Source of the DNA: Candidatus Poribacteria bacterium
GTDB lineage: Bacteria; Poribacteria; WGA-4E; WGA-3G
Direction: 5' to 3'
Length of the DNA stretch: 64,000 nucleotides
NCBI GenBank assembly: GCA_965214095.1
Contig: OZ243938.1
Location: 3,232,001-3,296,000 of the forward strand
In this document: piece after piece, positions 1 to 64,000 of the stretch
How positions within the stretch are numbered: position 1 is the first letter of the stretch
Layout of the letters: every line of letters begins with the position of its first letter
Notes under the pieces: generated by a model
Databases searched by the model: none
The model's input: only the letters and a program-made list of their open reading frames with translations
Told to the model about the DNA's origin: nothing
Position numbers and translations under genes: made by a program

Positions 1-252
1 AAGCACGTAGTATGTGCATTAAAGTTTTCACCTGACAATACCATCCTTGCAAGCGGAGATACAGGTGGCGGAATTTGCTTGTGGAAAATCCCCGATAGAA
101 CTCTTCTCTCTCAATATAAATCGTCTGGTGGATATGTAAGTGAGTTAGCATTCTCGCCTGATGGAAAAACCCTCGCAAGCACAAATGGCGCAAGCACAAT
201 AGCTAAAAACCCTGGTGGAACGATATACTTATGGGATGTGCCAACAAAATAA
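1..252 (+). CDS. 3' end of a WD40-repeat protein (partial, runs off window start)
   Basis: Frame 1 reads KHVVCALKFSPDNTILASGDTGGGICLWKIP...GGTIYLWDVPTK*, paralogous to the C-termini of 687..3017 and 3227..6526. Confidence 0.85.
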   Translation, partial: KHVVCALKFSPDNTILASGDTGGGICLWKIPDRTLLSQYKSSGGYVSELAFSPDGKTLASTNGASTIAKNPGGTIYLWDVPTK

Positions 253-374
253 CCAAAATAATCCTATAGTCATAGAATTGGCATAAGTTATTTGAGGGGT
301 GTGCATAAATATATTATGTGCCAACATTGGTAGCGTCTCTCATCTTAAGGAGAATTACGCGTTATTCCGCGTGA

Positions 375-473
375 CGGTAGGTTCGGTTTCCTAACCGAAC
401 CGGATCTTCCGCGAAAACCGTCTATCAAAGATTTTGGCGCAAACCCGGTTCGGTTAGGAAACCGAACCTACCG
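375..473. repeat. REP doublet (REPIN-like), GTAG family
   Basis: Perfect 29-bp inverted repeat CGGTAGGTTCGGTTTCCTAACCGAACCGG (375-403/445-473); each arm is GTAG plus a hairpin with a TCCT loop. Confidence 0.85.
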
Positions 474-609
474 GTCCTGGCAGGACACTAAATTGACGGC
501 CATGGTGCGGATCGGAAACCGTACCAACCGTCTTGGGGCATTTAGCATTTGTGAAAAAGACACAAGAAAAACCGAAAAATAAATAAACCTGGTAGGTAAT
601 CCTAACATA

Positions 610-637
610 TTGACAAACTGCTTCAATCTGCTAAAAT
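610..637 (+). promoter_or_regulatory. sigma70-type promoter
   Basis: TTGACA-N16-TAAAAT with TG extended -10. Confidence 0.6.
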
Positions 638-686
638 ATGTCCAGAGCATATCTCATCCGGCAACTTCCAATTTTCACCGAACCTT

Positions 687-3017
687 ATGGAGATTATTAT
701 GCAAGAAGTATCACGACTCACACCTACTGTCCTTCCAGGAAGCAAACCTATAATCCCTTGGGTGATATGTGCTGCAAGTGCGTTGTTGATTACATTGATG
801 TTTAGTATTAGCAGTAGCAGTTTTGGCAATGAAGAGAATGCCGATCAGGTATTAGGTGACCAAGGTGATTATACCCGATGGAATTTACCGATAGGAGCAA
901 AACGAAGACTCGGTAAAGGAATGTTTACCGATATGCAGCTTACACAGGATGGAAACAGATTGGCAATTGCAAGTTCTGCAGGAATCTGGCTTTATGATGT
1001 GAACACGGGACAAGAAACCGCGCTGCTTACAGAAAATGCTGATTTAATTGGGTTAGTTGCATTTTCTCCCGATGGTAAAACCCTCGCAAGTACTGGCGGG
1101 AACAACACTTGTCGAATCTGGGACGTTGAAAAACAGGAACTTCTATTAACATTTAAACTGCCAAATTATTGGATGCGTTCCATAAGATTTTTGGATGATG
1201 GGAAAACGCTTGTTGGTGAAGGATTTATTGACGACAAGTCACACACACTAACTGGAAAAAAACTAAGATGGGACATTCCGAAAGTCTGGATGTGGGACAG
1301 TAGTTCTGGCAGATTGTTAAATACTTTCACGACTAAATTGCCGAAATTTGATTTGCTAACAGATGCAAGAAGCAGTGTACCATTTGAAGGATTTTCTAAC
1401 GGTTCCCGTTCCCTATTCGCTTATGATAATAATGAGTATGAGACTATCGTAAAGGATGGAATCACAGATCAAGAGATATTCACAATCCCCCGCACTGGAC
1501 AAGAGATAAGAGAATTTGTTTTCTCCCAAGATGGCAAACAACTTGCAATTGCTTATGACAGGAGTGTACATCTCTGGGATATTGGTTTTGATTCAGGTAA
1601 TCAGAAAGCGATATTTCCAATTCACATTGCTAATTTCTCTAGAGATGCCTCTATACTCTCTTTTTCAAGGGATGGAAAGATACTTGCTGCTGCTATCGGC
1701 AAAGGTATTACTGTATGGAATGTTGAAACAAGCTCACACATTACTACATTTATGAATGCTAAAGGTGGCTTATGGGAATTTGTGTTATCTGCTGATGGGT
1801 CAACTGTTGTTACAATGGATTATCAAGGGACAGTAGATTTTTGGTCGGTTACAAATGACAGACATGAACGCACCTTGACGACTGGTTATTCAGGTGGATT
1901 CACCAGTTTGACGTTTGCTCATGATGGAAAAACTGTTGCGACCACTGCTCTTGGAAAAATCCATTTATGGAATGCTGACACTGGCACTGAAAAGTTGCAT
2001 CTACAAATACCAATGTATAGGGAAATTAAGAACAAATATTCCGAATGGCATACCCGTGGTGCCGTTGTACCTGCAGATATTAGAGGAGATATTATCAGCC
2101 TTGCTTTCTCGAAAAATAACAGCACGGTTTACACTCTCAATATATCAGGGAAAATTGGGGTTTTGGATGTTAACACTGGTAACTATCGTATTTCTAACAT
2201 TCTTGCAGACGTTGCTACCGTCAAATTTCTACCATATCATTCAAGTCCATTAACCAAAGGAGGAGCCAGAGTCCCTACACCTAGGACACCAAATATATAC
2301 CACCTCGTTGCAACATCCTACGACAGTATTTCAGTGTTTATCCGCGCAGCCGCTTTCTCGTCTAATGGAGAGTTATTAGCAACCAAAAATCAAGAAGGGT
2401 CAGTTGAGGTTTGGGATCTTACTATCCCAAGACGTATATACACACTTGCAGCGCAAAATCCAAATGTGAAAGATAATCCTGCGATTATAACTGAATTTAC
2501 AGAAGATGGAAAATTGCTTGCGATCCGTGATGGCATGGATATTCACTTGTCAGATGTCCATTCTGGTGAAACCTTAGTAAAATATAAGATACCTGAAAAG
2601 AAACCAAATATTATAGACAAATTTATGTCAATATTTGGTCCAAAAGAAGTCATTCAGAAAATTGACGCAGTAGCTTTGGCACAGGGAGGAAAAAACATCT
2701 TAGCTGCAAACGACAATAAGACAATCTATCTGTGGGATATTGTAACACATGAACGTATCTTAACAATTAGGGATCATAAACACGCAGTATGCAAGTTAGC
2801 ATTTACAAACGATGCAACAATACTTGCGAGTGGAGATGTAAGTGGGGTAATCCATCTATGGGTTATTCCAACGGGAGAGAAACTTGCTACATATAAACCG
2901 TATGCAAGTCCAATTACCCAATTAGTTTTTTCACCTGATGGAAAGACCCTTGCAACTGAGAATTTGTATTCTCACCTTTCAGGAACTATACTGCTATGGG
3001 ATGTCCCCTCCAAATAG
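687..3017 (+). CDS. Membrane-anchored WD40 beta-propeller protein; sigma-less paralog of the ECF fusions (start may be ATG 699)
   Basis: Begins with the linker/TM of the fusions (IMQEVSRLTPT..KPIIPWVICAASALLITLMF), then LPIGAKRRLGKG and many WD40 repeats; GGAG 6 nt before ATG 699. Confidence 0.85.
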   Translation: MEIIMQEVSRLTPTVLPGSKPIIPWVICAASALLITLMFSISSSSFGNEENADQVLGDQGDYTRWNLPIGAKRRLGKGMFTDMQLTQDGNRLAIASSAGIWLYDVNTGQETALLTENADLIGLVAFSPDGKTLASTGGNNTCRIWDVEKQELLLTFKLPNYWMRSIRFLDDGKTLVGEGFIDDKSHTLTGKKLRWDIPKVWMWDSSSGRLLNTFTTKLPKFDLLTDARSSVPFEGFSNGSRSLFAYDNNEYETIVKDGITDQEIFTIPRTGQEIREFVFSQDGKQLAIAYDRSVHLWDIGFDSGNQKAIFPIHIANFSRDASILSFSRDGKILAAAIGKGITVWNVETSSHITTFMNAKGGLWEFVLSADGSTVVTMDYQGTVDFWSVTNDRHERTLTTGYSGGFTSLTFAHDGKTVATTALGKIHLWNADTGTEKLHLQIPMYREIKNKYSEWHTRGAVVPADIRGDIISLAFSKNNSTVYTLNISGKIGVLDVNTGNYRISNILADVATVKFLPYHSSPLTKGGARVPTPRTPNIYHLVATSYDSISVFIRAAAFSSNGELLATKNQEGSVEVWDLTIPRRIYTLAAQNPNVKDNPAIITEFTEDGKLLAIRDGMDIHLSDVHSGETLVKYKIPEKKPNIIDKFMSIFGPKEVIQKIDAVALAQGGKNILAANDNKTIYLWDIVTHERILTIRDHKHAVCKLAFTNDATILASGDVSGVIHLWVIPTGEKLATYKPYASPITQLVFSPDGKTLATENLYSHLSGTILLWDVPSK

Positions 3018-3063
3018 GTATAGTTCTATTTCTTCTTGTAATTTCTCAAGTAATCCTTCCACA

Positions 3064-3166
3064 TTGACATTCCGTTCCAATCTGATAAAATAGTAACCCA
3101 TTCTATCGGATCATCCTGTTAGCTTTTTTCGGCAGTATGCACCCGATTTGTACCTAACCCGCGTCA
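3064..3166 (+). promoter_or_regulatory. Tandem sigma70 and ECF-type promoters
   Basis: TTGACA-N16-TAAAAT (3064-3091) and TGCACCC-N17-CGTCA (3138-3166). Confidence 0.65.
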
Positions 3167-3226
3167 TTATAAGTACAGACATAAGATTTGGATACATACT
3201 TTTTCGCACACTTTGAAAGGTGACTT

Positions 3227-6200
3227 ATGAAAGACAATGACGTTGAATTAATCCACCGCATCCTTGAAGGTGATGATTCTGCTTTCTCCACCTTAGTTGA
3301 GAAATATCAGAAGCAGGTTCACGCACTTGCATGGCGTAAAATCGGTGATTTCCATATTGCCGAAGATATAACACAGGACACCTTCCTGAAAGCATATCAG
3401 AAACTCACGACACTTAAGAACCCGCAACGATTCGCAGGATGGCTCTATGTGATTGCAACACGTTGCTGCCAAGCATGGCTACGCAAAAAACAGATACAGA
3501 CCGAATCGTTAGAAGAAATTGATAGTGATGCGTTAGAACCTGAGGCATATTCACGATATGTTTCTGAGGAGGAGACGAAAGTAACCGTTGCAGCACAACG
3601 TCAAGTCGTCAAGAAACTCCTTGCAACATTGCCTGAGAGTGAACGCACGGTGATAACATTACACTACTTTGGTGAGATGACGTGTGAAAAGATGAGCGAG
3701 TTTTTAGGTGTATCCGCGAACACAATAAAGAGCAGATTACGCCGCGCACGGAACCGTTTGAAACAAGAGGAACCGATGATCCGAGAAGCAATTACGAACT
3801 TCAAAATATCTCCAACACTTACTGAAAATATAATGCAAGAAGTATCACAGATCAAACCTACTCCCCCTTCAGCAAGCAAACCTTTAATTCCGTGGATGAT
3901 GGGTGCCGCAGGGGCAGTATTGATTGCACTGATGTTTGGTATAGGTGGCCAGTTCTTAGCACGTTTCCAAAAACCGTATAGTTTAGATGCTCAATCTGAA
4001 AGGACGGTTGAACTTGTAGATGCACAGGTTGTTCAAAACCTTCAGATAGAATCTGACAACAGAAATCAAACAGGGATGCGATCCGATTTAGGTGGTAGAA
4101 GTAATGGCGATGGAGAGAATGCGGAACAGGCTTTAGGGGACCAAATCGATTACACACGATGGAATTTGCCGATGGGGGCAAAACGGAGATTCGGAAAAGG
4201 AATATTGAACGACATGGAGCTTTCACCTGATGGCAGAACAATTGCAAGCAAAGGGTATCGTAGAACAATTTGGCTATGGGATGCGGAAACGGGTGAACAC
4301 TTGCGTACAATCAAGGTGCCAAATGCTCCAGCCACAGGTTATCAATTTTTTAAAAATGGCACTATGGAAACAACAGTTATTCCTCTTAGTCAATACAATC
4401 CTGACGATGACAGAGCTTCAATTATAGGTTTTAGCGGTTTTAATAATAAAAAAACCAAAGCTGCATACATTGTTTCCTCCGGTCCACTCAGATCAATTGA
4501 ATTCTTAGCAGACAGTAAAACTCTTATGACTCAGAATTTGGATGGTACTGTCTGGTTATGGGATATCACTTCAGGAGAACAGAAAGCATTATTTCGTCCA
4601 GAACTACCTGGATTGAAACTTGATAGTTACATAAGTTGGGTTAATCTTTATCCTGATCAATGGCGGCTGGCGGCTGATGTCTATTTTGCTCCTTCAGGTG
4701 AAGTTATTTATGCTCTCGCTGCGGGAGATAGAATTGGTACAATTTACATACAAGATGGACACACTGGTAAACTATTACGCACACTGGAGGGACAAAGTAA
4801 AATTATAAGCAAAAAAAATACCATAGGTCGAATAGGTTATGGACAAAAAACACCTATTCAAAGTCGCTTGCAAATTCCGGGAATAAAAGATGTCTTTTCA
4901 GGTAAGGAACCTCGGCGAGGCGTGGAATGGATAACAGAATTATATTTTGCGCCAGATGGCAAAACACTTGTGAGTAAAAGCCGATTCAGAAACAGTAATA
5001 GGAGTAGTTATAGTGGTGCCGTTGAACTTTGGGATGTTAAAACAGGTGAACTGCTAACAAGACATGGATTGGGCACAGATTTAAAGTTCTCAGGAGATGG
5101 AAAAGCACTCGCATTTATGAATGGGGTGGGAAGAGGGTACAAGGGATGTGTGATATGGGATCTTGCAGATCGTCGTAAAATTGCTGAATTTGCGGGTAAG
5201 GTTGACCTAAAGTTTTCAAGAGATGGGAAAACATTCACTATTATACGGAATGACAGTTTAGAGATGTGGGATATCGCGACGCGTCGCAAAATCACATCAA
5301 TGAGTACACCTCCAGAACTGTTGACAGTTCTTCCAGACCGGCATGCATTTTCAGGAGATGGTACAATCTTTGCTGCTGTAAATAGATACGGCACAGTCAA
5401 TTTATGGGAAACACAAACTGACACACAACTACGCACCCTCACTACAAACTATTCAACACCAATTACTACGATGGCATTCACACACGATGGCAAATCGCTT
5501 GTAAGTGGGAACGCTTCCGGCAACATTCAACTCTGGAATTTAAACACTGGTAAAGTAAGCAGCACACTAACATCACCTGAAAACAAGTCTATTTATGGAT
5601 TAGTTTTTGCAGAGGACAATGCCACACTCGTCAGTGGAGGCATAAGAAACTTTGATAAATGGAATATTACCACTGGAAAAAGAGTTAACACTTACACTCT
5701 ACAATGGGCAGTGGCACAAGTTTTTAGCAGTACCTCTCATTATGGTATTGGGAGTTCAGGCGATACCGTCTTTACATGGCCCACTACGATTATAGCATTG
5801 ACCCCAAAAGGCGGAAAAATCGCCAAAACTATTTGGTCTTCACATGAAAGAAAAACTGAGGAAGATGGAAGTGAGATTAAGGTATGGGATATTCCGACTA
5901 GCGAACACCTATGTACCGTAACAAATGAATCTTTTGGTCAAACGTTAGCATTCACATCCGATGGAAATATGTTCGCTACTTTGGATGAGGATATATCATA
6001 CACTGTAGATGAACATACTGGTAAGAAAGTTGGAGATTTTAATAAATGTATAGTGTACTTATGGGACACATATACTGGCAAAAAATTAGCAGCATTTGAC
6101 GTGCCGAAGGATCCAGAAAATAACTTCAATCGACCTGATATTTATGCTGGAGTTTTTACACGCGACAGCAAAACGTTTGCTGCTGCTGGGAGTTTTGGAG

Positions 6201-6526
6201 ACAATTCAATCTTTTTATGGGATATTAAAACAAAGACGCATTTCGCAACGCTCAGAGGACATGGACACGTTGTTTGCAGATTGACAGTTTCACCGGATGA
6301 TACTATTCTTGCCAGTGGGGATTCAAATGGTGAAATTCGTTTGTGGAAAATACCTTCAGGTGAACATCTCGTTACATTCCAATCGCCTGGTGGACACATT
6401 AGCAATATTACATTTGCACCTGATAGTAAGAGTTTCGCAAGCACAAATGGTCGTTCAGATGGCGTATCTTCTAATTCCAGAGAAGGTGGAACCATATTCC
6501 TATGGGATGTGCCAAATGTAAAGTAA
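3227..6526 (+). CDS. ECF sigma factor fused to TM helix and WD40 beta-propeller domain
   Basis: sigma2 (AEDITQDTFLKAYQKL..FAGWLYVIA), sigma4 (LPESERTVITLHYFGEMTCEKMSEFLGVSANTIKSRLRRAR), hydrophobic helix, WD40 repeats. Confidence 0.92.
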   Translation: MKDNDVELIHRILEGDDSAFSTLVEKYQKQVHALAWRKIGDFHIAEDITQDTFLKAYQKLTTLKNPQRFAGWLYVIATRCCQAWLRKKQIQTESLEEIDSDALEPEAYSRYVSEEETKVTVAAQRQVVKKLLATLPESERTVITLHYFGEMTCEKMSEFLGVSANTIKSRLRRARNRLKQEEPMIREAITNFKISPTLTENIMQEVSQIKPTPPSASKPLIPWMMGAAGAVLIALMFGIGGQFLARFQKPYSLDAQSERTVELVDAQVVQNLQIESDNRNQTGMRSDLGGRSNGDGENAEQALGDQIDYTRWNLPMGAKRRFGKGILNDMELSPDGRTIASKGYRRTIWLWDAETGEHLRTIKVPNAPATGYQFFKNGTMETTVIPLSQYNPDDDRASIIGFSGFNNKKTKAAYIVSSGPLRSIEFLADSKTLMTQNLDGTVWLWDITSGEQKALFRPELPGLKLDSYISWVNLYPDQWRLAADVYFAPSGEVIYALAAGDRIGTIYIQDGHTGKLLRTLEGQSKIISKKNTIGRIGYGQKTPIQSRLQIPGIKDVFSGKEPRRGVEWITELYFAPDGKTLVSKSRFRNSNRSSYSGAVELWDVKTGELLTRHGLGTDLKFSGDGKALAFMNGVGRGYKGCVIWDLADRRKIAEFAGKVDLKFSRDGKTFTIIRNDSLEMWDIATRRKITSMSTPPELLTVLPDRHAFSGDGTIFAAVNRYGTVNLWETQTDTQLRTLTTNYSTPITTMAFTHDGKSLVSGNASGNIQLWNLNTGKVSSTLTSPENKSIYGLVFAEDNATLVSGGIRNFDKWNITTGKRVNTYTLQWAVAQVFSSTSHYGIGSSGDTVFTWPTTIIALTPKGGKIAKTIWSSHERKTEEDGSEIKVWDIPTSEHLCTVTNESFGQTLAFTSDGNMFATLDEDISYTVDEHTGKKVGDFNKCIVYLWDTYTGKKLAAFDVPKDPENNFNRPDIYAGVFTRDSKTFAAAGSFGDNSIFLWDIKTKTHFATLRGHGHVVCRLTVSPDDTILASGDSNGEIRLWKIPSGEHLVTFQSPGGHISNITFAPDSKSFASTNGRSDGVSSNSREGGTIFLWDVPNVK

Positions 6527-6789
6527 AACAATCCACAAATGATTTGCATCACAATTCTTTTCTTGATGCACACTTCCAACCAATATTTCATTGAACACAA
6601 TCGCAGGAAATCAGGGTTATTTAGGTTTAAGGTTTCGCAATTATTGAGGTTAACGGACTGTTAATTCCCTTCAACGGTCTTATCACTGAATTTATTGGAT
6701 ATATTGATTCTTATCTGAACCAGGATTTTCAGGATTAGTAGATTTTCAGGATTATGAGTGTGGCACTGTATAAAAAACTTGCAGAATTA

Positions 6790-6818
6790 TGCAACCGTTT
6801 TCCTCCTTAGTCGCGTCA
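6790..6818 (+). promoter_or_regulatory. ECF-type promoter
   Basis: TGCAACC-N17-CGTCA; same architecture upstream of all 14 fusion genes. Confidence 0.7.
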
Positions 6819-6878
6819 CAAGGTTTCAAATAATACCATTTCTAAAAAAGAACATACCATTAAAGAGATAGATCGTTC

Positions 6879-6900
6879 GTAGTCGCGCAATTCATTGTGC
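6879..6900 (+). repeat. Single GTAG REP-like palindrome (second family)
   Basis: GTAGTC-GCGCAAT-TC-ATTGTGC imperfect hairpin after GTAG. Confidence 0.4.
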
Positions 6901-6981
6901 CTCGGACATTCCAACTAAATGGGAATATCATTTATAGATTTGGTATAATAAAGTTGAACCTACACTTTCTGGAGGCACCCG

Positions 6982-9912
6982 ATGAAAAATGATGATGTTG
7001 AACTAATTCAAAGTGTTCTTTCTGGCGATGAAGATGCTTTCGCTGAACTTGTGAATAAGCATAAAAAGGCTGTTCACGCACTTGCATGGCGGGTAATTGG
7101 AGACTTCCACATCGCTGAAGACATCACACAGGACACCTTCCTGATAGTGTATCAGAGACTTCACACCTTGAAAGATCCAACCCAGTTTCTTGGATGGCTC
7201 TATGTGATTGCAAGACGCCGATGCTACGCCTGGCTCCGTAAGAAACGGATACGCACACAACCGTTGGAGGACGCAGAAACAACTATGATACAAGAAGATG
7301 TATATTCACGGCATGTAATAGAAGAACGTGCTAACACTGCTGTTGATGCACAACGCGAAGTTGTCAAGAGACTTCTCGCGAAGCTAAAAGAGAGCGAACG
7401 CACGGTGATGACGCTCTACTACCTCGGTGAAATGACAGTCGAAGAGATTAGCAAGTTCTTAGGTGTTTCTGTCGGAACGATAAAAAGTCGGTTACAGCGG
7501 GCACGGAACCGTCTACAGAAGGAGGAAACACTGATTAGAGAAGCACTCGAACATTTCCAACTCTCACCGAACTTAACTGAAAACATCATGCAAGAAGTTT
7601 CACGTCTCAAACCTACGCCTACCGCCAGCAAACCCATAGTGCCGTGGGCAATTGCTGCAACAAGTGCGGTCTTAATTGTGTTGTTACTTGGTATAGGCAG
7701 TCAACACTTAGTCCGTTTTCAGCAACCTTATTCATTAGATGCACAAGCAGAGATGACGGTTGAACTCGTTGATGCTCCTATTATGTTAAATGTTGATAAG
7801 AAACCAGATGTACGACGTGAAATTGGGAATTCAAACGCACTTAATAAAAACGATAGCAACGGTCAGAAACCTGATAACGTTTTGTTAGCCGCCGCGCAGG
7901 TGGAAGGAGAAGACATGTCTAATCAAAAACAACAGTGGATTCATACAAAACCAGTTAGTGGAACTGGAGCCCTGAACCTATGCCCTACCCCTGATGGGGA
8001 TATCTATGTAATAATGAATTATCCTGCTGTCTACAAATTAGCAACAGGTAGAAACACTTGGCAACGTATCCGCATTAACATTAATACCTGGACTGGTAGA
8101 GCCTATATGTCCAAGTGGAACAATACGTTGTACTTTTTGAATAATAATGAACTCTTCACTTCAAAAGATGACGGTGAAAATTGGGATTTACTCTATTCTT
8201 GGAAAGGAGAGAAGTACAAGTTATTAAGTGAAAAATTAGTACTAACGCAACAAGCGTTTTACGTCGCTTTTGAGAATGGTGTTCTCCAGTCTCAGGACAA
8301 AGGCAAAACATGGAAAAACATAAGCGATGGGTGGATGGGAAGAATGAGAACATTAGTTGAGATCCAGAATACGATTTTCGCGGGAACTGACAATGGTTGT
8401 TCTCGTTACAGTGGTGGCGAATGGAAACGCTTGAAATTCCCAGTCACGATTGGCAGGATTATTTCAACTGCAGCAACCAACAGGAAACTCTATATTGCTG
8501 CATGGTTGGATAAGAAAGTTTCTCAAGAATTGAAACGTACTTGGGGAATATTTCGATCAACGGATCTCGGAGATTCATGGCAAGATATTACGCCTACAAA
8601 TGCTTGGAATTTAAACGCAATTCCGCCTGGTATCAGACTCATTGCTTTAGGAGAAACAGTCATAGCAATGGAACGTGGTTTGATCCGTTCAATTGACGGT
8701 GGAGATACCTGGCTGAGTCCACAAGCACATAACACATCACCTACAATGGAAAGTGGTTTGGCAGTTGCGATAGTGAAAAACGATACTATTTATATCAGTA
8801 GTGAAAACGGACTCCATTATTCCACTGATCTTGGTGAATCATGGCACAAGATGAATATCAAGCAAAAGGGAGGAAATATATATGATCTAATCGCTTTTAA
8901 AAAGGTTGATAAAAATCATAGCACACCTGCTGTTCTCTATGCAAGAATAGAATTAGCACTAGGACACGGAGATGAGATTCAAAAAACCGATGACGGCGGC
9001 AATTCTTGGAAACCCGTTCAAATAGCAATACCAATGACAGAACCTAACAGAGAAACCCCACCGCATATCACCCAAATTATTAAAGACGGTGATGTTCTTT
9101 ATGCAAAGGGTAAGGAAAATATATTTCCCAGTTATTATACACGTATTTACCGCGTATCCAGTGATGGTAGGACGCTTGTGCAGATTCAGGGTATGCCAGT
9201 TCTTAATTCGTATGAGTTAGATGAACAAGTATCCGAAGGAAGTGCTCTTGGTGCAACTCAGTTTCTTAAACTGTTTACACAACCAAAAAGTAAACTTAGA
9301 AGTGACCTTACAGAAAGAGGGTTACACGGAGCGTTTGCTGTTACGGAAGACACGTTCTACGTTGAATATAACTATAAGCTCTTCCGGTGGAAGTTTGGTG
9401 ATACAGAATTCTATGACACTGAACAGGAAGAAACCATAGAATTGACTGAGGACATAATAAAGAAAGATCTTAAACTGGCTGTTTCAGGGAATACTGTCTA
9501 TGTTGGAAAACGGGATGGCAATCTCGTTGTATCGCTTAATAGAGGTAACAATTGGGTTGATCTCACCCCTACTCTACCTTTCACAGTTAGAGCTTTCAAT
9601 GACATCGTGGTTGTCGGTAACACAGTATATGTAGCAACAGATGCAGGCGTCGCTGCATCAGATCAAGGTAATAATTGGGGTGTTGTTACTGATTTAGAGA
9701 CTACTAATCTCGTCATGGAACATTTGACTGTTGATGGCACAAAACTCTATGGCGTTACCAAAGATACTGGCATCTATCGATTGGAAAATGACACATGGAA
9801 TCAGATTGTGTCAGAGATACCAGAGAGAATAACATCTCTCGCTGTTGATGGAAATACCTTATATGTGGGAACAGATGGTCAAGGTATGCTTCACCTAAAT
9901 CTAAATAAATAA
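6982..9912 (+). CDS. ECF sigma factor - TM - Asp-box/BNR beta-propeller fusion
   Basis: sigma2/sigma4, TM PWAIAATSAVLIVLLLGIG, repeated SxDxGxxW Asp-boxes. Confidence 0.92.
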   Translation: MKNDDVELIQSVLSGDEDAFAELVNKHKKAVHALAWRVIGDFHIAEDITQDTFLIVYQRLHTLKDPTQFLGWLYVIARRRCYAWLRKKRIRTQPLEDAETTMIQEDVYSRHVIEERANTAVDAQREVVKRLLAKLKESERTVMTLYYLGEMTVEEISKFLGVSVGTIKSRLQRARNRLQKEETLIREALEHFQLSPNLTENIMQEVSRLKPTPTASKPIVPWAIAATSAVLIVLLLGIGSQHLVRFQQPYSLDAQAEMTVELVDAPIMLNVDKKPDVRREIGNSNALNKNDSNGQKPDNVLLAAAQVEGEDMSNQKQQWIHTKPVSGTGALNLCPTPDGDIYVIMNYPAVYKLATGRNTWQRIRININTWTGRAYMSKWNNTLYFLNNNELFTSKDDGENWDLLYSWKGEKYKLLSEKLVLTQQAFYVAFENGVLQSQDKGKTWKNISDGWMGRMRTLVEIQNTIFAGTDNGCSRYSGGEWKRLKFPVTIGRIISTAATNRKLYIAAWLDKKVSQELKRTWGIFRSTDLGDSWQDITPTNAWNLNAIPPGIRLIALGETVIAMERGLIRSIDGGDTWLSPQAHNTSPTMESGLAVAIVKNDTIYISSENGLHYSTDLGESWHKMNIKQKGGNIYDLIAFKKVDKNHSTPAVLYARIELALGHGDEIQKTDDGGNSWKPVQIAIPMTEPNRETPPHITQIIKDGDVLYAKGKENIFPSYYTRIYRVSSDGRTLVQIQGMPVLNSYELDEQVSEGSALGATQFLKLFTQPKSKLRSDLTERGLHGAFAVTEDTFYVEYNYKLFRWKFGDTEFYDTEQEETIELTEDIIKKDLKLAVSGNTVYVGKRDGNLVVSLNRGNNWVDLTPTLPFTVRAFNDIVVVGNTVYVATDAGVAASDQGNNWGVVTDLETTNLVMEHLTVDGTKLYGVTKDTGIYRLENDTWNQIVSEIPERITSLAVDGNTLYVGTDGQGMLHLNLNK

Positions 9913-9997
9913 GTAGATTTGCAATAAACGAATACATGCTCTTGTCGAAGTGCTTTGTAAGTGCACCATAAGCGTCAATTTAGCGTCCTTTCAGGAA

Positions 9998-10096
9998 CGG
10001 TAGGTTCGGTTTCCTAACCGAACCGGATCCTATGCGAAAACTTTATATCAACGGGATCGGCACAAATCTGGTGCGGTTAGGAAACCGCACCTACCG
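9998..10096. repeat. REP doublet (REPIN-like)
   Basis: 99-bp inverted pair CGGTAGGTTCGGTTTCCTAACCGAACC ... GGTGCGGTTAGGAAACCGCACCTACCG. Confidence 0.85.
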
Positions 10097-10175
10097 TCTT
10101 GGGAAATTCAGCATTTGCAAAAGAAAGGACAAGAAAAACCGAAAACTAAATAGTCCTGCTACGACTAACTCATCC

Positions 10176-10279
10176 TTGACAAACCCACCTGATTTGGTAG
10201 AATAGTATCTCACTGTTTCCGACCAACCCATCTGCAAACCTGCAGAATTTGGCAACCTTTTTACATATATCCTGCGTCA
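10176..10279 (+). promoter_or_regulatory. Tandem sigma70 and ECF-type promoters
   Basis: TTGACA-N16-TAGAAT (10176-10203) and GGCAACC-N17-CGTCA (10251-10279). Confidence 0.7.
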
Positions 10280-10327
10280 CTATAGTATGATGTGTGATGA
10301 ATCAACTTTCACTAATGGAGTCACCAG

Positions 10328-13315
10328 ATGATAAACGAAGATGTTGCCATTATTCAACGCATTCTCGCTGATGATGAAACTGCTTTCGCAGAGCTTGTAA
10401 AAAAATATCAGAAGGCAGTGCATACGCTTGCTTGGCGAAAGATTGGGGATTTTCACATTGCAGAGGACATCACCCAAGATGCCTTCCTGAAAGTGTATCA
10501 GAAGCTCCACACCCTGCAAGACCCAAACCAGTTTGCTGGGTGGTTATATGTAATCACAACAAATCTATGCTCCACATGGCTTCGCAAGAAACGGATACAA
10601 ACCAAACGTTTGGAGGACGCAGAGACAATGATGGCACAGAGAGATGCATATTCTGAACATGTTACAGGAGATAGCACCAAAACTGCTGTTGAAACACAAC
10701 GGGAAGTGGTCAAGAAATTGCTTGCGAAGTTGAAAGAGAGTGAGCGGACGGTGATGTCACTTCATTATCTTGGTGAGATGAAGATTGAAGAGATAAGCAG
10801 ATTTCTGGGGGTATCCACAAGCACAATCAAAAGCCGTCTTAGGCGTGCACGGAACCGTTTACAAAAGGAGGAAACAATGATAAAAGAAGCACTCGAACAT
10901 TTCCAACTCTCACCAAACTTAACTGAAAACATCATGCAAGAAGTTTCACGTCTCAAACCTACGCCTACTGCTAGCAAACCACTTGTACCGTGGGCAATTG
11001 CTGCAACAAGTGCAGTCTTAATTGTGTTGTTACTTGGCATAGGGAGTCAACAATTATTCCGTTTTCAGCAACCTTTTTCATTAGATGCACAAGCAGAGAT
11101 GACGGTTGAACTCGTTGACACACCTATTGTGCTAAATTTAGATGCGAAACCGGATGTCCGAAATCAACTGGGCAGTATAAATCCTGCTGGTGATAGTGAG
11201 AATGAAGGTCAGAAACCAGATGAAGTCTTGTTGGCTGCCGCAGAAACAGATGAAGATGACAAGGTGTCTAATCCTAAACAGCAGTGGATTCAGGCAAAAC
11301 CTACTACGGGAACTATGGTAGAAGGTTTGCTTGCAACCTCTGAGGATGTTCTTTACACGCTCGCTCAAGGACACATATACAAATTACAAGACGATAGCAC
11401 GGGGTGGCAACATGTTAGTGATGTTAGCTCAATAACTGATGTGCCGCTTATTGAAATTCCTATGGCAGAACGGAACAATACCTTCTATATGGTTCCCTCC
11501 AATAAACTCTATGCTTCAATAGATGACTGCAGGACATGGGATTTAGTTCATCAATTTCCTGATGAATATTATTCTCCAACTCAATTACTTCTCACTGAAA
11601 AAACTATTTACATCATTTTTGAACATCCAAACGGTGCATTCCGTTCTGAGGATAAAGGAAAAACATGGAAGGATATGAGTGGTGAATTTCCCAATGAACC
11701 CGATGCTATTGTAACGGTCCAAGACACGGTATTTGCTTTAGCAGGTAATATCTATCGCTGGAACTCTGGTGGTTGGCAACGTTTAGCAGAATTCCCAGTA
11801 CCTCAAGCAAAGTCATGTTATTCCATTACAGTAACTAAAGATAAGTTGTATGCCTTCACAATCAATGCCCATTTTGATCCTGATAATGCAGCAAAGGGGC
11901 AACGAGGCTGGTGGATATTTCGCTCAACTGACTTAGGGAATTCGTGGGAAAACATAACTCCAACACAGGTGTGGAAATCAAGAGAAGGATGGAGAATCAA
12001 TATAAGACTTGTTGCTGCTGGTGAAACACTTCTTGCACTGGAACAAGGATTGCTACGTTCTACTGATGGTGGAGATACATGGATGCCTCTAGAAAAAATT
12101 GGTAAATCTCTTGAAATGTTTTCTAATTCTCCAATTGCGGTGTTGAATGAAAGCATTTTCTATTTTGGCAGCCCGTATTCCGGACTCCAACGTTCTATTG
12201 ATGAAGGTAAATCATGGGAAGTGGTCAATGTTACTTCAAATACAAGGGGTATTGGCAACCTAATTGTAGATAGAGTAAATGAAAAAGGACAAAATACACT
12301 TCCAATTATTTATGGGAACGTTGGAGATATGGTAAAAACTATTGACAAGGGTAAGTCTTGGAAAACTATTCCAATCGATCTGTCAATGGATCCACCGAAT
12401 GATGAAGATTTCTTGGACATTACACAGATAATTGAATCGAAAGGTATTATCTATGCTAAAGGTACAAATTTTCTTATTGGTGCTTATGACCAAGGAGTAA
12501 CACATATATTTCACATGTCTACAGAAAGCAATATGTTAGTACCGATTCAAGATCTACCAATCATTGACCCGTGGTTAGGGAGCCAGCTATCTCAAAGAAA
12601 ACATGACTTGTCAGATAAGGCGTTTGTTGAACAGTTGCAAGAAAGATTTGCGGGAGCAACACAGTTCTTTATACAATTGGTTCAAATGGCACCTATACAA
12701 CAAGAAAACCTTCGACGAATTGGTTTGCGTGGCGCGTTTGCGGTCAGTGATGACACAGTTTATATGGAATACAACTTTAAACTATTCCGTTGGAAACAAG
12801 GTGAAAAAGAATGGTATGACACTGGACTGGAAGAGACCGTGGAATTAAAGATAGATGTAGCAAGAATACCTCTGAAACTCGCTACTTCAGGTGATACTGT
12901 TTATGTAGGAAAACGCGATGGACACCTCGCCGTTTCGTTTGATAGTGGAAATAATTGGATTGATCTTACTCCAGCGTTACCTTTTGTAGTTAAAGTATTC
13001 AAAGATATTGTGGTTGCTGGGTCTACCGTTTATGTAGCAACAAACGCAGGTATCATTACATCAGATGATGGAAGGAATTGGCGTACTATCACCGATGCAG
13101 AAGGAACGAATCTCAGTATGGACATACTCACTGCTGATGGCACGATGCTTTATGGTGTTATCAAGGATACTGGCATCTATCGCTTAGAAAATGGCACATG
13201 GAATCAGATTGTCTCAGAAATGCCAGAAAACATAATATCTCTTGCTGTTGACGGAAATACTTTATATGTGGGAACACAAGATCAAGGTATGCTTCACTTT
13301 AATCTTAGTAAATAA
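10328..13315 (+). CDS. ECF sigma factor - TM - Asp-box/BNR beta-propeller fusion
   Basis: Same architecture; sigma4 GVSTSTIKSRLRRAR; RBS GGAG. Confidence 0.92.
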   Translation: MINEDVAIIQRILADDETAFAELVKKYQKAVHTLAWRKIGDFHIAEDITQDAFLKVYQKLHTLQDPNQFAGWLYVITTNLCSTWLRKKRIQTKRLEDAETMMAQRDAYSEHVTGDSTKTAVETQREVVKKLLAKLKESERTVMSLHYLGEMKIEEISRFLGVSTSTIKSRLRRARNRLQKEETMIKEALEHFQLSPNLTENIMQEVSRLKPTPTASKPLVPWAIAATSAVLIVLLLGIGSQQLFRFQQPFSLDAQAEMTVELVDTPIVLNLDAKPDVRNQLGSINPAGDSENEGQKPDEVLLAAAETDEDDKVSNPKQQWIQAKPTTGTMVEGLLATSEDVLYTLAQGHIYKLQDDSTGWQHVSDVSSITDVPLIEIPMAERNNTFYMVPSNKLYASIDDCRTWDLVHQFPDEYYSPTQLLLTEKTIYIIFEHPNGAFRSEDKGKTWKDMSGEFPNEPDAIVTVQDTVFALAGNIYRWNSGGWQRLAEFPVPQAKSCYSITVTKDKLYAFTINAHFDPDNAAKGQRGWWIFRSTDLGNSWENITPTQVWKSREGWRINIRLVAAGETLLALEQGLLRSTDGGDTWMPLEKIGKSLEMFSNSPIAVLNESIFYFGSPYSGLQRSIDEGKSWEVVNVTSNTRGIGNLIVDRVNEKGQNTLPIIYGNVGDMVKTIDKGKSWKTIPIDLSMDPPNDEDFLDITQIIESKGIIYAKGTNFLIGAYDQGVTHIFHMSTESNMLVPIQDLPIIDPWLGSQLSQRKHDLSDKAFVEQLQERFAGATQFFIQLVQMAPIQQENLRRIGLRGAFAVSDDTVYMEYNFKLFRWKQGEKEWYDTGLEETVELKIDVARIPLKLATSGDTVYVGKRDGHLAVSFDSGNNWIDLTPALPFVVKVFKDIVVAGSTVYVATNAGIITSDDGRNWRTITDAEGTNLSMDILTADGTMLYGVIKDTGIYRLENGTWNQIVSEMPENIISLAVDGNTLYVGTQDQGMLHFNLSK

Positions 13316-13401
13316 GTAGATTTGACAATAAACTAATACATGGTCTTGTCGGAGTGCTTTGTAAGTGCACCATAAGCGTCAATTTAGCGTCCTTTCAGGA
13401 A

Positions 13402-13500
13402 CGGTAGGTGCGGTTTCCTAACCGCACCGAATTTGTGCTAAAACCTTTCACAGTCAGTATTCTTGTAGGTTCCAGTGCGGTTAGGAAACCGCACCTACCG
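13402..13500. repeat. REP doublet (REPIN-like), inner spacer in opposite orientation
   Basis: 99-bp inverted pair with GGTGCGGTT/AACCGCACC stems. Confidence 0.85.
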
Positions 13501-13577
13501 TCTTGGGGTTAACTTTCAGTAATCTCTATTCTGGAAAATACTTAAAACTAAATAACCCTACTACGACTAACTCATCC

Positions 13578-13681
13578 TTGACAAACCCACCTGATTTGGT
13601 AGAATAGTATCTCACTGTTTCCGACCAACCAATCTGTAAACCTGAAAAATTATGCAACCGTTCTCCTCCTAACTTGCGTCA
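13578..13681 (+). promoter_or_regulatory. Tandem sigma70 and ECF-type promoters
   Basis: TTGACA-N16-TAGAAT (13578-13605) and TGCAACC-N17-CGTCA (13653-13681). Confidence 0.7.
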
Positions 13682-13730
13682 TTTAGTTTGATACGTGATT
13701 AATCAGACTATTGATTTCTGGAGACACCTT

Positions 13731-16694
13731 ATGAACAACGACGATGTTGCACTCATCAGACAAATTCTTGATGGTGACGAAATCGCTTTCGCTGAACTTG
13801 TGAAAAAGTATCAAAAACAGGTTCACGTGTTAGCATGGCGAAAGATTGGTGACTTTCATATCGCTGAGGACATTACCCAAGACACCTTCCTGAAAGTGTA
13901 TCAGAGACTACATACCTTGAAAGATCCAAACCTATTTTCTGGGTGGCTCTATGTAATTACGACACGCTTATGTGCTACATGGCTACGGAGAAATAGAATT
14001 CAAACGCAACCTTTGGAGGATGTAGAGGAAACCATGATACAGAGAGATGCATATTCACAACATGTCGCTGATGAACGCGCTAAAACAACCTCTCAGACAC
14101 AACGGGAAGTAGTCAAGAGACTTCTCGCGAAATTGAAAGAGAGTGAACGCACGGTAATGACGCTCTACTACCTCGGTGAAATGACAGTTGAAGAGATTAG
14201 CAAGTTCTTAGGTGTTTCTGCAGGAACGATAAAAAGCCGACTACAACGTGCACGGAATCGTCTACAAAAGGAGGAAACAATGATAAAAGAAGCACTCGAA
14301 CATTTCCAACTCTCACCAAACTTAACTGAAAACATCATGCAAGAAGTTTCACGTCTTAAACCTACGCCTACTGGTAGCAAACCACTTGTACCGTGGGCAA
14401 TTGCTGCTACAAGTGCAGTCTTAATTGTGTTGTTACTTGGCATAGGCAGTCAACAGTTACTCCGTTTTCAGCAACCTTATTCATTAGATGCACAAGCAGA
14501 GATGACGGTTGAACTTGTTGACACACCAATTGTGCTAAATCTTGATACAGAACCAGATGTTAGAAATCGATTGGGCAATTCAAATGCTTTGGGTATCAGT
14601 GAGAACGAAGGTCAGAAACCAGATGAAGTATTATTCACCGCTGCAGAAACCGAAGATGAGGACAAGGTATCCGTTCCTAAACAGCAGTGGATTCAATCTG
14701 AACCTGTCAAAGGAAGTCGGACATATACTTTGCATGTTACCTCTCAAGGAGAACTATATGCTCTTGGTGGAAAAAACCCAAGTATTTTCAAACTATCAGA
14801 CGATGAAACGGGTTGGAAACACATCTTTGACATTATTTTACTTAAGTCCGCTTGGAGTGGAGATTCTCCTATCACAAAGTGGAATGATACCCTCTATTTT
14901 ATACCATCCCATGAACTATTTGCATCAAAGGATGACGGCAAAACTTGGGCTTTAGTCTACTCATGGGAAAGGGAATATGATGCAATCCAATTTATATTTA
15001 CAGATAAAGTATTTTATCTTGCTTTTGACAAAGGTATTTTTCGCTCGTATGATCTTGGCACTACTTGGGAGGAAATAAACGAAGGCTTAATGGGAGATAT
15101 TAGTTCTGTTGTCAAAGTCCAAAACACATTGTTTGCAGGAACCGATAATGGATTCTATCGTCTGGAGGGAGACACTTGGAAACGATTGAAATTCCCTGTT
15201 GAAGTTGGTAGGATACGTTCTCTTACATCTACGGAAGGAAAACTCTATGTTGCAGCAGAATTGAGAGATGATTTATTAGATCCTCACAGAGTATCTCGTG
15301 GACTGCAACGTTCATGGTGGATATTCCGTTCAACCGACTTGGGTAATTCCTGGGATGATATAACCCCAACACATGCCTGGAACATAAAAGGATGGCCTCC
15401 CTTTGTAAAGCTGATTGCCTCTGGTAATACACTGTTAGCCATGGAAAAAGGGATGGTGTGTTCTAATGATAGTGGGGATACATGGCAACCCACGCAATTA
15501 TCAGAGTCAACCCCAACAATAAACGCTGATCTAGACAGGTCAGTAGTGGTAAACGGGAATGTATTTTATGTTACCAGTGCTGAGGATGGACTCCATCGAT
15601 CTCTTGATAAGGGTAAATCATGGGATAAGGTCAATTTTGAAAGGGAAAGTAGAGTTGATGACTTAGTCTTGTTTAAGGGAAAAATTAACGGACAGATAAC
15701 TCCCTCAGTGCTCTACGCGAAATCCGGAGACAGAATCATAAATACCATTGATCAAGGTGAATCTTGGAACGTCGCTCAACTGAAAATACCGATGGCAGTT
15801 CCTGATAAAGAAGAAACTCCAAGTATTACGCATATACTTAAATACGGTGGTGTCATTTATGCCAAAGGTGGAGACCATCTTGGAAGAGGCGAAACCCGTA
15901 TATATCGTATTTCGACTGTAGACGGTATTTCAATAACACCGATTCAAGGTTTGCCAATCTTTGACTCAATGGAACTAAGTAACTTGTTGGATCAAGGTTT
16001 TTCAGCCAAACAGTTGCGAGAGAGTGCATCTGGTGCAACCGAATTCTTTGAACAGTTGGCTAAATGGGATCCTCAACAACTAAATATCTATATGCAATTA
16101 GGGTTCCGGACTGGTGCGTTCGCTATTAGTGCCGATACGTTCTATATGGAATACAACTACAAACTCTTTAGATCGAAAATGGGTGATACAGAATGGCATG
16201 ATACCGGATTGGAAGAATACGAATTACCATTAAAAAGAGCAATGAGAAACCTAAAACTTGCAGTTTCAAATGATACTGTATATGTTGGAAAACGGGATGG
16301 TAATCTCGTTGTATCGCTTGATAGAGGCAATAATTGGGTTGATCTTACCCCCGCACTACCATTTCAAGTAAAAGCATTCAATGAAATCGTGATTGTCGGA
16401 AACACAGTATATGTAGCAACAGATGCAGGTGTCGTTGCATCAGGTCGTGGAAATAATTGGGGTGCTATCACTGATGCAGAAGGAACGAATCTCAGTATGG
16501 ACATACTCACTGCTGATAGCAAGACACTTTATGGTGTTACCAAAGATACTGGCATCTATCGCTTAGAAAATGGCACATGGAATCAGATTGTTTCAGAGAT
16601 GCCAGAAAACATAACATCTCTTGCTGTTGACGGAAATACTTTATATGTGGGAACACAAGATCAAGGTATGCTTCACTTTAATCTCAATAAATAA
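13731..16694 (+). CDS. ECF sigma factor - TM - Asp-box/BNR beta-propeller fusion
   Basis: Start moved from GTG 13695 to ATG 13731 (RBS GGAG; matches paralog 40630 MNNDDVALIR). Confidence 0.92.
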   Translation: MNNDDVALIRQILDGDEIAFAELVKKYQKQVHVLAWRKIGDFHIAEDITQDTFLKVYQRLHTLKDPNLFSGWLYVITTRLCATWLRRNRIQTQPLEDVEETMIQRDAYSQHVADERAKTTSQTQREVVKRLLAKLKESERTVMTLYYLGEMTVEEISKFLGVSAGTIKSRLQRARNRLQKEETMIKEALEHFQLSPNLTENIMQEVSRLKPTPTGSKPLVPWAIAATSAVLIVLLLGIGSQQLLRFQQPYSLDAQAEMTVELVDTPIVLNLDTEPDVRNRLGNSNALGISENEGQKPDEVLFTAAETEDEDKVSVPKQQWIQSEPVKGSRTYTLHVTSQGELYALGGKNPSIFKLSDDETGWKHIFDIILLKSAWSGDSPITKWNDTLYFIPSHELFASKDDGKTWALVYSWEREYDAIQFIFTDKVFYLAFDKGIFRSYDLGTTWEEINEGLMGDISSVVKVQNTLFAGTDNGFYRLEGDTWKRLKFPVEVGRIRSLTSTEGKLYVAAELRDDLLDPHRVSRGLQRSWWIFRSTDLGNSWDDITPTHAWNIKGWPPFVKLIASGNTLLAMEKGMVCSNDSGDTWQPTQLSESTPTINADLDRSVVVNGNVFYVTSAEDGLHRSLDKGKSWDKVNFERESRVDDLVLFKGKINGQITPSVLYAKSGDRIINTIDQGESWNVAQLKIPMAVPDKEETPSITHILKYGGVIYAKGGDHLGRGETRIYRISTVDGISITPIQGLPIFDSMELSNLLDQGFSAKQLRESASGATEFFEQLAKWDPQQLNIYMQLGFRTGAFAISADTFYMEYNYKLFRSKMGDTEWHDTGLEEYELPLKRAMRNLKLAVSNDTVYVGKRDGNLVVSLDRGNNWVDLTPALPFQVKAFNEIVIVGNTVYVATDAGVVASGRGNNWGAITDAEGTNLSMDILTADSKTLYGVTKDTGIYRLENGTWNQIVSEMPENITSLAVDGNTLYVGTQDQGMLHFNLNK

Positions 16695-16775
16695 GTATGC
16701 AATAAACTGATACATGCTCTTGTCGAAGTGCTTTGTAAGTGCACCATAAGCGTCAATTTAGCGTCCTTTCAGGAA

Positions 16776-16874
16776 CGGTAGGTTCGGTTTCCTAACCGAA
16801 CCGGATCCTATGCGAAAACTTTATATCAACGGGATCGGCACAAATCTGGTGCGGTTAGGAAACCGCACCTACCG
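16776..16874. repeat. REP doublet (REPIN-like)
   Basis: Same sequence as 9998-10096, inside a duplicated intergenic block. Confidence 0.85.
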
Positions 16875-16953
16875 TCTTGGGAAATTCAGCATTTGCAAAA
16901 GAAAGGACAAGAAAAACCGAAAACTAAATAGTCCTGCTACGACTAACTCATCC

Positions 16954-17057
16954 TTGACAAACCCACCTGATTTGGTAGAATAGTATCTCACTGTTTCCGA
17001 CCAACCCATTTGCAAACCTGCAGAATTTGGTAACCTTTTTGCATATATCTTGCGTCA
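16954..17057 (+). promoter_or_regulatory. Tandem sigma70 and ECF-type promoters
   Basis: TTGACA-N16-TAGAAT (16954-16981) and GGTAACC-N17-CGTCA (17029-17057). Confidence 0.7.
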
Positions 17058-17105
17058 CTATAGTATGATGTGTGATGAATCAACTTTCACTAATGGAGTC
17101 ACCAG

Positions 17106-20100
17106 ATGAAAAACGAAGATGTTGCTATTATTCAACGCATTCTCGCTGATGATGAAACTGCTTTTGCTGAACTTGTGAAAAAGTATCAGAAGGCAGTGCA
17201 TACGCTTGCTTGGCGAAAGATTGGGGATTTTCACATTGCAGAGGACATCACCCAAGATGCCTTCCTGAAAGTATATCAGAAGCTCCACACCCTGCAAGAC
17301 CCAAACCAGTTTGCTGGGTGGTTATATGTAATCACAACAAATCTATGCTCCACATGGCTTCGCAAGAAACGGATACAAACCAAACGTTTGGAGGACGCAG
17401 AGACAATGATGGCACAGAGAGATGCGTATTCTGAACATGTTACAGGAGATACCACAAAAACTGCTGTTGAAACACAACGGGAAGTGGTTAAGAAATTGCT
17501 TACGAAGTTGAAAGAGAGTGAACGTACGGTGATGTCACTTCATTATCTTGGTGAGATGAAGATTGAAGAGATAAGCAGATTTCTGGGGGTATCCACAAGC
17601 ACAATCAAAAGCCGTCTTAGGCGTGCACGGAACCGTTTACAAAAGGAGGAAACACTGATTAGAGAAGCACTCGAACATTTCCAACTCTCACCAAACTTAA
17701 CTGAAAACATCATGCAAGAAGTTTCACGTCTCAAACCTACGCCTACTGGTAGCAAACCACTTGTACCGTGGGCAATTGCTGCAACAAGTGCCGTCTTAAT
17801 TGTGTTGTTACTTGGCATAGGCAGTCAGAATTTAGTTCGTTTTCAGAAACCTTTTTCATTAGATGCACAAGCAGAGATGACGGTTGAACTTGTTGATACA
17901 CCTATTGTGTTAAATTTAGATGCGAAACCGGATGTTAGAAATCAACTGGGCAGTATAAATCCTGCTGGTGATAGTGAGAATGAAGGCCAGAAACCAGATG
18001 AAGTCCTGTTGGCTGCCGCAGAAACCGAGGAGGAGGACAAGGTATCTAATCCTAAACAGCAGTGGATTCAGGAAAACGGACCTATAGGACATGGGTATCT
18101 GCTGACGTACTTCCCTACACCTGAGGGACAGATCTACATTGTATACAATGAAGGCAGAGACTATAAGCTATATAAACTGCCAGAACGTGAAACTGAATTT
18201 CAACACATTAGTGATATTACGTCAAATTCAGTTACTTATTTTGACAGTATCTTTATGGTGAAGTTGAACAATACCCTCTATTTTGTTGGATCTAACGAAC
18301 TAAACGAACTTTTCGCATCAACCGATGGTGGTGTGACTTGGCATTCTGTGGGTAAGTGTCCAGACGGATGGATTTATGGATTTGAAGTAATTGATGATAG
18401 GTTTTACCTTGTCATTGAACATAAAATCTTCGTTTCTGAGGACACCGGAAAGACATGGTCTATTCTTGACAAGGGATTGCCGTGGGAAGTAAACACTCTG
18501 GAAGTAATTCAAAACACACTATATGCTGCAACAAACAAAGGTCTTTATCACCTTCACGGTGGTAGTTGGCAACCTTTACAATTTCCCATAACTGAAGCCA
18601 AAGCAATTGTATCGTTTGCTGGAACTGAAAAATACCTATATGTCCTGACAGTATGGGATTGGAAAAATGTTGGACCGCAAGGACGGACATGGTGGCTCTT
18701 CCGATCTACCGATAAAGGACAGTCATGGACAGATATAACACCAACAAACGCACTGCCCATTATGGGATCTGAACCCTTTGAAGAATTACCTGAGGCTACA
18801 CTTGTCGCAGTCAAAAACACAGTATTATTAATCGGGTTGAGTGGTGCTGCAGTGTTTCGTTCAATTGACAACGGTGATACATGGACTCTTAAAAATACTA
18901 ACGATATTTCGGTGATGTCAAACAGTGTTCGCAATGCAGTAGCGGTAGATGAAAACACGTTCTATTTACAGGGATATTCTGGTTTTTATCGCTCAATTGA
19001 TGGAGGACTATCGTGGAAAAGGTTTAATCCTGGGATGAAAGGAGCAATCGTTGACTTGATTAATGTCAAAAAAAATAGAGTGCAGAATTCATCCAACTCC
19101 CTATATGCGATGTTTACTGGTGGACTTCAAAATCAGTGGGTATTTGAATCCAGTGATAAGGGAAAATCTTGGCATGTGGTGAATCCAGAAATTCAAACTC
19201 AAGAACAAATACCTTCTTTTACTTGGATAGCAGAGTCTGGCGGGGCACTTTATGCTAAAGGTCAAGGACCTACCAGTTGGGCAATCATTGGTCTGTATAG
19301 GATTTCTGAGGATCGCAATATGTTAGTCCCGATTAAAGGAATACCCGTCATCAGTTCATCAACTTTATTACACCTATTGAATACAACAAAAAGAGGACCC
19401 AATTTTGATCTATCTTATGATGCGTTTGTTGAACAGTTACAGGAAAGTTCTGTTGGGGCAGCACAGTTCTTTAAACAGTTGGCTCAAACGAATCCCAGAA
19501 ATGCAGATGGTTCCTTTAGAAGGTCAGGTTTACGCGGAACATTTGCTGTCAGTGGCGATACGTTCTACATGGAACACAACTATAAACTCTTCCGATGGGA
19601 ACCTAGTGATACTGAATGGTACGACACCGGACAAGAAGAAACCGTTAGATTGACTTGGGATGTAATAAGAAGAGATCTTAAACTTGCTGTTTCAGATGAC
19701 ACTGTTTACGTAGGAAAAAGGGACGGTCATCTTGTCGTTTCGCTGGATAAGGGGAATAATTGGATTGATCTCACCTCAGCACTACCATTTTCCGTAAAAA
19801 CTTTCAATGATATCGTGTTTGTCGGCAATACAGTGTATGTAGCAACAGATGCGGGTATCGCAGCATCAGGTCGTGGAAATAATTGGGGTGCTATCACTGA
19901 TGCAGAAGGAACAAATCTCATAATGGAGATACTCACTGTTGATGGCACAATACTATACGGTGTTACCAAAGATACTGGCATCTATCGCTTAGAAAATGGC
20001 ACATGGAATCAGATTGTCTCAGAGATTCCAGAAAACATAACATCACTCGCTGTTGACGGAAATACTTTATATGTGGGAACACAAGATCAAGGTATGCTTC

Positions 20101-20126
20101 ACTATAATCTTGATAATAATAAGTAG
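17106..20126 (+). CDS. ECF sigma factor - TM - Asp-box/BNR beta-propeller fusion
   Basis: N-terminal ~320 aa nearly identical to 10328 gene; divergent propeller. Confidence 0.92.
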   Translation: MKNEDVAIIQRILADDETAFAELVKKYQKAVHTLAWRKIGDFHIAEDITQDAFLKVYQKLHTLQDPNQFAGWLYVITTNLCSTWLRKKRIQTKRLEDAETMMAQRDAYSEHVTGDTTKTAVETQREVVKKLLTKLKESERTVMSLHYLGEMKIEEISRFLGVSTSTIKSRLRRARNRLQKEETLIREALEHFQLSPNLTENIMQEVSRLKPTPTGSKPLVPWAIAATSAVLIVLLLGIGSQNLVRFQKPFSLDAQAEMTVELVDTPIVLNLDAKPDVRNQLGSINPAGDSENEGQKPDEVLLAAAETEEEDKVSNPKQQWIQENGPIGHGYLLTYFPTPEGQIYIVYNEGRDYKLYKLPERETEFQHISDITSNSVTYFDSIFMVKLNNTLYFVGSNELNELFASTDGGVTWHSVGKCPDGWIYGFEVIDDRFYLVIEHKIFVSEDTGKTWSILDKGLPWEVNTLEVIQNTLYAATNKGLYHLHGGSWQPLQFPITEAKAIVSFAGTEKYLYVLTVWDWKNVGPQGRTWWLFRSTDKGQSWTDITPTNALPIMGSEPFEELPEATLVAVKNTVLLIGLSGAAVFRSIDNGDTWTLKNTNDISVMSNSVRNAVAVDENTFYLQGYSGFYRSIDGGLSWKRFNPGMKGAIVDLINVKKNRVQNSSNSLYAMFTGGLQNQWVFESSDKGKSWHVVNPEIQTQEQIPSFTWIAESGGALYAKGQGPTSWAIIGLYRISEDRNMLVPIKGIPVISSSTLLHLLNTTKRGPNFDLSYDAFVEQLQESSVGAAQFFKQLAQTNPRNADGSFRRSGLRGTFAVSGDTFYMEHNYKLFRWEPSDTEWYDTGQEETVRLTWDVIRRDLKLAVSDDTVYVGKRDGHLVVSLDKGNNWIDLTSALPFSVKTFNDIVFVGNTVYVATDAGIAASGRGNNWGAITDAEGTNLIMEILTVDGTILYGVTKDTGIYRLENGTWNQIVSEIPENITSLAVDGNTLYVGTQDQGMLHYNLDNNK

Positions 20127-20175
20127 ATTTTGCAATAAACTAATACATGATCTTGCCGGAGTGCTTTGTAAGTGC

Positions 20176-20349
20176 ACCATAAGCGTCAATTTAGCGTCCT
20201 TTCAGGAACGGTAGGTTCGGTTTCCTAACCGAACCGGTTTTGTGCCAAATACCTTCATAGAGGTTCTCGCACAGGTTCCGTGCGGTTAGGAAACCGCACC
20301 TACCGGCCTGGGGAAAACGCCTAATTTACACTAAATTGACGCCTATGGT
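20176..20349. mobile_element. Putative MITE-like element with 19-bp terminal inverted repeats, containing a REP doublet (20209-20305)
   Basis: ACCATAAGCGTCAATTTAG ... CTAAATTGACGCCTATGGT (18/19 complementary); left end also at ~9965, ~13370, ~16743; degenerate right end at 488-506. Confidence 0.5.
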
Positions 20350-20440
20350 TCGGTTTCCTAACCGAACCGGTTCCTACGCGAAAACTTTATATCAACGGGA
20401 TCGGCACAAATCTGGTGCGGTTAGGAAACCGAACCTACCG
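20347..20440. repeat. REP doublet with truncated left arm
   Basis: GGTTCGGTTTCCTAACCGAACC ... GGTGCGGTTAGGAAACCGAACCTACCG; inner spacer like 9998-10096. Confidence 0.75.
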
Positions 20441-20538
20441 TCTTGGGAAATTCAGCATTTGCAAAAGAATTCAGCATTTGCAAAAGAAAGGACAAGAAAA
20501 ACCGAAAACTAAATAGTCCTGCTACGACTAACTCATCC

Positions 20539-20642
20539 TTGACAAACCCACCTGATTTGGTAGAATAGTATTTCACTGTTTCCGACCAACCAATCTGTCC
20601 ATCTGCAGAATTATGCACCAGTTTTATCCGTAAGTCGCGTCA
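20539..20642 (+). promoter_or_regulatory. Tandem sigma70 and ECF-type promoters
   Basis: TTGACA-N16-TAGAAT (20539-20566) and TGCACCA-N17-CGTCA (20614-20642). Confidence 0.7.
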
Positions 20643-20666
20643 CTATATGCTGAACGGAGGTAATGC

Positions 20667-23600
20667 ATGCAAAAAAACGACGTAGAACTCATTCATCAAA
20701 TACTTGATGGTGATGATACTGCTTTCACCGAACTTGTGACAAAATATCAGAAGTCTGTTCATGCACTGGTATGGAAAAAAATTGGTGATTTCCACATCGC
20801 TGAAGAGATAACACAAGATACATTTCTGAAAGCGTATCAGAAATTAAGCTCACTCAAGAGTCCGCAACGTTTCGCCAGTTGGCTCTATGTGATTGCCTCA
20901 CGACGTTGTCTTGCATGGCAACGAAGAAAACGTATATTGACAAAGTCTTTGGAAGAAACAAACAGCGCACAGATTGAAAAAGCAACATATTCACAATATG
21001 TTGTTAATGAAAATATGCGCATAACTGCAGAAACACAACGCGATGTCGTTAAGAAGTTGCTTGCCAAATTACCTGAAAGTGAACGCACGATAATCACATT
21101 ACATTACTTCAGTGAGATGTCCAGTTCAGAAATTGGGGCATTTTTAGGTGTATCGGCAAACACGATTCGGAGTCGTCTACGTCGGGCACAGCAACGTCTA
21201 CAGAAGGAGGAAACAATGATTAGAGAAGCACTCGACCATTTCAAACTCTCACCGAACTTCACCGAAAATATCATGCAAGAAATATCACGTCTCAAACCTA
21301 CACCTTCCGCCAGCAAACCCTTAGTGCCGTGGACAGTTGCTGCTGCAAGTGCGGTCTTAATAGTGTTGATGCTTGGTATAGGCAGTCAGAACTTAGTCCG
21401 TTTTCAGCAACCTTACACATTAGATGCGCAAGCTGAAACGACAGTGGAACTTGTTGACACCCCTATTGTGCTAAATCTTGATACGAAACCAGATGTCCGA
21501 AATCAATTGGGGAACTCAAATGCGTTGGGTATAAGTGAGAACGACGGTCAGAAACCAAATGAAGTTTTGTTAGCTGCCGCAGAAACTGAAGATGAGGACA
21601 AGGTATCTACTTCTAAACAGCAGTGGATTCAATCTGAACCTATCATTGGAAGTGCTGTGGAAAATTTATTTGCTAGTGATAAAGGAGAACTCTACACTGT
21701 TCTTGATGCACACATATACAAATGGCAAGACAATAATACAGGATGGCAACAGTTGAGTGGTGACATCAGAGATTATCATGATAGACTGAATGAAACTACA
21801 ATTATAACGGATGTCCCTATAGCAAAGTGGGACAATATCCTTTACATTGCTTTAGAAAATTTACTATTGGCGTCAAGAGATGATGGCAAGACATGGAAAA
21901 CAGTTCATGAATGGCAACCTGATTATAGACACCCACGTGAATTGGTCCTGACTGAACAAGCGTTTTGGGTGAGTCATAACAGGGGTGTTTTCCGTTCTGA
22001 GGACAAAGGAAATACATGGCAAGAGGTAGACGTTGAGTTAATTCAGGGTCCCATTTTCTTAATAGCTATACAAAACACAGTATTTGCTGGATCATACACT
22101 GGGTTGTATCGTTGGAACACCAGCAGCTGGGAACGGGTAGAATTACCGGTAGCTGAGGCATTATTAGTCTACAAAGCCGCTGCCGCTAAAGAGCGTTTGT
22201 ATGTATTAGCATTTTTAGGTTATGATTTCTATGACGATAAAGCAATCCGAGAGGGACGACAACGGACATGGTGGATATTCCGATCAGATGATTTAGGAAA
22301 CTCGTGGAAAGATATTACACCGACAAATGCTTGGCCCCTAAAAGCCGAGGCTCCAGAGATCCAACTTGTTGCTGCTGGCGAAACAATTATGTTGATGGGA
22401 AAGGGTATTGTGCGTTCTATTGATGGAGGAGATACGTGGTTACCCTTTCAAAGACCTAACACTCTCCCTACAAATATAAAGTATTACTGGCCTTCTGTGG
22501 CATTAAATGAACATGTATTTTACGCTATAGGGAGAGGTCTGCACCGTACCACTGATGGTGGCAAAACATGGAGTAAGGTAAATATCACTCCGAATAGGAG
22601 ATGGCATGGAATACAGAACTTACTCGTGCATAAGCCGAAAGAAAGAATAGAAAACAGCCAGCCGACTCTTTATGGGACAGCAGGAATTGGCATAGTAAAA
22701 ACTACTGACGAAGGTAAGTCTTGGAAGCAGATTCAGGTAGAAATACCTTTGGACACTTCTGTAAGAGAAGACCAACCATCCATTATTCAGATGGTCAAAT
22801 CCGATGGTGTTCTCTATGCAAAAGGTAGCAGTGATTACCCAATCGGGGAATTGCGTTTCTATCGCGTCTCTGAAGATGATAACACATTAGTTTCTATTCA
22901 AGGCATACCGACATTCGACTCAAGAGAATTAAAGGAGTATTTACGCCAGTCTCAAAATCCCTCTTTAGAAGAGCTTCAAAAAAGGTTTTCGGGAGCAACC
23001 CAATTCTTTAAATGGTTGCTCCAAAGTACTCCGCATCAACAGGATATGCTCATCCGAGATGGATTTCGAGGGCAGTTTACAGTCAGTTCTAACACGTACT
23101 ATTCGGAATACAATTATAAACTTTTCCGATGGGAACCTGGAGATACAGAATGGAAGGACATCGGACAAGAAGAGACTTCTTCCAAGACATGGGGACATCT
23201 CAAATTGGCTGTTTCAGGAGACACAGTCTATGTCGGAAAACGGGATGGTCATCTTCATGTATCGTATGATAAGGGAGACAATTGGATTGACCTCACCCCA
23301 GCACTCCCATTTCCTGTTAGATTCTTCAAAAAGATTATGACTGCTGGATCTACTGTTTATGTAGCAACGGACGCAGGTATCCTTACATCAGATGATGGGA
23401 GAAATTGGCGAGTCGTAGCGGATACAGAAGGAAGAAACCTCATCATGGAAGAATTAGCAGTTGACGGCACAACTCTCTATGGAATTACTCAAGATACAGG
23501 AATCTATCGTTTAAAGAGTGATAGTGATACTTGGAAACAGATTATAGCAGAGATACCGGAAAGTGCAAAAGTCAATTTAACGTCAAATGGAACTTCTCTT

Positions 23601-23672
23601 GCTGTTGATGGAAGGACTTTATATCTTGGTACACAATTTGAAGGTATGCTTCGTTTTACGCTTGAAGAATAA
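20667..23672 (+). CDS. ECF sigma factor - TM - Asp-box/BNR beta-propeller fusion
   Basis: sigma4 GVSANTIRSRLRRAQ; RBS GGAGG; Asp-boxes. Confidence 0.92.
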   Translation: MQKNDVELIHQILDGDDTAFTELVTKYQKSVHALVWKKIGDFHIAEEITQDTFLKAYQKLSSLKSPQRFASWLYVIASRRCLAWQRRKRILTKSLEETNSAQIEKATYSQYVVNENMRITAETQRDVVKKLLAKLPESERTIITLHYFSEMSSSEIGAFLGVSANTIRSRLRRAQQRLQKEETMIREALDHFKLSPNFTENIMQEISRLKPTPSASKPLVPWTVAAASAVLIVLMLGIGSQNLVRFQQPYTLDAQAETTVELVDTPIVLNLDTKPDVRNQLGNSNALGISENDGQKPNEVLLAAAETEDEDKVSTSKQQWIQSEPIIGSAVENLFASDKGELYTVLDAHIYKWQDNNTGWQQLSGDIRDYHDRLNETTIITDVPIAKWDNILYIALENLLLASRDDGKTWKTVHEWQPDYRHPRELVLTEQAFWVSHNRGVFRSEDKGNTWQEVDVELIQGPIFLIAIQNTVFAGSYTGLYRWNTSSWERVELPVAEALLVYKAAAAKERLYVLAFLGYDFYDDKAIREGRQRTWWIFRSDDLGNSWKDITPTNAWPLKAEAPEIQLVAAGETIMLMGKGIVRSIDGGDTWLPFQRPNTLPTNIKYYWPSVALNEHVFYAIGRGLHRTTDGGKTWSKVNITPNRRWHGIQNLLVHKPKERIENSQPTLYGTAGIGIVKTTDEGKSWKQIQVEIPLDTSVREDQPSIIQMVKSDGVLYAKGSSDYPIGELRFYRVSEDDNTLVSIQGIPTFDSRELKEYLRQSQNPSLEELQKRFSGATQFFKWLLQSTPHQQDMLIRDGFRGQFTVSSNTYYSEYNYKLFRWEPGDTEWKDIGQEETSSKTWGHLKLAVSGDTVYVGKRDGHLHVSYDKGDNWIDLTPALPFPVRFFKKIMTAGSTVYVATDAGILTSDDGRNWRVVADTEGRNLIMEELAVDGTTLYGITQDTGIYRLKSDSDTWKQIIAEIPESAKVNLTSNGTSLAVDGRTLYLGTQFEGMLRFTLEE

Positions 23673-23735
23673 TCCAACTACCGTAGTGGCACCGAATGGA
23701 TCTCATCGTTCCTCTTTCCTCTTTTTTGAAAAAAC

Positions 23736-23764
23736 TTGAGACTATTTCACCTCATACCGAGTCA
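23736..23764 (+). promoter_or_regulatory. ECF-type promoter (TTGAGAC class)
   Basis: TTGAGAC-N17-AGTCA. Confidence 0.65.
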
Positions 23765-23812
23765 TTAATATAGTGATGTCAATTGATGAATTTCCCTTAC
23801 CAGAGGTCTTCG

Positions 23813-26800
23813 ATGAAAAATGCTGATGTCGAACTCATCCAACGTGTCCTTGATGGCGATGATACTGCGTTCTCAGAACTAGTTAACAAATATCGCAAGT
23901 CTGTACACGCGCTTGCATGGCGGAAGGTTCAAGACTTCCATATCGCTGAAGATATCACACAGGAAACATTCCTAAAGGCATACAAAGGAATACCAACGTT
24001 GAAGGAACCGCAATCTTTTGCAGGTTGGCTATATGTTATTGCAACAAATCACTGTAATACTTACCTTGGTAAGAAACGTTTGCCGACTCAGTCTTTGGAA
24101 GATACCGATAATGAAGAGTTGGAAAAAGCAACCTATTCCAGCTATGTCAGTGCGGAAAACGAGCGGGTATCAGTAGAAACGCAGCGTGAAGTCGTCAAGA
24201 AGTTGCTTGCTAAGTTGCAGGAGAGTGACCGAACGGTCATCACACTCTATTACCTCGGGGGAATGACGTATGAAGAGATAAGCAAGTTTTTAGGTGTATC
24301 GGTAAGTGCAATCAAGAATCGACTCTACCGAGCGCGCCAGTTTCTAAAGAAGGAGGAACCTATGATAAGAGAAGCTTTAGAGAATTACCAAATCACTCCA
24401 AATCTCACTGAAAACATCATGCAAGAAATATCTCGTCTCAGACCTACACCTTCCACCAGCAAACCCTTAGTGCCGTGGGCAGTTGCTGCTGCAAGTGCAA
24501 TCTTAATAGTGTTGATGCTTGGCATAGGTAGTCAGAACTTAGTTCGTTTTCAGCAACCTTATTCATTAGATGCACAAGCAGAGATGACGGTGGAACTCGT
24601 TGACACACCTATTGTGCTAAATATAGATACGAAACCAGATGTCCGAAATCAATTGGGCAATACAAATGCATTGGGTATAAGTGAGAGTGAAGGTCAGAAA
24701 CCAGATGAAGTCCTGTTGGCTGCCGCAGAAACCGATGAAGAAGACAAGGTATCCGTCCCTAAACAGCAGTGGATTCAGTCTGAACCTATCAAAGGAAGTG
24801 CTGTGAAAAATTTATTTTCTACCGATGCAGGAGAACTCTACACTGTTCTTGATGCACACATATACAAATGGCAAGACAATAAAACGGGATGGCAACAGTT
24901 GAGTGGTGACATCAGAGATTATCATGAAAAGTTGGATGAAACTATACTCATAACGAATGTTCCTATAGCAAAATGGGACAATACCCTTTATATTGCTTTG
25001 AGTAATTTATTTTTGGCTTCAAAAGATGATGGTAAAACATGGGATATAGTTCATTCATGGTCACCTGACAATTTTGGACCGCGTAACTTGGTGTTGACTG
25101 AACAAGCGTTTTGGGTGAGTCTTAACAGCGGTGTTTTCCGTTCTGAAGATAAAGGGAATACATGGCAGGAGGTAGATGTAGAATTATTTAGGGGTTCCAT
25201 CTTCTTTAAAGCCATACAAAACACAGTATTTGCTGGATCATACACAGGGTTGTATCGTTGGAACACCGGCAGCTGGGAACGTGTAAAATTACCGGTAGCT
25301 GAGGCATTAATAGTCCACGAAGTCGCAACCACTAAAGATCGATTGTATGTAATGGCATCATTAGGTCATGAATTTTATGATGATAAAGCAGTCCGGGAGG
25401 GACGACAACGGACTTGGTGGATATTCCGCTCAGATGATTTGGGAGATTCGTGGAAAGATATTACACCGACAAATGCTTGGCCCCTAAAAGCCAAGTCACC
25501 TGATATCCTACTTGCTGCTGCGGGTGCAACCATTATGTTGATGGGAAGGGGTATTGTGCGTTCTATCGATGGAGGAGATACTTGGTTGCCCTTACAAACA
25601 CCACCCACGCTATCTACAGTCAGGTTTTCTAAGCCTTCTGTGGCATTAAATGAACGCGTGTTCTATGCCATAGGAAGGGGACTACACCGTACTACTGATG
25701 GAGGCAAATCATGGAGCAAGATAAATATCACGCCGAATAGGAGACGGAGTGGCATACGCAACTTACTCGTGGATAAGCAGAATGAAAAAACGCAAAACAG
25801 CCAGCCGACTCTTTATGGGACAGCAGGAATTGGCATAGTAAAAACTACTGATGAGGGTAAATCTTGGAAGCATATTCAGGTAGAAATACCTATTGATATT
25901 CCTGTAAGAGAGGACCAACCCTGGATAACGCAGATAGCCAGTTCTGACGGTGTTATCTATGCCAAAAGTAGTAGTCATTACCCATTCGGAGAATTGCGAT
26001 ATTATCGCGTATCTGAGGATGGGAACAAGTTAGTTCCTATTCAAGACATGCCTACATTCGACTCAAGAGAATTAAAAGAGTATTTACGCAAATCTCAAAA
26101 TCCCTCTTTAGAAGAGCTACAAAAGAGGTTTCTGGGAGCAACACTATTCTTTAAATCGTTGATCCAAACAGATCCAGTCCAGTTACCTCAACGAACAAAG
26201 GATGCACTGATCCAAGGAGGGAATAATGGAACGTTTGCTGTTAGTGGTAATACGTTCTATATGGAATACAACCTAAAACTATTCCGATGGGAACCTGGTG
26301 ATACAGAATGGCAAGACATCGGACAAGAAGATACTTATCCAAGGACAGCGGAATATCTCCAACTGGCAGTGTCTGGGGACACCGTCTATGTAGGAAGAAG
26401 GAATGGACATCTTGTCGTGTCGTTCAATAAAGGAAATAACTGGATTGATCTTACACCGGGACTGCCGTTTCAGGTAAAATCTTATAAAGATATAGTTGTT
26501 GACGGAACCACGGCATGTGTAGCAACTAACGCAGGCACCCTTATATCGGACGATGGGAAAAATTGGCGAGTCGTCACAGATGCAGATGGAACTCATCTCA
26601 TTATGGAAGAATTGGCTGTTGATGACACAACGTTTTATGGAATCACTAAAGACACAGGTATCTATCGTTTAAAGAGTGATAGTGACACTTGGGAACAGAT
26701 TATCACAGAAATACCTGAAAGTGCAAAAGTGAATATAGCCGATAACGGAGCTTCTCTGGCTGTTAAGGGCAGCACCTTATACTTAGGTACACGAAGAAAC

Positions 26801-26830
26801 GGCATGTTTCATTTTACTCTTGAAGAATAA
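23813..26830 (+). CDS. ECF sigma factor - TM - Asp-box/BNR beta-propeller fusion
   Basis: Start moved to ATG 23813 (AGAGG-N6-ATG, MKNADVELIQ as in paralogs); sigma4 GVSVSAIKNRLYRAR. Confidence 0.92.
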   Translation: MKNADVELIQRVLDGDDTAFSELVNKYRKSVHALAWRKVQDFHIAEDITQETFLKAYKGIPTLKEPQSFAGWLYVIATNHCNTYLGKKRLPTQSLEDTDNEELEKATYSSYVSAENERVSVETQREVVKKLLAKLQESDRTVITLYYLGGMTYEEISKFLGVSVSAIKNRLYRARQFLKKEEPMIREALENYQITPNLTENIMQEISRLRPTPSTSKPLVPWAVAAASAILIVLMLGIGSQNLVRFQQPYSLDAQAEMTVELVDTPIVLNIDTKPDVRNQLGNTNALGISESEGQKPDEVLLAAAETDEEDKVSVPKQQWIQSEPIKGSAVKNLFSTDAGELYTVLDAHIYKWQDNKTGWQQLSGDIRDYHEKLDETILITNVPIAKWDNTLYIALSNLFLASKDDGKTWDIVHSWSPDNFGPRNLVLTEQAFWVSLNSGVFRSEDKGNTWQEVDVELFRGSIFFKAIQNTVFAGSYTGLYRWNTGSWERVKLPVAEALIVHEVATTKDRLYVMASLGHEFYDDKAVREGRQRTWWIFRSDDLGDSWKDITPTNAWPLKAKSPDILLAAAGATIMLMGRGIVRSIDGGDTWLPLQTPPTLSTVRFSKPSVALNERVFYAIGRGLHRTTDGGKSWSKINITPNRRRSGIRNLLVDKQNEKTQNSQPTLYGTAGIGIVKTTDEGKSWKHIQVEIPIDIPVREDQPWITQIASSDGVIYAKSSSHYPFGELRYYRVSEDGNKLVPIQDMPTFDSRELKEYLRKSQNPSLEELQKRFLGATLFFKSLIQTDPVQLPQRTKDALIQGGNNGTFAVSGNTFYMEYNLKLFRWEPGDTEWQDIGQEDTYPRTAEYLQLAVSGDTVYVGRRNGHLVVSFNKGNNWIDLTPGLPFQVKSYKDIVVDGTTACVATNAGTLISDDGKNWRVVTDADGTHLIMEELAVDDTTFYGITKDTGIYRLKSDSDTWEQIITEIPESAKVNIADNGASLAVKGSTLYLGTRRNGMFHFTLEE

Positions 26831-26932
26831 TTTGACTTATATGGTAGCACCGAATGCAACCAATCTCTTCCTATATTCTTCAACACTCCAACCTAATGTT
26901 GTAATCTTTAACAACATAGTATTTGTATAAAT

Positions 26933-26960
26933 TTGAAAAAAGAGAGGATAATGGTATAAT
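26933..26960 (+). promoter_or_regulatory. sigma70-type promoter (extended -10)
   Basis: TTGAAA-N16-TATAAT with TG; same AAGAGAGGATAATGGTATAAT block at ~34096 and ~46999. Confidence 0.55.
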
Positions 26961-27115
26961 AACCTAAGTTGCTACTTAATCCGATAATCGCTTTATACCA
27001 TTTGGGACGATAAATAATCGTTCCAAATGGTATAACTACTACAATGTTTAAGTCCATAAGGATTTATAAGTAACTTCATGCATCCCAACCTGAGTGATTT
27101 TCTAGGAGGCACAAA

Positions 27116-28105
27116 ATGAAACGCACCTATATGTTGTTGGAAATGACACTCCTGTTCAGTTTGTTTCTGCTTACCGTAAATGCTTGGGGAGCTCAGTATA
27201 TTTCTTTCAGTTCTAACCGTACAGGGCAAAGCGATATCTACATCATTGATACAAACGGCAAGAATCTACGCAACCTAACAAACCATCCCGCAGAGGACAC
27301 TGGTGCTACGTGGGCACCGGATGGGCGTTCTTTTGCTTTTGCGTCGAACCGTGATGGAAATTATGAAATCTATATTAAGAAATTCAATGAAGCTCAGGCG
27401 CGTCGGTTGACACACCGTCCGGAAAACGATTTTGATCCTGTCTGGTCAGCTTTTTCTCCTGCCTGGTCACCTGATGGAGATTGGATTGCTTTTGTAGCCA
27501 AGAGAACAGGGGCATCTCATATCTACAAAATAGATATCAACGGTGAGAATCTACAGAGACTGACTAACCAAGGAGGTAGCCCAAACTGGTCTCCAGATGG
27601 AAAATCAATTGCTTTCGATGTTTTTGGGAGCGGTATCTATGTGATGGACGCAGATGGAAAAAATCCTAGACAGATTAAAATCCAGGTAAATATAATCGCT
27701 TTTATTTTCGATCCTGCTTGGTCGCCTGATGGAAAACAGATTGCTTGTGTTCTCGTTAATGAGGGGCAGGATATCTACATCATGGATACAGATGGACAAA
27801 ACGCCCGACGCATTTCACCTCTTGGGACTTGGAGCGTCAGGCCTGCGTGGTCTCCTGATGGTAAGTGGATTGCCTACCAGGCCGACGATGCAGAAAATGC
27901 GAATCCTCAGGGAAACCCGAATGCGGAGCGACACATTTTTATCGTTTCTGTTGAGGGGGATGAGCCACGGCAAATCACACAAGATCCTGTGCGAAATTCT
28001 TCTCCCGCCTGGATCCCCGGAAGTTTTTTCTCCGTTTCTCCGACTGTGAACACCCAGACAACCCTCTGGGGTCGGTTGAAACAAGCTGAACGTATGACGC
28101 AATAA
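27116..28105 (+). CDS. Secreted TolB-like (PD40 repeat) beta-propeller protein with C-terminal TLWGRLK motif
   Basis: Signal peptide, repeated PAWSPDGxxIAF motifs, RBS AGGAGG. Confidence 0.88.
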   Translation: MKRTYMLLEMTLLFSLFLLTVNAWGAQYISFSSNRTGQSDIYIIDTNGKNLRNLTNHPAEDTGATWAPDGRSFAFASNRDGNYEIYIKKFNEAQARRLTHRPENDFDPVWSAFSPAWSPDGDWIAFVAKRTGASHIYKIDINGENLQRLTNQGGSPNWSPDGKSIAFDVFGSGIYVMDADGKNPRQIKIQVNIIAFIFDPAWSPDGKQIACVLVNEGQDIYIMDTDGQNARRISPLGTWSVRPAWSPDGKWIAYQADDAENANPQGNPNAERHIFIVSVEGDEPRQITQDPVRNSSPAWIPGSFFSVSPTVNTQTTLWGRLKQAERMTQ

Positions 28106-28226
28106 AGATAATCACGGTTCACCATGAGGAGTATACCTAACAATGAGCAAAACCGGTTCATTCAGAAAATGGAACATCACTGTTCTTAGTATAAGTCTTC
28201 TGCTCTTTCCTCTTTTTTGAAAAAAC

Positions 28227-28255
28227 TTGAGACTATTTCGCCTCATACCGAGTCA
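28227..28255 (+). promoter_or_regulatory. ECF-type promoter (TTGAGAC class)
   Basis: TTGAGAC-N17-AGTCA. Confidence 0.65.
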
Positions 28256-28301
28256 CTATATGCTGATGTGAAATGATGAACTCCCTTTCCAGAGGTTTTC
28301 A

Positions 28302-31300
28302 ATGAAAAATGCTGATGTTGAACTCATCCAACGTGTCCTTGATGGTGATGATACTGCGTTTACCGAACTGGTTAAGAAATACCAGAAATCTGTTCACGCG
28401 CTTGCATGGCGGAAGGTTCAAGACTTCCACATTGCAGAGGATATCACACAAGAAACATTCCTAAAGGTATATCGGAATCTGTCAACACTGAAGGAACCGC
28501 AATCTTTTGCAAGTTGGTTGTATGTCATAGCAACAAACCACTGCAAGACGTGGCTTAGTAAGAAGCAAGTGTGGACACAATCGTTGGATAACTTCAATAG
28601 CGCAGAATTGGAAAAAGCAACCTATTCCAACTATGTCAGTGCGGAAAACGAACGGGTATCAGTAGAAGCACAGCGAGAAGTCGTCAAGAAGTTGCTTGCA
28701 AAACTACAGGAGAGTGATCGCACGGTCATCACACTCTACTACCTCGGGGGAATGACGTATGAAGAAATCAGCAGATTCTTAGGTGTATCGGTCAGTGCGA
28801 TCAAGAATCGACTCTACCGAGCGCGCCAGTTTCTAAAGAAGGAGGAACCTATGATAAGAGAAGCTTTAGAGAATTACCAAATCACTCCAAATCTCACTGA
28901 AAACATCATGCAAGAAATATCTCGTCTCAGACCTACGCCTACTGCCAGCAAACCGCTTGTACCGTGGGCAGTTGCTGCTGCAAGTGCTATTTTAATAGTG
29001 TTGATGCTTGGATTAAGCAGCCAACAATTACTCCGTTTTCAGAAACCTTTTTCATTAGACGCACAAGCAGAGATGACCGTTGAACTTGTTGACACACCAA
29101 TTGTGCTAAATATAGACACGGTCCCAGATGTGAGAAATTTACTGGGTAATACAAATGCGTTGGGTATAAGTGAAAATGAAGGTCAGAAACCAGATGAAGT
29201 CCTGTTGGCTGCTGCAGAAACCGAAGATGAGGACAAGGTATCCACTCTCAAACAGCAGTGGATTCAGTCTGAACCCATTAAAGGTAGTCCTGTTGATAGT
29301 CTAAGAGTTACCACTGAAGGAGATCTGTATGTTCTCCTACGTAGTCTAGGAAACCCTAAGATCCTGAAGTTAACTTCGGATGGAAACACTTGGCAATCTT
29401 TTGAAGGTAATCCACCAGAAACTGCCTGGAGCTTTAACGGACCTATACTAAAGTGGAATGACACGTTTTACACTATACTGTATAATGAACTCCTTGCAAC
29501 AAAAGATGAAGGTAAAACATGGGATTTACTATATTCGTGGCAAGATGCAAATGGTGCGACCGAATTTGTACAGATAGAACAAGCACTTTACATCGCATTT
29601 AGAAATGGAATCTTTAAATCAGAAGATTCTGGCAAGACATGGAAATCAATACACGATGAGAAAATAAAGCATATTGAATCATTGTTCAAAATCCAAGACA
29701 CACTATTTGTCCGAACTTACAGAGAACTCTATCGTTTGGAAGATGATAAATGGAAACGCATTGAATTTCCTGCCCCAGTCAGGCGGATCATTTCAATTGC
29801 CGGTTCTGAAGATAAACTTTATGTTGTGATATTTTTCAATTGGGAAGAAGCAAATGTAGACAGAGAAAAAATGGAACAGGGACTGGTGCGTGGATGGTGG
29901 ATATACCGTTCAACTGACCTTGGCAATTCATGGACAGATATAACACCGACAAACGCTTGGAACATAAATGGATGGCCCCCCAATCCAAAGATGATTGCAA
30001 CTGGTGATACACTTCTCGTAATGGAACGAGGTATGGTACGTTCCACCGATGGTGGGGATACATGGATGCCGCCACAACAACCAGACACATCACCGTTAAT
30101 GAGCAGTGAAAACCATGCTGTTGCGTTAGATGAAAACACCTTTTATATCAGTAACAGAGACGGACTCCATCGTTCCATTGATGGCGGTAAATCTTGGGAA
30201 ATGGTAAAAATTCCTCAGGATAAGACGAGGAGAGTAGTTTGGAACCTAATCAAAGATATTGGGACTAGAAAAAGGCAGAACGAGCAGCATACTCTATACG
30301 GAATAGTTTCAGTTGGCAAAATAGCAAAAACTACGGATAATGGTAAGTCTTGGAATGACGTTCAAGTTGATTTTCCAATGTCAAAACAACTGACTGAACC
30401 CTTACCAACATTTATACAGATTAATCAATCTGAAAATGGAGTCTATGCAAAGGGTGGTTCAATTGGTGGAGGAAAAATAAGACACTACAAAGTATCAAAA
30501 AATGGATACACATTAGAACCTATACAAGACTTGCCTACCTTCGATTCGTTTGAATTAAGAATGCATTTGTATCAAACACAAGATCTTTCTATTGAAGTGT
30601 TAAAAGAAGATTTTACTGGGGCGACTCAATTCTTCAAACAGATGCTCCAGTTAACCCCACAAGAAAGGGGTAAACTTGAAGGACTTGGATTACTTGGACC
30701 GTTTGCTGTCAGTGGTGACACATTCTATTCGGAATATAACTTTAAACTCTTGAGATGGGAACCCGGCTATACTGAATGGTACGACACTGGACAAGAGGAA
30801 ACCGCAGAAGTATCTCTGAAGACGGGCATTTATAGAGCCAACGCTATCATTCCTGAACTTGCTGCTTTAGGTGACACTGTCTATTACGGAAAACGGGATG
30901 GACATCTCGTTGTATCGTTTGATAGAGGTAATAATTGGGTAGATATCACTCCGGGTTTGCCGTTTAAAGTTAGAACTTTCTATGATATAGTATTTGCTGG
31001 ATCTACAGTGTATGTGGCAACAGACGCAGGTATCATTACATCAGATGATGGGAGGACTTGGCAGGTCGTCAATGATTCGGATGGAACAAATCTTATCATG
31101 GAGCACTTGGCTACCGATGGAACAACACTCTACGGAATTACCAAAATGACACGTGTATTTCAAAAAAATGCTGTATTTCGTTTGGAAAACGGCACTTGGA
31201 ATCAAATTGTTACCAGTATACCTGCTACATTTGAAATGACTGATATCATAACATCTCTCGCTGTTGATGGTAATACACTATATATAAGTACTGGAAAAAA

Positions 31301-31331
31301 CGGAATGCTTTACTATAGCCTTGAAGAGTAA
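28302..31331 (+). CDS. ECF sigma factor - TM - Asp-box/BNR beta-propeller fusion
   Basis: Same architecture; sigma domain near-identical to 34231 gene. Confidence 0.92.
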   Translation: MKNADVELIQRVLDGDDTAFTELVKKYQKSVHALAWRKVQDFHIAEDITQETFLKVYRNLSTLKEPQSFASWLYVIATNHCKTWLSKKQVWTQSLDNFNSAELEKATYSNYVSAENERVSVEAQREVVKKLLAKLQESDRTVITLYYLGGMTYEEISRFLGVSVSAIKNRLYRARQFLKKEEPMIREALENYQITPNLTENIMQEISRLRPTPTASKPLVPWAVAAASAILIVLMLGLSSQQLLRFQKPFSLDAQAEMTVELVDTPIVLNIDTVPDVRNLLGNTNALGISENEGQKPDEVLLAAAETEDEDKVSTLKQQWIQSEPIKGSPVDSLRVTTEGDLYVLLRSLGNPKILKLTSDGNTWQSFEGNPPETAWSFNGPILKWNDTFYTILYNELLATKDEGKTWDLLYSWQDANGATEFVQIEQALYIAFRNGIFKSEDSGKTWKSIHDEKIKHIESLFKIQDTLFVRTYRELYRLEDDKWKRIEFPAPVRRIISIAGSEDKLYVVIFFNWEEANVDREKMEQGLVRGWWIYRSTDLGNSWTDITPTNAWNINGWPPNPKMIATGDTLLVMERGMVRSTDGGDTWMPPQQPDTSPLMSSENHAVALDENTFYISNRDGLHRSIDGGKSWEMVKIPQDKTRRVVWNLIKDIGTRKRQNEQHTLYGIVSVGKIAKTTDNGKSWNDVQVDFPMSKQLTEPLPTFIQINQSENGVYAKGGSIGGGKIRHYKVSKNGYTLEPIQDLPTFDSFELRMHLYQTQDLSIEVLKEDFTGATQFFKQMLQLTPQERGKLEGLGLLGPFAVSGDTFYSEYNFKLLRWEPGYTEWYDTGQEETAEVSLKTGIYRANAIIPELAALGDTVYYGKRDGHLVVSFDRGNNWVDITPGLPFKVRTFYDIVFAGSTVYVATDAGIITSDDGRTWQVVNDSDGTNLIMEHLATDGTTLYGITKMTRVFQKNAVFRLENGTWNQIVTSIPATFEMTDIITSLAVDGNTLYISTGKNGMLYYSLEE

Positions 31332-31553
31332 GGTCAATTAACAGAATCTGACCAACTGCCAGTAATTCCAAGGTTTTACATATATGTGAAGGCTGATTTG
31401 CAAATATCAAACGGCTTAGAGAATACAACGCAGATAGAACCATTGATGAAGTCATAAACATGTATCATAAACTCTAATGTTTACTATAAATAACCCTAGA
31501 CAAATTCAGAAACCCAAACACAAAAATCATCAATGATGAACCGAGGACAACCC

Positions 31554-33896
31554 ATGAAAACAACCATATCCGCCATACTAACATTATTAATACTCATGTT
31601 CCTACCTTATGCAAACGCAGAAACACGCACACAAATCAACCTACCCGAAGGAGCCAAAGCACGCCTTGGTAAAGGCATAACAAAATCCATCACCTTTTCA
31701 CCCGACAACACCCAACTCGCCGTACATACCACAATAGGAATCTGGTTATACGATACAGACACAGCCGAACTACTCAACCTCTTCAGAGTGGATACGCATT
31801 TTTTTCCAGAATCCATAACGTTCAGTCCAGACGGTGACATAATCGCATCAAGCAACCGATTTAATCAAGTCCGACTATGGCACGTCGCCACAGGAGAAAT
31901 CCTACACACCTTTAGAATGCAAGGCGGAGGTTGGGTAACTGATGTTCAGTTCACAACAGACGGCAAAAAAGTCGCAAGCTTCACTAATAGGGAACCTTCT
32001 TTCATCGGTCTATGGGATACTGCCACAGGTAAAGACCTCCACGAACTTATGTATAATGGTCAAATCGTCAGCATAGCGATCAGTTCGGATGGCAAAAAAA
32101 TCGTAGGCACGAGTTCGGACCAGACGACTCAGGTTTGGGATATCATTACGGGAGAACACCTACATAGTCTCAACGGACACAAGGATATCGTGGGTGGTGC
32201 TGCGTTTAGACCGGATGGACACATCATCGCAACCAGAAGTGACGACACAACGATCCGCTTGTGGGACGCAAACACGGGAGAACACCTACACACGCTCCTC
32301 GGACATACGAAGAGGATAGGTGAGATAGTATTCAGTCCCGATGGCAATTACCTCGTCAGTGCGAGTGATGACACAACAATCAGGTTATGGGATCCAGCAA
32401 CAGGTGAACTCCTCCATACCTTTGAAGGACATGCGGATTTTGTCCGCACATTAACCATCAGTTCCGATAACAAAACAATCGTATCTGGAAGTTGGGACAA
32501 GACAGTCCAAACATGGGACATTGAAGCGAGGGAACACCGACAAACCCTCTCGCGCGAGAATTATGTCAATCAAGTTATTATCAGTCCGAATGGAGAAACT
32601 ATCGCAAGTGAGGGTGGTTCGGTTCGTCTCTGGAATGCAGAAACAGGAGAACTCCGTCATAGTATCGGTGGAAACATGTCTTGGATCAATGAAGTCGCTT
32701 TCGGTCCAGACGATAAAACCCTTGCAATTGCAAGTTGGAATTCACACCTCTATCTATTGGATATTGCTACAGGGGAATACATAAACACCTTAATAGGTCA
32801 TGAGTACGTGATCAATTCAGTCGCATATAGTCCTGACGGTAAAACTATAACAACTGGCAGCGACGACAAATCTGTCCGACTATGGAACGCAGAGACGGGT
32901 GAACTGATCAAAACCTTCACAGGACATACCGATGTTGTCTGGTCCGTAGCCTTCAGTTCAGATAGTAAGATACTCGCAAGCGGAGCTTTTGACACATCCA
33001 TCAGGTTATGGGATGTGGAAAAAGGTGAACAGATTGATGTCCTAAGAGGACATAATGATCGTGTCGTTAACATTGCGTTCAGTCCGGATGGTAAGACCCT
33101 CGCAAGTGCCAGCACCGACCACCTCGTTATGCTTTGGGATACTACCACACGGGAGCGTATCCACATACTCAGAGCTCATGATGATAATGTTTTTGAAGTC
33201 GCTTTCAGTCCGGATGGTAAGACCCTCGCAAGTGCCAGCAACGACGAAACTATTCGGCTATGGAACCCAGTCACAGGACAGAATACGCATACCTTTACAG
33301 AAAATTCAAATGAGGTCTATAAAAATCTCTATAGTGTAACGTTCAGCCATGACGGGAGTATCATCGCAGGTGGCACTGCCTACGGCACTATAAGTCTATG
33401 GGATATTGCCACGAAAGAACACCTCCGCACGTTCACTGGACATAATCGCACACCGGTGCGTTGCCTCGCCTTCAGTAGGGACGACAAAACGTTGGCAAGT
33501 AGCGCTTGGGATGGACAAGTCCTACTGTGGAATACCGCGCAATACACGCAATCCTTCGCAGTTGAACCGACTGATAAGCAGCTCACCACTTGGGGCAAGG
33601 TCAAGACAACCGCTGTCTACCAGAACTTTCCCAATCCTTTCAATCCAGAGACGTGGATACCTTATCAACTTGCGACGTCATCGGATGTATCCTTGACAAT
33701 ATACGACGTGCATGGTGTTGTTGTGCGGGATTTCCATTTAAGTCAACAACCAGCGGGTGTGTATAGGGATCGAGATCGTGCGTTGTATTGGGATGGTCGG
33801 AATACCCTTGGCGAAAGGGTCGCGAGCGGTATCTTCTTCTACAAGTTCATTACCGACGACTACACCACCTCCCGCAAAATGTTGATGTTAAAATAG
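31554..33896 (+). CDS. Secreted WD40-repeat protein with C-terminal FlgD-Ig / T9SS type A-like domain
   Basis: Signal peptide (start moved from 31533 to ATG 31554, RBS GAGGA), canonical GH...WD repeats, AVEPTDKQLTTWGKVK, QNFPNPFNPETWIPYQL...WDGRN..GERVASGIFFY. Confidence 0.88.
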   Translation: MKTTISAILTLLILMFLPYANAETRTQINLPEGAKARLGKGITKSITFSPDNTQLAVHTTIGIWLYDTDTAELLNLFRVDTHFFPESITFSPDGDIIASSNRFNQVRLWHVATGEILHTFRMQGGGWVTDVQFTTDGKKVASFTNREPSFIGLWDTATGKDLHELMYNGQIVSIAISSDGKKIVGTSSDQTTQVWDIITGEHLHSLNGHKDIVGGAAFRPDGHIIATRSDDTTIRLWDANTGEHLHTLLGHTKRIGEIVFSPDGNYLVSASDDTTIRLWDPATGELLHTFEGHADFVRTLTISSDNKTIVSGSWDKTVQTWDIEAREHRQTLSRENYVNQVIISPNGETIASEGGSVRLWNAETGELRHSIGGNMSWINEVAFGPDDKTLAIASWNSHLYLLDIATGEYINTLIGHEYVINSVAYSPDGKTITTGSDDKSVRLWNAETGELIKTFTGHTDVVWSVAFSSDSKILASGAFDTSIRLWDVEKGEQIDVLRGHNDRVVNIAFSPDGKTLASASTDHLVMLWDTTTRERIHILRAHDDNVFEVAFSPDGKTLASASNDETIRLWNPVTGQNTHTFTENSNEVYKNLYSVTFSHDGSIIAGGTAYGTISLWDIATKEHLRTFTGHNRTPVRCLAFSRDDKTLASSAWDGQVLLWNTAQYTQSFAVEPTDKQLTTWGKVKTTAVYQNFPNPFNPETWIPYQLATSSDVSLTIYDVHGVVVRDFHLSQQPAGVYRDRDRALYWDGRNTLGERVASGIFFYKFITDDYTTSRKMLMLK

Positions 33897-33996
33897 GATC
33901 ATAGGCGAGGTCCCCTTGTCCGCACAATAAACAGGGAAAACTGTGGGGAGAGCCTATCCATACACAACGGTAAATCCTGATTAAGTAAATCAACAT

Positions 33997-34028
33997 GTCA
34001 GACTTCGCTCCGCTCACGCCGACCTACG
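33997..34028 (-). repeat. Single GTAG REP-like palindrome (third family)
   Basis: Minus strand CGTAGGTCGGCGTGAGCGGAGCGAAGTCTGAC. Confidence 0.45.
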
Positions 34029-34095
34029 AAGATTGGTAGTTTCAGCGATTCCGATGAGCAAGCCACATATTTCGCGCTTATGGTATTGCATGAAA

Positions 34096-34184
34096 AAGAG
34101 AGGATAATGGTATAATATCTATACATTATCTTCTCTTCCTCTTTTTTGAAAAAACTTGAGACTATTTCGCCTCATACCGAGTCA
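34096..34184 (+). promoter_or_regulatory. Extended -10 within an inverted repeat, followed by ECF-type promoter
   Basis: AAGAGAGGATAATG/CATTATCTTCTCTT arms around TATAAT (34111-34116); TTGAGAC-N17-AGTCA (34156-34184). Confidence 0.6.
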
Positions 34185-34230
34185 CTATATGCTGATGTGA
34201 AATGATGAACTCCTTTTCCAGAGGTTTTCA

Positions 34231-37200
34231 ATGAAAAATGCTGATGTTGAACTCATCCAACGTGTCCTTGATGGTGATGATACTGCGTTTACCGAACTGG
34301 TTAAGAAATACCAGAAATCTGTTCACGCGCTTGCATGGCGGAAGGTTCAAGACTTCCACATTGCAGAGGATATCACACAAGAAACATTCCTAAAGGTATA
34401 TCGGAATCTGTCAACACTGAAGGAACCCCAATCTTTTGCAAGTTGGTTGTATGTCATAGCAACAAACCACTGCAAGACGTGGCTTAGTAAGAAGCAAGTG
34501 TGGACACAATCGTTGGATAACTTCAATAGCGCAGAATTGGAAAAAGCAACCTATTCCAGCTATGTCAGTGCGGAAAACGAGCGGGTATCAGTAGAAGCGC
34601 AGCGTGAAGTTGTCAAAAAGTTACTTGCTAAGTTGCAGGAGAGTGACCGCACGGTCATAACGCTCTATTACCTCGGGGGAATGACGTATGAAGAGATAAG
34701 CAAGTTTTTAGGTGTATCGGTAAGTGCAATCAAGAACCGTCTCTACCGAGCACGCCAGTTTCTAAAGAAGGAGGAACCTATGATAAGAGAAGCTTTAGAG
34801 AATTACCAAATCACTCCAAATCTCACTGAGAACATCATGCAAGAAATATCTCGTCTCAGACCTACACCTTCCACCAGCAAACCCCTCGTGCCGTGGACAG
34901 TTGCTGCTGCAAGTGCAGTCTTAATTGTGTTACTACTTGGCATAGGTAGTCAGAACTTAGTCCATTTCCAACATCCTTATTCATTAGATGCACAAGCAGA
35001 GATGACGGTTGAACTTGTTGACACACCGATTGTGCTAAATATAGATGCAGAACCAGATGTTAGAAATCAATTTGGCAGTATAAATCCTGCTGGTGATAAT
35101 GAGAATGAAGGTCAGAAACCAGATGAAGTTTTGTTGGCTGCCGCAGAAACTGAAACAGATGACAAGGTATCCACATCCAAACAGCAGTGGATTCAATCTG
35201 AACCTATCAAAGGAAGTAGAGTACATAACCTCCATGTTACATCTGAAGGAGAACTCTACGTACTTACTAATACCAATAATGATCCTATCTACAAATTGTC
35301 TGCCAACGGTAACAACTGGTTACATATCTTTGACACTAAGTCATTGGATATTAAAGGTTGGTTAGGAAGTCGCATTGTAAAGTGGAACAATACGTTGTAC
35401 TATGTGCCATCTCATCAACTCTTCGCTATTAATGATGATAGCAAAACGGGTGATTTAATTTACACCTGGGATGGTAACAAATATGTGGAACCCGTTGAAT
35501 TCATTGTAACAGAAGGCACTTTTTATATCGCATTTAGGAATGGAATTTTGCGTTCCGAAGACAATGGTAGAACATGGGAGGAAATTAATGATGGATTAAT
35601 GGATGGAATTAGATCCTTAGTCAAAATCCAAAACACTCTGTTTGTTGGGACAGAAAATGGACTCTACCGTTTAATAGGTGACATCTGGCAACATGTGGAA
35701 TTCGCAGCACCTGTCGGCTGGATCCGTTCAATTGCAGTGACTGAAGATAATCTCTATGTTGCAGCAGACATAAACCGTCGTGCAGTTCCCCTTGAAGAGT
35801 GGTACACCTGGTGGGTATTCCGATCAACTGACATGGGGAACTCGTGGAGAAATATTACACCTAAAAATGCATGGTCTGTAAAGGAGGTCATTCCCTTTGT
35901 TAAACTTATTGCTGTTGGCGAAACACTCTTAATCAGCTGGAGAGATGTTGGTTTAGTACGCTCTACCGATAGTGGAGATACATGGATGCCTGTACAAGAA
36001 CCCAATTCTTACCCCAACATAGGCACTCATACCCCTGCTGTAGCCTTAAATGAACAAACTTTTTATATTGCAAGTGATGATGATGGACTGCATCGTTCCA
36101 TTGACGGTGGTAAGTCGTGGCATGCTATAAACATAGATCGTAAAAGTAAATTTCAGATGGATGACATAATTGCCAATAGAGGATTTGGTAAAGTGGAAAA
36201 CATGCCTACGGCAGTCTATGCGAAAGTTGGAAAAGAAATTGTGAAAACAACCGATAAGGGAAAATTCTGGAATACTGTTCAAATGGAAGAACCAAAGACT
36301 TCACGGGCAACAGTAGAAAGACCTTTTATTACCCAGATAGTCAAATCTGGAGATATTATCTATGCTAAAGGTGGAGATTCCTATGGTGATGGCAGTAGGT
36401 ATTCTTCAGGTGATGGTATTACACGTCTCTACCACATTTCTACAGATGACAATATCCTAAGACGAGTTCCAGACATTCCAATTTTTGATGCTAAACCATT
36501 AAGATTCCATTTGGCGGGAAGAACAACAAACTCTTTTGACTCACCAGAAGAAGAAGAAAAGTTCATAAAACGGATACAAAAAAGTACTGGTGGAGCAACT
36601 CAATTTTTCAAACATTTAGCTAAATGGGATCCAAAACAACCAGATTTCTATATGAAATTGGGGTTTCACGGACCGTTTGCAGTCAGTGCCAATACCTTTT
36701 ATTTGGAATATAACTTCAAACTCTTTCGGTACAAGAAGGGTGAGAGAGAATGGTCCGATACAGGGGTGGAAGAAACCATCGAGTTAACCTTGGATATAGC
36801 AGTGAAAAATCTCAAACTTGCCGTTTCAGGGAACACTGTCTATGTCGGCAAACGGGATGGCACTCTCTTACAGTCATTTGATGCCGGAACCAATTGGATT
36901 GATCTCACACCAGTACTACCATTCCCAGTAAAAGCATTCAAAGATATCGTGATTGTTAATGATACAGTGTATGTAGCAACAGATGCAGGTGTCACCACAT
37001 CAGATCGTGGAAATAATTGGGGTGTTATTACCGATTCAGAAGGCACAAATCTCAATATGGACATACTGACTGCTGATGGTACGATACTTTATGCTGTTTC
37101 CCAAGATACTGGTATCTATCGCTTGGAAAATGATACATGGAATCAGATTGTTTCAGAGATTCCAGAAAACATAACATCTCTCGCTGTCAATGGAAACACA

Positions 37201-37254
37201 TTATTTATTAGCACTGAAAGAAACGGAATGTTCCATTTTACTCTTGATGAATAA
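34231..37254 (+). CDS. ECF sigma factor - TM - Asp-box/BNR beta-propeller fusion
   Basis: Same architecture. Confidence 0.92.
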   Translation: MKNADVELIQRVLDGDDTAFTELVKKYQKSVHALAWRKVQDFHIAEDITQETFLKVYRNLSTLKEPQSFASWLYVIATNHCKTWLSKKQVWTQSLDNFNSAELEKATYSSYVSAENERVSVEAQREVVKKLLAKLQESDRTVITLYYLGGMTYEEISKFLGVSVSAIKNRLYRARQFLKKEEPMIREALENYQITPNLTENIMQEISRLRPTPSTSKPLVPWTVAAASAVLIVLLLGIGSQNLVHFQHPYSLDAQAEMTVELVDTPIVLNIDAEPDVRNQFGSINPAGDNENEGQKPDEVLLAAAETETDDKVSTSKQQWIQSEPIKGSRVHNLHVTSEGELYVLTNTNNDPIYKLSANGNNWLHIFDTKSLDIKGWLGSRIVKWNNTLYYVPSHQLFAINDDSKTGDLIYTWDGNKYVEPVEFIVTEGTFYIAFRNGILRSEDNGRTWEEINDGLMDGIRSLVKIQNTLFVGTENGLYRLIGDIWQHVEFAAPVGWIRSIAVTEDNLYVAADINRRAVPLEEWYTWWVFRSTDMGNSWRNITPKNAWSVKEVIPFVKLIAVGETLLISWRDVGLVRSTDSGDTWMPVQEPNSYPNIGTHTPAVALNEQTFYIASDDDGLHRSIDGGKSWHAINIDRKSKFQMDDIIANRGFGKVENMPTAVYAKVGKEIVKTTDKGKFWNTVQMEEPKTSRATVERPFITQIVKSGDIIYAKGGDSYGDGSRYSSGDGITRLYHISTDDNILRRVPDIPIFDAKPLRFHLAGRTTNSFDSPEEEEKFIKRIQKSTGGATQFFKHLAKWDPKQPDFYMKLGFHGPFAVSANTFYLEYNFKLFRYKKGEREWSDTGVEETIELTLDIAVKNLKLAVSGNTVYVGKRDGTLLQSFDAGTNWIDLTPVLPFPVKAFKDIVIVNDTVYVATDAGVTTSDRGNNWGVITDSEGTNLNMDILTADGTILYAVSQDTGIYRLENDTWNQIVSEIPENITSLAVNGNTLFISTERNGMFHFTLDE

Positions 37255-37336
37255 AATTCATTTTCTGGCCGGTGTCAAACACCGTCAATCTCATCTCTAT
37301 TATCCTTTTCTCCAAATTTCTCTTAATGCAGAATTA

Positions 37337-37365
37337 TGCAACCGTTTTACACCTAATTTGAGGCA
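37337..37365 (+). promoter_or_regulatory. ECF-type promoter with altered -10
   Basis: TGCAACC-N17-AGGCA (sister copy at 50613 has AGTCA). Confidence 0.5.
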
Positions 37366-37417
37366 TAATAGTTTGATATGTGTTTGCTCAAACTTTTGCA
37401 TAATGGAGACACACCTG

Positions 37418-37894
37418 ATGAAAAACGACGGTGCACTTATTAGACAAATACTCAGCGGTGATCAAATCGCTTTCGTTGGACTCGTGAAAAAGTATCAAAA
37501 ACAAGTTCACGTACTAGCATGGCGGAAGATTGGAGATTTCCACATTGCCGAGGACATTACCCAGGATGTCTTTTTGAAAGTATATCAGAAACTTCACACT
37601 CTGAAAGATCCGAATCAGTTTTCTGGGTTGCTCTACGTCGTGACAACTAACCTATGCAATACATGGCTCAGTAAAAATCGGGATCATTACCAGGTATCAG
37701 AAGATATTGAGACAACTATGATAGAAAGAGACGTATATTCCCGACATATAACAGAAGAGCGAGTTAAGACCACTCTTGAAGCACAACGTGAAGTGGTCAA
37801 GAGATTACTTGCTAAGTTGAAAGAAAGTGAACGCACGGTAATGACTCTCCATTATCTCGGCGAGATGACAGTAGAAGAGATTAGCAAGTTCTAA
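37418..37894 (+). pseudogene. Truncated ECF sigma part of a split fusion gene (nonsense in sigma4)
   Basis: ATG 37418 matches paralog 50692; TTA(L) to TAA at 37892-37894; frame continues GVSAGTIKSRLQRAR into 37964; conserved sigma2 W changed to L (FSGLLYV). Confidence 0.85.
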
Positions 37895-37963
37895 GGGGTT
37901 TCTGCTGGAACGATAAAGAGCCGACTTCAACGAGCGCGTAACCGTCTACAGAAGGAGGAAACA

Positions 37964-40264
37964 ATGATTAGAGAAGCACTCAACCATTTTCAAATTTCAC
38001 CAAACCTAACTGAGAACATCATGCAAGAAATATCACGTCTCAAACCTACACCTCCCACCAGCAAACCACTTGTGCCGTGGGCAGTTGCTGGTGCAAGTGC
38101 TATCTTAATATTGTTGATGCTTGGTATAGGCAGCCAGAATTTAGTTCGTTTTCAGCAACCTTATACAATAGATGCACAAGCAGAAACAACAGTTGAACTT
38201 GTTGATGCACCTATTGTGCTAAATCTTGATACGAAACCAGATGTCCGAAATCAATTGGGAAACTCAAATGCGTTGGGTATAAGTGAGAGTGAAGGTCAGA
38301 AACCAGATGAAGTCCTGTTGGCTGCTGCACAGGTGGAAGAAAAAGATGTTTCAGATCCGAAACAACAGTGGAATCTGGCTGTTCCCATAAAAGGGAGTTT
38401 TGTAAGTGGTATGACAATCAATTCTAGTGGTGATATTTTCACTTATAATCATGGACTTATCTTTAAATTATCGTCTGATAAGAAGGAGTGGGAGTACATC
38501 CCCACTGCACATAGACTTAATATCACTCATAGTAAGTCTACACATATGAGACTAAAAGAATGGAACAGTACACTTTATCTCCTTCTAATCGAAAAACTCC
38601 TTACTTCAAAGGATGAAGGTATGACATGGGAACTGCTTTACACCTTCCCAATAGATCGGAATCGTGGACCGTTTGACTTCATAGCATCAGAACAGGCGTT
38701 ATTTGCCATCTTTTCAGACAATACTGTATTCCGTTCTGAAGACAATGGAAATACATGGAATATAGTCACCAATGAATTCCCAAAAGCACTAAACACTTTA
38801 GTAGTAGTGCAAGACATCATGTTTGCTGGAACACGTACAGGATTGTATCGTAAGAACATAGATGGATGGGAACACTTGAAATTTCCAACATCCAGGAATA
38901 TAGAAGTAACTTCAATCTTATCAATTAAGGATCAACTCTATGCTACTGGGTTACCAAACCCTTATTCGGAAAAGGATCAAAATCGGTGGATTTTTCGTTC
39001 AATTGACCTCGGTGATTCATGGGATGACATAACACCTACGATCACTTGGTCGAAAAACAGATGGCCACCAGGAATTACTCTCATTGCGACTGATGATACA
39101 CTCTTGGTAATGGAAAAGGGCATGGTTCTTTCAAAGGATAGTGGAGATACATGGTTATCACCACCATTAACAGGAACTACTCCGACAATGCAAAGGTTTA
39201 GTCCATTTGTTGTGACTGATGATTGTGTCATTTATGTTGGTAGTCCGGAGGATGGTCTATTCCGTTCAACGGATAAAGGCAATTCATGGAAAGCAATCAA
39301 TGTTCAACCAGTTGTTCCACGAATACATAACCTAATCGCATATAAGAGAAGTGACAATACACAGAACACACCATCGGACCTCTATGGTCTTCACTTAGGA
39401 GAGATAGCAAATACTACAAACAAAGGCAAATCTTGGCAAGTCGTTCGAATGGGAAAAGAAATGACAGATAATCCTAACATAATAGGAGTACCTCCAACTA
39501 TCAGTAAAATTGTCAAACACGGTGATATTCTCTATGCAAGAGGTACGGATCTCGTCATGGGAGACATGCTTATCTATCGCGTATCCCGTGATGATAGGAC
39601 GCTTGTACCGATACAAGGGATGCCTGTTCTTAACGCGAAGAGTAATCTTAGAAAAGACCGTATTCAAGAGGGATTAGAGGGAGTCTGCGCTGTTGACAAC
39701 GACACATTCTATATTGAATATAACTATAAACTATTCCGTTGGAAGCAAGGTGATACGGATTGGTTCGACACTGGACTGGAAGAAACCTTACATTTACCTA
39801 AGGACATTTTAAGGAGAACTCTTAAACTGGCGGTTTCAGGGAACACTGTCTATGTCGGTAAACGCGATGGACATTTGTTCGTATCGTATGATTCCGGAGA
39901 AAACTGGATAGACCTCACACCAGCTCTGCCATTCACCGTTAAGTCCTTCAAAGGCATTGTGACTGCTGGTTCCACCGTATATGTCGCAACAGACACAGGT
40001 ATCATCACATCTGATAATGGAAGAAATTGGACTACTATCACAGATACGGATGGAATCAATCTCAAAATCGACTACATGGCTATTGATGACACAACACTCT
40101 ATGGAGTTACAAAGGATACTGGTATCTATCGATTGGAAAATGGCACATGGAATCAGATTGTGTCAGAGATACCAGAGAGAATAACATCTCTCGCTGTTGA
40201 TGGAAACACCTTATATGTAGGAACACAGGATCAAGGTATGCTTCACTATAATCTCAGTGAATAA
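37964..40264 (+). CDS. Linker - TM - Asp-box beta-propeller (3' part of split gene, intact 766 aa)
   Basis: Open frame preceded by AAGGAGG-N5-ATG. Confidence 0.7.
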   Translation: MIREALNHFQISPNLTENIMQEISRLKPTPPTSKPLVPWAVAGASAILILLMLGIGSQNLVRFQQPYTIDAQAETTVELVDAPIVLNLDTKPDVRNQLGNSNALGISESEGQKPDEVLLAAAQVEEKDVSDPKQQWNLAVPIKGSFVSGMTINSSGDIFTYNHGLIFKLSSDKKEWEYIPTAHRLNITHSKSTHMRLKEWNSTLYLLLIEKLLTSKDEGMTWELLYTFPIDRNRGPFDFIASEQALFAIFSDNTVFRSEDNGNTWNIVTNEFPKALNTLVVVQDIMFAGTRTGLYRKNIDGWEHLKFPTSRNIEVTSILSIKDQLYATGLPNPYSEKDQNRWIFRSIDLGDSWDDITPTITWSKNRWPPGITLIATDDTLLVMEKGMVLSKDSGDTWLSPPLTGTTPTMQRFSPFVVTDDCVIYVGSPEDGLFRSTDKGNSWKAINVQPVVPRIHNLIAYKRSDNTQNTPSDLYGLHLGEIANTTNKGKSWQVVRMGKEMTDNPNIIGVPPTISKIVKHGDILYARGTDLVMGDMLIYRVSRDDRTLVPIQGMPVLNAKSNLRKDRIQEGLEGVCAVDNDTFYIEYNYKLFRWKQGDTDWFDTGLEETLHLPKDILRRTLKLAVSGNTVYVGKRDGHLFVSYDSGENWIDLTPALPFTVKSFKGIVTAGSTVYVATDTGIITSDNGRNWTTITDTDGINLKIDYMAIDDTTLYGVTKDTGIYRLENGTWNQIVSEIPERITSLAVDGNTLYVGTQDQGMLHYNLSE

Positions 40265-40281
40265 GTAGATTTGCGCAAATG

Positions 40282-40428
40282 CACAATCTTGTCGGCGCGC
40301 TTTTTATGGTGAGGCATACGAATTATATCTACACTTTCTATGAACGGTAGACGAGGTTTCCTAACCTCGCCTTAGCAATGTGTAGAATTATTTCAATAAT
40401 TTACCATAAATGCACCGACAAGATTGTG
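40282..40428. repeat. Nested palindrome: terminator-like hairpin interrupted by a REP-containing insert
   Basis: CACAATCTTGTCGG/CCGACAAGATTGTG plus T-tract; inner TTTATGGT/ACCATAAA; central REP CGGTAGACGAGGTTTCCTAACCTCGCC (40345-40371). Confidence 0.6.
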
Positions 40429-40476
40429 TTTTTATACTTTTACATTTCCTATAAATAGACTACGACTAACTCATCC

Positions 40477-40580
40477 TTGACAAACCCACCTAATTTGGTA
40501 GAATAGTATCTCACTGTTTCCGACCAACTAATCTGTAAACCTGAAAAATTATGCAACCGTTCTCCTCCTAACTTGCGTCA
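40477..40580 (+). promoter_or_regulatory. Tandem sigma70 and ECF-type promoters
   Basis: TTGACA-N16-TAGAAT (40477-40504) and TGCAACC-N17-CGTCA (40552-40580). Confidence 0.7.
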
Positions 40581-40629
40581 TTTAGTTTGATACGTAATTA
40601 ATCAAACTATTGATTTCTGGAGATACCTT

Positions 40630-43629
40630 ATGAATAACGACGATGTTGCACTTATCAGACAAATTCTTGATGGTGACGAAATCGCTTTCGCTGAACTTGT
40701 GAAAAAGTATCAAAAACAGGTTCACGTGTTAGCATGGCGAAAGATTGGTGACTTTCATATCGCTGAGGACATTACCCAAGACACCTTCCTGAAAGTGTAT
40801 CAGAGACTACATACCTTGAAAGATCCAAACCTATTTTCTGGGTGGCTCTATGTAATTACGACACGTTTATGTGCTACATGGCTACGGAGAAATAGAATTC
40901 AAACGCAACCTTTGGAGGATGTAGAGGAAAGCATGATACAGAGAGATGCATATTCACAACATGTCGCTGATGAACGCGCTAAAACAACCTCTCAGACACA
41001 ACGGGAAGTAGTCAAGAGACTTCTCGCGAAATTGAAAGAGAGTGAACGTACGGTGATGACGCTCTACTACCTCGGTGAAATGACAGTTGAAGAGATTAGC
41101 AAGTTCTTAGGTGTTTCTGCAGGAACGATAAAAAGCCGGCTTCAACGAGCACGTAACCGTTTACAAAAGGAAGAAACAATGATTAGAGAAGCACTCGACC
41201 ATTTCAAACTCTCACCGAACTTAACTGAAAACATCATGCAAGAAGTTTCGCGCCTCAGACCTACACCTTCCACCAGCAAACCTATAGTGCCGTGGGCAGT
41301 AGCTGCTGCAAGTGCAGTCTTAATTGTATTGATGCTTGGCATAGGCAGTCAACAATTACTCCGTTTTCAAAAACCTTTTTCATTAGATGCACAGGCAGAG
41401 ATGACAGTTGAACTTGTTGACACACCAATTGTGCTAAATATAGACACAAACCCAGATGTCCAAAATCGATTGGGCAATACAAATCCGTTGGGTATAAGTG
41501 AGAATGAAGGTCAGAATCCAGATGACATCTTGTGGGCAGTCGCGCAGGGGGAAGGAAAAGATGTTTCTGCTCCTAAACAACAGTGGATCCTGTCCGAACC
41601 TATCTATGGAAGCATAGTACAAGGTTTATGTGCTACCGAAGAAGAACTTTACGCTGTTAATTTTGCACACATATACAAATGGCAAGACGATAGCACGGGA
41701 TGGCAACAAGTTAGTGGTAACATCAGCGAAGTCAATGGTAAACAGATTGAAATCAATAGTGCAAGTAAAGTTCCGATAGCAAAGTTAGACAATACTCTTT
41801 ATATTGTTTTAGAAAATTTATTCTTAGCTTCAGAAGATGATGGGAAGAACTGGAAGATTGTTCATTCATGGACAGATGATTATCGTCTGCCTAACAAATT
41901 AGTGCTTACAGATCAAGAGTTTTGTGTCCAATTTAACAATGCCGTTTTCCGTTCAGAGGATAGAGGCATGACATGGAAGAATGTGAACGTTGATATATTT
42001 CAAGGTTCCAACTTTCTTATAGCAATACAGAACTCAGTATATGCTGGATCAAACACTGGCTTGTATCGCTGGAATACCGACAGATGGCAACGTATAAAAC
42101 TACCCATACCTGAAGCAATATTGGTCACTGATGCAGCAGCTACCAAAGATCGACTGTACGTAATGGCATCATTAGGTACTGACTTTTTTGATGATAAAGC
42201 AGCACGGAAGGGACAACAGCGGACTTGGTGGATATTCAGATCAACAGACCTCGGAAATTCATGGAAAGATATTACACCGACAAATGCCTGGCCCGTAAAG
42301 GGGGTACCACCCGATATCAATATGGTTGCTGCTGGTGAAACTATTCTGTTAATGGGACAAGGTCTGGTGCGTTCTACCGATGCAGGCGATACTTGGATGC
42401 CACTACAAGCCTCTACCACCTTCCCTATGAAAGTTTCCTCTGATAATACTCCTGTAGCAGTAAATGAAGGCACTTTTTTTGCTTCAAGGGGAGGTTTACA
42501 CCGGTCCACTGATGCTGGTCAATCATGGGAAAAAGTAAGAATCGCTCAGGATAAGATGAGATATGTTATAGAAAACCTAATCAAATTCAATAAGAACAGA
42601 AAAAGTCAAAACAGGCTACCTACTCTCTACGGGATAGATGTGGCAAGGCTTGTAAAAACAACTGACCAAGGTAAGTCTTGGAACGTTGTTCAGGTTGAAA
42701 TGCCTATGACGATACCTGTAAGAGAAGACCAACCATGGATTAATCAACTAACTACAACTGGTGATGTAATCTATGCAAGAGGCCACAGTGATTACCCTAT
42801 CGGAGAATTGCAATACTATCGTGTATCCGAAGATGGGAACACATTAGTTCCTATTCAAGGAATTCCTACCTTTGACTCAAGGAGATTAAGAGACCATCTA
42901 CATGAATCAAAAGATCTCTCTATAGAAACGCTGCAGGAAGAGTTTTCTGGAGCAACTCAATTCTTCAATGCGTTGCTTATATCAGATCCTCAACAACAGG
43001 ATATACTCATACAATCAGGACTTAACGGAACTTTTGCTGTCAGTAATGATATCATCTATATGGAGTACAACTTTAAACTCTTTCGGTGGGAACCAGGAGA
43101 TACAGAATGGCACGACATAAGGCAAGAAGAAACCTCAATCATCGCATGGCAAAATCTCCAACTCGCTGTCTCAGGAGATACAGTCTACGTCGGAAAACGT
43201 GATGGTCACCTTGTCGTATCGTTTGATAGGGGAGATCGCTGGATTGATCTTACACCAGCCCTGCCATTTACTGTTACAACTTTCAAAGAGATTGTGGTTG
43301 CTGGATCCACCGTGTATGTTGCAACGGACGCAGGCCTCATTAAATCTGATGATGGCAAAAATTGGCATATCCTTACTGATTCAAAGGGAACAAATCTCAT
43401 CATGGAACAGTTAGCAGTTGATGGCACAACGCTTTACGGTATTACCCAACAAACAGATCTATATATTTTGGAAAGTGATACTGACACTTGGAAACAGATC
43501 ATCACGGATATTCCGGAAGGTGCAATAATGGATGTAACGGCTAACGGAACATCTCTTATTGTTGCTGGCAGCAATTTATACTTGGGTACAGTATTTGAAG
43601 GTATACTGCATTTAACTCTTGAAGAATAA
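40630..43629 (+). CDS. ECF sigma factor - TM - Asp-box/BNR beta-propeller fusion
   Basis: sigma domain near-identical to 13731 gene; propeller of the 20667/23813 type. Confidence 0.92.
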   Translation: MNNDDVALIRQILDGDEIAFAELVKKYQKQVHVLAWRKIGDFHIAEDITQDTFLKVYQRLHTLKDPNLFSGWLYVITTRLCATWLRRNRIQTQPLEDVEESMIQRDAYSQHVADERAKTTSQTQREVVKRLLAKLKESERTVMTLYYLGEMTVEEISKFLGVSAGTIKSRLQRARNRLQKEETMIREALDHFKLSPNLTENIMQEVSRLRPTPSTSKPIVPWAVAAASAVLIVLMLGIGSQQLLRFQKPFSLDAQAEMTVELVDTPIVLNIDTNPDVQNRLGNTNPLGISENEGQNPDDILWAVAQGEGKDVSAPKQQWILSEPIYGSIVQGLCATEEELYAVNFAHIYKWQDDSTGWQQVSGNISEVNGKQIEINSASKVPIAKLDNTLYIVLENLFLASEDDGKNWKIVHSWTDDYRLPNKLVLTDQEFCVQFNNAVFRSEDRGMTWKNVNVDIFQGSNFLIAIQNSVYAGSNTGLYRWNTDRWQRIKLPIPEAILVTDAAATKDRLYVMASLGTDFFDDKAARKGQQRTWWIFRSTDLGNSWKDITPTNAWPVKGVPPDINMVAAGETILLMGQGLVRSTDAGDTWMPLQASTTFPMKVSSDNTPVAVNEGTFFASRGGLHRSTDAGQSWEKVRIAQDKMRYVIENLIKFNKNRKSQNRLPTLYGIDVARLVKTTDQGKSWNVVQVEMPMTIPVREDQPWINQLTTTGDVIYARGHSDYPIGELQYYRVSEDGNTLVPIQGIPTFDSRRLRDHLHESKDLSIETLQEEFSGATQFFNALLISDPQQQDILIQSGLNGTFAVSNDIIYMEYNFKLFRWEPGDTEWHDIRQEETSIIAWQNLQLAVSGDTVYVGKRDGHLVVSFDRGDRWIDLTPALPFTVTTFKEIVVAGSTVYVATDAGLIKSDDGKNWHILTDSKGTNLIMEQLAVDGTTLYGITQQTDLYILESDTDTWKQIITDIPEGAIMDVTANGTSLIVAGSNLYLGTVFEGILHLTLEE

Positions 43630-43704
43630 CGAATCTTTCATGACGGCACAGCCTGATGTCCTTTTCCTGTTTTTCCTCAAATATTTCTTTCTTTTGCAGA
43701 ATTT

Positions 43705-43733
43705 GGCAACCATTTTGCATCTATCTTGCGTCA
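43705..43733 (+). promoter_or_regulatory. ECF-type promoter
   Basis: GGCAACC-N17-CGTCA. Confidence 0.65.
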
Positions 43734-43774
43734 CTATAGGTTGATATATCAAAAACCCTCATATATTAGACAGG

Positions 43775-46700
43775 ATGTATCTGATGAACAACGATGATGT
43801 AACCCTTATTCAACGCATTCTCGCTGATGATGAAGCTGCTTTTGCAGAGCTTGTGAAGAAATATCAGAAAGCGGTGCATACTCTTGCTTGGCGAAAGATT
43901 GACGATTTTCACATTGCAGAGGACATCACACAAGATGCCTTCCTGAAAGTGTATCAGAGACTCCATACACTAAAAGATCCGAAGCAGTTCTCTGGATGGC
44001 TCTATGTGATTACTTCAAACTTATGTGCCACATGGCTTCGCAAAAAACGGTTACGGACACAACCTATAGAGGACGAAGAGGCAGTTATGACTCCAAGAGA
44101 TGTATATTCTCAGCATGTCGTAGAAGAACGGAACCAGGCGGCTGCTGAAACACAACGTGAAGTGGTCAAGAAACTGCTGGCGAGGTTAAAAGAGAGTGAA
44201 CGGACAGTGATGTCACTTTATTATCTTGGAGAGATGAGGGTTGAAGAGATAAGCAGATTTCTGGGGGTATCCACAAGCACAATCAAAAGCCGTCTTAGAC
44301 GTGCACGGAACCGTTTACAGAAGGAGGAAACGATGATTAGAGAAGCCCTTGAACATTTCAAACTTTCACCGAACTTCACCGAAAATATCATGCAAGAAAT
44401 ATCACATCTCAAACCTACACCTTCCACCAGCAAACCCCTCGTACCGTGGACAGTTGCTGCTTCAAGTGCAATCCTAATAGTGTTGATGCTTGGCATAGGC
44501 AGTCAGAATTTAGTTCGTTTTCAGAAACCTTATTCATTAGATGCACAAGCAGAGATGACGGTTGAACTTGTTGACACACCAATTGTGCTAAATATAGACG
44601 CGAAGCCAGATGTTAGAAATCAATTGGGCAGTATAAATCCTGCTGGTGATAGTGAAAATGAAGGTCAGAAACCAGATGAAGTCCTGTTAGCTGCCGCAGA
44701 AACCGAGGATGAGAACAAGGTATCCGTTCCCAAACAGCGGTGGATTCAGTCTGAACCTGTCAAAGGAAGTGATGTAGATGCTTTATCTGTAACATCTAAT
44801 GGTGAACTATACTCAGTTGCTAACAGGCATATTTACAAAATTGAATCCGATGGGGAAGCGTGGCAACAGATCGCAAATATTGATACACTGGATGTTAAGT
44901 ATGGGAGTTCTGCTTTTATCAAAGAGTGGGACAATATGCTCTATCTGTTATTAGATTCTACAATACTTACTTCAAAAGATGACGGTAAGACATGGGAGTT
45001 AGTTAACACACTGCTAACAGATTCTACATTTGCTCTTGATTTCATACTAACTAACCAAGCTTTTTATATCATTTTTTCTAATTACACTGCTTTTCGGTCT
45101 GAAGATAAGGGTGTAACATGGGAGGCAATGAACGTCGATTTTCCGCAGAACCCCAACTCTATAGTAGTGATTCAAGACACAATGTTTACTGGTACATTTA
45201 ATGGACTCTACCGATTAAAGGAAGACAACTGGGTACCAATGAAACTCCCTGGATCTGTTAGTGCAATTCTCTCAGTTGCTGGATCTGATGGGAAGATTTA
45301 TGTTGCGGCAGAGTTTAGCAAGGACGTGACTAGTTCTCAAAAAGTTCGTCAGGGGTTGGCACGGGGCTGGTGGATATTTCGCTCAACAGATCTCGGTGAT
45401 TCATGGGACGATATAACGCCGAAAAACGCATGGCCTGTAATGGGGTTGCCACCTAAAATCAAACTCGTTGCTGTCGGTGAAACACTCTTAGCAATGGAAC
45501 AGGGAATGGTTCGATCGACCGATGCAGGAAACACATGGCAGCCAAGACAACTACCTGGCACCTCACCTTCAATGGATAATAGACTCAGTTATGTTGCTAC
45601 GGTGAACGACAGATCCATTTATGTTGGCAGCAAAAAGGACGGCCTTTACCGCTCCACTGATGGCGGTATATCCTGGGACCCAGTAAATATTAATGGACGA
45701 AACTGGAAAATAATAACAAATTTAATTACGGTTGAAGGAAACAATAAAACACCAAATATGCCGTCCATGTTGTATGCAGAATTCGCAGGAGATATTGTAA
45801 AAACTACTGACAAGGGCAAATCTTGGAGAAGAATCCGGATGGGAATACCTATGACAGCTCCTGTTAGAGAAGTTCCGCCGTATTTTAGTCGGCTAGGTGA
45901 ATTCGGTGGTACCCTCTATGCCAAAACAGATGGTTGGCGCAGCTTTAGAAGCGAATATAAAACAGGTTTATATCGCATCTCTGAAGATGGAAACTCAGTC
46001 ATGTCTATACAAGGCATGCCTACCTTTAACTCAAGCATGTTGAAACATCTATGGAAGAACGGAAGAAGGGGATCTTTAGATGTGTCAGATAAGTCATTCA
46101 TTGAACAGTTGAATGAGAATTTCGTTGGGGCAGACCAGTTCTTTAAAACGTTGGCACAGGAGAAAACCCTAACGCAAAACGAACTTGATCAGGAACAACT
46201 ATATGAGGATCAGGAACGACTCATACTGGAAGGTTTATTAGACGGTGCTTTTGCTGTCAGCGGCGACACGTTTTACTTTGAATACAACTTTAAACTCTTC
46301 CGATGGAAGTCAGGTGAAACAACGTGGTACGACACGGGTGTACAGGAGACGGGTGAACTCCGTTATTTTGAAGCTGCAAAGGCATTTGAAAGAGAGGGAC
46401 TCTCAAATGAAAAGATTGGCGAAATTATTAGGGCTTGGCAATTCGGGTTCAAACTTGCCGTTTCAGGTAACACTGTCTATGTCGGCAAACGGGATGGCAC
46501 CCTCTTACAATCATTTGATGCAGGAACTAATTGGGTTGATCTCACGCCTGTACTACCATTCCCAGTAAAAGCATTCAAAGATATCGTGATTGTTAATGAT
46601 ACAGTGTATGTAGCAACAGATGCAGGTGTCACCACATCAGATCGTGGAAATAATTGGGGTGTTATTACCGATTCAGAAGGCACAAATCTCAATATGGACA

Positions 46701-46891
46701 TACTGACTGCTGATGGCACAAAACTCTATGGCGTTACCAAAGATACTGGCATTTATCGTTTGGAAAATGATGCATGGTATCAGATTGTTTCAGAGATTCC
46801 AGATAACATAAATTCTCTCGCTGTTGATGGGAATACCTTATTCGTGGGAACACAAGACCGCGGTATGCTTCATTTCACTCTTGAAGAATAA
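43775..46891 (+). CDS. ECF sigma factor - TM - Asp-box/BNR beta-propeller fusion (start may be ATG 43784)
   Basis: Same architecture; sigma4 GVSTSTIKSRLRRAR. Confidence 0.92.
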   Translation: MYLMNNDDVTLIQRILADDEAAFAELVKKYQKAVHTLAWRKIDDFHIAEDITQDAFLKVYQRLHTLKDPKQFSGWLYVITSNLCATWLRKKRLRTQPIEDEEAVMTPRDVYSQHVVEERNQAAAETQREVVKKLLARLKESERTVMSLYYLGEMRVEEISRFLGVSTSTIKSRLRRARNRLQKEETMIREALEHFKLSPNFTENIMQEISHLKPTPSTSKPLVPWTVAASSAILIVLMLGIGSQNLVRFQKPYSLDAQAEMTVELVDTPIVLNIDAKPDVRNQLGSINPAGDSENEGQKPDEVLLAAAETEDENKVSVPKQRWIQSEPVKGSDVDALSVTSNGELYSVANRHIYKIESDGEAWQQIANIDTLDVKYGSSAFIKEWDNMLYLLLDSTILTSKDDGKTWELVNTLLTDSTFALDFILTNQAFYIIFSNYTAFRSEDKGVTWEAMNVDFPQNPNSIVVIQDTMFTGTFNGLYRLKEDNWVPMKLPGSVSAILSVAGSDGKIYVAAEFSKDVTSSQKVRQGLARGWWIFRSTDLGDSWDDITPKNAWPVMGLPPKIKLVAVGETLLAMEQGMVRSTDAGNTWQPRQLPGTSPSMDNRLSYVATVNDRSIYVGSKKDGLYRSTDGGISWDPVNINGRNWKIITNLITVEGNNKTPNMPSMLYAEFAGDIVKTTDKGKSWRRIRMGIPMTAPVREVPPYFSRLGEFGGTLYAKTDGWRSFRSEYKTGLYRISEDGNSVMSIQGMPTFNSSMLKHLWKNGRRGSLDVSDKSFIEQLNENFVGADQFFKTLAQEKTLTQNELDQEQLYEDQERLILEGLLDGAFAVSGDTFYFEYNFKLFRWKSGETTWYDTGVQETGELRYFEAAKAFEREGLSNEKIGEIIRAWQFGFKLAVSGNTVYVGKRDGTLLQSFDAGTNWVDLTPVLPFPVKAFKDIVIVNDTVYVATDAGVTTSDRGNNWGVITDSEGTNLNMDILTADGTKLYGVTKDTGIYRLENDAWYQIVSEIPDNINSLAVDGNTLFVGTQDRGMLHFTLEE

Positions 46892-46989
46892 TATACCATA
46901 AGTGAGCGGTACCGAATGCCTCTACTCCATCCAATTATTTTAAATATCCTCACTAAACGTCGTATCCTCTGACAACATAGAACTTATAT

Positions 46990-47087
46990 GAATATGAAAA
47001 GAGAGGATAATGGTATAATATCTGAACATTATACTCTCTTTTCATATTCTTTAAAAACTTGAGACTTTTTCTCCGCAAGTCGCGTCA
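46990..47087 (+). promoter_or_regulatory. 23-bp inverted repeat enclosing TATAAT, followed by ECF-type promoter
   Basis: Arms 46990-47012/47027-47049 (22/23); TTGAGAC-N17-CGTCA at 47059-47087. Confidence 0.6.
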
Positions 47088-47133
47088 CTATACGTCAATG
47101 TGAACGATTAAGTCCCTTTGTTAGAGGTATCTA

Positions 47134-47440
47134 GTCATAGTACCCAAACCTAAAGGGTTGGGCTTGTGCTTCATAGACGTTGCGTTTCACCAAAAGGATC
47201 ATCCGTCTTATTTCGTCTCCACAGTGGGTTCTAAGCAACCTCACTTGCTCTAAAAGAGCAACTTATTATTTGAGAGTGTGTTTTTCGGACTGGGTTTTTT
47301 ACCTCCCATGTCCCTACCACTCAATTGTTATGTGTCTATGGTAGTGAGAGCGTATATGTTTTTCAGTTTTATGCTCCGCAACATATAGCACCAAAGACTG
47401 CGGACAACCTCACACACGACTGCGTGTGATTGAACTTTCC
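47134..47440 (-). ncRNA. Putative TnpB omegaRNA-like RNA (scaffold at the 3' end, guide from flanking DNA)
   Basis: Minus strand CTGTGGAGAC..TAAGAC..GCAACGTCTATGAAGCACAAGCCCAACCCTTTAGGTTTGGGTACTATGAC resembles tnpB right ends; downstream of an internal promoter; no tnpB ORF. Confidence 0.55.
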
Positions 47441-47446
47441 GAATAT

Positions 47447-47475
47447 ATTTTAGCAAGTTTGACATTTATTGTCAA
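47447..47475 (-). promoter_or_regulatory. sigma70-type promoter inside the mini-element
   Basis: Minus strand TTGACA-N17-TAAAAT with TG extension. Confidence 0.65.
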
Positions 47476-47539
47476 GAAAAACATAGGAGCGGGCAGGAGA
47501 CCCAAACCTAAAGGATTGGGTCTCCTGCCCGAAGATTAG

Positions 47540-50530
47540 ATGAAAAATGCTGATGTTGAACTCATCCAACGTGTCCTTGATGGCGATGATACTGCGTTCT
47601 CAGAGCTTGTGAGAAATTATAAGAAGTCAGTCCATGCGCTTGCATGGCGAAAAGTTCAAGACTTCCACATCGCAGAGGACATCACACAGGAAACATTTCT
47701 GAAGGCATATCAGAAGTTGTCAACTTTGAATGAATCACAGTCATTTGCAAGTTGGCTCTATGTGATAGCGGCGAATGAATGTAAGGCATGGCTTCGTCGG
47801 AAACGTATACGGACACAGTCTTTGGAAGATATCAATGATGCAGAGTTGGAACAAGCGACCTATTCCAACTATGTCATTAATGAAAAAGAACGGACATCAG
47901 TAGAAGCGCAGCGCGAAGTTGTCAAGAAGTTGCTTGCGAAGCTGCAGGAGAGTGACCGTACGGTCATAACGCTCTATTACCTCGGGGGAATGACGTATGA
48001 AGAAATCAGCAGATTCTTAGGTGTATCGGTCAGTGCGATCAAGAACCGCCTCTACCGAGCGCGCCAGTTTCTAAAAAAGGAGGAACCCATGATAAGAGAA
48101 GTTTTAGAGAATTACCAAATCACACCCAATTTCACTGAGAACATCATGCAAGAAATATCACGTCTCAAACCTACACCTTCCACCAGCAAACCGCTTGTGC
48201 CGTGGGCAATTGCTGCTACAAGTACAATCTTAATTATGTTGATGCTTGGCATAGGCAGCCAACAATTAGTGCGTTTTCAGCAACCTTTTACATTAGATGC
48301 GCAAGCAGATATGACGGTTGAACTTGTTGACACACCAATTGTGCTGAATCTGGATTCTGTGCCAGATGTTAGAAATAGACTGGGCAGTATAAATCCTGCT
48401 GGTGATAGTGAAAATGAAGGTCAGAAACCAGATGAAGTCCTGTTAGCTGCCGCAGAAACCGAGGATGAGGACAAGGTATCCACACCTAAACAGCAGTGGA
48501 TTCAGTCTGAACCTATTAAAGGTAGTCAAGTATATAGTCTAAAAGGCACCACGCAAGGTGATCTGTATGTTCTTGTGAGTAATAGAGGAACTCCAAACAT
48601 CCTCAAGTTAACATCGGATGGAAATACTTGGCAATCTATAGATGGTTACCCGTCAGGTACAGTTTGGGGATTTAACGCAGCTATGGTAGAGTGGAATAAT
48701 ACTTTTTACATTATACCATCTAACGAGCTCTTTGCATCAGAAGATGAAGGAAAGACTTGGAATTCACTTTACACGTGGTCTAAAGACCACAATGTGATTG
48801 ATCTTCTACCCATGGATAATGCATTCTACGCTGCATTTCAAGAAGGTATTTATAAGTCTGATGATTTAGGAAAGACGTGGAAAGCAATACAAGATGAGCA
48901 AATCAAGTATATCGAATCTCTAGTAAGAATCCAAAACACATTGTTTGTTGAAACATCCACCAAACTTTACCGATTGGATGACGATGGTTTGAACTCATTG
49001 GAATTTCCAGTACCTGTTAGGAGCATTATTTCAGTTGCAGGAACTGATGGAAAGCTTTATGTTGAAGTAACGTCTAATTCAGATCGTAGTTGGTGGATAT
49101 TCCGTTCAACTGATCTTGGGGATTCGTGGATAGATATAACACCGACAAACGCTTGGTCTATAGAAGGACAACCACCTTATTGCAAATTGATTGCATCTGA
49201 AGAAACCCTGTTGGTAATGGAACAGGGAATGGTTCGCTCAACTGATGGAGGGAATACATGGCTGCCTCCACAGTTACCAGGAACCACTCCTTCAATGAGT
49301 AGTTCATATAATGCAGTTGCTGTAAATCAAGACACCTTTTATGTTGGAAGTAGTGATGGCTTACATCATTCAACTAATAAGGGAAAATCGTGGGATTTAG
49401 TGAGAGTCGCTCCAGATATGAGAAGACGTGTAATGTTTAATCTAATCGCAACCAAAAATAGTGTCGATAGTCTAAACTTGATGCCGACACTCTATGGGAT
49501 AGTTGAAGTCGGAGAGATAACAAAAACTAATGATGATGGCAAGTCATGGGAGACTGTTCGTGTTGATACACCTATGTCAACATCAAACAGAGGAAACGTA
49601 CCAACAATAACCCAGATTGTTAAATCAGGCGATGATGTCTACGTTAAAGGAGGATCTCTTGGTGAGGGAAAGGTAGGTCATTACATAGTATCTGACAACG
49701 GGAACACTTTAGTCCCAATTCAGGACATGCCAACTTTCAGTTCAACTGAATTAAGGATGCGTCTATTTACTTCTAAAGATCTTACGATAGGAGAGTTGCA
49801 AGAAGATTTCTCTGGTGCAAAAAATTTCTTCCAACAGATGCTTAATTCAGCACCTCAACAACTAATTAAGCTTGAAGAACTTGGACTTCGTGGCCCTTTT
49901 ACTGTCAGTGGTGACACATTCTATACGGAATACAACCTTAAACTCTTTAGATGGAATCCTGGAGATACAGAATGGTATGACACTGGTCAAGAAGACATTG
50001 GTGACTTTCCCTTGGATGAATTGTTCATAAGCACATTTAAGTCACACTTCATTGTTCCCAAACTTGCAGCTTATGACAACACAGTTTACTACGGAAAGCG
50101 GAATGGACAATTGGTAGTATCGTTTGATAAAGGTAATAATTGGGTTGATCTCACTCCAGGTCTACCCTATAAGGTAAAAACATATAATAGTATCGTGTTT
50201 GTGGGTTCCACAGTATATGTGGCAACAAATGCAGGTATCATTACATCAGATGATGGGAGAACGTGGAAAACTGTCACTGATTCTGGTAGATCTAATATCA
50301 TCATGGCGCATTTAGCTGTGGACGGTACAACACTCTATGGCATTACTAACACAACGAGTATCTACCGTTTAAATAGTGAAAGTGGTGCTTGGGAACAGGT
50401 TGTCACTAAGATACCAGAAATTAAAAATCTCAAAATAAGGGATTTCGTTACATCTTTCGCGGTTGCTGGAAGGACGTTGTATGTAAGTACTGAAGTAAAC
50501 GGAATGTTCCATTTTAACCTTGATGAATAA
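47540..50530 (+). CDS. ECF sigma factor - TM - Asp-box/BNR beta-propeller fusion (RBS displaced by insertion)
   Basis: Intact 996-aa ORF; sigma4 GVSVSAIKNRLYRAR. Confidence 0.9.
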   Translation: MKNADVELIQRVLDGDDTAFSELVRNYKKSVHALAWRKVQDFHIAEDITQETFLKAYQKLSTLNESQSFASWLYVIAANECKAWLRRKRIRTQSLEDINDAELEQATYSNYVINEKERTSVEAQREVVKKLLAKLQESDRTVITLYYLGGMTYEEISRFLGVSVSAIKNRLYRARQFLKKEEPMIREVLENYQITPNFTENIMQEISRLKPTPSTSKPLVPWAIAATSTILIMLMLGIGSQQLVRFQQPFTLDAQADMTVELVDTPIVLNLDSVPDVRNRLGSINPAGDSENEGQKPDEVLLAAAETEDEDKVSTPKQQWIQSEPIKGSQVYSLKGTTQGDLYVLVSNRGTPNILKLTSDGNTWQSIDGYPSGTVWGFNAAMVEWNNTFYIIPSNELFASEDEGKTWNSLYTWSKDHNVIDLLPMDNAFYAAFQEGIYKSDDLGKTWKAIQDEQIKYIESLVRIQNTLFVETSTKLYRLDDDGLNSLEFPVPVRSIISVAGTDGKLYVEVTSNSDRSWWIFRSTDLGDSWIDITPTNAWSIEGQPPYCKLIASEETLLVMEQGMVRSTDGGNTWLPPQLPGTTPSMSSSYNAVAVNQDTFYVGSSDGLHHSTNKGKSWDLVRVAPDMRRRVMFNLIATKNSVDSLNLMPTLYGIVEVGEITKTNDDGKSWETVRVDTPMSTSNRGNVPTITQIVKSGDDVYVKGGSLGEGKVGHYIVSDNGNTLVPIQDMPTFSSTELRMRLFTSKDLTIGELQEDFSGAKNFFQQMLNSAPQQLIKLEELGLRGPFTVSGDTFYTEYNLKLFRWNPGDTEWYDTGQEDIGDFPLDELFISTFKSHFIVPKLAAYDNTVYYGKRNGQLVVSFDKGNNWVDLTPGLPYKVKTYNSIVFVGSTVYVATNAGIITSDDGRTWKTVTDSGRSNIIMAHLAVDGTTLYGITNTTSIYRLNSESGAWEQVVTKIPEIKNLKIRDFVTSFAVAGRTLYVSTEVNGMFHFNLDE

Positions 50531-50541
50531 AACCATTTTCT

Positions 50542-50562
50542 GGACGGTGTCAAACACCGTCC
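50542..50562 (+). terminator. Hairpin after gene, possible terminator
   Basis: GGACGGTGT-CAA-ACACCGTCC; weak U-tract; degenerate copy at ~37268. Confidence 0.4.
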
Positions 50563-50612
50563 TTCTCATCTCCATCATCCCTTACCTCCAAATTTCTCTT
50601 TATGCAGAATTA

Positions 50613-50641
50613 TGCAACCGTTTTACTCCTAATTTGAGTCA
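50613..50641 (+). promoter_or_regulatory. ECF-type promoter
   Basis: TGCAACC-N17-AGTCA. Confidence 0.65.
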
Positions 50642-50691
50642 TAATAGTTTGATATGTGTTTGATCAAACCTTCGTATAATGGAGACACCTG

Positions 50692-53600
50692 ATGAAAAAC
50701 GACGGTGCACTTATTAGACAAATACTCAGCGGTGATCAAATCGCTTTCGCTGAACTCGTGAAAAAGTATCAAAAACAAGTTCACGTACTAGCGTGGCGAA
50801 AAATTGGAGATTTCCACATTGCCGAGGACATTACCCAGGATGTCTTTCTGAAAGTATATCAGAAACTTCACACTCTGAAAGATGTGAATCAGTTTTCTGG
50901 GTGGCTCTACGTCGTTACAACAAACCTATGCAATACATGGCTCAGTAAAAATCGGATGCACAACCAACCGTTGGAAAACATTGAGACAACCATGATAGAA
51001 AGAGACGTATATTCCCATCATATCACAGAAGAGCGAGTTAAGACCACTCTTGAATCACAACGTGAAGTGGTCAAGAAACTCCTCGCTAAGTTGAAAGAAA
51101 GTGAACGCACGGTAATGACTCTCCACTATCTCGGCGAGATGACAGTGGAAGAGATTAGCAAGTTCTTAGGGGTTTCTGCTGGAACGATAAAGAGCCGACT
51201 TCAACGTGCGCGGAACCGTCTACAGAAGGAGGAAACAATGATTAGAGAAGCACTCGACCATTTTCAAATTTCACCAAACCTAACTGAAAACATCATGCAG
51301 GAAGTATCACATCTCAAACCGACACCTCCCACCAGCAAACCCTTCGTGCCGTGGGCGGTTGCATCTTCAAGTATAGTATTGATTATGATGATGCTCGGAA
51401 TTGGGAGTCAGTACTTAGCCTATTTTCAGAAGCCGTATAGTTTTGATGCTCAGTCAGAGATGACGGTTGAACTAATTGATACACCAATAGTTCTGAATCT
51501 TGATACGCAACCGAGAGAACAATATCAGTTTGGAATTGCAAATGCAATTAGTGAAAATGATAACAGCGGACAGAATCCCGATGAAGTCTTATTAGCTGAT
51601 GGGAAAACTGAAGGTGAAGACATTTCAATACCTAAGCAAGAGTGGGTTGAATATGAACATCAGCCATTCGCTTTTCCAAGCAAATTACTTGCGACACCTG
51701 AAGGTGAACTCTACACTTTGACCGCTGGTGGACACCTCCACAAATTGAAGAGAGATGGTGAAAGTTGGGAACATCTCAATGATATAAGTTCTTTAATTGA
51801 TGATTTTATTGCTCCTGATTCACTAATGGCGGAATGGAACGGTATTCTATACCTGGTGTGGTATAATGAATTCTATGCGTCTAAAGATGATGGAAAAACG
51901 TGGGACTTGGTATATAAATGGGAAATACCTGCTGCGGGAGGGGATTTTGAAGTTCAGGAACTGGTGTTAACGGAAGAATCTTTTTATCTTGTTTACCCAG
52001 ATGCTGTTTTCCGTTCTGAGGATCAAGGAAAAACATGGAAGAATATGCGTGATGAATTTCCAAATGTTCCAGACTCTATAACTGTTTTTCAAGATACAGT
52101 ATTTGTCACATCAGGTACAGGTTTCTATCGAGGCAATGCCGGCAGTTGGCATAAGTTAGCGTTACCAATTCCTGAAACTGTCTATATTACTTCAGTCGCT
52201 GCTTCTAAAAACCGATTATATGTTATGGCAAATTTAGGATCTGACTTTGATCCCCAAGCAGCATCAGAGGGGCGGCAACGAACATGGTGGATATTTCGCT
52301 CAACTGATTTGGGGAATACGTGGAAAGATATAACACCCACAAACGCTTGGCCCATTAAAGGCTGGTACCCAGATCTGAAACTTATTGCTGCTGGAGAGAA
52401 CATCCTGCTAATGGAAAAGGGTATGGTAATGTCAACTGACGGAGGAGAATCTTGGCTGCCACCATTGAAACCCAATGCTTCACCTTCAATGGATTCCTAC
52501 TCACCTGCTGTGGTACTAAACGACCATAGCATTTATGTTGGTAGCGGCGATGGATTTCAAAGTTCCAAAGATGGTGGAAAAACTTGGGAAAGTATTAAAA
52601 TACCAGCACGGAAAAAGTTTTCAAGGAATATCATAGCTAATTTAATCGTATATGATGGAATTGAGAATTCACAAGAAACACCTTCAGCGGTCTATGTTAA
52701 GTCTTGGCGATCACTTGTCAAAACTACAGATAGAGGTAAATCTTGGAATCCTGTTGAAAAGGAAGTACGAATGACAGAACCCTTCAGGGAGGAACAACCG
52801 GAGATTCTTAGCATAGTAGAAGCTGATGATGGACTTTATGCTAAAGGGGGTAGTGGCTATGACACTGTAAAGAAAGTTAATATGTATAGAGTATCTGAAG
52901 ATGGAAACTCGCTGATTGGTATTCAAGGTTTTCCATACTTACACTCTCATTCAATAACTAACAAATTGGATAGGCATCACAGGAACCCCTTAGGGCTGTC
53001 TGATACAGCATTGGTTGAGGAACTTCAAAAGAATTACAAAGGTGCAACGCAGTTTTTCAAGGAATTAGTAGATTTGGCACAGGGAGAATTAGTAGATTTG
53101 GGACAAGGCGGTATTCAAGGCCAAATTATTCTGGTTCAACGTGATCTTATAAATAGAGGTTTAAACGGTACATTTGCGGTAAGTGGAGATACGTTCTACT
53201 TAGAATACAACTTCAAACTCTTCCGATGGACACAAGGTGAAAGAGAATTGTATGATACAGGTGTGGAAGAGACGATTGGTCTTACTATCAGGTTGTCTGA
53301 TGGCAAGTATTTACCCGCTACACTTATACCTCCCGCTGACATGCCAAAAGGACGTGCACTGGAAAAGTTTCGTGCTTTGCATAATCTCAAACTTGCTGTT
53401 TCAGGTAATACTGTCTACGTTGGGAAACGAGATGGCCACCTTCTTGTATCTTATGATAGAGGAGATAATTGGACAGATATCACACAAAGTTTGCCGCATC
53501 CGGTTATTGCGTTCAAGGATATAAAGTTCGTTGGGTCCAAAATATATGTAGCAACGGATGCTGGTGTAACTATGTCACATAATGGAATACAGTGGCATGC

Positions 53601-53826
53601 AATCACTGATGCAGATGGAACAGATCTCGTCATGGAATACTTGGCTGTTGATGGTAGAAGACTGTTTGGAATGACTGATAAAACTGGTGTTTATCTCTTG
53701 GTGAATGGCACTTGGGAACAGATTGTATCAGATACGCCTGAGAGATTTACTTCTCTTGCTATAGATGGGAATACTGTGTATGTTAGCACTATGCAACGTG
53801 GTATGCTCCACTATGTTCTTGAGTAG
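50692..53826 (+). CDS. ECF sigma factor - TM - Asp-box/BNR beta-propeller fusion (last gene of array)
   Basis: Same architecture; most divergent stalk. Confidence 0.92.
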   Translation: MKNDGALIRQILSGDQIAFAELVKKYQKQVHVLAWRKIGDFHIAEDITQDVFLKVYQKLHTLKDVNQFSGWLYVVTTNLCNTWLSKNRMHNQPLENIETTMIERDVYSHHITEERVKTTLESQREVVKKLLAKLKESERTVMTLHYLGEMTVEEISKFLGVSAGTIKSRLQRARNRLQKEETMIREALDHFQISPNLTENIMQEVSHLKPTPPTSKPFVPWAVASSSIVLIMMMLGIGSQYLAYFQKPYSFDAQSEMTVELIDTPIVLNLDTQPREQYQFGIANAISENDNSGQNPDEVLLADGKTEGEDISIPKQEWVEYEHQPFAFPSKLLATPEGELYTLTAGGHLHKLKRDGESWEHLNDISSLIDDFIAPDSLMAEWNGILYLVWYNEFYASKDDGKTWDLVYKWEIPAAGGDFEVQELVLTEESFYLVYPDAVFRSEDQGKTWKNMRDEFPNVPDSITVFQDTVFVTSGTGFYRGNAGSWHKLALPIPETVYITSVAASKNRLYVMANLGSDFDPQAASEGRQRTWWIFRSTDLGNTWKDITPTNAWPIKGWYPDLKLIAAGENILLMEKGMVMSTDGGESWLPPLKPNASPSMDSYSPAVVLNDHSIYVGSGDGFQSSKDGGKTWESIKIPARKKFSRNIIANLIVYDGIENSQETPSAVYVKSWRSLVKTTDRGKSWNPVEKEVRMTEPFREEQPEILSIVEADDGLYAKGGSGYDTVKKVNMYRVSEDGNSLIGIQGFPYLHSHSITNKLDRHHRNPLGLSDTALVEELQKNYKGATQFFKELVDLAQGELVDLGQGGIQGQIILVQRDLINRGLNGTFAVSGDTFYLEYNFKLFRWTQGERELYDTGVEETIGLTIRLSDGKYLPATLIPPADMPKGRALEKFRALHNLKLAVSGNTVYVGKRDGHLLVSYDRGDNWTDITQSLPHPVIAFKDIKFVGSKIYVATDAGVTMSHNGIQWHAITDADGTDLVMEYLAVDGRRLFGMTDKTGVYLLVNGTWEQIVSDTPERFTSLAIDGNTVYVSTMQRGMLHYVLE

Positions 53827-53897
53827 ATAGACACATCTTGAATATTAGGTGTCAAGTGTGTCATACAGCAAAACCTTTCCTGAGAGTAGTATCATTT

Positions 53898-56800
53898 TTA
53901 AAGTTCCGCGCTGACGGTCATCTCTAACCTATGCTCAGGCTTGCGTTGTTTTGTAGAAAGCAGACGGTAATTGAGTCTAAACAGCAGATCAGTAAATTTG
54001 CGTAATTTATAATCCGCAGTGGCACGCACTTCGTGGCTTATGCCTTCATAAAAATAGTATTGTGCGAAAGGGACACCACCATCACTCTTGCCATAACCAA
54101 GAGTATGGTTAACATCAATACGTCCCTTACCAAAGATACCGTAAACGATCCGATTCTCAAACGAAAAGGTGCGCGTCTTTGCATCAGGTTCATCATCAAG
54201 CTGCTCAATATCGGTTGTGCGTTTATATCCACCGGTACCACTCCAACGTAATGTCCGACTGATTTCATACTGCAGTTTCAATTCTGTTACCTGCTCAAAT
54301 TGTCGTAGATCAGAAATCGGTGTTGATGAGAATAAATCTGGGTTGGAAACATTTCCTGCCTCCATATCATCTGGATTGGTAATTCCTCCGATTTCATCGG
54401 GGTTGGAAATCTCTTCTATTTCTTCAGAGAAGTTCAGTTGGCTATATCTCTCTGTTTCTCTACGTTGTTCCCAATTAGCACCGATAGAGAGCCGTTGCGT
54501 CGGATTGACTGAAAAAGAAACATCCCATGTTCTATGTTTTCGGTGTCGTTCTTGGGTGTTAATCCGTCGGTTGAGCGACCGTCCCGTACGTAGATTACCT
54601 TCAATACTGAACTGTGGTGAGGGAGAGAATTCCACACGATGATGTTGGTTGACGCGTCCGAATAGTGTTTCTGAACCTTGAAGACTTTGGAGCAGATATA
54701 AGGATATTTCATCTTCCGCTTCCTGTTCCTCAGTAAGCCATAAACGTGTCTGGACATTAAAGGCTTTCAGGATCCGTGTGAACGGATTGATTCTTTCGGT
54801 GTTCTCATCTTGATTGATTTTACTTGAAGCCCTGCCGAAGTTACGAGATTGCCGTGCAAAGAACTGACGAGGTTGAAATCGGAGGCGGAATGCAGCATCT
54901 ACAGCAGTTGTCGGTTTGTCACCAACATTTTGGTATATCTTGATGTATGTGCCTTCTTCCGGATCCTCTACATAACGCAGGTCATCTAATCTAACGTAAA
55001 ACCCTTCTCCCGGTTGGATTCTATGTCCAGTCAGTGGATGAATATCGGTATAGATTTCACGACGTTGGGTCGTCAGTTTTTTGTCCAATTCGTAAGTAAC
55101 TTCAGCATCAATTGCACGATTGAAAGGCGTAAATTGTAGGGTCGTATCTGCCAACTGTGTTGTGGTATCTGTTCCCAGTTCTGAATGTGCTTTCACCATT
55201 CTGCGAGCAAGGTTGGTCCGTAGGTTAACCCAATTGCCTTGTTGTGAAAAGAGACCGACTTTCCAAGTTCGCGCTGTGGTAGAACGCATCCAATCTGAAA
55301 TACCGATATTCTCACCATCAAGTGCTAATAACGGTTCTTTTGCAAAAGACTGCTCCAGCTCGTAACTTGTGTGTATGGAAACCCATTTGAAATTAATCAG
55401 GTTCACACGACCAGAAGTGCGATTACGTCTACGGTTGCGAAAAGCGGAGAAATCATCCGTTGAGAGAAAGCGGTTGTATGTGCCGATAAGTTCAAAAGGT
55501 GAAAGAAGATAGGATAGACTACCCTCTTGTCTTGTCTTTTGGTAGTTTTCATCAGAATTCTGTGTTTCCTGATTCTGTTCAATATAGGATGTGCTACGAT
55601 AGTCATTCCAACGGACATTTGGCAACCATTTTAGAAACGACATTTTGCCTGTCGGTGTCTTTGGAGCAAGATCACTTTCCAACGCACTGGGTCTCCGCGC
55701 ACTATCTCTTTGATATTGTGATGATGATGAGGTGTATAGATTATCCACTTGTGGAGATACCGCCGCAAAAGCTGCACCCCGGCTTGTTCTTGGTGCGAAA
55801 TTGGCACCCCAATTGATATTATTCCGTCTGGTTGTCGCTCCTTCCAATGCAGACTCAATCGTTCTTCCTGCACCCATATCAAATTGTAACCATTGATACG
55901 GCAACAATTTGGAACCAAGATTAAAGGACTGCTCATCAGATGCTTGTGAGATAGAGGTGGGATCAAACAGAATGGCATCCTCAAAACCCTCAGTTGCGTA
56001 TTGTGTCACATATCTATCACGGTTCCGATTGTTACGAGACGCACCGACAGGCAGAAATTTTGCATCCATTGCTCGCACATCAAGATTGCCAATCAGTTTC
56101 GGACGCAGCTTATTTGTCCAAGTTGGTATGTCCCAACTTGTGCTACCAATGAGTTTCCAAGCATTACTCACATCCTTTCTATCTACTGCGGAATAGGTGT
56201 TACTATCAACTGCACTCACAGCGAATTCCCCATTTAGCCAAGTCTGTTGCGCAAGATTAAGACGACTCTCCAATCCCCATACAGTATGTTTCTGTGGCGG
56301 CACGAGAAGTGTACCATCCCCTTCTGAATCCAGTTGATGCAGACGGAGTGCAGCCAGATCATCCTCATTCAGCAAGACTAAGGCTTGATCGGGATCATCC
56401 ATATCGGCTTCTACTGCGTAAGAAGCACCGAAAGATAACCATTCTCCAGGGAAAGTCAAGACATTGTTGATTCCGTAAAGATTTTGTTGATATGCGTTAT
56501 CTTCAGGAATATACTCAAAATCAACGCGGATAACATCGTTGCTTGTAATCAGATGTTTGCTGTTGAACTCAATAATCGGATCACCGTATTCACGGATGAT
56601 GTAATCGTTGTTCTCACCGCGTCGCATCTTTTCTCCGTTTAGCCAAACAATCTCACTACCTGCCTTGACAATAACAAATTGGTTATTTACATCAAGTCGA
56701 TATTCACTACGTCCCTCCTCTCCACGAATAACTTTGCTGGTAGATTGTCCTTTTGGAAGTGCACTCGGAATGAGATGGAATTGTCCCCACGCAAAATTCC

Positions 56801-57629
56801 CTTCAACCTTGACACCCTCTAATGCTCGTGGGAAGAAGATAAATTCAGACGGTCCTAATGTTGCATTGAAATCCCCTAAAGTGCCTATCACATTGGGATG
56901 TATGATACGGATTAGTTTCTGATTAATGTCCTGTATATCTTCAGTCATGCCTTCCGGTTGAATAGGTAAATCTTGGTCAGAGAGCATTGCCAATACCTCA
57001 ATATTATCTGAGACGTTTCCACGCACATTGATTCGGAACTCCTGGTTTTGTGATAAGGAACGACCACTTCCAACAGCAATACCAAAGGTGCGACTTCCGG
57101 AATATTCTAACTGTGACGATGGTGTTGTAGAAGATGATCGGGGAGTTGTTGTCGGTTTGCTTTCCACATCAGTGGATACGTCTGTTGTTGTGGTTTCTGA
57201 CACATCGTTAGGAGATACACCAAATAGGTCTCGTTTATATATCTTCTGTAAAGTGAACGGAATTGCTCGGTAGGTTATTGTCCATGTAGTGTCTTTTTGT
57301 GCTGTGACAGATTTATCAAATATGATTTTGCCTGTTGTATAGTCAATCTGATAGTCTGTGTCTTTAACAAGCGTCTTTCCTTTATTATCTGATATCTGTT
57401 CACTATCCCAAAATATAGGTGGATATTTAATAGTCCATTCAGTTTTTTCCGTTTCCAATACGATGCTTTCGGATTTCTCAATTATGGCAAAGGTGGGTAG
57501 TTTGAGGGGTAGGTTCTGCGTTTGAAGTCCAGTTTGTGCATCAACACATACAACATAACCTAAATAAATAGAACAGATACACAATGGTAGTAGAATTTTG
57601 ATATGTCGTGCCATCCTTCTACCTTCCAT
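53898..57629 (-). CDS. Large secreted, probably outer-membrane beta-rich protein (start may be 57614)
   Basis: Signal peptide; two DYxI-type repeats; many amphipathic strands; terminal strand RLEMTVSAEL. Confidence 0.7.
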   Translation of the reverse strand: MEGRRMARHIKILLPLCICSIYLGYVVCVDAQTGLQTQNLPLKLPTFAIIEKSESIVLETEKTEWTIKYPPIFWDSEQISDNKGKTLVKDTDYQIDYTTGKIIFDKSVTAQKDTTWTITYRAIPFTLQKIYKRDLFGVSPNDVSETTTTDVSTDVESKPTTTPRSSSTTPSSQLEYSGSRTFGIAVGSGRSLSQNQEFRINVRGNVSDNIEVLAMLSDQDLPIQPEGMTEDIQDINQKLIRIIHPNVIGTLGDFNATLGPSEFIFFPRALEGVKVEGNFAWGQFHLIPSALPKGQSTSKVIRGEEGRSEYRLDVNNQFVIVKAGSEIVWLNGEKMRRGENNDYIIREYGDPIIEFNSKHLITSNDVIRVDFEYIPEDNAYQQNLYGINNVLTFPGEWLSFGASYAVEADMDDPDQALVLLNEDDLAALRLHQLDSEGDGTLLVPPQKHTVWGLESRLNLAQQTWLNGEFAVSAVDSNTYSAVDRKDVSNAWKLIGSTSWDIPTWTNKLRPKLIGNLDVRAMDAKFLPVGASRNNRNRDRYVTQYATEGFEDAILFDPTSISQASDEQSFNLGSKLLPYQWLQFDMGAGRTIESALEGATTRRNNINWGANFAPRTSRGAAFAAVSPQVDNLYTSSSSQYQRDSARRPSALESDLAPKTPTGKMSFLKWLPNVRWNDYRSTSYIEQNQETQNSDENYQKTRQEGSLSYLLSPFELIGTYNRFLSTDDFSAFRNRRRNRTSGRVNLINFKWVSIHTSYELEQSFAKEPLLALDGENIGISDWMRSTTARTWKVGLFSQQGNWVNLRTNLARRMVKAHSELGTDTTTQLADTTLQFTPFNRAIDAEVTYELDKKLTTQRREIYTDIHPLTGHRIQPGEGFYVRLDDLRYVEDPEEGTYIKIYQNVGDKPTTAVDAAFRLRFQPRQFFARQSRNFGRASSKINQDENTERINPFTRILKAFNVQTRLWLTEEQEAEDEISLYLLQSLQGSETLFGRVNQHHRVEFSPSPQFSIEGNLRTGRSLNRRINTQERHRKHRTWDVSFSVNPTQRLSIGANWEQRRETERYSQLNFSEEIEEISNPDEIGGITNPDDMEAGNVSNPDLFSSTPISDLRQFEQVTELKLQYEISRTLRWSGTGGYKRTTDIEQLDDEPDAKTRTFSFENRIVYGIFGKGRIDVNHTLGYGKSDGGVPFAQYYFYEGISHEVRATADYKLRKFTDLLFRLNYRLLSTKQRKPEHRLEMTVSAEL

Positions 57630-57640
57630 TCCTATATTAC

Positions 57641-58729
57641 TTATTCTGTTTTGTTGGCATCTGATGTAGAAATCTTCTTGAATATCACATTAAAAACTTT
57701 AATGTCTCCTGCTTCAGTATCACTTACATATACCTGTCCTTTCTGTGAAACAGCGATTCCACAAGGGTTCAAGAGCGTTTTCGCAGTGAAATCCATAACA
57801 GCACCTCCATCTTGTGTGAATATCTGAATCCTCTGATTTCCACTGTCTGTGATATATAGATAATTCCATTCGTCTAATGCAAGCCGCTTTGGATCACGGA
57901 ATTGTCCGAGTTCACTACCTTTTTCACCCCATGAAAGTGTGGGATTTCCACTGAAATCATAACTGACAATGCGATTGTTGCCAGTATCTACTACATACAC
58001 GGTGCCGTGTGGATTGATAACTATATCAGTAGGATTCCAGAACTGATCTCTATTACTACCGAAACTCCCCATAGCATTTATAGGAACAAGATTCTTACTG
58101 AATTGTATCCATCGATGATTGAGTGTGTCAACCACATATACCTCACCATTCCGACCAATACCGATTCCTTCGGGAGCGTCAAATTGATAGTCTTCCGTTG
58201 TTGTTGCGATTGGATAAAAGATACGATTCACGAGATTACAATACTGCACCCGATGATTTCCGGTATCAGCCACATAGAGCGCGTCCAAACTGAGTGCTAT
58301 GTCAGTAGGAAAATCAAATTCACCTTCACGCCACCCAAAACTACCGAATTCAGCGATAAAATGTCCATCCGTATCAATGACTTGCACCCTGTTATTCCCT
58401 GTATCTGCTACATACAACTGTTGATATGCATCTAAAACCAACCCCATAGGATTTAGAAATTCTCCTGCACCTTGTCCAGTTCTACCGATCGTTTTGATGT
58501 AACTCACCCCTAATATAGGCGGAGATTCTCGTGTTCTGATTGAAGGGACGATATCTACATTTGGGACGATTGGGGGTTGCAGTACACCTGCACTATCCGG
58601 TTCAGGCACAGCACAACTTATGAAACAGAGGAGGGCAACAAAGATAAGACATCTGCCGCAGTGAGTAAACTTTACCCTTGCTTTTCTATCTGTAGAAATG
58701 AGAGAGGGAGGTGTTGGAAACTGAACCAT
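57641..58729 (-). CDS. NHL-repeat beta-propeller lipoprotein
   Basis: Repeated F..P..I....YVADTGNNRVQ motifs; lipobox-like FISC; start moved from 58810 to ATG 58729 to remove overlap. Confidence 0.82.
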   Translation of the reverse strand: MVQFPTPPSLISTDRKARVKFTHCGRCLIFVALLCFISCAVPEPDSAGVLQPPIVPNVDIVPSIRTRESPPILGVSYIKTIGRTGQGAGEFLNPMGLVLDAYQQLYVADTGNNRVQVIDTDGHFIAEFGSFGWREGEFDFPTDIALSLDALYVADTGNHRVQYCNLVNRIFYPIATTTEDYQFDAPEGIGIGRNGEVYVVDTLNHRWIQFSKNLVPINAMGSFGSNRDQFWNPTDIVINPHGTVYVVDTGNNRIVSYDFSGNPTLSWGEKGSELGQFRDPKRLALDEWNYLYITDSGNQRIQIFTQDGGAVMDFTAKTLLNPCGIAVSQKGQVYVSDTEAGDIKVFNVIFKKISTSDANKTE

Positions 58730-58751
58730 TGAAAAATGTGAGAGCTTGACA

Positions 58752-59432
58752 TCAATCCCGTTGCACCCTAAATTTGAAAACAAAGGTTGTCTGCTGATCA
58801 TTAAATTCACTTGTCACACCGGGTACTATAATACGCATGTTATTTGATTTGGTGGTTCGTTTTGGAAAATAGATATAGAATAGCGACTTGTTTTTCGGCA
58901 TCACGTTGGTCTTCTTGAAGTCATCAGTCGGCAGAACGGCAGCATCCCCTTGAACACGAATAGTCTTGTCATAGCGGAAAACATCTGCAGCGAATTCTGG
59001 AGGTAACTTGGGTCTAAAATTCTTGGGTAAATGGAAGGAGAGTTGCGACTTATCAACTTGTTTTATTATTTCCCCTGATTGGTCAAGTAATTTGCAATCT
59101 TCCCTTCTGTAAGTAATCCATTGGTTAGTGTTATTGTAAATTAGAATAGCGAATGCATTAAGATTCTTGACCTCATGGAGTGGCACTGCCATCGCGACGA
59201 TGCCATTTTTCTTGTATATAACGGTGCCGGTTTGCGGTGTTATAATAGCATTTGGATCAAATACTGGAACAATCCGTTCCGGTTTGAAGATGTCAACAAA
59301 AAAATCACCCACCTTTGCACAGCCACCTAAATATATAGTCAGTGCTAAGATTACAGAGATTTGCAATATACATTTCCAAATATAAGGTGATTTATGTATA
59401 GTGTCTGTTGTCTTATTGTGTAATTTTATCAA
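58752..59432 (-). CDS. Hypothetical lipoprotein
   Basis: Hydrophobic stretch plus LGGC lipobox; in operon context. Confidence 0.65.
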   Translation of the reverse strand: MIKLHNKTTDTIHKSPYIWKCILQISVILALTIYLGGCAKVGDFFVDIFKPERIVPVFDPNAIITPQTGTVIYKKNGIVAMAVPLHEVKNLNAFAILIYNNTNQWITYRREDCKLLDQSGEIIKQVDKSQLSFHLPKNFRPKLPPEFAADVFRYDKTIRVQGDAAVLPTDDFKKTNVMPKNKSLFYIYFPKRTTKSNNMRIIVPGVTSEFNDQQTTFVFKFRVQRD

Positions 59433-59454
59433 AATGTATTTCCTTTTTTGTGTG

Positions 59455-60426
59455 TTACTTGTCGCTATACGCTAACATCGCTGCACCGACGAGTCCTGCG
59501 TCGTTTCCTAATTTTGCTGGTACTATTTCCATATTACCAGGGATATCCATTGCTCGTTTCGCGAATTCGGTGCGAATATGTTGAAAAAGTATGTCCTCTC
59601 CGGCTGCGGCAATCCCTCCACCGATGATGGCAATTTGAGGGTTGAGAATGTGGGCAATAGATGTTAATGCTACACCGATATATCTACCGGTCTCAGAGAA
59701 AATGTCTTTAGCAAGTTTATCCCCATCAGTTGCTGCTTGAGCGATCTGCTTCGGTGTTAATCCTTCAGGATTCAAACAGGTTTTCCTTCCCTCAGCTATC
59801 TTCTGTTGTGTACGTTCAACAATATGTCTTGCACCGGCATAGGCTTCAAGACAACCACGATTACCGCATCCGCATTCTCGTCCATCCGGTTGAACTACGG
59901 TGTGTCCCAATTCCCCAGCAGTATTCCAACTGCCGTGATAGACTTTTCTGTTGATGACTACACCACCACCGACACCGGTACCAAGTGTCAAGGCAACAAC
60001 GTTTTCATATCCAACGCCAGCACCATGGTGTAATTCGCCTAACACCATTACATTCACATCGTTATCAATATAGAGTGGAATGTTTATACCATCAAGTTCA
60101 GCAGAGACATATTCCAGTAACGGAATATCTGTCCACCCAGGGAAGTTCGGTGAAAAGTGGATAATACCGCTACCAGCGATGATGAGTCCAGGAGCACCTA
60201 AACCAATACCAATTATCTTACCTTTAATGTTATCACTATGATGAGATTCGGTATCTGCGTTGGTAATGACTTGTTGGATTGTCTGAGCAATACGGACTGC
60301 GATTGCTTTTGCGCCTTCATCTACACGAGTAGAAACGACTGTCCGGCATGAAAGTTTACCATCTGTCCCCAATAATCCAGCTTTAATATCAGTTCCACCC
60401 AGATCAATTCCGATACTATATTTCAT
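59455..60426 (-). CDS. glk: ROK-family sugar kinase (glucokinase)
   Basis: GIDLGGT, NDVN, TLGTGVGGG, GELGH, CGCGNRGCLE, LGNDAGLVGAA. Confidence 0.88.
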   Translation of the reverse strand: MKYSIGIDLGGTDIKAGLLGTDGKLSCRTVVSTRVDEGAKAIAVRIAQTIQQVITNADTESHHSDNIKGKIIGIGLGAPGLIIAGSGIIHFSPNFPGWTDIPLLEYVSAELDGINIPLYIDNDVNVMVLGELHHGAGVGYENVVALTLGTGVGGGVVINRKVYHGSWNTAGELGHTVVQPDGRECGCGNRGCLEAYAGARHIVERTQQKIAEGRKTCLNPEGLTPKQIAQAATDGDKLAKDIFSETGRYIGVALTSIAHILNPQIAIIGGGIAAAGEDILFQHIRTEFAKRAMDIPGNMEIVPAKLGNDAGLVGAAMLAYSDK

Positions 60427-60492
60427 ATATTAGAGATTTCTGCTGTCGTAGAGATTCCTTCCGATGGAAATCTGGAGTCTGCTATCAGTTTT

Positions 60493-61743
60493 CTAATTTT
60501 GTGAAATCCATTTGATGCGTGCGCCGTCCCCAACGTTGCATACATAAATTTCTGGTTCAATACCAGTGCGTTGTGTATACTCTTTCATTACCCGATTATG
60601 TAACGTCTCTACTGCATCTTGATAGACTAAATTCACTGTACATCCACCAAATCCTGCACCTGTCATTCTTGCACCGATGACACCCTCAATACTTTGCGCG
60701 ATTTCTGTTAGTATGTTTAATTCATCACAACTCACTTCATAAGCGTCCCGTAGTCCTGCGTGTGATTCATTCATCAGTGTGCCAAAGGTGCTGATATTCT
60801 TGGTTGTGAGAGCATTTACAGCCGTTTGTACACGTGTGTTCTCCTCAACAACGTACCTACACCTTTTTTGTGTAATTTGTGGTAGTTCTGCTTCATATTT
60901 TTTGAAATCGTCCAGTGTCACATCGCGAAGGGAAGTAATAGAAGGCATCCATTGTTGCATAATTTCAACTCCCTTCTCACATTCAGCACGACGTTTATTA
61001 TACTCTGAGGAGGCGAGTTCACGTTTGACATTTGTATTACAAATTACAAGCAGAATATCTTCCAAGTTGAGTGGAACATGTTTGTATTCAAGAGAACGGC
61101 AATCCAAAAACAGGGCGTAGTCTGTTTTTCCTAATAGCGATATTGAGGGGTCCATAATTCCGCAGTTGACACCAGCAAATTCGTGTTCTGTGCGTTGACA
61201 AAGCGCGGCTAACTCGGTAGGGGGTAGTTCAATTTTAGTTGCCTCACTATTGGTATTTATTTCTGTTCCATCTAACTGTAGACTGCACACTCCCAAGAAA
61301 GCAAGTGTTGAAGCGACTGAAAGTGCTGCGGAGGAACTGAGTCCTGCCCCAATCGGTACATCACCAGAAATAATGCCGGACATACCCATTAACGTGTGAT
61401 CAATTTCATTCAAAACCTGTTCTTGCAATAGATGTGCAACACCCTTTAAATAATTACTCCAAGCAGGTGTATCCGATGTGTCAACCGTATCCAGACTGAA
61501 GGTATATTCTTCATCCATATCTAACGCGTGTAGATGCACTTGACGGTCAGGTCGCTTGCCACCGACAATGTGGATGTATTTATCAATTGCAACTGGAAAT
61601 ACGAAACCATCATTATAGTCTGTATGTTCACCGATGAGATTAACGCGTCCTGGGGCAGAAACGATGAATTCTGGAGAATGACCGAAACGGTTAATAAATT
61701 CCAGTTTCAATCTATTGATATTTTCAGGTTCTTTTTTTCTCAT
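60493..61743 (-). CDS. galK: Galactokinase
   Basis: APGRVNLIGEHTDYN, PIGAGLSSSA, GARMTGAGFGGC; start moved from 61812 to ATG 61743. Confidence 0.95.
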   Translation of the reverse strand: MRKKEPENINRLKLEFINRFGHSPEFIVSAPGRVNLIGEHTDYNDGFVFPVAIDKYIHIVGGKRPDRQVHLHALDMDEEYTFSLDTVDTSDTPAWSNYLKGVAHLLQEQVLNEIDHTLMGMSGIISGDVPIGAGLSSSAALSVASTLAFLGVCSLQLDGTEINTNSEATKIELPPTELAALCQRTEHEFAGVNCGIMDPSISLLGKTDYALFLDCRSLEYKHVPLNLEDILLVICNTNVKRELASSEYNKRRAECEKGVEIMQQWMPSITSLRDVTLDDFKKYEAELPQITQKRCRYVVEENTRVQTAVNALTTKNISTFGTLMNESHAGLRDAYEVSCDELNILTEIAQSIEGVIGARMTGAGFGGCTVNLVYQDAVETLHNRVMKEYTQRTGIEPEIYVCNVGDGARIKWISQN

Positions 61744-61786
61744 TTGATATTTTAAGTGGATGGAACTTGATCTGTGTTTTTCAGGA

Positions 61787-62551
61787 TCAATCCTTAATAG
61801 GTGTAGCAGCAAAGAACTTTAGTAATTTTACTACCATCGTGTACAACTCTGTTCGCGGAACATAACAGTCTACACTAATATCCGGTGTGATTTCTCTATT
61901 CTTCTCAGGCAGGAGTTGCTCTTCAGGAGCATGCAATGCGGGTTGTGGATTGATTCGCGCCATATTTTCCGTTTTAGATTCATTTTCTGCAATTACGATT
62001 TCTCCAACTGGAAGATGTGTGGTAAGTTGCGGAACATCTGTCTCTGTCAATATAGTTAGGTGTGGAAGAGATACCTCTGCTAACTCCTCCAACTGTATCA
62101 TCAGTGGAATAATTTCATTAAAGGAACATTGTGTTTCAGTTGGACTTGCTGTAATAACAGAAAGTAGAGGTATTGATTTCGCCAAGGCATTTCTGATTGT
62201 CTCAGAAAAAACACTTAGATGCCGATGTTCAAGCGTAGTTTCGGGTTGTAGTATAAACAGACTCACTGGATAACCTTCAATATTCTCTTCAATGCTAATT
62301 ACATCAATTGTTATTGCATTTTCGTTGTTTATGTCATTTGAATTCGTATCTGTAGTATCATTTGATGTATCATCACCCCGTAAGAGTTTAATACGATTTT
62401 CAATAGATATAACAAATAGTTTTTTGCACTTCGGACAGGTAAAACTATTGCGTTCTAACTCTCCTCTAAATGCTACTTCACCACAGTATTTGCATTTTTG
62501 CCATAAACTGATGTTATCTTCAGTGACTTCTGTGCTTCGGACTGTTTCCAT
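61787..62551 (-). CDS. AccD-like protein with C4 Zn ribbon and degenerate carboxyltransferase domain
   Basis: WQKCKYC...CPKC...ISIENRI and C-terminal VDCYVPRTEL follow the AccD layout; GGSMG and SGGARMQE motifs absent. Confidence 0.65.
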   Translation of the reverse strand: METVRSTEVTEDNISLWQKCKYCGEVAFRGELERNSFTCPKCKKLFVISIENRIKLLRGDDTSNDTTDTNSNDINNENAITIDVISIEENIEGYPVSLFILQPETTLEHRHLSVFSETIRNALAKSIPLLSVITASPTETQCSFNEIIPLMIQLEELAEVSLPHLTILTETDVPQLTTHLPVGEIVIAENESKTENMARINPQPALHAPEEQLLPEKNREITPDISVDCYVPRTELYTMVVKLLKFFAATPIKD

Positions 62552-62590
62552 TTTTCAACCAAGTAAATTCGTAAATGTAATATCTTTAAA

Positions 62591-62935
62591 CTATAAAAAA
62601 CTTGCTATTGCATCTGCTTCTGTGTCGTAACGGTCAAAAATTGTTACAAGTTTTGCCATAATGATGAGACTTCTGATGTTTCCTCCAATATTGAGGAGAA
62701 CAATTCTGCCATTATTACGTTTGATAGATGCATAGGCTGCGACAATGACTCCTAACCCGGAACTATCCATCATTTGTACACGTTCCAAATTCAAGATCAT
62801 AAACACCGGTTGCCCGCGTGCTTCACGAACTTGGTCGTCAATGGCGTTTTTCAGTGCGATGGTGTTAGGACCAACAAGGTTTCCTTCAACATCTAAAATA
62901 ATAACACTCCCTTTATGCCGTAAGTTGATTTGCAT
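62591..62935 (-). CDS. STAS-domain anti-sigma factor antagonist (RsbV/SpoIIAA-like)
   Basis: ILNLERVQMMDSSGLGVIV with phospho-acceptor Ser motif. Confidence 0.88.
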   Translation of the reverse strand: MQINLRHKGSVIILDVEGNLVGPNTIALKNAIDDQVREARGQPVFMILNLERVQMMDSSGLGVIVAAYASIKRNNGRIVLLNIGGNIRSLIIMAKLVTIFDRYDTEADAIASFL

Positions 62936-63077
62936 AAATTCTCCTTTCTCCTTGAATGTTCATCTGAATCATCAGCACGTGAAGAATTGGATATAGGACA
63001 AGGTGCTTTGTTAATCTGTATACTGTTTACCTCAGTATAGTCTTCAACCATCTTTCTGGTATGTAACAAATTCAGAA

Positions 63078-63491
63078 TTACTTATATTTAACCATTTTGA
63101 CGATGGTACCGTTAGCCTCGAATTCTACCTCGTCCATGCATGCTTCCATCAGGAAAATGCCACGTCCGCTACTTTTGAGCAGGTTCTCAGGTTCAAGAGG
63201 GTTTGCGACCTCCTCGCGTTCAAACCCAATTCCTTCATCTGTTACGACAATTGTAAGTCTATCCTTATCTATAAGAAACTCAAAAATAGCGGTCTTATTG
63301 ATGTCTTCTTTATTGCCGTGTTTGATCGCGTTTGTCCCTGCTTCAATGACAGCGAGATTCACATGTTCCTGCGCTTCTTCATTAAAATCCATCTCTCTCA
63401 GAATATCGCTAATAACAGTGTCAAGTAGATAAATCAACTGCATTGTGCTTGGGAGAGAAAGTTGAATTCGCCATTGCTTATTCTCGCCCAC
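63078..63491 (-). CDS. Anti-sigma factor / Ser kinase (RsbW-like, HATPase_c)
   Basis: LAVIEAGTNAIKHGN, VTDEGIGF, GRGIFLM. Confidence 0.88.
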   Translation of the reverse strand: MGENKQWRIQLSLPSTMQLIYLLDTVISDILREMDFNEEAQEHVNLAVIEAGTNAIKHGNKEDINKTAIFEFLIDKDRLTIVVTDEGIGFEREEVANPLEPENLLKSSGRGIFLMEACMDEVEFEANGTIVKMVKYK

Positions 63492-63567
63492 GAGTTATGC
63501 TCCTTCCTTGCGAATGCAAAGTTGCCGCGCTGAATTTTTTGTAGTATCAGTGTTCTCGATCATTTTG

Positions 63568-63999
63568 TTATGCTATCTTAGATTCAGTGCGTTTAATTAC
63601 AACTACGGCGCGGTCATCCTTAAGTTGTGTTGTCCCACTAAATTCTAAAAGTTCATTTTCAAGTATTTCACATAGAGATTCTGCGGGTAATGTTATATTT
63701 TTTGAGAAGCATTCAATCAAACGTTCTTCTCCATAAAATTCATTTGGTATTTTCCCCTCTGTTTCGGTTACACCATCAGTATAAAGTAATAGGACATCTC
63801 CTGGCGTTAATAGACATGTATCAAAAGAAAAAGTGGCAATATCGAATGCCCCTATTAACATTCCACCCGTTTCAAGCAACTCAACCTTATCCGGACTTTT
63901 ATCGGGGTGTTCTGTATTTGCTGATTCTACAATGAAATGGATTGGTGGACAGTGTCCACCGTTGGCATAAGTAAATTTTCCTGTCTCTAATTCTAATAT
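63568..63999 (-). CDS. PP2C-family phosphatase (RsbU/SpoIIE-like), 3' part
   Basis: Frame open to window end: FTYANGGHCPP...GDVLLLYTDGVTE...DDRAVVVI. Confidence 0.88.
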   Translation of the reverse strand: MLELETGKFTYANGGHCPPIHFIVESANTEHPDKSPDKVELLETGGMLIGAFDIATFSFDTCLLTPGDVLLLYTDGVTETEGKIPNEFYGEERLIECFSKNITLPAESLCEILENELLEFSGTTQLKDDRAVVVIKRTESKIA

Positions 64000-64000
64000 G

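Follow-up and report, generated by a model that had tools for sequence, protein, structure and literature searches.

A 64,000-nt stretch of a Candidatus Poribacteria genome, hereafter the window, carries a tandem array of genes in which an extracytoplasmic function (ECF) sigma domain is fused to a sensor. Four variants of the -35 element upstream of these genes match four variants of the sigma4.2 recognition helix encoded downstream, in 14/14 cases. The locus raises the question of whether this match is a natural recognition code with about four partly orthogonal output channels, as the original prediction proposed, or whether promoter and sigma were simply copied together.

Architecture of the fusion array

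The array of this sponge symbiont consists of 13 intact fusion genes and one that is interrupted by a nonsense codon (Table 1). A Pfam search matched PF04542 and PF08281 (Sigma70_r2 and Sigma70_r4_2) in all 14 genes, and the presence of sigma-70 regions 2 and 4 only identifies them as ECF (group 4) sigmas. The three genes scored against TIGR02937 gave 97.8-107.4 bits (cut-off 42.9), and a sigma-domain profile matched the structures of SigW, RpoE and SigH at E values of 5e-30 to 1e-24. Among solved structures and NCBIfam models alike, SigW is the closest match. Assignment as SigW equivalogs was rejected, the scores falling below the cut-offs (NF007223, 111-114 bits versus 209; TIGR02948, 98-103 versus 243).

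Each protein comprises an ECF sigma domain (residue 1 to ~190), a short conserved linker, one transmembrane (TM) helix and a propeller of ~750 aa. A single hydrophobic segment (residues ~217-246) is present in all 13 intact fusion genes, with the propeller domains following it. These features predict single-pass membrane proteins, with the sigma domain in the cytoplasm and the β-propeller outside it. In Pfam, only gene 3227 has a WD40-type sensor, the other 13 giving BNR/Sortilin-Vps10/PSII_BNR-type matches. No anti-sigma Pfam family was found at E ≤ 0.001 in the 14 genes, the linker from sigma4 to the TM helix spans only ~30 residues, and a single cysteine, C81, is invariant, whether 13 sigma domains of the window or 35 family members are compared. 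A structure model of residues 1-255 (pLDDT 49) was too poor for use.

Two loci of the array carry an interruption, one within the gene and one behind the promoter. In gene 37418, the in-frame TAA stands immediately ahead of the recognition helix (ISKF-stop-GVSAGTIKSRLQRAR), which thus lies behind a premature stop. At gene 47540, an inserted mobile repeat element of 406-410 bp separates the ribosome-binding site from the ATG and gives a 452-nt gap. Sigma domains within the window are 58-99% identical to one another. The genome as a whole holds 36 family members, along with further ECF-like genes at 25-35% identity and two Peptidase_M50 homologues. For the family at large, at least 6871 of 8000 candidates scored are relatives at E ≤ 1e-10.

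Table 1 Predicted promoters, fusion genes and upstream block in the window (class in brackets; helix, sigma4.2 recognition helix).
Feature	Positions	Strand	Details
ECF-type promoter	3138-3166	+	TGCACC (A); ahead of gene 3227
ECF sigma-TM-WD40 propeller fusion	3227-6526	+	1099 aa; helix VSANTIKSRLRRAR, 3710-3751
ECF-type promoter	6790-6818	+	TGCAAC (B); ATG of 6982 163 nt downstream
ECF sigma-TM-BNR/Sortilin propeller fusion	6982-9912	+	976 aa; helix VSVGTIKSRLQRAR, 7465-7506
Upstream block, 93 nt	10157-10249	+	near-consensus sigma70-like promoter (TTGACA-16-TGgTAGAAT)
ECF-type promoter	10251-10279	+	GGCAAC (C)
Fusion gene	10328-13315	+	995 aa; helix VSTSTIKSRLRRAR, 10811-10852
ECF-type promoter	13653-13681	+	TGCAAC (B)
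Fusion gene	13731-16694	+	987 aa from ATG 13731; helix VSAGTIKSRLQRAR, 14214-14255
ECF-type promoter	17029-17057	+	GGTAAC (C)
Fusion gene	17106-20126	+	1006 aa; helix VSTSTIKSRLRRAR, 17589-17630
ECF-type promoter	20614-20642	+	TGCACC (A)
Fusion gene	20667-23672	+	1001 aa; helix VSANTIRSRLRRAQ, 21150-21191
ECF-type promoter	23736-23764	+	TGAGAC (D); -10 AGTCA
Fusion gene	23813-26830	+	1005 aa; helix VSVSAIKNRLYRAR, 24296-24337
ECF-type promoter	28227-28255	+	TGAGAC (D)
Fusion gene	28302-31331	+	1009 aa; helix VSVSAIKNRLYRAR, 28785-28826
ECF-type promoter	34156-34184	+	TGAGAC (D)
Fusion gene	34231-37254	+	1007 aa; helix VSVSAIKNRLYRAR, 34714-34755
ECF-type promoter	37337-37365	+	TGCAAC (B); degenerate -10 AGGCA
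Fusion gene	37418-40264	+	one in-frame TAA (37892-37894); helix VSAGTIKSRLQRAR, 37898-37939
ECF-type promoter	40552-40580	+	TGCAAC (B)
Fusion gene	40630-43629	+	999 aa; helix VSAGTIKSRLQRAR, 41113-41154
ECF-type promoter	43705-43733	+	GGCAAC (C)
Fusion gene	43775-46891	+	1038 aa; helix VSTSTIKSRLRRAR, 44267-44308
ECF-type promoter	47059-47087	+	TGAGAC (D); split from gene 47540 by repeat-element insert
Fusion gene	47540-50530	+	996 aa; helix VSVSAIKNRLYRAR, 48023-48064
ECF-type promoter	50613-50641	+	TGCAAC (B); -10 AGTCA
Fusion gene	50692-53826	+	1044 aa; helix VSAGTIKSRLQRAR, 51172-51213

Promoters of the fusion genes

The window was searched with a regular expression in which one of four 7-mers (class A, TGCACC[CA]; B, TGCAACC; C, GG[CT]AACC; D, TTGAGAC) is followed by 15-19 nt and [CA]G[TG]CA. 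It matched 14 sites, all on the + strand, all with a 17-nt spacer and one ahead of each fusion gene, and 0 sites on the - strand of the window. This is the arrangement that had been described for every fusion gene, and the helix strings given with it proved correct in the 14 genes checked. A degenerate IUPAC form yielded 16 matches against 4.8 ± 2.1 in 100 shuffles, 0 of which reached 16; the two extra matches (18334, - strand; 45988, + strand) are intragenic and the remaining 14 are the fusion-gene sites. The end of the -10 element lies 24-60 nt from the ATG, except at genes 6982 (163 nt) and 47540 (452 nt).

Conservation across other genomes does not extend to the first base of the 7-mer, which reduces the core to a hexamer (TGCAAC, TGCACC or TGAGAC). 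The layout is of ECF type, with TGnnAC, a T-tract and CGTCA-yTATA 17-18 nt downstream. Across six helix classes, each with 12-54 loci, the spacer varies while the -35 core, T-tract and GCGTCA-yTATA stay conserved. Manual reading placed TGnnAC-17/18 nt-CGTCA upstream of 34 intact family genes of the same genome, and a masked scan, in which promoters were called with the -35 hidden, found it at 189/209 unique loci. Scanning that genome outside the family promoters gave no sites beyond chance and so no support for the proposed output channels, and no non-sigma gene of the array has a motif site ahead of it.

Further elements lie upstream. Genes 13731, 17106, 20667 and 40630, which between them represent classes A, B and C, are preceded by copies of the 93-nt block, and this stops just before the -35. 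In six genes a near-consensus sigma70-like promoter is found ~75 nt upstream, so expression need not rely on self-activation. Among RNA data, no raw-read run contained this stretch, and the one library with related sequence is stored as contigs, three of which cross ECF promoters (3046-3849, 10230-10743 and 13592-13819); if these contigs are RNA, transcript starts sit further upstream than the ECF promoters.

Co-variation of the -35 element with the recognition helix

Promoter and sigma domain travel as one cassette, which has been recombined onto very different sensor domains. In four gene pairs, the stretch from about -100/-200 to +500..900 is 92-100% identical. For 13731/40630, 10328/17106 and 28302/34231 the sigma domains are 97-99% identical and the sensors only 47-51%, which fits the earlier suggestion that several sensors feed each class. 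The pair 20667/23813 shows the reverse: gene 20667 belongs to class A and gene 23813 to class D, yet their sensors are 76% identical. As had been noted, genes 3227 and 20667 fall in one class despite lying in separate subclades and carrying different sensor folds (WD40 and BNR/Sortilin). The window classes are mostly clades on the tree. Because promoter and sigma are copied jointly, the window records only ~3-4 class changes; the pairing in 14/14 genes stands, but its evidential weight is less than the count suggests, since these are not 14 independent cases. The caveat of co-inheritance in the original prediction was therefore well placed and accounts for much of the pattern.

The pairing extends beyond the window. 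All 8 members of the same genome with an N4..R11 helix have TGCACC, at three or more tree positions. Across further Poribacteria genomes, with the -35 masked while promoters were called, a class A helix occurs with TGCACC in 26/27 cases, class B with TGCAACC in 18/18 and class D with TGAGAC in 28/32, and further classes pair L/I8+H11 with GTAAC (16/16) and K[NT]R[VI]Y with TGTGAC (10/10). Counter-examples are Arg at helix position 11 (h11) with -32 A, in class C and at locus L040, and His with TGCACC at locus L238.

The -35 consensus of RpoE is GGAACTT. Its AAC was aligned with that of the family, which fixed the -35 numbering before the co-change matrix was made and fits the -32 A of Todor et al. 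2020 (PMC7776599). Helix positions h8, h11 and h7 were equated with RpoE Ser172, Phe175 and Arg171 by profile-structure alignment. Changes were then mapped by Fitch parsimony on a FastTree topology of 217 family members from Poribacteria genomes (432 branches). The -35 changes on 41 branches, the helix on 89 and both on 23, where ~8 are expected (odds ratio 6.3, p 1e-7). Eight control windows were likewise excluded when the tree was built; seven gave odds ratios of 0.95-2.5 and the eighth, the neighbouring sigma4 helix, 5.5. The co-changes are pairwise: h8 accompanies 7/11 changes at -34, h11 6/6 at -32 and h7 2/3 at -31, while the off-pair combinations h8/-32 and h11/-34 number 0 and 1, respectively. 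Branch support is below 80 for 2/6 of the h11/-32 events and 1/7 of the h8/-34 events. The phylogenetically independent pairs number only a few, and none of the individual tests reaches significance (N8/G, 3; L/I8, 1; ST+R11, 2; N4+R11/C, 5, of which 3 are concordant and 2 unchanged). As the recognition helix of the downstream gene changes, so does the -35 hexamer, at the equivalents of Ser172/-34, Phe175/-32 and Arg171/-31.

Only position -36 separates class B from class C, and its 11 changes on the tree come with almost no helix co-change. On this sequence evidence, three -35 specificities in the window have better support than the four channels first proposed.

Several other explanations must be weighed against promoter recognition by the adjacent sigma. 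The promoters could be real and the -35 differences neutral marks copied with the neighbouring sigma, all sigmas reading all promoters in one channel with heavy cross-talk, as in B. subtilis sigmaM/W/X/V. The single recombining unit of promoter and sigma, the largely clade-bound window classes, the sub-significant independent-pair tests and the near absence of helix co-change at -36 would all fit, as would the overlapping recognition described for related ECF sigmas with tgaAAC/CGTC promoters (PMC5758882). Against this, helix changes coincide with -35 changes far above the level of sigma2 or linker windows, and do so pairwise at three positions with a demonstrated or modelled role in setting specificity; the same helix keeps the same core in lineages with diverged spacers; and one-base promoter or one-residue changes are described as drastically altering activity (Todor et al. 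2020, PMC7776599). We therefore regard pure co-inheritance as unlikely.

It is very unlikely that the motifs serve a separate, free-standing ECF sigma, with the fusion proteins as targets or membrane decoys and not autoregulators. The more distant ECF-like genes of the genome offer candidates, and a membrane-tethered sigma domain may fail to reach RNA polymerase; however, one outside sigma leaves the joint changes of -35 and downstream helix unexplained, and the motif is not above chance in the rest of the genome. Most improbable of all is that the bipartite element is no promoter but another signal, such as a cassette recombination boundary or a leader RNA element. The end of the common 93-nt block just before the -35 and the RNA-library contigs that cross the element would agree with this, but the pair of boxes set 17-18 nt apart, the accompanying T-tract and the distance of 24-60 nt to the ATG are all ECF-promoter-like, and the element is strand-specific.

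Proposed function and relation to known ECF systems

Overall, the locus is probably best explained as a fusion array with helix-matched promoters of its own, mobile cassettes and self-activation within each class. The sigma domain would be freed from the membrane, or activated at it, and would then transcribe its own promoter and those of same-cassette paralogues, with within-class positive feedback as the outcome. One-base -35 differences would limit cross-activation among TGCAAC (B and C), TGCACC (A) and TGAGAC (D). With no further targets in sight, activation may chiefly yield additional receptor protein.

The ECF specificity code was solved from autoregulatory promoters and their sigmas, with Ser172 (RpoE)/-34, Arg171/-31 and Phe175/-32 as covarying pairs (Todor et al. 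2020, PNAS, PMC7776599). The Poribacteria family co-changes at the same contacts (h8/-34, h7/-31 and h11/-32) and is therefore a natural instance of this known code, not a new one. It differs in that the variation lies inside one young lineage-specific family and within single genomes, and in that Arg at the Phe175 position with Asn at h4 goes with -32 C, whereas Todor et al. describe -32 T (PMC7776599). The Arg/-32 C pairing seems to depend on this Asn at helix position 4. As a natural recognition code, the original proposal holds in that the -35 tracks the helix in 217 members, although the code is not new; the principle being already known, no new question is opened on that point. Orthogonal ECF sigma/promoter sets with distinct -35/-10 pairs and little cross-talk (Rhodius et al. 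2013, Mol Syst Biol, PMC3817407) share the idea of ECF sigmas reading distinct promoters; those sets came from distant ECF groups, whereas only one or two -35 bases separate the Poribacteria classes, whose -10 is common to all.

The fusion-gene promoters have the layout described for B. subtilis sigmaM/W/X/V, namely tgaAAC with a T-tract close to the -35 (tgaAACnTTTt) and CGTC or CGTA as the -10 (Gaballa et al. 2018, NAR, PMC5758882). The B. subtilis sigmas are described as free, held by separate anti-sigmas and provided with regulons (PMC5758882), whereas the Poribacteria sigma forms one protein with a membrane sensor and has no visible regulon. Closer in architecture are the IutY sigma/anti-sigma hybrid and ECF48/52/53 (e.g., SCO4117), ECF sigmas with transmembrane C-terminal extensions for which release by regulated proteolysis is accepted or proposed (PMC8999054). 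These likewise combine sigma, TM and extracytoplasmic domain in one polypeptide; the fusion genes differ in lacking a detected zinc-finger or other anti-sigma domain, in having a linker of only ~30 residues, in their large BNR/Sortilin or WD40 propellers and in their dozens of copies per genome in tandem arrays. ECF57, with 5.3 copies per planctomycetal genome (PMC7826278), is likewise a lineage-specific multi-copy group with propeller-type (WD40-like) C-terminal extensions, comparable with the WD40 domain of gene 3227. By its description, two conserved cysteines may link sigma2 and sigma4 (PMC8999054), unlike the sole invariant C81 here, and most Poribacteria sensors are BNR/Sortilin-like and placed past a TM helix.

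The value of the family lies in a dense natural test set, with dozens of paralogues per genome and thousands across Poribacteria whose -10 is shared and whose -35 varies by one or two bases, paired with one or two helix residues. It is at this level of detail that the published code has been tested least, as with Arg at the Phe175 position and -32 C. The results further point to a very large and undescribed family in which membrane-anchored sigmas are fused to propellers, in a phylum of uncultured sponge symbionts; its exchangeable cassettes and lack of a visible regulon lead one to ask what purpose these sigmas serve. Conceivably, though we hold it to be rather unlikely, the family forms a closed, self-referential receptor network, in which the sigmas read family promoters only, a propeller signal boosts same-cassette receptors, and one-base -35 and one-residue helix changes insulate the groups. 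If so, recombination of cassettes onto new sensors would rewire which receptors are co-induced, and sensor and output would be one and the same, such as a surface protein with affinity for host or prey material inside the sponge.

Architecture and promoters of the fusion array

Every large ORF between 687 and 53826 lies on the + strand. A Pfam-type domain search placed Sigma70_r2 and Sigma70_r4_2 at the start of 14 ORFs, followed by β-propeller families (BNR, Sortilin-Vps10, PSII_BNR and DUF6242 in most fusion genes, WD40 in gene 3227; genes are named by start coordinate), and detected no anti-sigma domain in these proteins. All 13 intact fusion proteins carry one hydrophobic segment at about residues 217–246, which, together with the domain order, points to a predicted topology of a cytoplasmic sigma domain, a single membrane pass and a propeller of ~750 aa outside. 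For the sigma domain, TIGR02937 (ECF superfamily) was the only model above its cut-off; SigW was the closest solved structure and the closest specific model, scoring below cut-off. To see if the conserved linker packs against sigma2/sigma4 in the manner of an anti-sigma helix, residues 1–255 were modelled with AlphaFold2; the model was of unusable quality (35-row alignment; mean pLDDT 49.1, pTM 0.34).

The host genome (5.2 Mb, 41% G+C), whose contig C1 contributes the window as positions 3232001–3296000, contains 36 family members with at least 45% identity to the sigma domain. Near sigma-domain relatives are all titled Candidatus Poribacteria or uncultured-bacterium MAG. Of 8000 candidates scored, at least 6871 match the full-length architecture at E ≤ 1e-10, and these bear no more specific name than ‘sigma-70 family RNA polymerase sigma factor’ or ‘hypothetical protein’. 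A search of titles and abstracts of open-access papers and preprints found nothing on a sigma-fusion family in Poribacteria, and the word ‘sigma’ occurs 0 times in Kamke et al. 2014. One 32066-base contig of the assembly (C2) has 64% G+C versus 41% on the main contig (C1), and is probably foreign: a contaminant from binning, or else another replicon.

The originally described promoter pattern was recovered at 14 sites, all on the + strand with a spacer of exactly 17 nt and one ahead of each fusion gene, and the four recognition-helix strings were confirmed. A degenerate form of the motif gave 16 matches, against 4.8 ± 2.1 in shuffled sequence. A housekeeping-promoter reading of the motif was rejected, as the TGCAAC-to-TATA spacer would be ~24 nt. 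Upstream of genes in classes A, B and C stands a shared 93-nt block that contains a near-consensus sigma70-like promoter and ends just before the −35; it occurs nowhere else in the genome. In all, six fusion genes have a sigma70-like promoter ~75 nt ahead of the ECF promoter, and five of these six lie in the block. Class D genes have no sigma70-like promoter of this type upstream.

Individual genes depart from this plan. In gene 37418 a single in-frame TAA stands directly ahead of the helix and the −10 reads AGGCA, not CGTCA; it is probably a young pseudogene. In gene 47540 an element of 406–410 bp splits promoter from ATG, with three other genomic copies at 97.5–98.5% identity, and in gene 6982 promoter and ATG are 163 nt apart. 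Among public RNA data, metatranscriptome run X1, kept as contigs, contains 0.08 of the sampled words, and run X6 yielded no sequence that could be placed on the window; the RNA-run contigs are 90–99% alike to the window over the 5′ parts of several fusion genes and are uninformative on starts, strand or level.

Features of the array and their positions in the window
Feature	Position	Remark
Class A genes (−35 TGCACC)	3227, 20667	
Class B genes (TGCAAC)	6982, 13731, 37418, 40630, 50692	
Class C genes (GG[CT]AAC)	10328, 17106, 43775	
Class D genes (TGAGAC)	23813, 28302, 34231, 47540	
Sigma70-like promoters	3064-3091, 10176-10203, 13578-13605, 16954-16981, 20539-20566, 40477-40504	11/12 matches, TG extension
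WD40 protein, 776 aa	687-3017	Opens (MEIIMQEVSRL...) with the linker motif and TM helix of the family; its residues 2-46 match residues 200-243 of gene 13731 at 58% identity; a family member whose sigma domain has been lost; sigma70-like promoter upstream, ECF promoter absent
Palindromic GGTTCGGTTTCCTAACCGAACC-type repeats	380-401, 20214-20235	Intergenic in the array; further copies precede family genes in other parts of C1; resemble REP elements
Leader segment of gene 6982	6832-6948	Within the long leader (promoter 6790 to ATG 6982); in X1 and X2 contigs the flanks meet over a gap of ~115-150 nt, so related strains appear to be without it
3′ ends of genes 10328/17106	13128-13428 / 19906-20206	Final ~300 nt and the spacer after them 91-96% identical; middle 55-65%, the sensor core being the only differing part
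Class D inverted repeats (TGAGAC...GCCTCA)	28228-28245, 34157-34174	−35 plus part of the spacer; flagged on the − strand by a terminator scan
Fusion gene 37418	37418-40264	Open for 948 codons apart from its TAA (37892-37894)
Inserted element	47130-47539	Between ribosome-binding site and ATG of gene 47540; ACCCAAACCTAAAGG-type terminal repeats; apparently a small, non-autonomous mobile element; other copies on C1 near 781029, 959171 and 5082162, with shorter partial matches

Cassette exchange and the independence of the pairing

The counts behind the 14/14 pairing of −35 class with helix hold, although they do not represent 14 independent cases, given the clade structure and the copying of promoter and sigma domain as one cassette. 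A tree was built from the genome's 34 intact family members, leaving out the helix columns and two broken genes. In it, class D is a single clade (support 100/99), class C is a single clade (99/95) inside a B+C clade (93/97), and class A forms two subclades, that of 20667 being sister to class D (96/94). Within the pairs 13731/40630, 10328/17106 and 28302/34231, sigma domains are 97–99% identical and sensor domains only 47–51%; nucleotide identity is 92–100% from about −100/−200 to +500..900 and then falls to 55–65%. The reverse is seen for 20667/23813, with 45–74% identity in the 5′ part and 80–94% beyond it. Such sharp breaks indicate recombination, not unequal rates of change. The window holds ~ten distinct promoter-plus-sigma cassettes and, given the clades and the co-copying, records ~3–4 class changes. 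The prediction that several sensors feed each class fits this cassette mosaic.

Helix and −35 co-change across genomes

Independent cases were sought in 240 loci from other Poribacteria genomes, a sample that over-represents sequences related to classes B, D and A. They gave 209 unique gene-plus-upstream pairs, from which 18 with a promoter score below 13 and two without a helix match were dropped, leaving 189. Promoters were called by a weight matrix with the −35 7-mer masked; in the 34 own-genome genes this recovered the manual 7-mer in 26, was shifted by only 1–2 nt in five and missed three.

Recognition helix and −35 element in 189 pairs from other genomes
Helix	−35 element	Pairs
Class A helix	TGCACC	26/27
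Class B helix	TGCAACC	18/18
xSTIKSRLRRAR (class C type)	[AG]GCAAC	14/14
Class C exact string	GGCAACC	1/3
Class D helix	TGAGAC	28/32
SAIK[LI]RLH	GTAAC	16/16
GAIKSRLH / SAVKSRLH	GAAAC	12/12
K[NT]R[VI]Y	TGTGAC	10/10
SAIKSRLS	GCGAC	4/5
KTRLRR	AGAAAC	2/2

In class D of these genomes the originally proposed 7-mer is not constant at its first base (T 10, A 16, G 2). Members of one class conserve the −35 core, the T-tract after it and GCGTCA-yTATA, and vary in the spacer. In the own genome, the helix VS[AV]NT[IV][KR]SRLRRA accompanies TGCACC in 8/8 members, and the starred branches of the tree force at least three changes for this label.

For a branch-level test, six of 223 rows were excluded for want of a hexamer in frame, and changes were assigned by Fitch reconstruction to the 432 branches of a FastTree of 217 tips. 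The −35 changed on 41 branches, the helix on 89 and both on 23, against ~8.4 expected (odds ratio 6.3, p 1e-7). Eight other 14-column windows, each likewise left out of the tree, served as controls: seven gave odds ratios of 0.95–2.5, and the eighth (columns 148–161, helix 1 of the sigma4 helix-turn-helix) gave 5.5. The signal thus belongs to sigma4 and is not confined to the recognition helix. An independent-pairs test found 3, 5, 1 and 2 pairs for four trait pairs, too few to reach p 0.05; none was significant and none ran opposite to the typical pairing.

At the level of residues, helix positions h7, h8 and h11 align to Arg171, Ser172 and Phe175 of RpoE. Position h8 co-changed in 7/11 changes at −34 and 4/8 at −33, h11 in 6/6 at −32 (always Arg to or from non-Arg with C to or from A), and h7 in 2/3 at −31; some of these events fall on weakly supported branches. 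No co-change was counted for h8 with −32, and one for h11 with −34. Position −36 changed 11 times, twice together with a helix position (h4 in one case, h11 in the other). Counter-examples are class C and one sampled locus (L040), with Arg at h11 and A at −32, and another (L238), with His and TGCACC. The pairs h8/−34, h11/−32 and h7/−31 are exactly those described by Todor et al. 2020 (PMC7776599), where they were derived from autoregulatory promoters, with Arg171/−31 and Ser172/−34 tested by saturation mutagenesis and Phe175/−32 modelled. Both the principle of recognition and the method had been published before.

Specificities, outputs and a proposed mechanism

Four classes were originally proposed, and part of this division stands. 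Classes A and B differ at −32 (C versus A) and class D differs at −34/−33, its hexamer being shifted 1 nt towards the −10; these differences fall on positions that matter in the known ECF code. Classes B and C, on the other hand, differ only at −36, almost without helix co-change, so that a division of the window into three specificities has better support than one into four. The phylum as a whole has at least eight.

The suggestion that the classes are output channels found no support, since matches outside the family stay at null level: a genome scan for each motif class gave 7, 9, 20, 8 and 7 non-family matches, versus 3, 8, 29, 8 and 13 in reversed sequence. Of the 112 matches to an extended −10, every one that has a family-type −35 precedes a family gene, and no ECF motif lies upstream of the array's non-sigma genes 687, 27116 and 31533. 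Closely related ECF sigmas with such promoters are reported to overlap in recognition (PMC5758882), so orthogonality cannot be assumed here.

To the observed architecture, promoter anatomy, helix/−35 co-change and cassette exchange, we would add the following model. The sigma domain would be held at the membrane until a signal at the propeller makes it active. Regulated proteolysis is the likely route, by analogy with IutY, which is activated in this way, and with ECF52-type proteins, for which the same has been proposed (PMC8999054); the host genome encodes two Peptidase_M50 homologs. The sigma70-like promoters upstream of six genes would give basal expression, and the active sigma would transcribe its own promoter together with those of its same-class paralogs.

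Follow-up and report, generated by a model that had tools for sequence, protein, structure and literature searches.

Organization of the array

What function is performed by 14 similar genes, each of which joins a sigma domain to a large beta-propeller protein in a single polypeptide? The genes lie head-to-tail on the same strand at positions 3227-53826 of the window, the whole stretch of 64,000 nucleotides analysed here. The host of the array is an uncultivated Poribacteria genome. Most likely, the array proteins are one-component periplasmic sensors, which would release their sigma factor through regulated proteolysis, and the array as a whole has the look of an exchangeable stock of environmental sensors, each contained in one protein.

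The earlier note on this DNA described 14 head-to-tail paralogs, 13 with Asp-box propellers and one with WD40 propellers, and the coordinates of all 14 could be called (table 1). They share one plan: an ECF sigma domain, a conserved linker, one transmembrane (TM) helix, a conserved stalk and two seven-bladed propellers. The same succession had been read from the translations, where the stalk and framework motifs quoted at that time are visible, and it is recovered by Pfam, NCBIfam, hydropathy and alignment. The extent of the array has to be revised. The 14 genes stand, but they are interrupted by two unrelated secreted propeller genes, and upstream of g01 the array goes on with the 3′ end of a 15th family member and a sigma-less copy. 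The 15th member has the sigma domain and the stalk, with a C-terminus of another kind, and its promoter reads GCACCC-N15-GCGTCA; the sigma-less copy matches the linker and TM helix over 52 aa. Given that the sigma domain of this family is found in 35 ORFs of the genome (E<1e-50), the array belongs to a genome-wide expansion.

Thirteen of the 14 frames, each of about 1000 codons, are intact. In g10 a single in-frame TAA changes FLGVS to F*GVS and splits the frame into ORFs of 234 and 766 aa; the ortholog in genome G005 is intact, and g10 has either become a pseudogene recently or been misread in sequencing.

Table 1. Features of the array and its surroundings, in window positions
Feature	Position	Strand	Description
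15th family member, 3′ end	1..252	+	full ORF 1091 aa at C1:3228977-3232252
Sigma-less copy	687..3017	+	begins in conserved linker (IMQEVSRL), then TM helix, WD40 propellers
g01 ECF-type promoter	3139..3166	+	GCACCC-N16-GCGTCA
g01	3227..6526	+	ECF sigma, TM, stalk, WD40 propellers; 1099 aa
g02 ECF-type promoter	6791..6818	+	GCAACC-N16-GCGTCA
g02	6982..9912	+	ECF sigma, TM, stalk, Asp-box double propeller; 976 aa
Repeated intergenic unit	9913..10327	+	~410 nt; 63-98% identical upstream of g03, g04, g05, g06, g11
Housekeeping-type promoter-like site	10176..10203	+	TTGACA-N16-TAGAAT with TG; ~75 nt upstream of g03 ECF-type site
g03 ECF-type promoter	10252..10279	+	GCAACC-N16-GCGTCA
g03	10328..13315	+	as g02; 995 aa
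Same site, g04	13578-13605		repeated
g04 ECF-type promoter	13654..13681	+	GCAACC-N16-GCGTCA
g04	13731..16694	+	as g02; 987 aa from ATG at 13731
Same site, g05	16954-16981		repeated
g05 ECF-type promoter	17030..17057	+	GTAACC-N16-GCGTCA
g05	17106..20126	+	as g02; 1006 aa
Same site, g06	20539-20566		repeated
g06 ECF-type promoter	20615..20642	+	GCACCA-N16-GCGTCA
g06	20667..23672	+	as g02; 1001 aa
g07 ECF-type promoter	23738..23764	+	GAGACT-N15-GAGTCA
g07	23813..26830	+	as g02; 1005 aa from ATG; sigma of GAGACT class
Interrupting secreted propeller gene	27116-28105		PD40 (Pfam)
g08 ECF-type promoter	28229..28255	+	GAGACT-N15-GAGTCA
g08	28302..31331	+	as g02; 1009 aa
Interrupting secreted propeller gene	31533-33896		WD40 with T9SS sorting tail
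g09 ECF-type promoter	34158..34184	+	GAGACT-N15-GAGTCA
g09	34231..37254	+	as g02; 1007 aa
g10 ECF-type promoter	37338..37365	+	GCAACC-N16-GAGGCA
g10	37418..40264	+	as g02; single in-frame TAA at 37892-37894, sigma region 4
g11 ECF-type promoter	40553..40580	+	GCAACC-N16-GCGTCA
g11	40630..43629	+	as g02; 999 aa
g12 ECF-type promoter	43706..43733	+	GCAACC-N16-GCGTCA
g12	43784..46891	+	as g02; 1035 aa from ATG
g13 ECF-type promoter	47061..47087	+	GAGACT-N15-GCGTCA; unusually distant, 453 nt before start codon
g13	47540..50530	+	as g02; 996 aa
g14 ECF-type promoter	50614..50641	+	GCAACC-N16-GAGTCA
g14	50692..53826	+	as g02; 1044 aa

The sigma domain and its promoters

Five intact array genes with a sigma part were scanned with Pfam (g01, g02, g04, g05 and g14), and in all of them Sigma70_r2, Sigma70_r4_2 and Sigma70_ECF are assigned to residues 1-185; the eight genes other than these and g10 were assigned through alignment and phmmer to g02. 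Scoring of the sigma domains, which the earlier note had proposed as a check, gave 99.6 and 97.8 bits with NCBIfam TIGR02937 (sigma70-ECF; cut-off 42.9), and the closest solved sigma structure is SigW (5.5e-31). In the g04 model sigma2 comprises residues 1-91 and sigma4 residues 125-180. This makes up a complete ECF (group IV) sigma factor, which would be located in the cytoplasm.

In front of every array gene lies an ECF-type promoter of its own (GCAACC-N16-GCGTCA and variants), with at least four -35/-10 combinations, or promoter classes, in the window. Among 60 genes from five genomes these variants covary with residues of sigma2.4 and sigma4.2. The -10 element GCGTC pairs with Arg at the WL[x]K position (37/37 genes), GAGTC pairs with Ser/Gly at that position (8/8), and the -35 element GAGACT pairs with SVS[AS]IKNRLYRARQ[FH]L (11/11). 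The tree has four independent -10/WL[x]K switches and all four are concordant, a number of pairs that cannot reach significance (sign test, p 0.125). To judge by this covariation, the sigma domains seem to be functional DNA readers that activate their own genes, which lends real support to the earlier phrase "wired directly to transcription".

The class-consensus promoters have 22 exact matches genome-wide, 16 of them upstream of family genes, and a motif score of >=13 is reached by 11/35 family genes, 0/3727 other ORFs and 0/18 stand-alone sigma genes. Beyond the family the genome yielded no convincing target promoter; genome-wide, matches with at most one mismatch are as frequent as in the control (183 and 191), and only about five non-family matches lie in intergenic DNA and at the same time upstream of an ORF. 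In the promoters of distant paralogs only the two hexamers are conserved, and the spacers differ.

The housekeeping-type sites of g03, g04, g05 and g06 have 11/12 matches each, and the same element is seen upstream of g11, which lay outside the scored scan; where present, this promoter probably supplies basal expression. The repeated intergenic unit contains a long palindrome (z -5.87) made from a genome-wide repeat. Evidence on RNA was drawn from the contigs only.

Linker, transmembrane helix and stalk

A hydrophobic 19-mer is located at about residue 220-238 in all 14 proteins (mean Kyte-Doolittle 1.96-2.35), with two to three Lys/Arg on its N-side in each, and apart from one weaker window within the g05 propeller no second TM-like window is present in the array proteins. 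Only about 35 residues, the conserved linker, separate sigma4 from this helix; in the g04 model the TM segment spans 220-238 and the stalk reaches to about 320. Mean identity is highest in linker plus TM helix (80%), followed by the stalk (69%) and the propeller cores (~40%), and a peak in the first two segments is what would be expected from a shared processing machinery. In the AF2 models residues 181-316 have pLDDT <50 and the conserved stalk is predicted to be disordered; the TM segment forms no helix in the full-length model and is of low confidence in both models.

Consistent with the earlier note, no anti-sigma gene lies between the copies, no intergenic ORF being longer than 71 aa in any array gap. 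The anti-sigma (ZAS) motif H-x3-C-x2-C is absent near the TM helix in all 14 genes, and since no anti-sigma domain was found in the array proteins, the tether alone would have to hold the sigma factor inactive. The genome has a site-2 protease gene (PF02163, 231.8 bits), the presence of which proves little because it is also found in 14/14 control genomes.

The propeller ectodomain

In the five Asp-box proteins that were scanned with Pfam (g02, g04, g05, g14 and the 3′ ORF of g10, which is without the sigma part), the C-terminal part matches Sortilin-Vps10, BNR, PSII_BNR and DUF6242; that of g01 matches WD40. AF2 predicts the ectodomain as two seven-bladed propellers with pLDDT ~85-95; in the g04 model they span residues ~327-625 and ~630-987, the second with a helical insert (746-792). 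The predicted fold resembles GH74 xyloglucanases and the Bacteroides hybrid two-component (HTCS) glycan sensors. The GH74 structure 2cn3_A matches with Z 21.4 and rmsd 9.2 over 563 residues, 3b7f with Z 20.5 and rmsd 3.1 over 265 residues, and the HTCS sensors BT4673, BT4663 and BT3049 with Foldseek E 2e-19 to 3e-15 and Z 19.4. The GH74 likeness holds at the fold level only (TM 0.3-0.43, rmsd ~9 Å).

The framework of the propellers is constant, as had been noted before, and most of the variation falls in loops, which have indel hot spots. The propellers should face the periplasm of a diderm rather than the cell surface of the earlier "surface-sensing" reading.

Mosaicism, selection and distribution

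The array genes are mosaics: the history of the promoter-plus-sigma modules disagrees with that of the propeller cores, and the breakpoints are sharp. The DNA of g03 and g05 is 92-99% identical from the promoter to nt 960, and promoter plus sigma are 95-100% identical between g04 and g11 and 98-100% between g08 and g09. The genes g09 and g12 share 3′ ends that are 92-100% identical, and g06 and g07 have close propeller cores but different sigma modules. The "diversified library" of the earlier note is thus upheld in so far as variable cores are exchanged between sigma modules, but not as regards selection: domain-wide dN/dS is 0.25-0.35 in the propeller cores, which means purifying selection and demonstrates no positive selection. 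The value for the sigma domain is 0.08-0.15.

The sigma-propeller family is expanded in one Poribacteria family. Comparison of related genomes, suggested earlier, reveals 4 to 14 array copies at the syntenic locus, with propeller orthogroups retained across species.

Proposed mechanism and alternatives

We consider the following account, taken as a whole, to be probable on balance. The linker and the single TM helix would tether the cytoplasmic sigma factor to a periplasmic sensor, made up of the probably unstructured juxtamembrane stalk and the two propellers, Asp-box propellers with a GH74-like fold in 13 genes and WD40 propellers in one. A ligand bound to the variable propeller surfaces would cause a cut in the conserved stalk, and this in turn intramembrane cleavage by an RseP-type site-2 protease; the freed sigma factor would join RNA polymerase and fire its own ECF-type promoter (positive feedback) and further targets, through which a physiological output could follow. 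The array would be a birth-and-death gene family, in which recombination swaps promoter-plus-sigma modules and sensor cores, with the consequence that several sensors feed a few promoter classes. The ligands are most likely oligosaccharides or glycan fragments reaching the periplasm, to judge by the fold and logic of the Bacteroides hybrid two-component sensors.

WD40 relatives give a hint towards protein ligands instead. The same signalling logic could serve proteins or macromolecular surfaces, such as host matrix proteins, neighbouring cells or phage parts, in which case the repertoire would serve to recognise biotic partners, as a library; we regard this as unlikely. WD40, Kelch and PD40 propellers typically bind proteins, and the sigma-TM-stalk module carries WD40 propellers in 7/10 non-array C-termini scanned in this genome and is also joined to Kelch and PD40 propellers in Atlas clusters. 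The loop variability and the rapid turnover of copy number between species at one locus point in the same direction. However, a periplasmic site would limit the access of large ligands, the Asp-box double propellers resemble glycan-handling GH74 enzymes, HTCS sensors and dockerin- or T9SS-tagged DUF6242 proteins, and the propeller dN/dS is unlike that of an arms race.

More doubtful is the idea that the sigma factor is active while tethered, in a ToxR/CadC-like manner, so that the ligand alters its conformation or oligomeric state and no proteolytic release takes place. A membrane-bound holoenzyme would have access only to DNA close to the membrane, above all to its own gene during co-translational insertion and to the tandem neighbours, which would explain both the clustering and why strong promoter matches are found only ahead of family genes. 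In agreement with it, the genes form tandem arrays at a syntenic locus, an anti-sigma domain that could restrain a released-type sigma is lacking, and the linker helix 198-209 is conserved and moderately confident (block pLDDT 75). We know of no precedent, however, for a sigma factor working while membrane-tethered. Single family members with the same promoter sit at distant loci (C1:2509, 4430081, 5145199), and a purely self-directed circuit would be without evident output. Furthermore, the characterised fused example IutY is freed by proteolysis, and release is inferred for SCO4117 (PMC8999054).

It is very unlikely that the propellers are membrane-anchored periplasmic GH74-like glycoside hydrolases with a catabolic role, the sigma factor only coupling enzyme abundance to expression. 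The best fold matches of highest identity (16-18%) are GH74 enzymes, and an NCBIfam glycosylhydrolase family matches below threshold (89.3 bits; cut-off 175), but no global sequence homology of the ectodomain to GH74 was found, and the sequence matches comprise single Asp-box blades out of register. Those ectodomain residues that never vary belong to the framework (Asp-box, Gly and Trp positions). Most of the conserved acidic positions appear to fall in Asp-box motifs, and no catalytic pair could be recognised as conserved. Cores of such low identity would be unusual for paralogous enzymes with a common active site, and a strongly constrained sigma domain with a matched promoter favours signalling. 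That the array is mostly decaying duplicated DNA without current function, kept similar by gene conversion, is hardly credible: the stop in g10, the missing sigma domain of the upstream copy, and the palindromic repeats and near-identical intergenic units, which indicate active recombination, are set against the intact frames, dN/dS of 0.08-0.35 in all domains, the retained propeller orthogroups, the promoter/sigma covariation and the presence of the family in 24/24 congeneric genomes searched.

The tethered sensor with proteolytic release is the reading we prefer. The earlier note is confirmed at the level of observation, and its interpretation is supported in part.

Comparison with known systems

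The general kind of protein is not new, since ECF sigma factors with WD40 extensions have been described in Planctomycetes (PMC8567305, PMC8999054); for the Asp-box fusion nothing was found in the published literature. The planctomycetal groups ECF01-Gob and ECF57 resemble the array proteins in having an ECF core and a large beta-propeller in one polypeptide, expanded paralogs and no separate anti-sigma, and Atlas clusters contain sigma+WD40 and sigma+PD40 proteins from Planctomycetota. The ECF01-Gob layout, in the work of Jogler et al. from 2012, is reportedly a TM helix plus WD40. For ECF57 a review describes two conserved cysteines, in sigma2 and sigma4, and proposes protein interaction, not membrane topology (PMC8999054). 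In the present family Cys81 of sigma2 is invariant (68/68 and 42/42), and a sigma4 Cys occurs in 22/59 members, g01 among them. The array differs from the Planctomycetes proteins in the Asp-box GH74-like double propellers of 13/14 genes (DUF6242, DUF6242_C, Sortilin-Vps10), in the conserved TM-plus-stalk module, in its long tandem arrangement and in module exchange.

A mechanistic precedent for the release model is IutY of Pseudomonas putida (ECF243), a sigma/anti-sigma hybrid with cytoplasmic sigma, TM segment and periplasmic part in one protein; regulated intramembrane proteolysis by Prc and RseP activates it, and its truncated form is active constitutively (PMC8999054). IutY has an anti-sigma portion and acts in siderophore cell-surface signalling with an outer-membrane transducer, whereas the array proteins have a double propeller as ectodomain and no anti-sigma domain was found in them. 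SCO4117 of Streptomyces coelicolor (ECF52) likewise joins an ECF sigma through TM segments to an extracytoplasmic domain, in this case carbohydrate-binding, and proteolytic activation has been proposed (PMC8999054). The fold of its ectodomain and its phylum differ, and ECF52 proteins have a zinc-finger (ZAS-like) anti-sigma domain, the motif of which occurs in 0/14 array genes.

Among the propellers, GH74 xyloglucanases, also built from two seven-bladed Asp-box propellers, rank first among the structural matches (Foldseek E 6e-21, Z 20-21.4), but TM-scores are low and the array proteins are membrane-anchored and sigma-fused. Secreted DUF6242/DUF6242_C/Sortilin-Vps10 double propellers, which occur in Ignavibacteriota, Bacteroidota, Acidobacteriota and others, belong to the same Pfam families and have a similar predicted fold (TM 0.55-0.71 by target); they carry T9SS tails or dockerins (secreted or cellulosome-type) and are without sigma domain, TM helix and stalk. 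The Bacteroides HTCS, of which many paralogs occur per genome, are comparable in logic, as they too combine a periplasmic tandem beta-propeller sensor with transcription output in one polypeptide; heparin/heparan sulphate is what BT4663 senses (PDB title). The structures superpose poorly (rmsd 17-22 Å), leaving only the two-propeller plan in common, and Pfam detected no Reg_prop, YYY or kinase domains in the array proteins scanned. The HTCS output runs through histidine kinase, receiver and AraC domains, and that of the array through a sigma factor.

Gene organization and domain architecture

The array comprises 14 same-strand genes of about 3 kb, 13 of them with intact frames, and it is a real and ordered feature, not a product of chance. 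The head-to-tail series of ECF-TM-propeller genes described in the earlier note is upheld by gene calls and by Pfam and NCBIfam matches, the stalk and framework motifs listed there are present in the translations, and the absence of separate anti-sigma genes between the copies is borne out: the intergenic gaps contain no ORF >71 aa and none of the 14 genes has the zinc-finger anti-sigma motif H-x3-C-x2-C. The extent of the array needs amendment, however, as two unrelated propeller genes interrupt it and family members extend upstream. In g10 a single in-frame TAA within sigma region 4 takes the place of Leu in FLGVS, and a conserved Trp is altered too (SGWLYV to SGLLYV). Since the g10 ortholog in the congener G005 is intact, this stop is either a recent inactivation or an assembly error.

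Features of the window, G000:C1:3232001-3296000 (window coordinates)
Position	Strand	Feature	Remark
1-252	+	15th family member, 3' end	array extends upstream
391-514, 10014-10080, 13418-13484, 16792-16858, 20225-20424		palindromic repeat with core GGAAACCGCACCTACC
687-3017	+	copy without sigma domain	array extends upstream
3227-53826	+	14 array genes, g01 to g14
27116-28105	+	unrelated secreted PD40 (TolB-like) periplasmic propeller protein, 329 aa	between g07 and g08
31533-33896	+	unrelated secreted WD40 protein, T9SS type A sorting tail	inside array; TIGR04183 29 bits vs 23
37418-40264	+	g10
37892-37894		in-frame TAA of g10
53898-57629	-	1243-aa protein, signal-like N-terminus, Ser/Thr-rich region	adjoins array
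57641-58810	-	NHL-repeat six-bladed propeller protein	beside array

Propeller proteins are unusually dense around the array, where five different repeat types occur. The PD40 gene may be co-transcribed with g07, and the N-terminus of the WD40 protein with the sorting tail looks by eye like a signal peptide; the available part of Kamke et al. 2014 describes such WD40 proteins with Por tails in Poribacteria, with no known secretion system to go with them. The 1243-aa protein matches no Pfam family and NCBIfam only at chance level, and a search of the window against Rfam returned no family.

Residues 1-185 form an ECF sigma domain according to Pfam and NCBIfam (Sigma70_r2, r4_2 and Sigma70_ECF above cut-offs; TIGR02937 at 99.6 and 97.8 bits, cut-off 42.9). 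The domain consists of sigma2 and sigma4 only, without sigma3 or sigma1.1, and ECF models match it, as is characteristic of ECF (group IV) factors. The closest solved protein is SigW (5.5e-31), and in the AF2 model two helical domains flank a disordered linker at 92-109. The C-terminal 650 residues match Sortilin-Vps10 (44.1-54 bits, cut-off 33) and DUF6242 (29.1-43.6 bits, cut-off 29), both above the Pfam gathering cut-off, as well as BNR and PSII_BNR (Pfam/NCBIfam), and DUF6242_C (PF25852) is annotated on nearly all homologs. Within the array g01 alone has a WD40 extension instead, which is also found in members outside it. A single hydrophobic 19-mer occurs in each protein at about 220-238; 2-3 Lys/Arg flank it on the N-side, and its N-terminal half is rich in Ala, Ser and Gly. 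Its assignment as a TM helix is based on hydropathy and not on the AF2 models, which give no helix there in the full-length protein and a short low-confidence helix in the N-terminal model. The distance from sigma4 to this helix is only about 35 residues, and no anti-sigma Pfam family is among the matches of the array proteins scanned (g01, g02, g04, g05, g14 and the 3' ORF of g10).

Predicted promoters matched to the sigma domains

When the 14 genes are aligned over the 150 nt before their starts, two conserved hexamers separated by a variable spacer stand out. Predicted sites of the kind by which ECF factors drive their own genes (AAC-type -35, CGT-type -10) are located upstream of all 14 genes, and it is from sequence that we infer their actual use as promoters.

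Predicted promoters of the array genes
Promoter	Genes	Remark
GCAACC-N16-GCGTCA	g02, g03, g04, g11, g12
GTAACC-N16-GCGTCA	g05
GCACCC-N16-GCGTCA	g01
GCACCA-N16-GCGTCA	g06
GCAACC-N16-GAG(G/T)CA	g10, g14
GAGACT-N15-GAGTCA	g07, g08, g09
GAGACT-N15-GCGTCA	g13	453 nt before start

The strict pattern matches 11 times in the window, each time upstream of an array gene on the + strand, and genome-wide 16 of the 22 exact class-consensus matches precede family genes, by which we mean the 35 ORFs of the source genome (G000) with an array-type sigma domain, inside or outside the array. A promoter score >=12 is reached by 16/35 family genes, 8/3727 other ORFs, which are unremarkable, and 0/18 stand-alone sigma genes; at >=13 the numbers are 11/35, 0/3727 and 0/18. 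In distant paralogs at other loci the hexamers are retained at a distance of 52-92 nt from the start codon, with unrelated spacers, and the conservation therefore exceeds that of mere recent duplication.

The hexamers covary with the sigma domain among 60 genes, 35 from G000 and 25 from four congeners. Where the -10 is GAGTC, the residue after the conserved W-L that ends sigma2.4 is Ser or Gly (8/8 genes); where it is GCGTC, Arg occupies the WL[x]K position (37/37, with the motif unreadable in one more GCGTC gene). In a sigma tree built without the covarying column there are four independent switches of -10 and residue, all concordant, for which the sign test gives p 0.125, the best value attainable with four pairs. 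The -35 GAGACT goes with the sigma4.2 helix SVS[AS]IKNRLYRARQ[FH]L in 11 of 11 genes. We take this covariation as direct evidence that the sigma domains function in reading DNA and are fitted to their own promoters, and it shows that the family has divided into a few specificity classes.

About 75 nt further upstream, each of g03-g06 carries a site close to the housekeeping-type consensus, TTGACA-N16-TAGAAT with TG, to which the upstream region of g11 can be aligned; this site could be the source of basal expression. The main gap in the model is that a scan of the whole genome with regular expressions and consensus found no convincing target outside the family. Loose promoter patterns were as frequent as in the reversed-sequence control (147 vs 135; 183 vs 191). 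Metatranscriptome run X1 contains contigs 92-99% identical to parts of 6501-26500, which could derive from DNA and give no 5' ends, and no contig of run X6 was placed on the window.

Structure and divergence of the ectodomain

The AF2 model of g04 (987 aa; 68-row alignment) has pLDDT of about 85-95 in the ectodomain (320-987) and <50 in the linker, TM helix and stalk (181-316). In VIA-align the ectodomain resolves into a pair of seven-bladed propellers, the first spanning about 327-625 and the second about 630-987, where 746-792 form a helical insert. Superposition gives Z 20.5 and rmsd 3.1 over 265 residues with 3b7f, Z 19.9 and rmsd 3.2 with G-beta, and Z 20-21.4 over about 560 residues with GH74 enzymes, there at an rmsd of about 9 A. 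GH74 xyloglucanases take the top rank in Foldseek (E 6e-21), which also retrieves the Bacteroides HTCS periplasmic sensors BT4673, BT4663 (heparin/heparan sulphate) and BT3049 (E 2e-19 to 3e-15). A single-sequence search of the PDB matched neither GH74 nor any other entry, the GH74 matches in the profile search are single Asp-box blades out of register, and the NCBIfam glycosylhydrolase model scores 89.3 bits, with a cut-off of 175.

Mean identity among the 13 Asp-box paralogs is 69% in sigma, 80% in linker and TM and 69% in the stalk, then 41% in the first propeller part (residues 336-560), 40% in the middle part (561-760) and 61% in the last blades. Strands are more conserved than loops in both propellers (0.59 vs 0.48 in propeller 1, 0.63 vs 0.55 in propeller 2) and the indel hot spots are located in loops, in agreement with the constant framework and variable surface that the earlier note had claimed. 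Pairwise dN/dS (Nei-Gojobori, 9 pairs) is 0.08-0.15 in sigma, where dS is often saturated, 0.11-0.26 in linker and TM, and 0.10-0.40 in the stalk. In 8 of the 9 pairs it is 0.25-0.35 in the variable core and 0.17-0.24 in the last blades; the ninth, two neighbours in the congener G022, has an identical core (dS 0.003) that makes the ratio meaningless, and 0.58 in the last blades. By this domain-wide pairwise measure, the sensor is less constrained than sigma but still under purifying selection.

Exchange of modules within syntenic arrays

Several pairs of array genes change abruptly from near identity to divergence. DNA of g08 and g09 is 98-100% identical from -40 to +360 and about 55% thereafter, and that of g04 and g11 95-100% from -139 to +460 and then about 50%. 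In g03 and g05 the similar stretch (92-99%) runs from -139 to +960, ending exactly where stalk and propeller join, beyond which identity is 39-55% before rising to 91-93% at the 3' end; g09 and g12 are alike (92-100%) in the last 300 nt only. The opposite pattern is seen in g06 and g07, with 80-92% in the propeller and 45-73% in sigma. The sigma tree pairs g04/g11, g03/g05 and g08/g09, and the propeller tree finds partners across species: g05 with G006, g03, g04 and g09 with G024, g10 with G005, and g06/g07 with G022. On the propeller alignment, AU tests reject the clades g04+g11 (p 1.5e-7) and g03+g05 (p 9e-149), groups that were chosen after both trees. The two G022 neighbours carry their identical core on sigma modules with dS 2.6. 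From the breakpoints, the discordant trees and the G022 pair it follows that sensors and sigma/promoter modules have recombined both ways.

Intergenic units of about 410 nt before g03, g04, g05, g06 and g11 are 63-98% identical and contain a palindrome made of inverted pairs of the repeat with core GGAAACCGCACCTACC. This core has 686 matches in the genome (<=2 mismatches), compared with 0-3 for shuffled cores; the repeat resembles a REP or MITE element and may promote the module exchanges.

Comparison of array content across related genomes shows a syntenic array of variable copy number, adjoining the conserved 1243-aa gene (77-90% identity) in all five congeners searched. There are 14-15 sigma-fusion genes at this locus in G000, at least 12 in G024, at least 5 in G005, at least 4-5 in G006 and at least 4 in G022, the congener counts being lower bounds from 36-52 kb covered per locus. 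One reading, which we consider rather unlikely as a whole, is that the arrays are a recombination-driven combinatorial repertoire, where propeller cassettes are swapped among a few mutually insulated sigma/promoter channels. The conserved 5' block of about 1 kb (promoter, sigma, TM and stalk) with the repeated intergenic unit would be one homology arm, the conserved 3' blades the other, with the variable cassettes between them, and a tethered sigma would possibly act in cis on the membrane-proximal array. Were this so, a symbiont could change the pairing between external ligands and the transcription channels they drive, and the arrays would be the bacterial equivalent of a repertoire of receptor genes.

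Distribution of the family

Sigma-domain matches are found in 53 ORFs of G000, 35 of which belong to the family; 31 ORFs have the stalk and 20 the Asp-box propeller. All homologs with a name come from Candidatus Poribacteria, where they are annotated either as 'sigma-70 family RNA polymerase sigma factor' or as hypothetical proteins. E<=0.001 was obtained for 7431 of 8000 scored candidates, the best 120 of which cover 94-100% of the query. An exhaustive search with stalk and propeller returned 108 cluster representatives at E<=1e-30, and at least 28 among the 150 matches listed align from their own residue ~248, consistent with the same N-terminal module; one of ten distant representatives carried a name, that of a Poribacteria protein. 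Stalk and propeller are matched in 24/24 congeneric genomes, and weakly or not at all in other families of the order.

With sigma, TM and stalk as the query (E<=1e-40), matches are found in at least 131 of the 151 genomes sampled from the phylum, among them G000. Family f1 contributes at least 97/99 genomes, with first-look candidates up to 116 per genome; f3 (24/26) and f2 (8/10) have only 1-5 matches each, f6 has one genome in two, and f4, f5, f7, f8 and f9 have none (0/13). The family is thus massively expanded in one Poribacteria family, and this expansion, together with its share of the sigma ORFs in G000, suggests that it is probably a main route by which these uncultivated bacteria sense their surroundings.

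Elsewhere in G000 the sigma module is joined to WD40 propellers in 7 of 10 other C-termini scanned, and further to Ig-like/CarboxypepD_reg domains and to one DnaN-like clamp. Atlas clusters, queried with the homolog P0008 in place of g04, combine sigma with Kelch (Poribacteria) and with WD40/PD40 (Planctomycetota). The clamp fusion, an unusual combination, lies outside the window (L020, G000:C1:2353772-2355505): in its 577 aa the family ECF sigma (1-185) is followed by a complete three-domain DnaN-like sliding clamp (209-574; DNA_pol3_beta N, central, C), with no space for a TM helix between them, and the gene carries the family promoter GCAACA-N15-GCGTCA. A tandem of three genes for proteins of about 565 aa, likewise outside the window (G000:C1:1876722-1882917, the first being L019), joins the family sigma domain to a 316-aa C-terminus that neither Pfam nor NCBIfam assigns to a family; two of these genes carry the variant promoter TGCACG-N16-TCGTCA.

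Activation, ligands and significance

The architecture, the lack of a partner anti-sigma gene or domain, the constrained sigma domain, the matched self-promoters and the modular exchange were all computed here, and these proteins are very probably genuine membrane-anchored, self-activating sigma-sensor fusions. Their topology would be N-in/C-out, because sigma lacks a signal peptide and has to reach RNA polymerase, which would position the propellers in the periplasm. On activation the stalk would be cut first, followed by site-2 proteolysis; we give such proteolytic release of sigma an even chance. Linker, TM helix and predicted-disordered stalk are the most conserved parts of otherwise divergent paralogs, which fits a shared processing machinery, and the Ala/Ser/Gly-rich N-terminal half of the TM helix is also cited in favour of release. 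G000 encodes an RseP-type protease, of a kind that is near-universal, and the available part of PMC8999054 provides precedents for the release of a fused sigma, IutY and, as a proposal, SCO4117. A real alternative is that sigma works tethered, without release, on membrane-proximal DNA, which would account for promoter matches at the family genes only.

The ligands of the fusions could be glycan fragments, a suggestion we hold at somewhat less than even. Three points support it: first, the fold relatives of the modelled ectodomain are GH74 enzymes and HTCS sensors; second, there are secreted DUF6242-type relatives with dockerins or T9SS tails; third, ligands must get into the periplasm. Proteins may be the ligands instead, in view of the abundant versions with WD40, Kelch and PD40 propellers. 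In sponge symbionts the family may plausibly read the glycan matrix of the host.

ECF sigma factors with fused extensions have been described as the sigma world's one-component systems, and to our knowledge membrane-spanning propeller-type ECFs have never been tested. The locus offers matched sigma/promoter pairs that cover no fewer than four -35/-10 combinations, one -10 base whose identity is predicted to depend on a single residue, and natural chimeras that join the same sensor to different sigmas and the same sigma to different sensors. Chimeras and matched pairs are ready-made material for asking how a tethered sigma gets activated, and the locus is a source of insulated sensor-promoter parts.

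Comparison with known systems

The outline given in the earlier note was largely right, but novelty of kind was overstated, since WD40-bearing ECFs have been described in Planctomycetes (PMC8567305, in the part available), as has ECF57 with WD40 (PMC8999054, likewise in part); the strongest evidence, matched promoters and module exchange, was missing from that account. ECF01-Gob has also been named (PMC4937300, PMC5766207). ECFs with C-terminal extensions are a recognised class of nineteen groups in the 2021 ECF reclassification, the main text of which, as far as available, does not mention WD40, BNR or Poribacteria. Abundant WD40 and TM-anchored repeat proteins are described in Poribacteria in the portions available of PMC3909097 and PMC8163846, where sigma fusions are unmentioned. 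In our literature searches neither an ECF-Asp-box propeller fusion nor arrays or promoters of such genes came up.

Placement in ECF57 or ECF01-Gob would be judged by the ECF group HMMs, a WD40-type extension and conserved Cys in sigma2 and sigma4. In the family Cys81 of sigma2 is invariant; the sigma4 Cys is present in 22/59 members, and each of the 13 Asp-box array genes has V, Y, I or S at that position. Fusions of the IutY/ECF52 type have an anti-sigma domain (class I ASD or ZAS) between sigma4 and TM, unlike the array proteins. Hybrid two-component systems consist of Reg_prop/YYY, histidine kinase, receiver and AraC domains, none of which Pfam detects in the scanned array proteins, and share the two-propeller plan alone. 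Sortilin-Vps10 is a ten-bladed fold, in contrast to the two seven-bladed propellers of the model. Membership in GH74 would call for global homology and the catalytic Asp pair; the modelled ectodomain matches GH74 in fold (Z ~21, rmsd ~9 A) and by sequence at the level of blades. Against this background, what is new here is a sensor made of an Asp-box double propeller, a TM-stalk module common to the copies, the covariation of promoter and sigma, and the cassette-like recombination within syntenic arrays.

Follow-up and report, generated by a model that had tools for sequence, protein, structure and literature searches.

Can one reading frame for a membrane-tethered sigma factor also contain a second, selected translation start, from which a sigma-less protein would be made? 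The question is raised by a 64,000-nt stretch of DNA from Candidatus Poribacteria bacterium (assembly GCA_965214095.1, contig OZ243938.1, positions 3,232,001-3,296,000 of the forward strand), referred to here as the window, which carries 14 tandem paralogs made up of an ECF sigma factor, a linker of ~38 aa, one transmembrane (TM) helix, and a GH74-like double propeller. The paralog used as the example (10328..13315, + strand; 995 aa) was characterized by Pfam and NCBIfam domains, AF2 models, and Foldseek. It comprises sigma2 (aa 23-89; PF04542, E 9.6e-15), sigma4 (aa 127-178; PF08281, E 1.5e-13), the linker, the TM helix, a conserved juxtamembrane stalk, and a double beta-propeller sensor (aa 318-995), for which Foldseek returned GH74 xyloglucanases and Bacteroides HTCS sensor domains; across the family, the periplasmic sensor is a BNR/GH74-like or WD40 propeller. 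The sigma part scores 96.8 bits against TIGR02937 (cut-off 42.9), and its fold resembles SigW, AlgU, RpoE, and CnrH, with SigW as the top NCBIfam and PDB match. ECF (group 4) sigma-70 factors contain sigma2 and sigma4 only, without sigma3 or sigma1, and the tethered sigma domain has this composition and fits the class. The family is represented by 2443 near-length database matches.

An internal Shine-Dalgarno sequence and start codon after sigma4

In the example gene, positions 10865-10879 (AAGGAGGAAACAATG) encode K180-E181-E182-T183-M184. A Shine-Dalgarno (SD) sequence, AAGGAGG (10865..10871, + strand), identified by motif scan and homologue conservation, is written by the codons of K180 (AAG), E181 (GAG), and E182 (GAA), and the in-frame ATG of M184 (10877..10879, + strand) lies 5 nt past GGAGG, with a predicted sigma-less isoform of 812 aa; the ATGA at M184 also supplies a TGA in the +1 frame. 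A scan of the window gave 11 matches to AAGGAGG-N5-ATG, compared to a mean of 0.09 in shuffles, where the maximum was 2 and none of 100 reached 11. Ten of these matches sit at the homologous sigma4/linker junction, in the example gene and in the + strand paralogs at 13731..16694 (SD 14268, ATG 14280), 20667..23672 (SD 21204, ATG 21216), 23813..26830 (SD 24350, ATG 24362), 28302..31331 (SD 28839, ATG 28851), 34231..37254 (SD 34768, ATG 34780), 37418..40264 (SD 37952), 43784..46891 (SD 44321, ATG 44333), 47540..50530 (SD 48077, ATG 48089), and 50692..53826 (SD 51226, ATG 51238), while the eleventh, at 26214, is an unrelated out-of-frame site. AAGGAGG-N5-CTG is found in two further + strand paralogs, 6982..9912 (SD 7519-7525, CTG at 7531) and 17106..20126 (SD 17643-17649, CTG at 17655), and weaker motifs in the other two: AAACAAGAGGAACCGATG in the + strand gene at 3227..6526, which has a WD40 sensor (weak SD AAACAAGAGGAACCG, ATG 3776; from the ORF list, domains, and motif scan), and AAGGAAGAAACAATG in that at 40630..43629 (+ strand; weakened SD AAGGAAG at 41167, ATG 41179). 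The excess over expectation bears out the original prediction of a conserved internal SD and start right after sigma4, and its 10 + 2 + 2 tally fits all 14 paralogs; the two CTG variants are present as it had claimed, but at 7519 and 17643, the positions it gave (6982 and 17106) being gene starts. The motif uses minority codons: among the window paralogs, AAG makes up 34% of Lys codons and GAG 24% of Glu codons. These paralogs are not independent, and the decisive support therefore comes from other genomes.

Homologues were taken from 67 loci in 42 Poribacteria assemblies, drawn from the best 80 of 252 genome matches, which together with the window gave 196 fused homologues with a median pairwise nucleotide identity of 68% in the sigma part. 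Among them xxG-GAG-GAA-NNN-ATG is almost fixed, with raw counts overstating independence in view of the shared ancestry. The third base of codon 180 is G in 188/196, regardless of the residue encoded (AAG 154, GAG 16, AGG 10, and CAG 8; the exceptions are AAA 6, CAA 1, and AGA 1); codon 181 is GAG in 188 of 193 Glu, codon 182 is GAA in 191/195, and codon 184 is ATG in 190/196, leaving six without it. Codon 179 is G-ending in just 79/196, and codon 183 is spread over CCG (65), ACA (44), CCC (43), and ACG (29). Family-wide, AAG and GAG are used at 38% and 40%, respectively. Relative codon entropy falls below 0.35 in 10 of 153 residue-conserved columns, including 180, 181, and 182; no other two-fold column is fixed on a minority codon, and equally fixed synonymous sites elsewhere (K2, Q193, K210, and D276) use majority codons. 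When the set was thinned to 27 sequences less than 80% identical, GAG, GAA, and ATG were each retained in 26/27. By comparative sequence analysis, these patterns show purifying selection on a nucleotide motif independent of the protein sequence, and the synonymous conservation of AAG-GAG across homologues, which the original prediction had named as its check, holds.

The codon data also bear on the idea that the motif has no nucleotide-level function, such that protein selection holds KEE-x-M and the codons are a fusion relic spread by gene conversion. Synonymous sites differ less among the window paralogs in the linker/TM block than in the sigma part, a pattern resembling concerted evolution. 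However, codons 179, 183, 185, and 186 vary freely across the 42 assemblies whereas 180-182 do not, the constraint persists in the 27 divergent sequences and holds whether residue 180 is K, Q, R, or E, and the kept codons are minority ones avoided elsewhere in the genes. A relic of this kind is already disfavoured, and we give it the lowest probability of any alternative considered here.

We compared the site with the annotated starts of the same genes. Of 195 genes, 183 have GGAGG ahead of the internal ATG and 58 have it ahead of the annotated start, with a mean duplex energy of -11.5 kcal/mol versus -7.5 kcal/mol, and an equally strong SD is found at just 1 of 1426 other in-frame ATGs. Where GGAGG is present (184 genes), 178 keep a 5-nt spacing, and ATGA is found at the internal start in 188/196. 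Outside the site, GGAGG is depleted (369 observed versus 502 +/- 22 expected; 172 genes), and KE is encoded as AAGGAG in 40/448. Folding against synonymous resampling located an unstructured mRNA stretch just 3' of the internal ATG (10877..10936, + strand): the mean minimum free energy (MFE) of these 60 nt is -3.12 kcal/mol versus -6.49 kcal/mol in resamples, i.e., 3.37 kcal/mol weaker, and lies above the null in 96% of 110 genes. Differences in the other 12 windows of the MFE scan ranged from -1.96 to +2.0, the annotated start, taken as a control, gave only +0.61, and the folding profile has a trough from -12 to +51 around the internal ATG. Arg186 is AGA in 125/187; no other Arg column exceeds 16/196. 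Synonymous codon choice removes predicted mRNA structure just after the internal ATG. Altogether, these calculations show that the site has the sequence properties of a strong bacterial start, with optimal spacing, the gene's strongest SD, and unfolded mRNA; an SD-like motif at functional spacing, synonymous-site selection, and reduced mRNA structure are the features by which in-frame internal initiation of the ArcB-C, IF2-beta, and ClpB-79 type is recognized in sequence, and all are found here.

Might the SD-like sequence instead cause an elongation pause after sigma4, aiding sigma folding or membrane targeting of the TM segment, with no start involved? GGAGG does lie within the translated ORF just upstream of the TM segment, and synonymous-site conservation is equally compatible with a pause. 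Yet a pause would require neither an ATG (190/196) placed constantly 5 nt away (178/184) nor unfolded mRNA past it, the TM helix, ~40 codons on, would not yet be made, and SD-induced pausing is itself disputed; we consider this explanation very unlikely. The motif could also be another RNA or DNA element, whether a regulatory RNA or protein binding site, a processing site, or a sigma/sensor recombination junction. The family is indeed mosaic, with sigma dS of ~0.1-0.2 where the attached sensors have dS > 1.2, and anti-SD pairing does not account for why the third base of GAA-182 is fixed. In one pair, however, the divergence break falls past the linker, TM helix, and stalk (dS is 0.33 over the 100 codons that follow M184), which speaks against a junction at the motif, and the motif matches the SD at the real starts of the same genes, leaving an element of this sort unlikely. 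We favor a selected in-frame internal initiation site, whereby each gene would be one ORF with two starts for a tethered sigma and a sigma-less sensor, and assign this reading a probability of roughly 65%; we infer that the internal start is actually used.

Sigma-less copies, split forms, and other expression routes

Four natural copies without a sigma part keep a long ORF that is reachable only from the internal ATG. The window copy (37418..40264) has a nonsense codon in sigma4 (TTA to TAA, 37892-37894), and the first codon of its intact ORF 37964-40264 (766 aa) is the internal ATG itself, preceded by the SD at 37952. Locus L003 has a 1-nt deletion 2 nt from the position of that nonsense codon, L001 has an out-of-frame deletion of sigma residues ~15-175 followed by an ORF of ~825 aa, and L039 has no sigma upstream and carries AAGGAGAAACCTATG. 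Sigma dS between the window copy and L003 is 0.11, and their sensors are non-orthologous (dS 1.2-1.5). These sigma-less copies could be young pseudogenes. A sigma-less relative of another type (610..3017, + strand) has TTGACA-N16-TAAAAT (610-637) in place of the sigma part; its ORF, 687-3017, has its start within the linker (MEIIMQEV) and continues into the TM segment and a WD40 sensor. Two more of this type are present in L006.

Among database entries, exact starts at the internal Met were found in 13 of the 150 representatives listed (265 profile hits), and 183-aa sigma proteins with shifted tails (RRNR, RRNP, KKNR, or KRRKR) stop on the TGA of ATGA. Such proteins are what would be expected if the start were used only in split genes, in which upstream single-base indels produce a coupled sigma/TM-sensor operon with sigma ending on that TGA, and selection preserved it for such states; the frequency of ATGA and the A-runs of 4-6 just before GGAGG in 90/184 genes point the same way. 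But no shift was seen at that point in any of ~205 junctions (window and 67 loci), 60/184 genes have only AA before GGAGG, and homopolymer sequencing errors may account for the shifted database forms, so restriction to split genes seems scarcely credible, and a start that also serves the fused genes is preferred. The ancestral sigma/anti-sigma operon proposed in the original prediction would be compatible with the ATGA overlap and the one-base-shifted forms; no outgroup with separate sigma and sensor genes was found among the profile matches listed.

Other routes to a second product were rejected. Programmed frameshifting at the SD would find no conserved slippery codon, codon 183 varies freely, and the frameshift heptamer A AAA AAG is restricted to the K-K class. 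A separate transcript from an internal sigma70-type promoter was set aside, no such site being present on the + strand within 10328-10877. Antisense promoter-like matches over the ATG were taken as chance, these being 9/12 matches created by ATGATA.

The linker and the anti-sigma question

The cytoplasmic linker (10871..10954, + strand) is a candidate two-helix anti-sigma-like segment, based on AF2 models and a sub-threshold match to NF052375, and is followed by a single Ala-rich TM helix, PWAIAATSAVLIVLLLGIG (10988..11044, + strand; alignment A1, model helix 223-239). The predicted helices, aa 182-189 and 198-209, have pLDDT of 74-86 in the AF2 N-terminal model and below 50 in the full-length model. 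Met184 opens a conserved helix (MIREAL), and protein-level selection alone could keep its ATG. The closest superpositions of the sigma part are with CnrH in CnrH-CnrY (TMt 0.74) and SigW in SigW-RsiW (TMt 0.66), both closed, anti-sigma-bound states. A predicted complex of sigma (aa 1-182) with aa 183-245 (alignment A3) scored 0.01 (mark 0.32) and counts neither way.

Class I anti-sigma domains (ASD / zf-HC2; RsiW, RseA, and ChrR) have four helices and ~100 aa, often with HxxxCxxC. With ~38 residues from M184 to the TM helix, no zinc-binding HxxxCxxC, no Cys in the consensus, and no anti-sigma match for the linker/TM region in a PDB profile search or in Pfam (4 paralogs, E <= 10; only noise), class I identity is not supported. 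NCBIfam NF052375 'antisigma', the sole match when this region was compared with anti-sigma profiles, is hit by 12/14 paralogs (best E 3.9e-5) across the TM helix, but at ~20 bits versus a curated cut-off of 100, and membership is likewise not supported. The original prediction had likened this region to Bacillus subtilis RsiW, a single-pass protein in which a short 'P-x-(L/F)-T-x-N-(I/V)-M'-like stretch leads into an Ala-rich TM helix, much as the Poribacteria linker does; unlike RsiW, the linker has neither zf-HC2 nor any other class I anti-sigma domain, and the profile searches did not uphold the resemblance. Of the hidden anti-sigma-like isoform that it proposed, the selected internal start stands, whereas the anti-sigma identity falls below curated thresholds. 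Among ESM Atlas look-alikes of the linker/TM region, mostly small hypothetical proteins, a zf-HC2 cluster at rank 9 (score 0.87) is a lead only.

The helices of class II anti-sigma factors clamp sigma4 and sigma2. CnrY belongs to this class, with two short cytoplasmic helices and then a TM helix (PMC7406223). The Poribacteria linker similarly has two helices ahead of its TM helix in the AF2 N-terminal model, but there is no sequence similarity to CnrY, and linker pLDDT is below 50 in the full-length model.

Proposed two-product signalling and its known relatives

If the internal start is used, the 5' start would yield a membrane-tethered ECF sigma (sigma2-sigma4, two-helix linker, one TM helix, and periplasmic double-propeller sensor), and the initiation region at the sigma4 end (GGAGG, 5-nt spacer, ATG, and unfolded mRNA) would yield an N-terminally truncated isoform, which for gene 10328-13315 would be 812 aa without the sigma domain. 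The internal start would be better than the annotated start, and therefore the sigma-less form may be in excess. It might modulate signalling as a trans-acting anti-sigma-like partner via its two-helix N-terminus or, alternatively, by standing in as a receptor subunit or decoy that lacks sigma. Release of the tethered sigma would come about through regulated proteolysis, on the model of IutY-type fusions; site-2 proteolysis, which the original prediction had suggested, would be a possible route, perhaps with a ClpXP degron. Such a system could keep stoichiometric tethering plus free anti-sigma from one ORF, and single-base indels could flip the unit between fused and split (ATGA-coupled) states. 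Joined together, these steps would make the family a large set of rapidly diversifying one-gene two-protein modules in which an excess sigma-less glycan receptor acts as a trans anti-sigma or dominant-negative, the ratio of starts sets the threshold, and indels switch fused and split forms; as a whole, this scheme is tentative and rather doubtful.

By analogy, the family would combine two known kinds of system, ArcB-C-type internal starts and IutY-type fused sigma/anti-sigma proteins. In Escherichia coli, ArcB-C arises from an in-frame internal start at a domain boundary of the membrane sensor ArcB, and infB, clpB, and mrcB belong to the same internal-start class (Meydan et al., bioRxiv 10.1101/520783). 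Shared with ArcB-C, in the features given there, are an SD-like sequence and start inside an ORF at a domain border, cross-species conservation, and raised synonymous conservation; in both, one signalling gene gives two proteins, as predicted for the Poribacteria family. The short ArcB-C product, demonstrated by blot and Ribo-RET in that study, is a soluble C-terminal domain, whereas the Poribacteria product, predicted from sequence alone, would be a membrane sensor minus its output domain, and its gene is a sigma fusion.

Pseudomonas putida IutY (ECF243) is a sigma/anti-sigma hybrid activated by regulated proteolysis (Prc and RseP), according to PMC5411451 and PMC8999054. As described there, one IutY chain likewise carries a cytosolic ECF sigma, a single TM segment, and a periplasmic domain, but the last of these is a FecR-type anti-sigma domain with a TonB-dependent receptor partner, in contrast to the GH74-like double propeller. 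PMC5411451 describes no second start for IutY, because neither 'internal' nor 'start codon' appears there. ECF sigmas with C-terminal extensions include ECF52, ECF53, and ECF48 (e.g., SCO4117) and the WD40-bearing ECF57 of Planctomycetes (PMC8999054). On that description, these groups resemble the Poribacteria family in having a long extension with TM helices or beta-propeller repeats, but ECF52 and ECF53 carry a zinc-finger anti-sigma domain that the Poribacteria family lacks. ECF57 has a group-specific sigma signature with two conserved cysteines. 'Poribacteria' is absent from the main text of the ECF classification PMC7826278, the supplements of which may list the family; the word 'sigma' is absent from Kamke 2014 (PMC3909097). 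Literature searches on internal translation initiation with anti-sigma found nothing related, and those on Poribacteria sigma factors found nothing on a tethered-sigma family among the matches listed, PMC6081418 being unrelated.

Fused sigma/anti-sigma proteins are usually treated as single-product 'one-component' systems. If the second start is true, the gene would deliver two partners, models of regulation and stoichiometry would change, and the second product would escape both gene callers and ECF classifications. With ~200 diverged copies and three constrained codons in an uncultured sponge symbiont, the family makes an exceptionally clear comparative example, across a whole phylum, of selection on an internal start, and it may be a main route by which Poribacteria sense host or environmental glycans.

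Two promoter-like elements precede the example gene. A sigma70-type TTGACA-N16-TAGAAT (10176..10203, + strand) recurs as an identical 28-mer upstream of five paralogs. An ECF-type GCAACC-N16-GCGTCA (10252..10279, + strand) is present in five exact copies upstream of paralogs, compared to 0.01 expected, with variants upstream of other paralogs, and this putative motif suggests autoregulation.

Codon conservation at the sigma4/linker junction

The window, of Candidatus Poribacteria origin judging by the source names of database matches and by all 67 related loci, carries 14 head-to-tail paralogs of ~1000 amino acids (aa) each. In every one an N-terminal ECF sigma factor, whose sigma2 and sigma4 were identified by domain searches, is followed by a ~38-residue linker, one Ala-rich transmembrane (TM) helix, a conserved juxtamembrane stretch, and a large extracytoplasmic sensor. 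In Foldseek, residues 318-995, the confident part of the full-length AF2 model, matched tandem propellers of the GH74 xyloglucanase type (E 1e-19) as well as the periplasmic sensors of hybrid two-component systems from Bacteroides; in paralog 3227 and in a sigma-less relative (687-3017), WD40 propellers take their place. The linker/TM/stalk module is a narrow one, since a profile search of 1.84 billion proteins retrieved only 265 representatives. The array is broken by two unrelated propeller genes, 27116-28105 and 31533-33896, one for a PD40/TolB-like protein of 329 aa and one for a WD40 protein of 787 aa with a signal-peptide-like N-terminus and without a sigma domain.

At the junction of sigma4 and linker, positions 10865-10879, AAGGAGGAAACAATG, encode K180-E181-E182-T183-M184 of ORF 10328-13315, whose numbering is used here. 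This Shine-Dalgarno (SD)-like motif, AAGGAGG-N5-ATG, has 11 matches in the window compared to 0.09 expected; 0 of 100 shuffles gave as many as 11, and 10 of the 11 are at the equivalent position of the tandem paralogs. The eleventh (26214-26228) lies inside gene 23813-26830, with its ATG out of frame with that gene. In two more paralogs CTG takes the place of ATG behind the SD (motifs at 7519 and 17643) and two, genes 3227 and 40630, have weaker motifs, a motif count in the 14 paralogs that agrees with the 10 ATG, 2 CTG, and 2 weaker cases of the original prediction. In these paralogs, AAG accounts for 34% of Lys codons and GAG for 24% of Glu codons.

Because the paralogs of one window have common ancestry, we widened the test to other genomes, using 67 loci of 42 Poribacteria assemblies from the best 80 of 252 genome matches. 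A hidden Markov model of the linker/TM module found 212 non-identical junctions, 196 of which are intact fusions, with a median nucleotide identity of 68% between their sigma parts. The sequences are related, and the counts that follow are not independent. Codon 180 ended in G in 188 of 196 fusions, for K, E, R, or Q alike (AAG 154, GAG 16, AGG 10, CAG 8); codon 181 was GAG in 188 of 193 Glu, codon 182 was GAA in 191 of 195 Glu, and codon 184 was ATG in 190 of 196 (ATA 3, CTG 2, GTG 1). The neighbors were free: codon 179 ended in G in only 79 of 196 fusions, codon 183 was distributed among CCG, ACA, CCC, and ACG, and codons 185-187 varied freely. Synonymous conservation of AAG-GAG across homologs, a check proposed with the original prediction, was borne out. 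Family-wide usage is 38% for AAG and 40% for GAG. Relative codon entropy fell below 0.35 in only 10 of 153 conserved-residue columns, three of them codons 180, 181, and 182; unlike this set, the other strongly fixed two-fold columns carry the majority codon. When the set was thinned to 27 sequences of <80% identity, GAG, GAA, and ATG were each retained in 26 of 27.

The three ATA-184 genes are orthologs and all have AAA at codon 180; both elements were weakened jointly, which counts as one event. A subfamily with ATA-184, AAA-180, and short ORF segments of ~445 aa (junctions at ~4560, ~4450, and ~4000 of the fetched loci L004, L005, and L015), is the only clade seen with start and SD weakened together. 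GAA-182 (10871-10873) is fixed though pairing with the anti-SD cannot involve its third base, and Q193 CAA, K210 AAA, and D276 GAT of gene 10328 are likewise ~97% fixed; fixation of these four codons may reflect a need for A-rich, unstructured RNA.

The internal site as a probable translation start

We compared the internal site with the annotated starts of the same genes, which have GGAG-type SDs at 6-8 nt. An SD of at least 4 nt was present at 168 of 195 annotated starts and GGAGG at 58 of 195, compared to GGAGG at 183 of 195 internal sites; the SD duplex averaged -11.5 kcal/mol at internal sites against -7.5 kcal/mol at annotated starts, with the anti-SD core serving as the yardstick. Of 1426 other in-frame ATGs, just one was preceded by an equally good SD, and the spacer from GGAGG to ATG was 5 nt in 178 of 184 GGAGG-bearing genes. 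Elsewhere in the genes GGAGG was rarer than expected (369 versus 502 ± 22; codon permutation, 172 genes), so these bacteria avoid stray SDs.

Predicted mRNA structure had a trough from -12 to +51 around the internal ATG (119 genes). The 60 nt after this ATG were 3.37 kcal/mol less stable than synonymous resampling in 96% of 110 genes, while 12 other windows gave -1.96 to +2.0, the +2.0 window overlapping the internal site, and the annotated start only +0.61. Arg186 is the A-rich AGA in 125 of 187 genes. Altogether, these comparisons show, at the level of nucleotide sequence, that the motif at the sigma4/linker junction is under selection and bears the hallmarks of a strong start.

Ribosomes would initiate at the internal ATG to produce a TM sensor that lacks sigma and probably outnumbers the full-length protein. 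Such a short form could tune the pathway either by acting in trans like an anti-sigma or by serving as a receptor subunit without sigma, with the tethered sigma perhaps released by regulated proteolysis, as described for IutY (PMC5411451 and PMC8999054). In-frame internal starts are already known (ArcB-C, infB, clpB, and mrcB; bioRxiv 10.1101/520783), as are fused sigma/anti-sigma proteins (IutY, ECF52/53, and ECF57; PMC8999054). Our literature search found no paper joining the two; "internal" and "start codon" are absent from the IutY paper (PMC5411451), sigma is unmentioned in the Poribacteria single-cell genomics paper (PMC3909097), and the ECF reclassification (PMC7826278) does not name "Poribacteria" in its main text.

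Possible likeness of the linker to anti-sigma proteins

The anti-sigma identity proposed for the downstream segment was not upheld by profile: linker-profile matches included no anti-sigma in PDB or Pfam, and the NCBIfam "antisigma" model NF052375 matched 12 of 14 paralogs at ~20 bits, below its cut-off of 100. The AF2 model of residues 1-265 predicted two linker helices (pLDDT 74-86), and its sigma part was closest to anti-sigma-bound states (CnrH-CnrY, TMt 0.74; SigW-RsiW, TMt 0.66), with an rmsd of ~27 Å to RNAP-bound sigma factors. The predicted two-helix linker recalls CnrY, a two-helix class II anti-sigma (PMC7406223). As residues 89-317 are below pLDDT 50 in the full-length model, a CnrY-like class II anti-sigma segment is a lead only.

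Five paralogs are preceded by an identical or near-identical sigma70-type promoter-like 28-mer, TTGACA-N16-TAGAAT with TG (10176-10203, 13578-13605, 16954-16981, 20539-20566, and 40477-40504). An ECF-type motif, GCAACC-N16-GCGTCA, has five copies upstream of paralogs (6791, 10252, 13654, 40553, and 43706), ~50 nt downstream of the 28-mer; thus, two promoters per such gene are apparent. These promoter-like motifs fit a working, autoregulated sigma. No sigma70-type promoter was found inside the sigma ORF.

Sigma-less and possible split forms

Several copies have lost sigma. In gene 37418-40264, a TTA-to-TAA change truncates sigma4 and the remaining 766-aa ORF begins exactly at the internal ATG; a similar copy in locus L003 lacks 1 nt at a site 2 nt from that position and keeps an 813-aa ORF. 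L001 has lost sigma residues ~15-175 in an out-of-frame deletion, and its remaining ~825-aa ORF can be reached from the internal start alone, while in L039 nothing of sigma remains ahead of AAGGAGAAACCTATG. Among the matches listed, 13 of 150 representatives start at Met184. When window genes 37418-40264 (against L003 12638-15620) and 50692-53826 (against L003) were compared, dS was 0.1-0.2 for sigma and 1.2-1.6 for the sensors (sensor pN ~0.3), with the break in divergence after the linker, TM, and stalk. From this pattern, the N-terminal 280 residues look to have been shuffled or gene-converted onto varied sensors, and with such shuffling, selection on the sigma-less ORFs after the lesions is not demonstrable.

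Sigma-less TM-WD40 genes, a type conserved between genomes, occur at 610-3017 and in L006 (~700-3300 and ~3400-5800). They have a consensus-like TTGACA-N16-TAAAAT in place of the sigma ORF, and their translation would begin within the former linker (MEIIMQEV), where no SD is visible.

The internal start is part of ATGA in 188 of 196 genes. Five 183-aa sigma proteins from the database search (P0274, P0280, P0292, P0316, and P0371) have a +1-frame tail that stops on the TGA of ATGA; a single indel thus separates the fusion from a coupled two-gene operon. Since 0 of ~205 junctions in the genome loci are shifted there, these proteins may be homopolymer sequencing errors; alternatively, they may be a real split, ATGA-coupled version of the gene. 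A recurrent 217-aa class (P0309, P0313, P0317, P0347, P0336, and P0340) is in frame through sigma and linker and ends before the TM helix with ...KPVTPVRQ* or ...KPRGFSPK*; it could represent a soluble sigma-plus-linker form or a shared frameshift.

On the minus strand, 53898-63999 encodes a 1243-aa protein without a Pfam match; NHL-repeat, ROK, and galactokinase genes come next. The same region encodes an ACC zinc-ribbon protein, an RsbW-like HATPase_c_2 kinase, and a SpoIIE/PP2C phosphatase, the latter two of which look like partner-switching parts.

Follow-up and report, generated by a model that had tools for sequence, protein, structure and literature searches.

A protein-less IS200/IS605-type element separates ribosome-binding site and start codon in a sigma-factor paralog of Candidatus Poribacteria

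An IS200/IS605-type element displaces a Shine-Dalgarno-like sequence

Judged from its sequence, the 406-nt segment at positions 47134 to 47539 of the window (the whole stretch of DNA analyzed, 64 kb in length) is a protein-less, nonautonomous, PATE-like element of the IS200/IS605 family, belonging to a lineage that is common in Poribacteria. It separates an AGAGG sequence and 6 nt (47123 to 47133) from the ATG at 47540. Taken as a whole, the account that we consider quite probable is that an IS200/IS605 PATE was mobilized by a TnpA acting in trans, that it gives rise to an omega-RNA-like transcript, and that it lowers the expression of the adjoining gene while being tolerated as a passenger.

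The adjoining gene (47540 to 50530, plus strand) encodes an intact product of 996 aa with an ECF sigma-70 domain (Sigma70_r2/r4 domain matches), a membrane segment, and a propeller of the BNR/Sortilin type, and it is one of about 17 tandem plus-strand paralogs. The paralogs at 23813, 28302, and 34231, which share the first 36 coding bases of gene 47540, all have CAGAGG and 6 nt directly preceding the ATG. In gene 47540, the equivalent plus-strand sequence, a Shine-Dalgarno-like AGAGG (47123 to 47127) followed by a 6-nt spacer (47128 to 47133), is now 412 nt from the ATG. In an ungapped register test, the 50 nt to the left of 47134 match the 50 nt preceding the ATG of paralog 28302 at 31/50 positions, compared to at most 20/50 at each of the eight shifts from -4 to +4. 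The 50 nt presently upstream of the ATG at 47540 match at 12/50 positions only. A MAFFT alignment of the leader with those of the three paralogs misplaced the gap.

Upstream of the element, a motif common to the paralogs is still intact at 47053 to 47088 on the plus strand (invariant columns 14 to 27 and others, in four paralogs). This conserved motif is probably gene 47540's own promoter, and it may be of the ECF type. Elsewhere in the array, paralog 37418 to 40264 has an in-frame TAA at 37892 to 37894 where paralog 50692 has TTA, and loss of one array member therefore seems to be tolerated. GC skew, considered as an indicator of replication direction, tracks gene strand within the window and was uninformative.

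The ends of the element are marked by a 20-nt hairpin core that occurs at 47143 to 47162 and, in direct orientation and 358 nt away, at 47501 to 47520, with one internal mismatch. When up to three mismatches are allowed, the window contains two such cores against 0.01 expected, and none of 100 shuffles gave two. As in IS200/IS605 elements generally, an imperfect palindrome is thus found close to each end, both are oriented alike, and terminal inverted repeats are lacking. Relative to the core as read on the plus strand, tnpB in related copies lies on the opposite strand; the top strand of the element is therefore the minus strand of the window. On that strand, the element spans 47134 to 47539, as delimited by the paralog register and end homology. 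The left end (LE; 47478 to 47539) consists of a 19-nt spacer (47521 to 47539), the core hairpin (47501 to 47520), an extended stem (47490 to 47531), and then CTCCT, while the right end (RE; 47134 to 47162) consists of the other core hairpin and 9 terminal nt (47134 to 47142) ending in TGAC. LE abuts the ATG at 47540, and RE abuts the ribosome-binding site. The arms of the extended stem, 20 nt each, show 95% complementarity (16 contiguous pairs, one mismatch, and two more pairs), and the stem ends 8 nt before the ATG. Directly outside LE lies the target, or TAM, TTCAT (47540 to 47544, minus strand), as assigned from the junction tally. It is the complement of ATGAA, the start codon of gene 47540 plus 2 nt, which puts the insertion point right at the border between the leader, with its ribosome-binding site, and the ATG.

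A preliminary description of this DNA had claimed that deletion of 47134 to 47539 restores the AGAGG-6 nt-ATG spacing of the paralogs, that a perfect 16-bp stem lies 8 nt before the ATG, and that the ORF is still intact. Coordinates and register test agree on the first point, and the 16 contiguous pairs and the 996-aa reading frame bear out the other two.

Relatives of the element in Poribacteria

A scan for the hairpin core, with one genome per species, returned at least 117 loci (80 with 3-kb flanks and 37 with 300-nt flanks), nearly all of them in Candidatus Poribacteria MAGs. Core pairs 1339 to 1376 nt apart enclose ORFs of 387 to 393 aa with OrfB_IS605 and Cas12f1-like_TNB domains, that is, TnpB, in elements of about 1.4 kb. 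Compared to the full-length tnpB copies at loci L001, L058, and L076, the element is 85 to 87% identical over its top-strand positions 1 to 80 and 80% identical over positions 300 to 406. The same ends enclose a bottom-strand ORF of 340 aa with an RRXRR domain and without HNH (IsrB-like) at L003 and L046; L020 is a mini-element of 223 nt, and L040 holds a nested DDE transposase. Clustering of 623 ORFs of at least 100 aa from the 117 listed loci gave TnpB-like and IsrB-like proteins as the only recurrent clusters. A blastx comparison of the element with two TnpB proteins yielded nothing significant (best E = 0.057 over 17 aa); given this absence, the element is not a simple tnpB deletion with coding remnants.

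Homology at RE was also assessed with a covariance model built from the last ~125 nt of nine full-length copies. The model matches the window at 47134 to 47265 on the minus strand, the 3' 132 nt of the element, with 48.1 bits (E ~2e-12), compared to 91 bits for L082 and 24 bits for the L020 mini-element. The original assignment as an IS200/IS605-family mini-element is upheld by this match and by ends homologous to those of tnpB and isrB elements.

Two hairpins and a structured RNA could also suggest a regulatory leader, and the window holds no transposase, so that the segment might be read as a native structured leader, a REP/BIME-type repeat, or an assembly artifact rather than a transposon. 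However, the segment is absent from the paralogs, its ends are homologous to those of tnpB/isrB elements, its two hairpins are direct and not inverted, and elements of this type are found at numerous unrelated positions. No Rfam family was found at the gathering or E-value threshold: the whole window gave 0 matches at the gathering threshold, and the 13 sub-threshold matches in 46900 to 47700 were all hairpin noise of the miRNA/snoRNA type. We regard a nontransposon origin as extremely improbable. A REP/BIME with RAYT, in which short extragenic palindromes typically form inverted pairs and are linked to a TnpA-REP gene, was considered separately and rejected, as the hairpins are direct and 358 nt apart, not an inverted pair, and the ends match tnpB/isrB elements.

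Ends and target are shared across independent copies

Among the matches listed, 20 independent LE junctions of the window subfamily (19 loci plus the window) could be compared. TCAT adjoins LE in 20/20, TTCAT in 14/20, and TTTCAT in 10/20. The RE terminus ends in GAC, 8 to 9 nt past the hairpin, in 15 copies among the matches listed, and compensatory changes are present in the RE hairpins of L018 and L078. In the window copy, the distance from cleavage point to core hairpin is 19 nt at LE and 9 nt at RE. Across subfamilies, the last target base covaries by eye with the last base before the hairpin (T with A and C with G).

The window also contains an empty site for a full-length tnpB element that is present in CAXXTN010000004.1 (L098/L099). 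The left flank of that copy (282 nt) corresponds to window positions 3508 to 3227 with 96.5% identity, and its right flank corresponds to positions 3226 to 3044 with 92.4% identity. The two flanks meet at 3226/3227 (minus strand), and the window therefore carries the empty site, with nothing duplicated or lost. A minus-strand TTCAT target and insertion without target-site duplication had been put forward in the preliminary description; the junction counts agree with the former and the filled/empty pair with the latter. Together, the pair and the 20 junctions delimit a Poribacteria lineage by its ends and its target, with members that contain tnpB, an IsrB-like gene, or only a guide-RNA-like gene.

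The window LE is unusual in its predicted fold. As single-stranded DNA, it folds with -22 kcal/mol, and a perfect stem takes up the five bases that adjoin the core hairpin on its 5' side, whereas typical LEs (L058 and L066) fold with about -11 kcal/mol and hold the bases at this guide position in a 5x5 internal loop. The guide-position bases lie in an internal loop in 17/20 LEs and in a perfect stem in 3/20 (the window, L109, and L078). In L078, the perfect stem arose by a change in the other arm. The perfect LE stem looks like palindrome homogenization rather than function.

The interior carries a promoter-like site and an omega-RNA-like region

A sigma-70-type promoter-like site directed toward RE was found at 47447 to 47475 on the minus strand (TTGACA-17 nt-TAAAAT, with TG before the second hexamer; 11/12 matches), and its TTGACA hexamer falls in an LE segment conserved with tnpB elements. 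On the same strand, 47134 to 47440 is a structured noncoding region, which we read as an omega-RNA-like scaffold ending at RE. One stem, GAGCAG...CTGCTAC in the full-length copies, corresponds to GAGACG...CGTCTAT in the window and to GAGTAG...CTACGAT in L082, with compensatory changes. The middle of the element (top-strand positions ~100 to 295) has only one relative, L082, with 73% identity. The alignment of these two sequences contains 60 predicted pairs, 8 of them with compensatory double changes, and many G-U pairs of the fold exist only on the minus strand. With a single relative for the middle, the omega-RNA status is based on two sequences. A near-consensus promoter, together with an RNA homologous to the right end of tnpB elements, suggests that the element probably carries an omega-RNA gene with its own promoter.

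PATEs often encode omega-RNAs, which are used in trans, according to PMC10055086. Under the TnpB omega-RNA architecture outlined there, the predicted guide of ~16 to 20 nt would lie at 47114 to 47133 on the minus strand, antisense to the displaced ribosome-binding site. Read in its own direction (~47133 to 47114), its sequence would agree with that of the restored junction beside TTCAT. Targeting of the paralogs' own sites by this guide was considered as well; by eye, ~11/20 bases match at 28302, which was judged too few.

A possible transposase acting in trans

The 64-kb window gave no tblastn matches to tnpA, tnpB, or isrB (best E 0.4). Among the 117 matches listed, an H-x-H filter on 172 candidate ORFs left 5 matches, 2 of which are real: L024 and L045 encode a Y1_Tnp of 149 to 153 aa (E ~1e-37). 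In both loci, this ORF sits immediately inward of an LE whose core hairpin and first 9 nt are the same, and in L024 it is followed by a 421-aa TnpB. The two loci differ from the window subfamily in their outer stem and in their targets, TTTAT and TTTAC, and none of the 117 matches listed has a tnpA inside a TTCAT-type LE. Relatives do possess a tnpA next to this core hairpin, the kind of gene that the preliminary description suggested locating. The target of IS608 is dictated by guide bases in LE and not by the protein (PMC3201880), which makes mobilization in trans by a TnpA like that of L024/L045 plausible.

In the mechanism that we propose, a Y1 TnpA acting in trans would have inserted the element into single-stranded DNA. 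The internal promoter would drive a structured, omega-RNA-like transcript across RE into the flank; the guide segment of this transcript would correspond to the empty site as restored by excision.

Copies of the lineage are frequent at start codons

In 12 of the 19 junctions that could be scored, the target's CAT serves as the ATG of an ORF that has at least 90 codons or is open to the locus end (L001, L003, L017, L020, L040, L052, L066, L078, L088, L098, L109, and the window). L018, L027, L041, L046, L058, and L076 are clear nonstarts, L100 opens a 72-aa ORF and was scored as a miss, and L091 was left out of the tally, with a flank of only 26 nt. Pfam models start within the first 4 to 31 residues of the genes at L040 (hydantoinase B), L020 (PEPCK), L066 (GFO/IDH/MocA), and L109 (PolyA_pol), while a Pfam search with the genes at L001, L017, L088, and L100 gave no matches. 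The reconstructed empty sites of L001, L020, L052, L066, and the window all show a purine-rich motif 5 to 8 nt before the ATG. The full-length copy at L098 adjoins the start codon of a further member of gene 47540's array, in a related genome. A bias toward ATGAA gene starts, including other members of the array, had been anticipated in the preliminary description, and both the 12/19 tally and the L098 copy are in line with it.

To gauge this number, 495 kb of control sequence was surveyed, in which 17.9% of 4133 ATGA sites begin a reading frame of at least 90 codons and 3.6% represent the first start codon in a frame of this length. Among sites that spare crude gene calls, starts account for 12.1% (ATGA), 16.9% (ATGAA), or 27.5% (ATGAAA). 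The excess of 12/19 has p = 2e-7 against 12.1% and p = 0.001 against 27.5%, and the 7/10 starts at TTTCAT sites have p = 0.006 against 27.5%. If gene calling overstates intergenic DNA twofold, in which case ~45% would be expected, the start excess has p = 0.09. Single-stranded DNA accessibility was similar at 14 empty sites and at 500 background TCAT sites (unpaired 0.61 versus 0.56; Mann-Whitney p = 0.24) and lends no support to the idea that the bias arises from unstructured start regions.

Much of the start bias can come from the motif together with the loss of gene-disrupting copies, and the excess beyond motif and selection is modest and depends on the control. The target equals the commonest gene start, which would be why sites of this kind are often hit by the element lineage, and as the complement of ATGAA it places most surviving copies exactly at gene starts. 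A more far-reaching interpretation is that TTCAT-targeting IS200/IS605 elements of Poribacteria are start-codon seekers, serving as mobile 5'-leader cassettes that can be removed precisely and creating reversible on/off heterogeneity in sensor-gene arrays. If so, insertion exactly between ribosome-binding site and ATGA(A) would occur more often than survival alone explains, the element's guide RNA would run antisense to the ribosome site that the insertion moved away, and the heterogeneity would be heritable. We consider this interpretation improbable. The observations on which it draws are the 12/19 copies and the two array members struck in two genomes.

Comparison with described systems

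The arrangement resembles IS608 of Helicobacter pylori in several respects. Both systems have subterminal imperfect hairpins in direct orientation and insert 3' of a short target without duplication. In IS608, the cleavage points are separated from the hairpins by 19 nt at LE (on the 5' side) and by ~10 nt at RE (on the 3' side) (PMC3201880), compared to 19 and 9 nt in the window. In sister subfamilies with targets TTTAC and TTTAT, the bases 5' of the hairpin are, by eye, AAAG and AAAA, which would fit the IS608 guide rule as given in the same source (PMC3201880). Unlike IS608, the window copy has neither tnpA nor tnpB, its target is TTCAT instead of TTAC, and its LE has an added outer stem, perfect here, that buries the guide position.

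A second parallel is ISGst of Geobacillus stearothermophilus (Meers et al. 2023, PMC10055086), in which tnpB-type, iscB-type, and protein-less elements share LE and RE, tnpA is rare relative to tnpB, and TAMs TTCAT and TTTAT as well as a TEM TTCAC are reported, the same motif set as here. The window lineage differs in phylum and in sequence, and its TTCAT-type ends carry tnpB and an HNH-less IsrB-like gene. The family, its chemistry, omega-RNA-encoding PATEs, shared ends, and the TTCAT/TTTAT/TTCAC motifs are already described for G. stearothermophilus in PMC10055086, and the element itself is an ordinary PATE, its family and its target motif both being known. An association with start codons is not mentioned in the main text of PMC10055086, from which the term "start codon" is absent. 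Full-text term searches of an open-access subset found no literature linking Poribacteria and TnpB and no description of a start-codon-adjacent IS605-type insertion.

Expected consequences for the interrupted gene

In the RNA fold of 47440 to 47600 (-57 kcal/mol; z = -7), the hairpin is the dominant feature. In the sense orientation of the gene, the element contains a terminator-like hairpin with a T-run (47245 to 47261, plus strand; 7 pairs, 3 of them G-C), which is weak, one such site being present versus 0.6 expected, and no plus-strand promoter-like site was found within the element. The insertion would most likely lower the expression of this one paralog, given a Shine-Dalgarno sequence moved by 406 nt, the hairpin of -22 kcal/mol (as DNA), the weak terminator-like hairpin, and the strong convergent promoter. 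Precise excision would restore the gene in principle, and nothing indicates that excision is regulated or frequent. The simplest reading would be that the element is a passenger, tolerated within an array of redundant genes.

Precise loss of an insertion sequence is known to restore blocked genes, as in the reversion assays with ISDra2 and in phase variation by IS256 and IS492. The present case is similar in that the insertion lies in a gene region and its precise loss would restore the gene. The preliminary description had accordingly proposed an excision-controlled ON switch, in which the resident element keeps the gene silent and precise excision by TnpA turns it on; this would amount to phase variation among the sigma-factor paralogs. 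Several observations fit this proposal: the Shine-Dalgarno sequence is displaced, the hairpin, terminator-like site, and convergent promoter are present, ORF 47540 to 50530 is intact, and a second array member has been struck at the same position in another genome. Precise, scarless excision is, moreover, known chemistry of the family (PMC3201880). However, the LE guide bases of IS608 have to be available for pairing with the cleavage site (PMC3201880), and the putative guide bases of the window LE are locked in a perfect stem, which should hinder cleavage under that model. The omega-RNA-like gene further predicts that TnpB would recut the restored site, if omega-RNA function as presented in PMC10055086 applies: the predicted guide matches the restored junction, and a cognate TnpB would be expected to cut the ON allele. 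In addition, tnpA is absent from the window and present in only 2 among the 117 matches listed, and the nonsense-mutated paralog suggests that simple loss is tolerated. We consider the switch very unlikely.

An insertion compatible with expression is a better, though still unlikely, candidate. The AGGAG in LE (47485 to 47489), with the hairpin folded, would put a Shine-Dalgarno-like sequence within ~8 to 9 nt of the ATG, and hairpin-bridged ribosome sites are known, for example, in phage T4 gene 38. By eye, AGGAG or AGGAA abuts the outer stem in 15/18 LEs, the distance from stem to ATG in these copies is 7 to 8 nt, and the struck genes include intact central-metabolism genes. The 12/19 copies at starts also compare with 12 to 28% expected if starts were merely tolerated like intergenic sites. 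Against this stands the observation, by eye, that GAGGG and AAGGG abut the stem in sister subfamilies with nonstart targets, so that AGGAG is probably a feature of LE and not an adaptation. Transcription must, furthermore, still cross the element against a strong promoter. Hairpin-bridged translation, if real, would explain the survival of the lineage at gene starts.

The passenger insertion with lowered expression is the reading that we prefer, and here the lineage would be an example of a target motif and purifying selection shaping the distribution of a transposon. Should the insertions turn out to be compatible with expression or reversible, they would represent a natural system in which to study the interplay of single-strand transposons and their guide RNAs with translation-start regions. 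Insertions of the same lineage are also found at the starts of intact genes of the PEPCK, hydantoinase B, GFO/IDH/MocA, and PolyA_pol families, which hints that expression need not be abolished.

Sigma-sensor fusion array

The window carries, on the forward strand at 687-53826, a tandem array of approximately 17 paralogs, each roughly 1000 amino acids (aa) long. Every member is a fusion of an ECF sigma-70 domain with a membrane segment and with a beta-propeller that is either BNR/Sortilin-like or of the WD40 type. The array is striking in that sigma factor and sensor are joined in one protein. Among these members lie propeller-only genes (PD40 at 27116-28105, WD40 at 31533-33896).

The upstream regions of paralogs 23813, 28302, 34231 and 47540, named by their start coordinates, share an invariant block, AAAAACTTGAGACT ... 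GTCAC. It occupies 47053-47088 before paralog 47540 and equivalent positions before the others. The block looks like an ECF-type -35/-10 pair. If it is indeed such a promoter, every fusion protein would drive its own gene. An inverted repeat at 46990-47049, with 23-nucleotide (nt) arms that are 96% complementary, separates the promoter-like block from the stop codon (46891) at which the preceding paralog ends, and is probably a terminator. Matches of this repeat to miRNA families in Rfam were below threshold and were regarded as noise.

An in-frame TAA at 37892-37894, within sigma region 4 of the member at 37418-40264, falls where paralog 50692 has TTA (Leu). Because this stop codon splits the reading frame into ORFs 37190-37894 and 37964-40264, the member is probably a pseudogene. 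The GTG start listed at 13695 is probably wrong, since in an alignment of the paralogs translation of this gene begins instead with the ATG at 13731. In the related genome CAXXTN010000004.1, the sequence that precedes the gene 3227 ortholog runs on into DNA (positions 173-291 of locus L099) that corresponds to window positions 6612-6494, so that the array is rearranged between the two genomes.

Ends and cargo of related elements

In the left ends (LEs) of three elements, those at loci L078 and L109 and the insertion upstream of gene 47540 (stem at 47490-47531), the 5x5 internal loop is replaced by a perfect stem. The change affects the 3' arm in the window and L109 and the 5' arm in L078. That either arm can be altered suggests correction within the palindrome.

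Two related loci carry a 340-aa IsrB-like gene, encoding an RRXRR domain and lacking HNH, between left and right ends (REs) identical in type to those of the tnpB copies (L003, 1989-3008, plus strand; L046, 921-1946, minus strand). The gene lies on the bottom strand of the element and starts about 190 nt inward of the RE. By tblastn, relatives were found in 10 of the 117 loci listed. Locus L040 contains a tnpB element of this lineage (2981-5676) in which a DDE-type transposase gene (401 aa) is nested; this gene is flanked on one side by the LE and on the other by a repeated copy of the promoter region.

Hairpin core beyond Poribacteria

The exact 20-nt hairpin core was also found in a Chlamydiia MAG (L103), Desulfobacterales (L056 and L086), Thermoplasmata (L102) and Dokdonia (L117); a few matches of this kind are expected by chance given the size of the collection. 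Inspection of L103 by eye placed the core 19 nt from TTCAT, the complement of which begins an ORF whose first part is signal-peptide-like.
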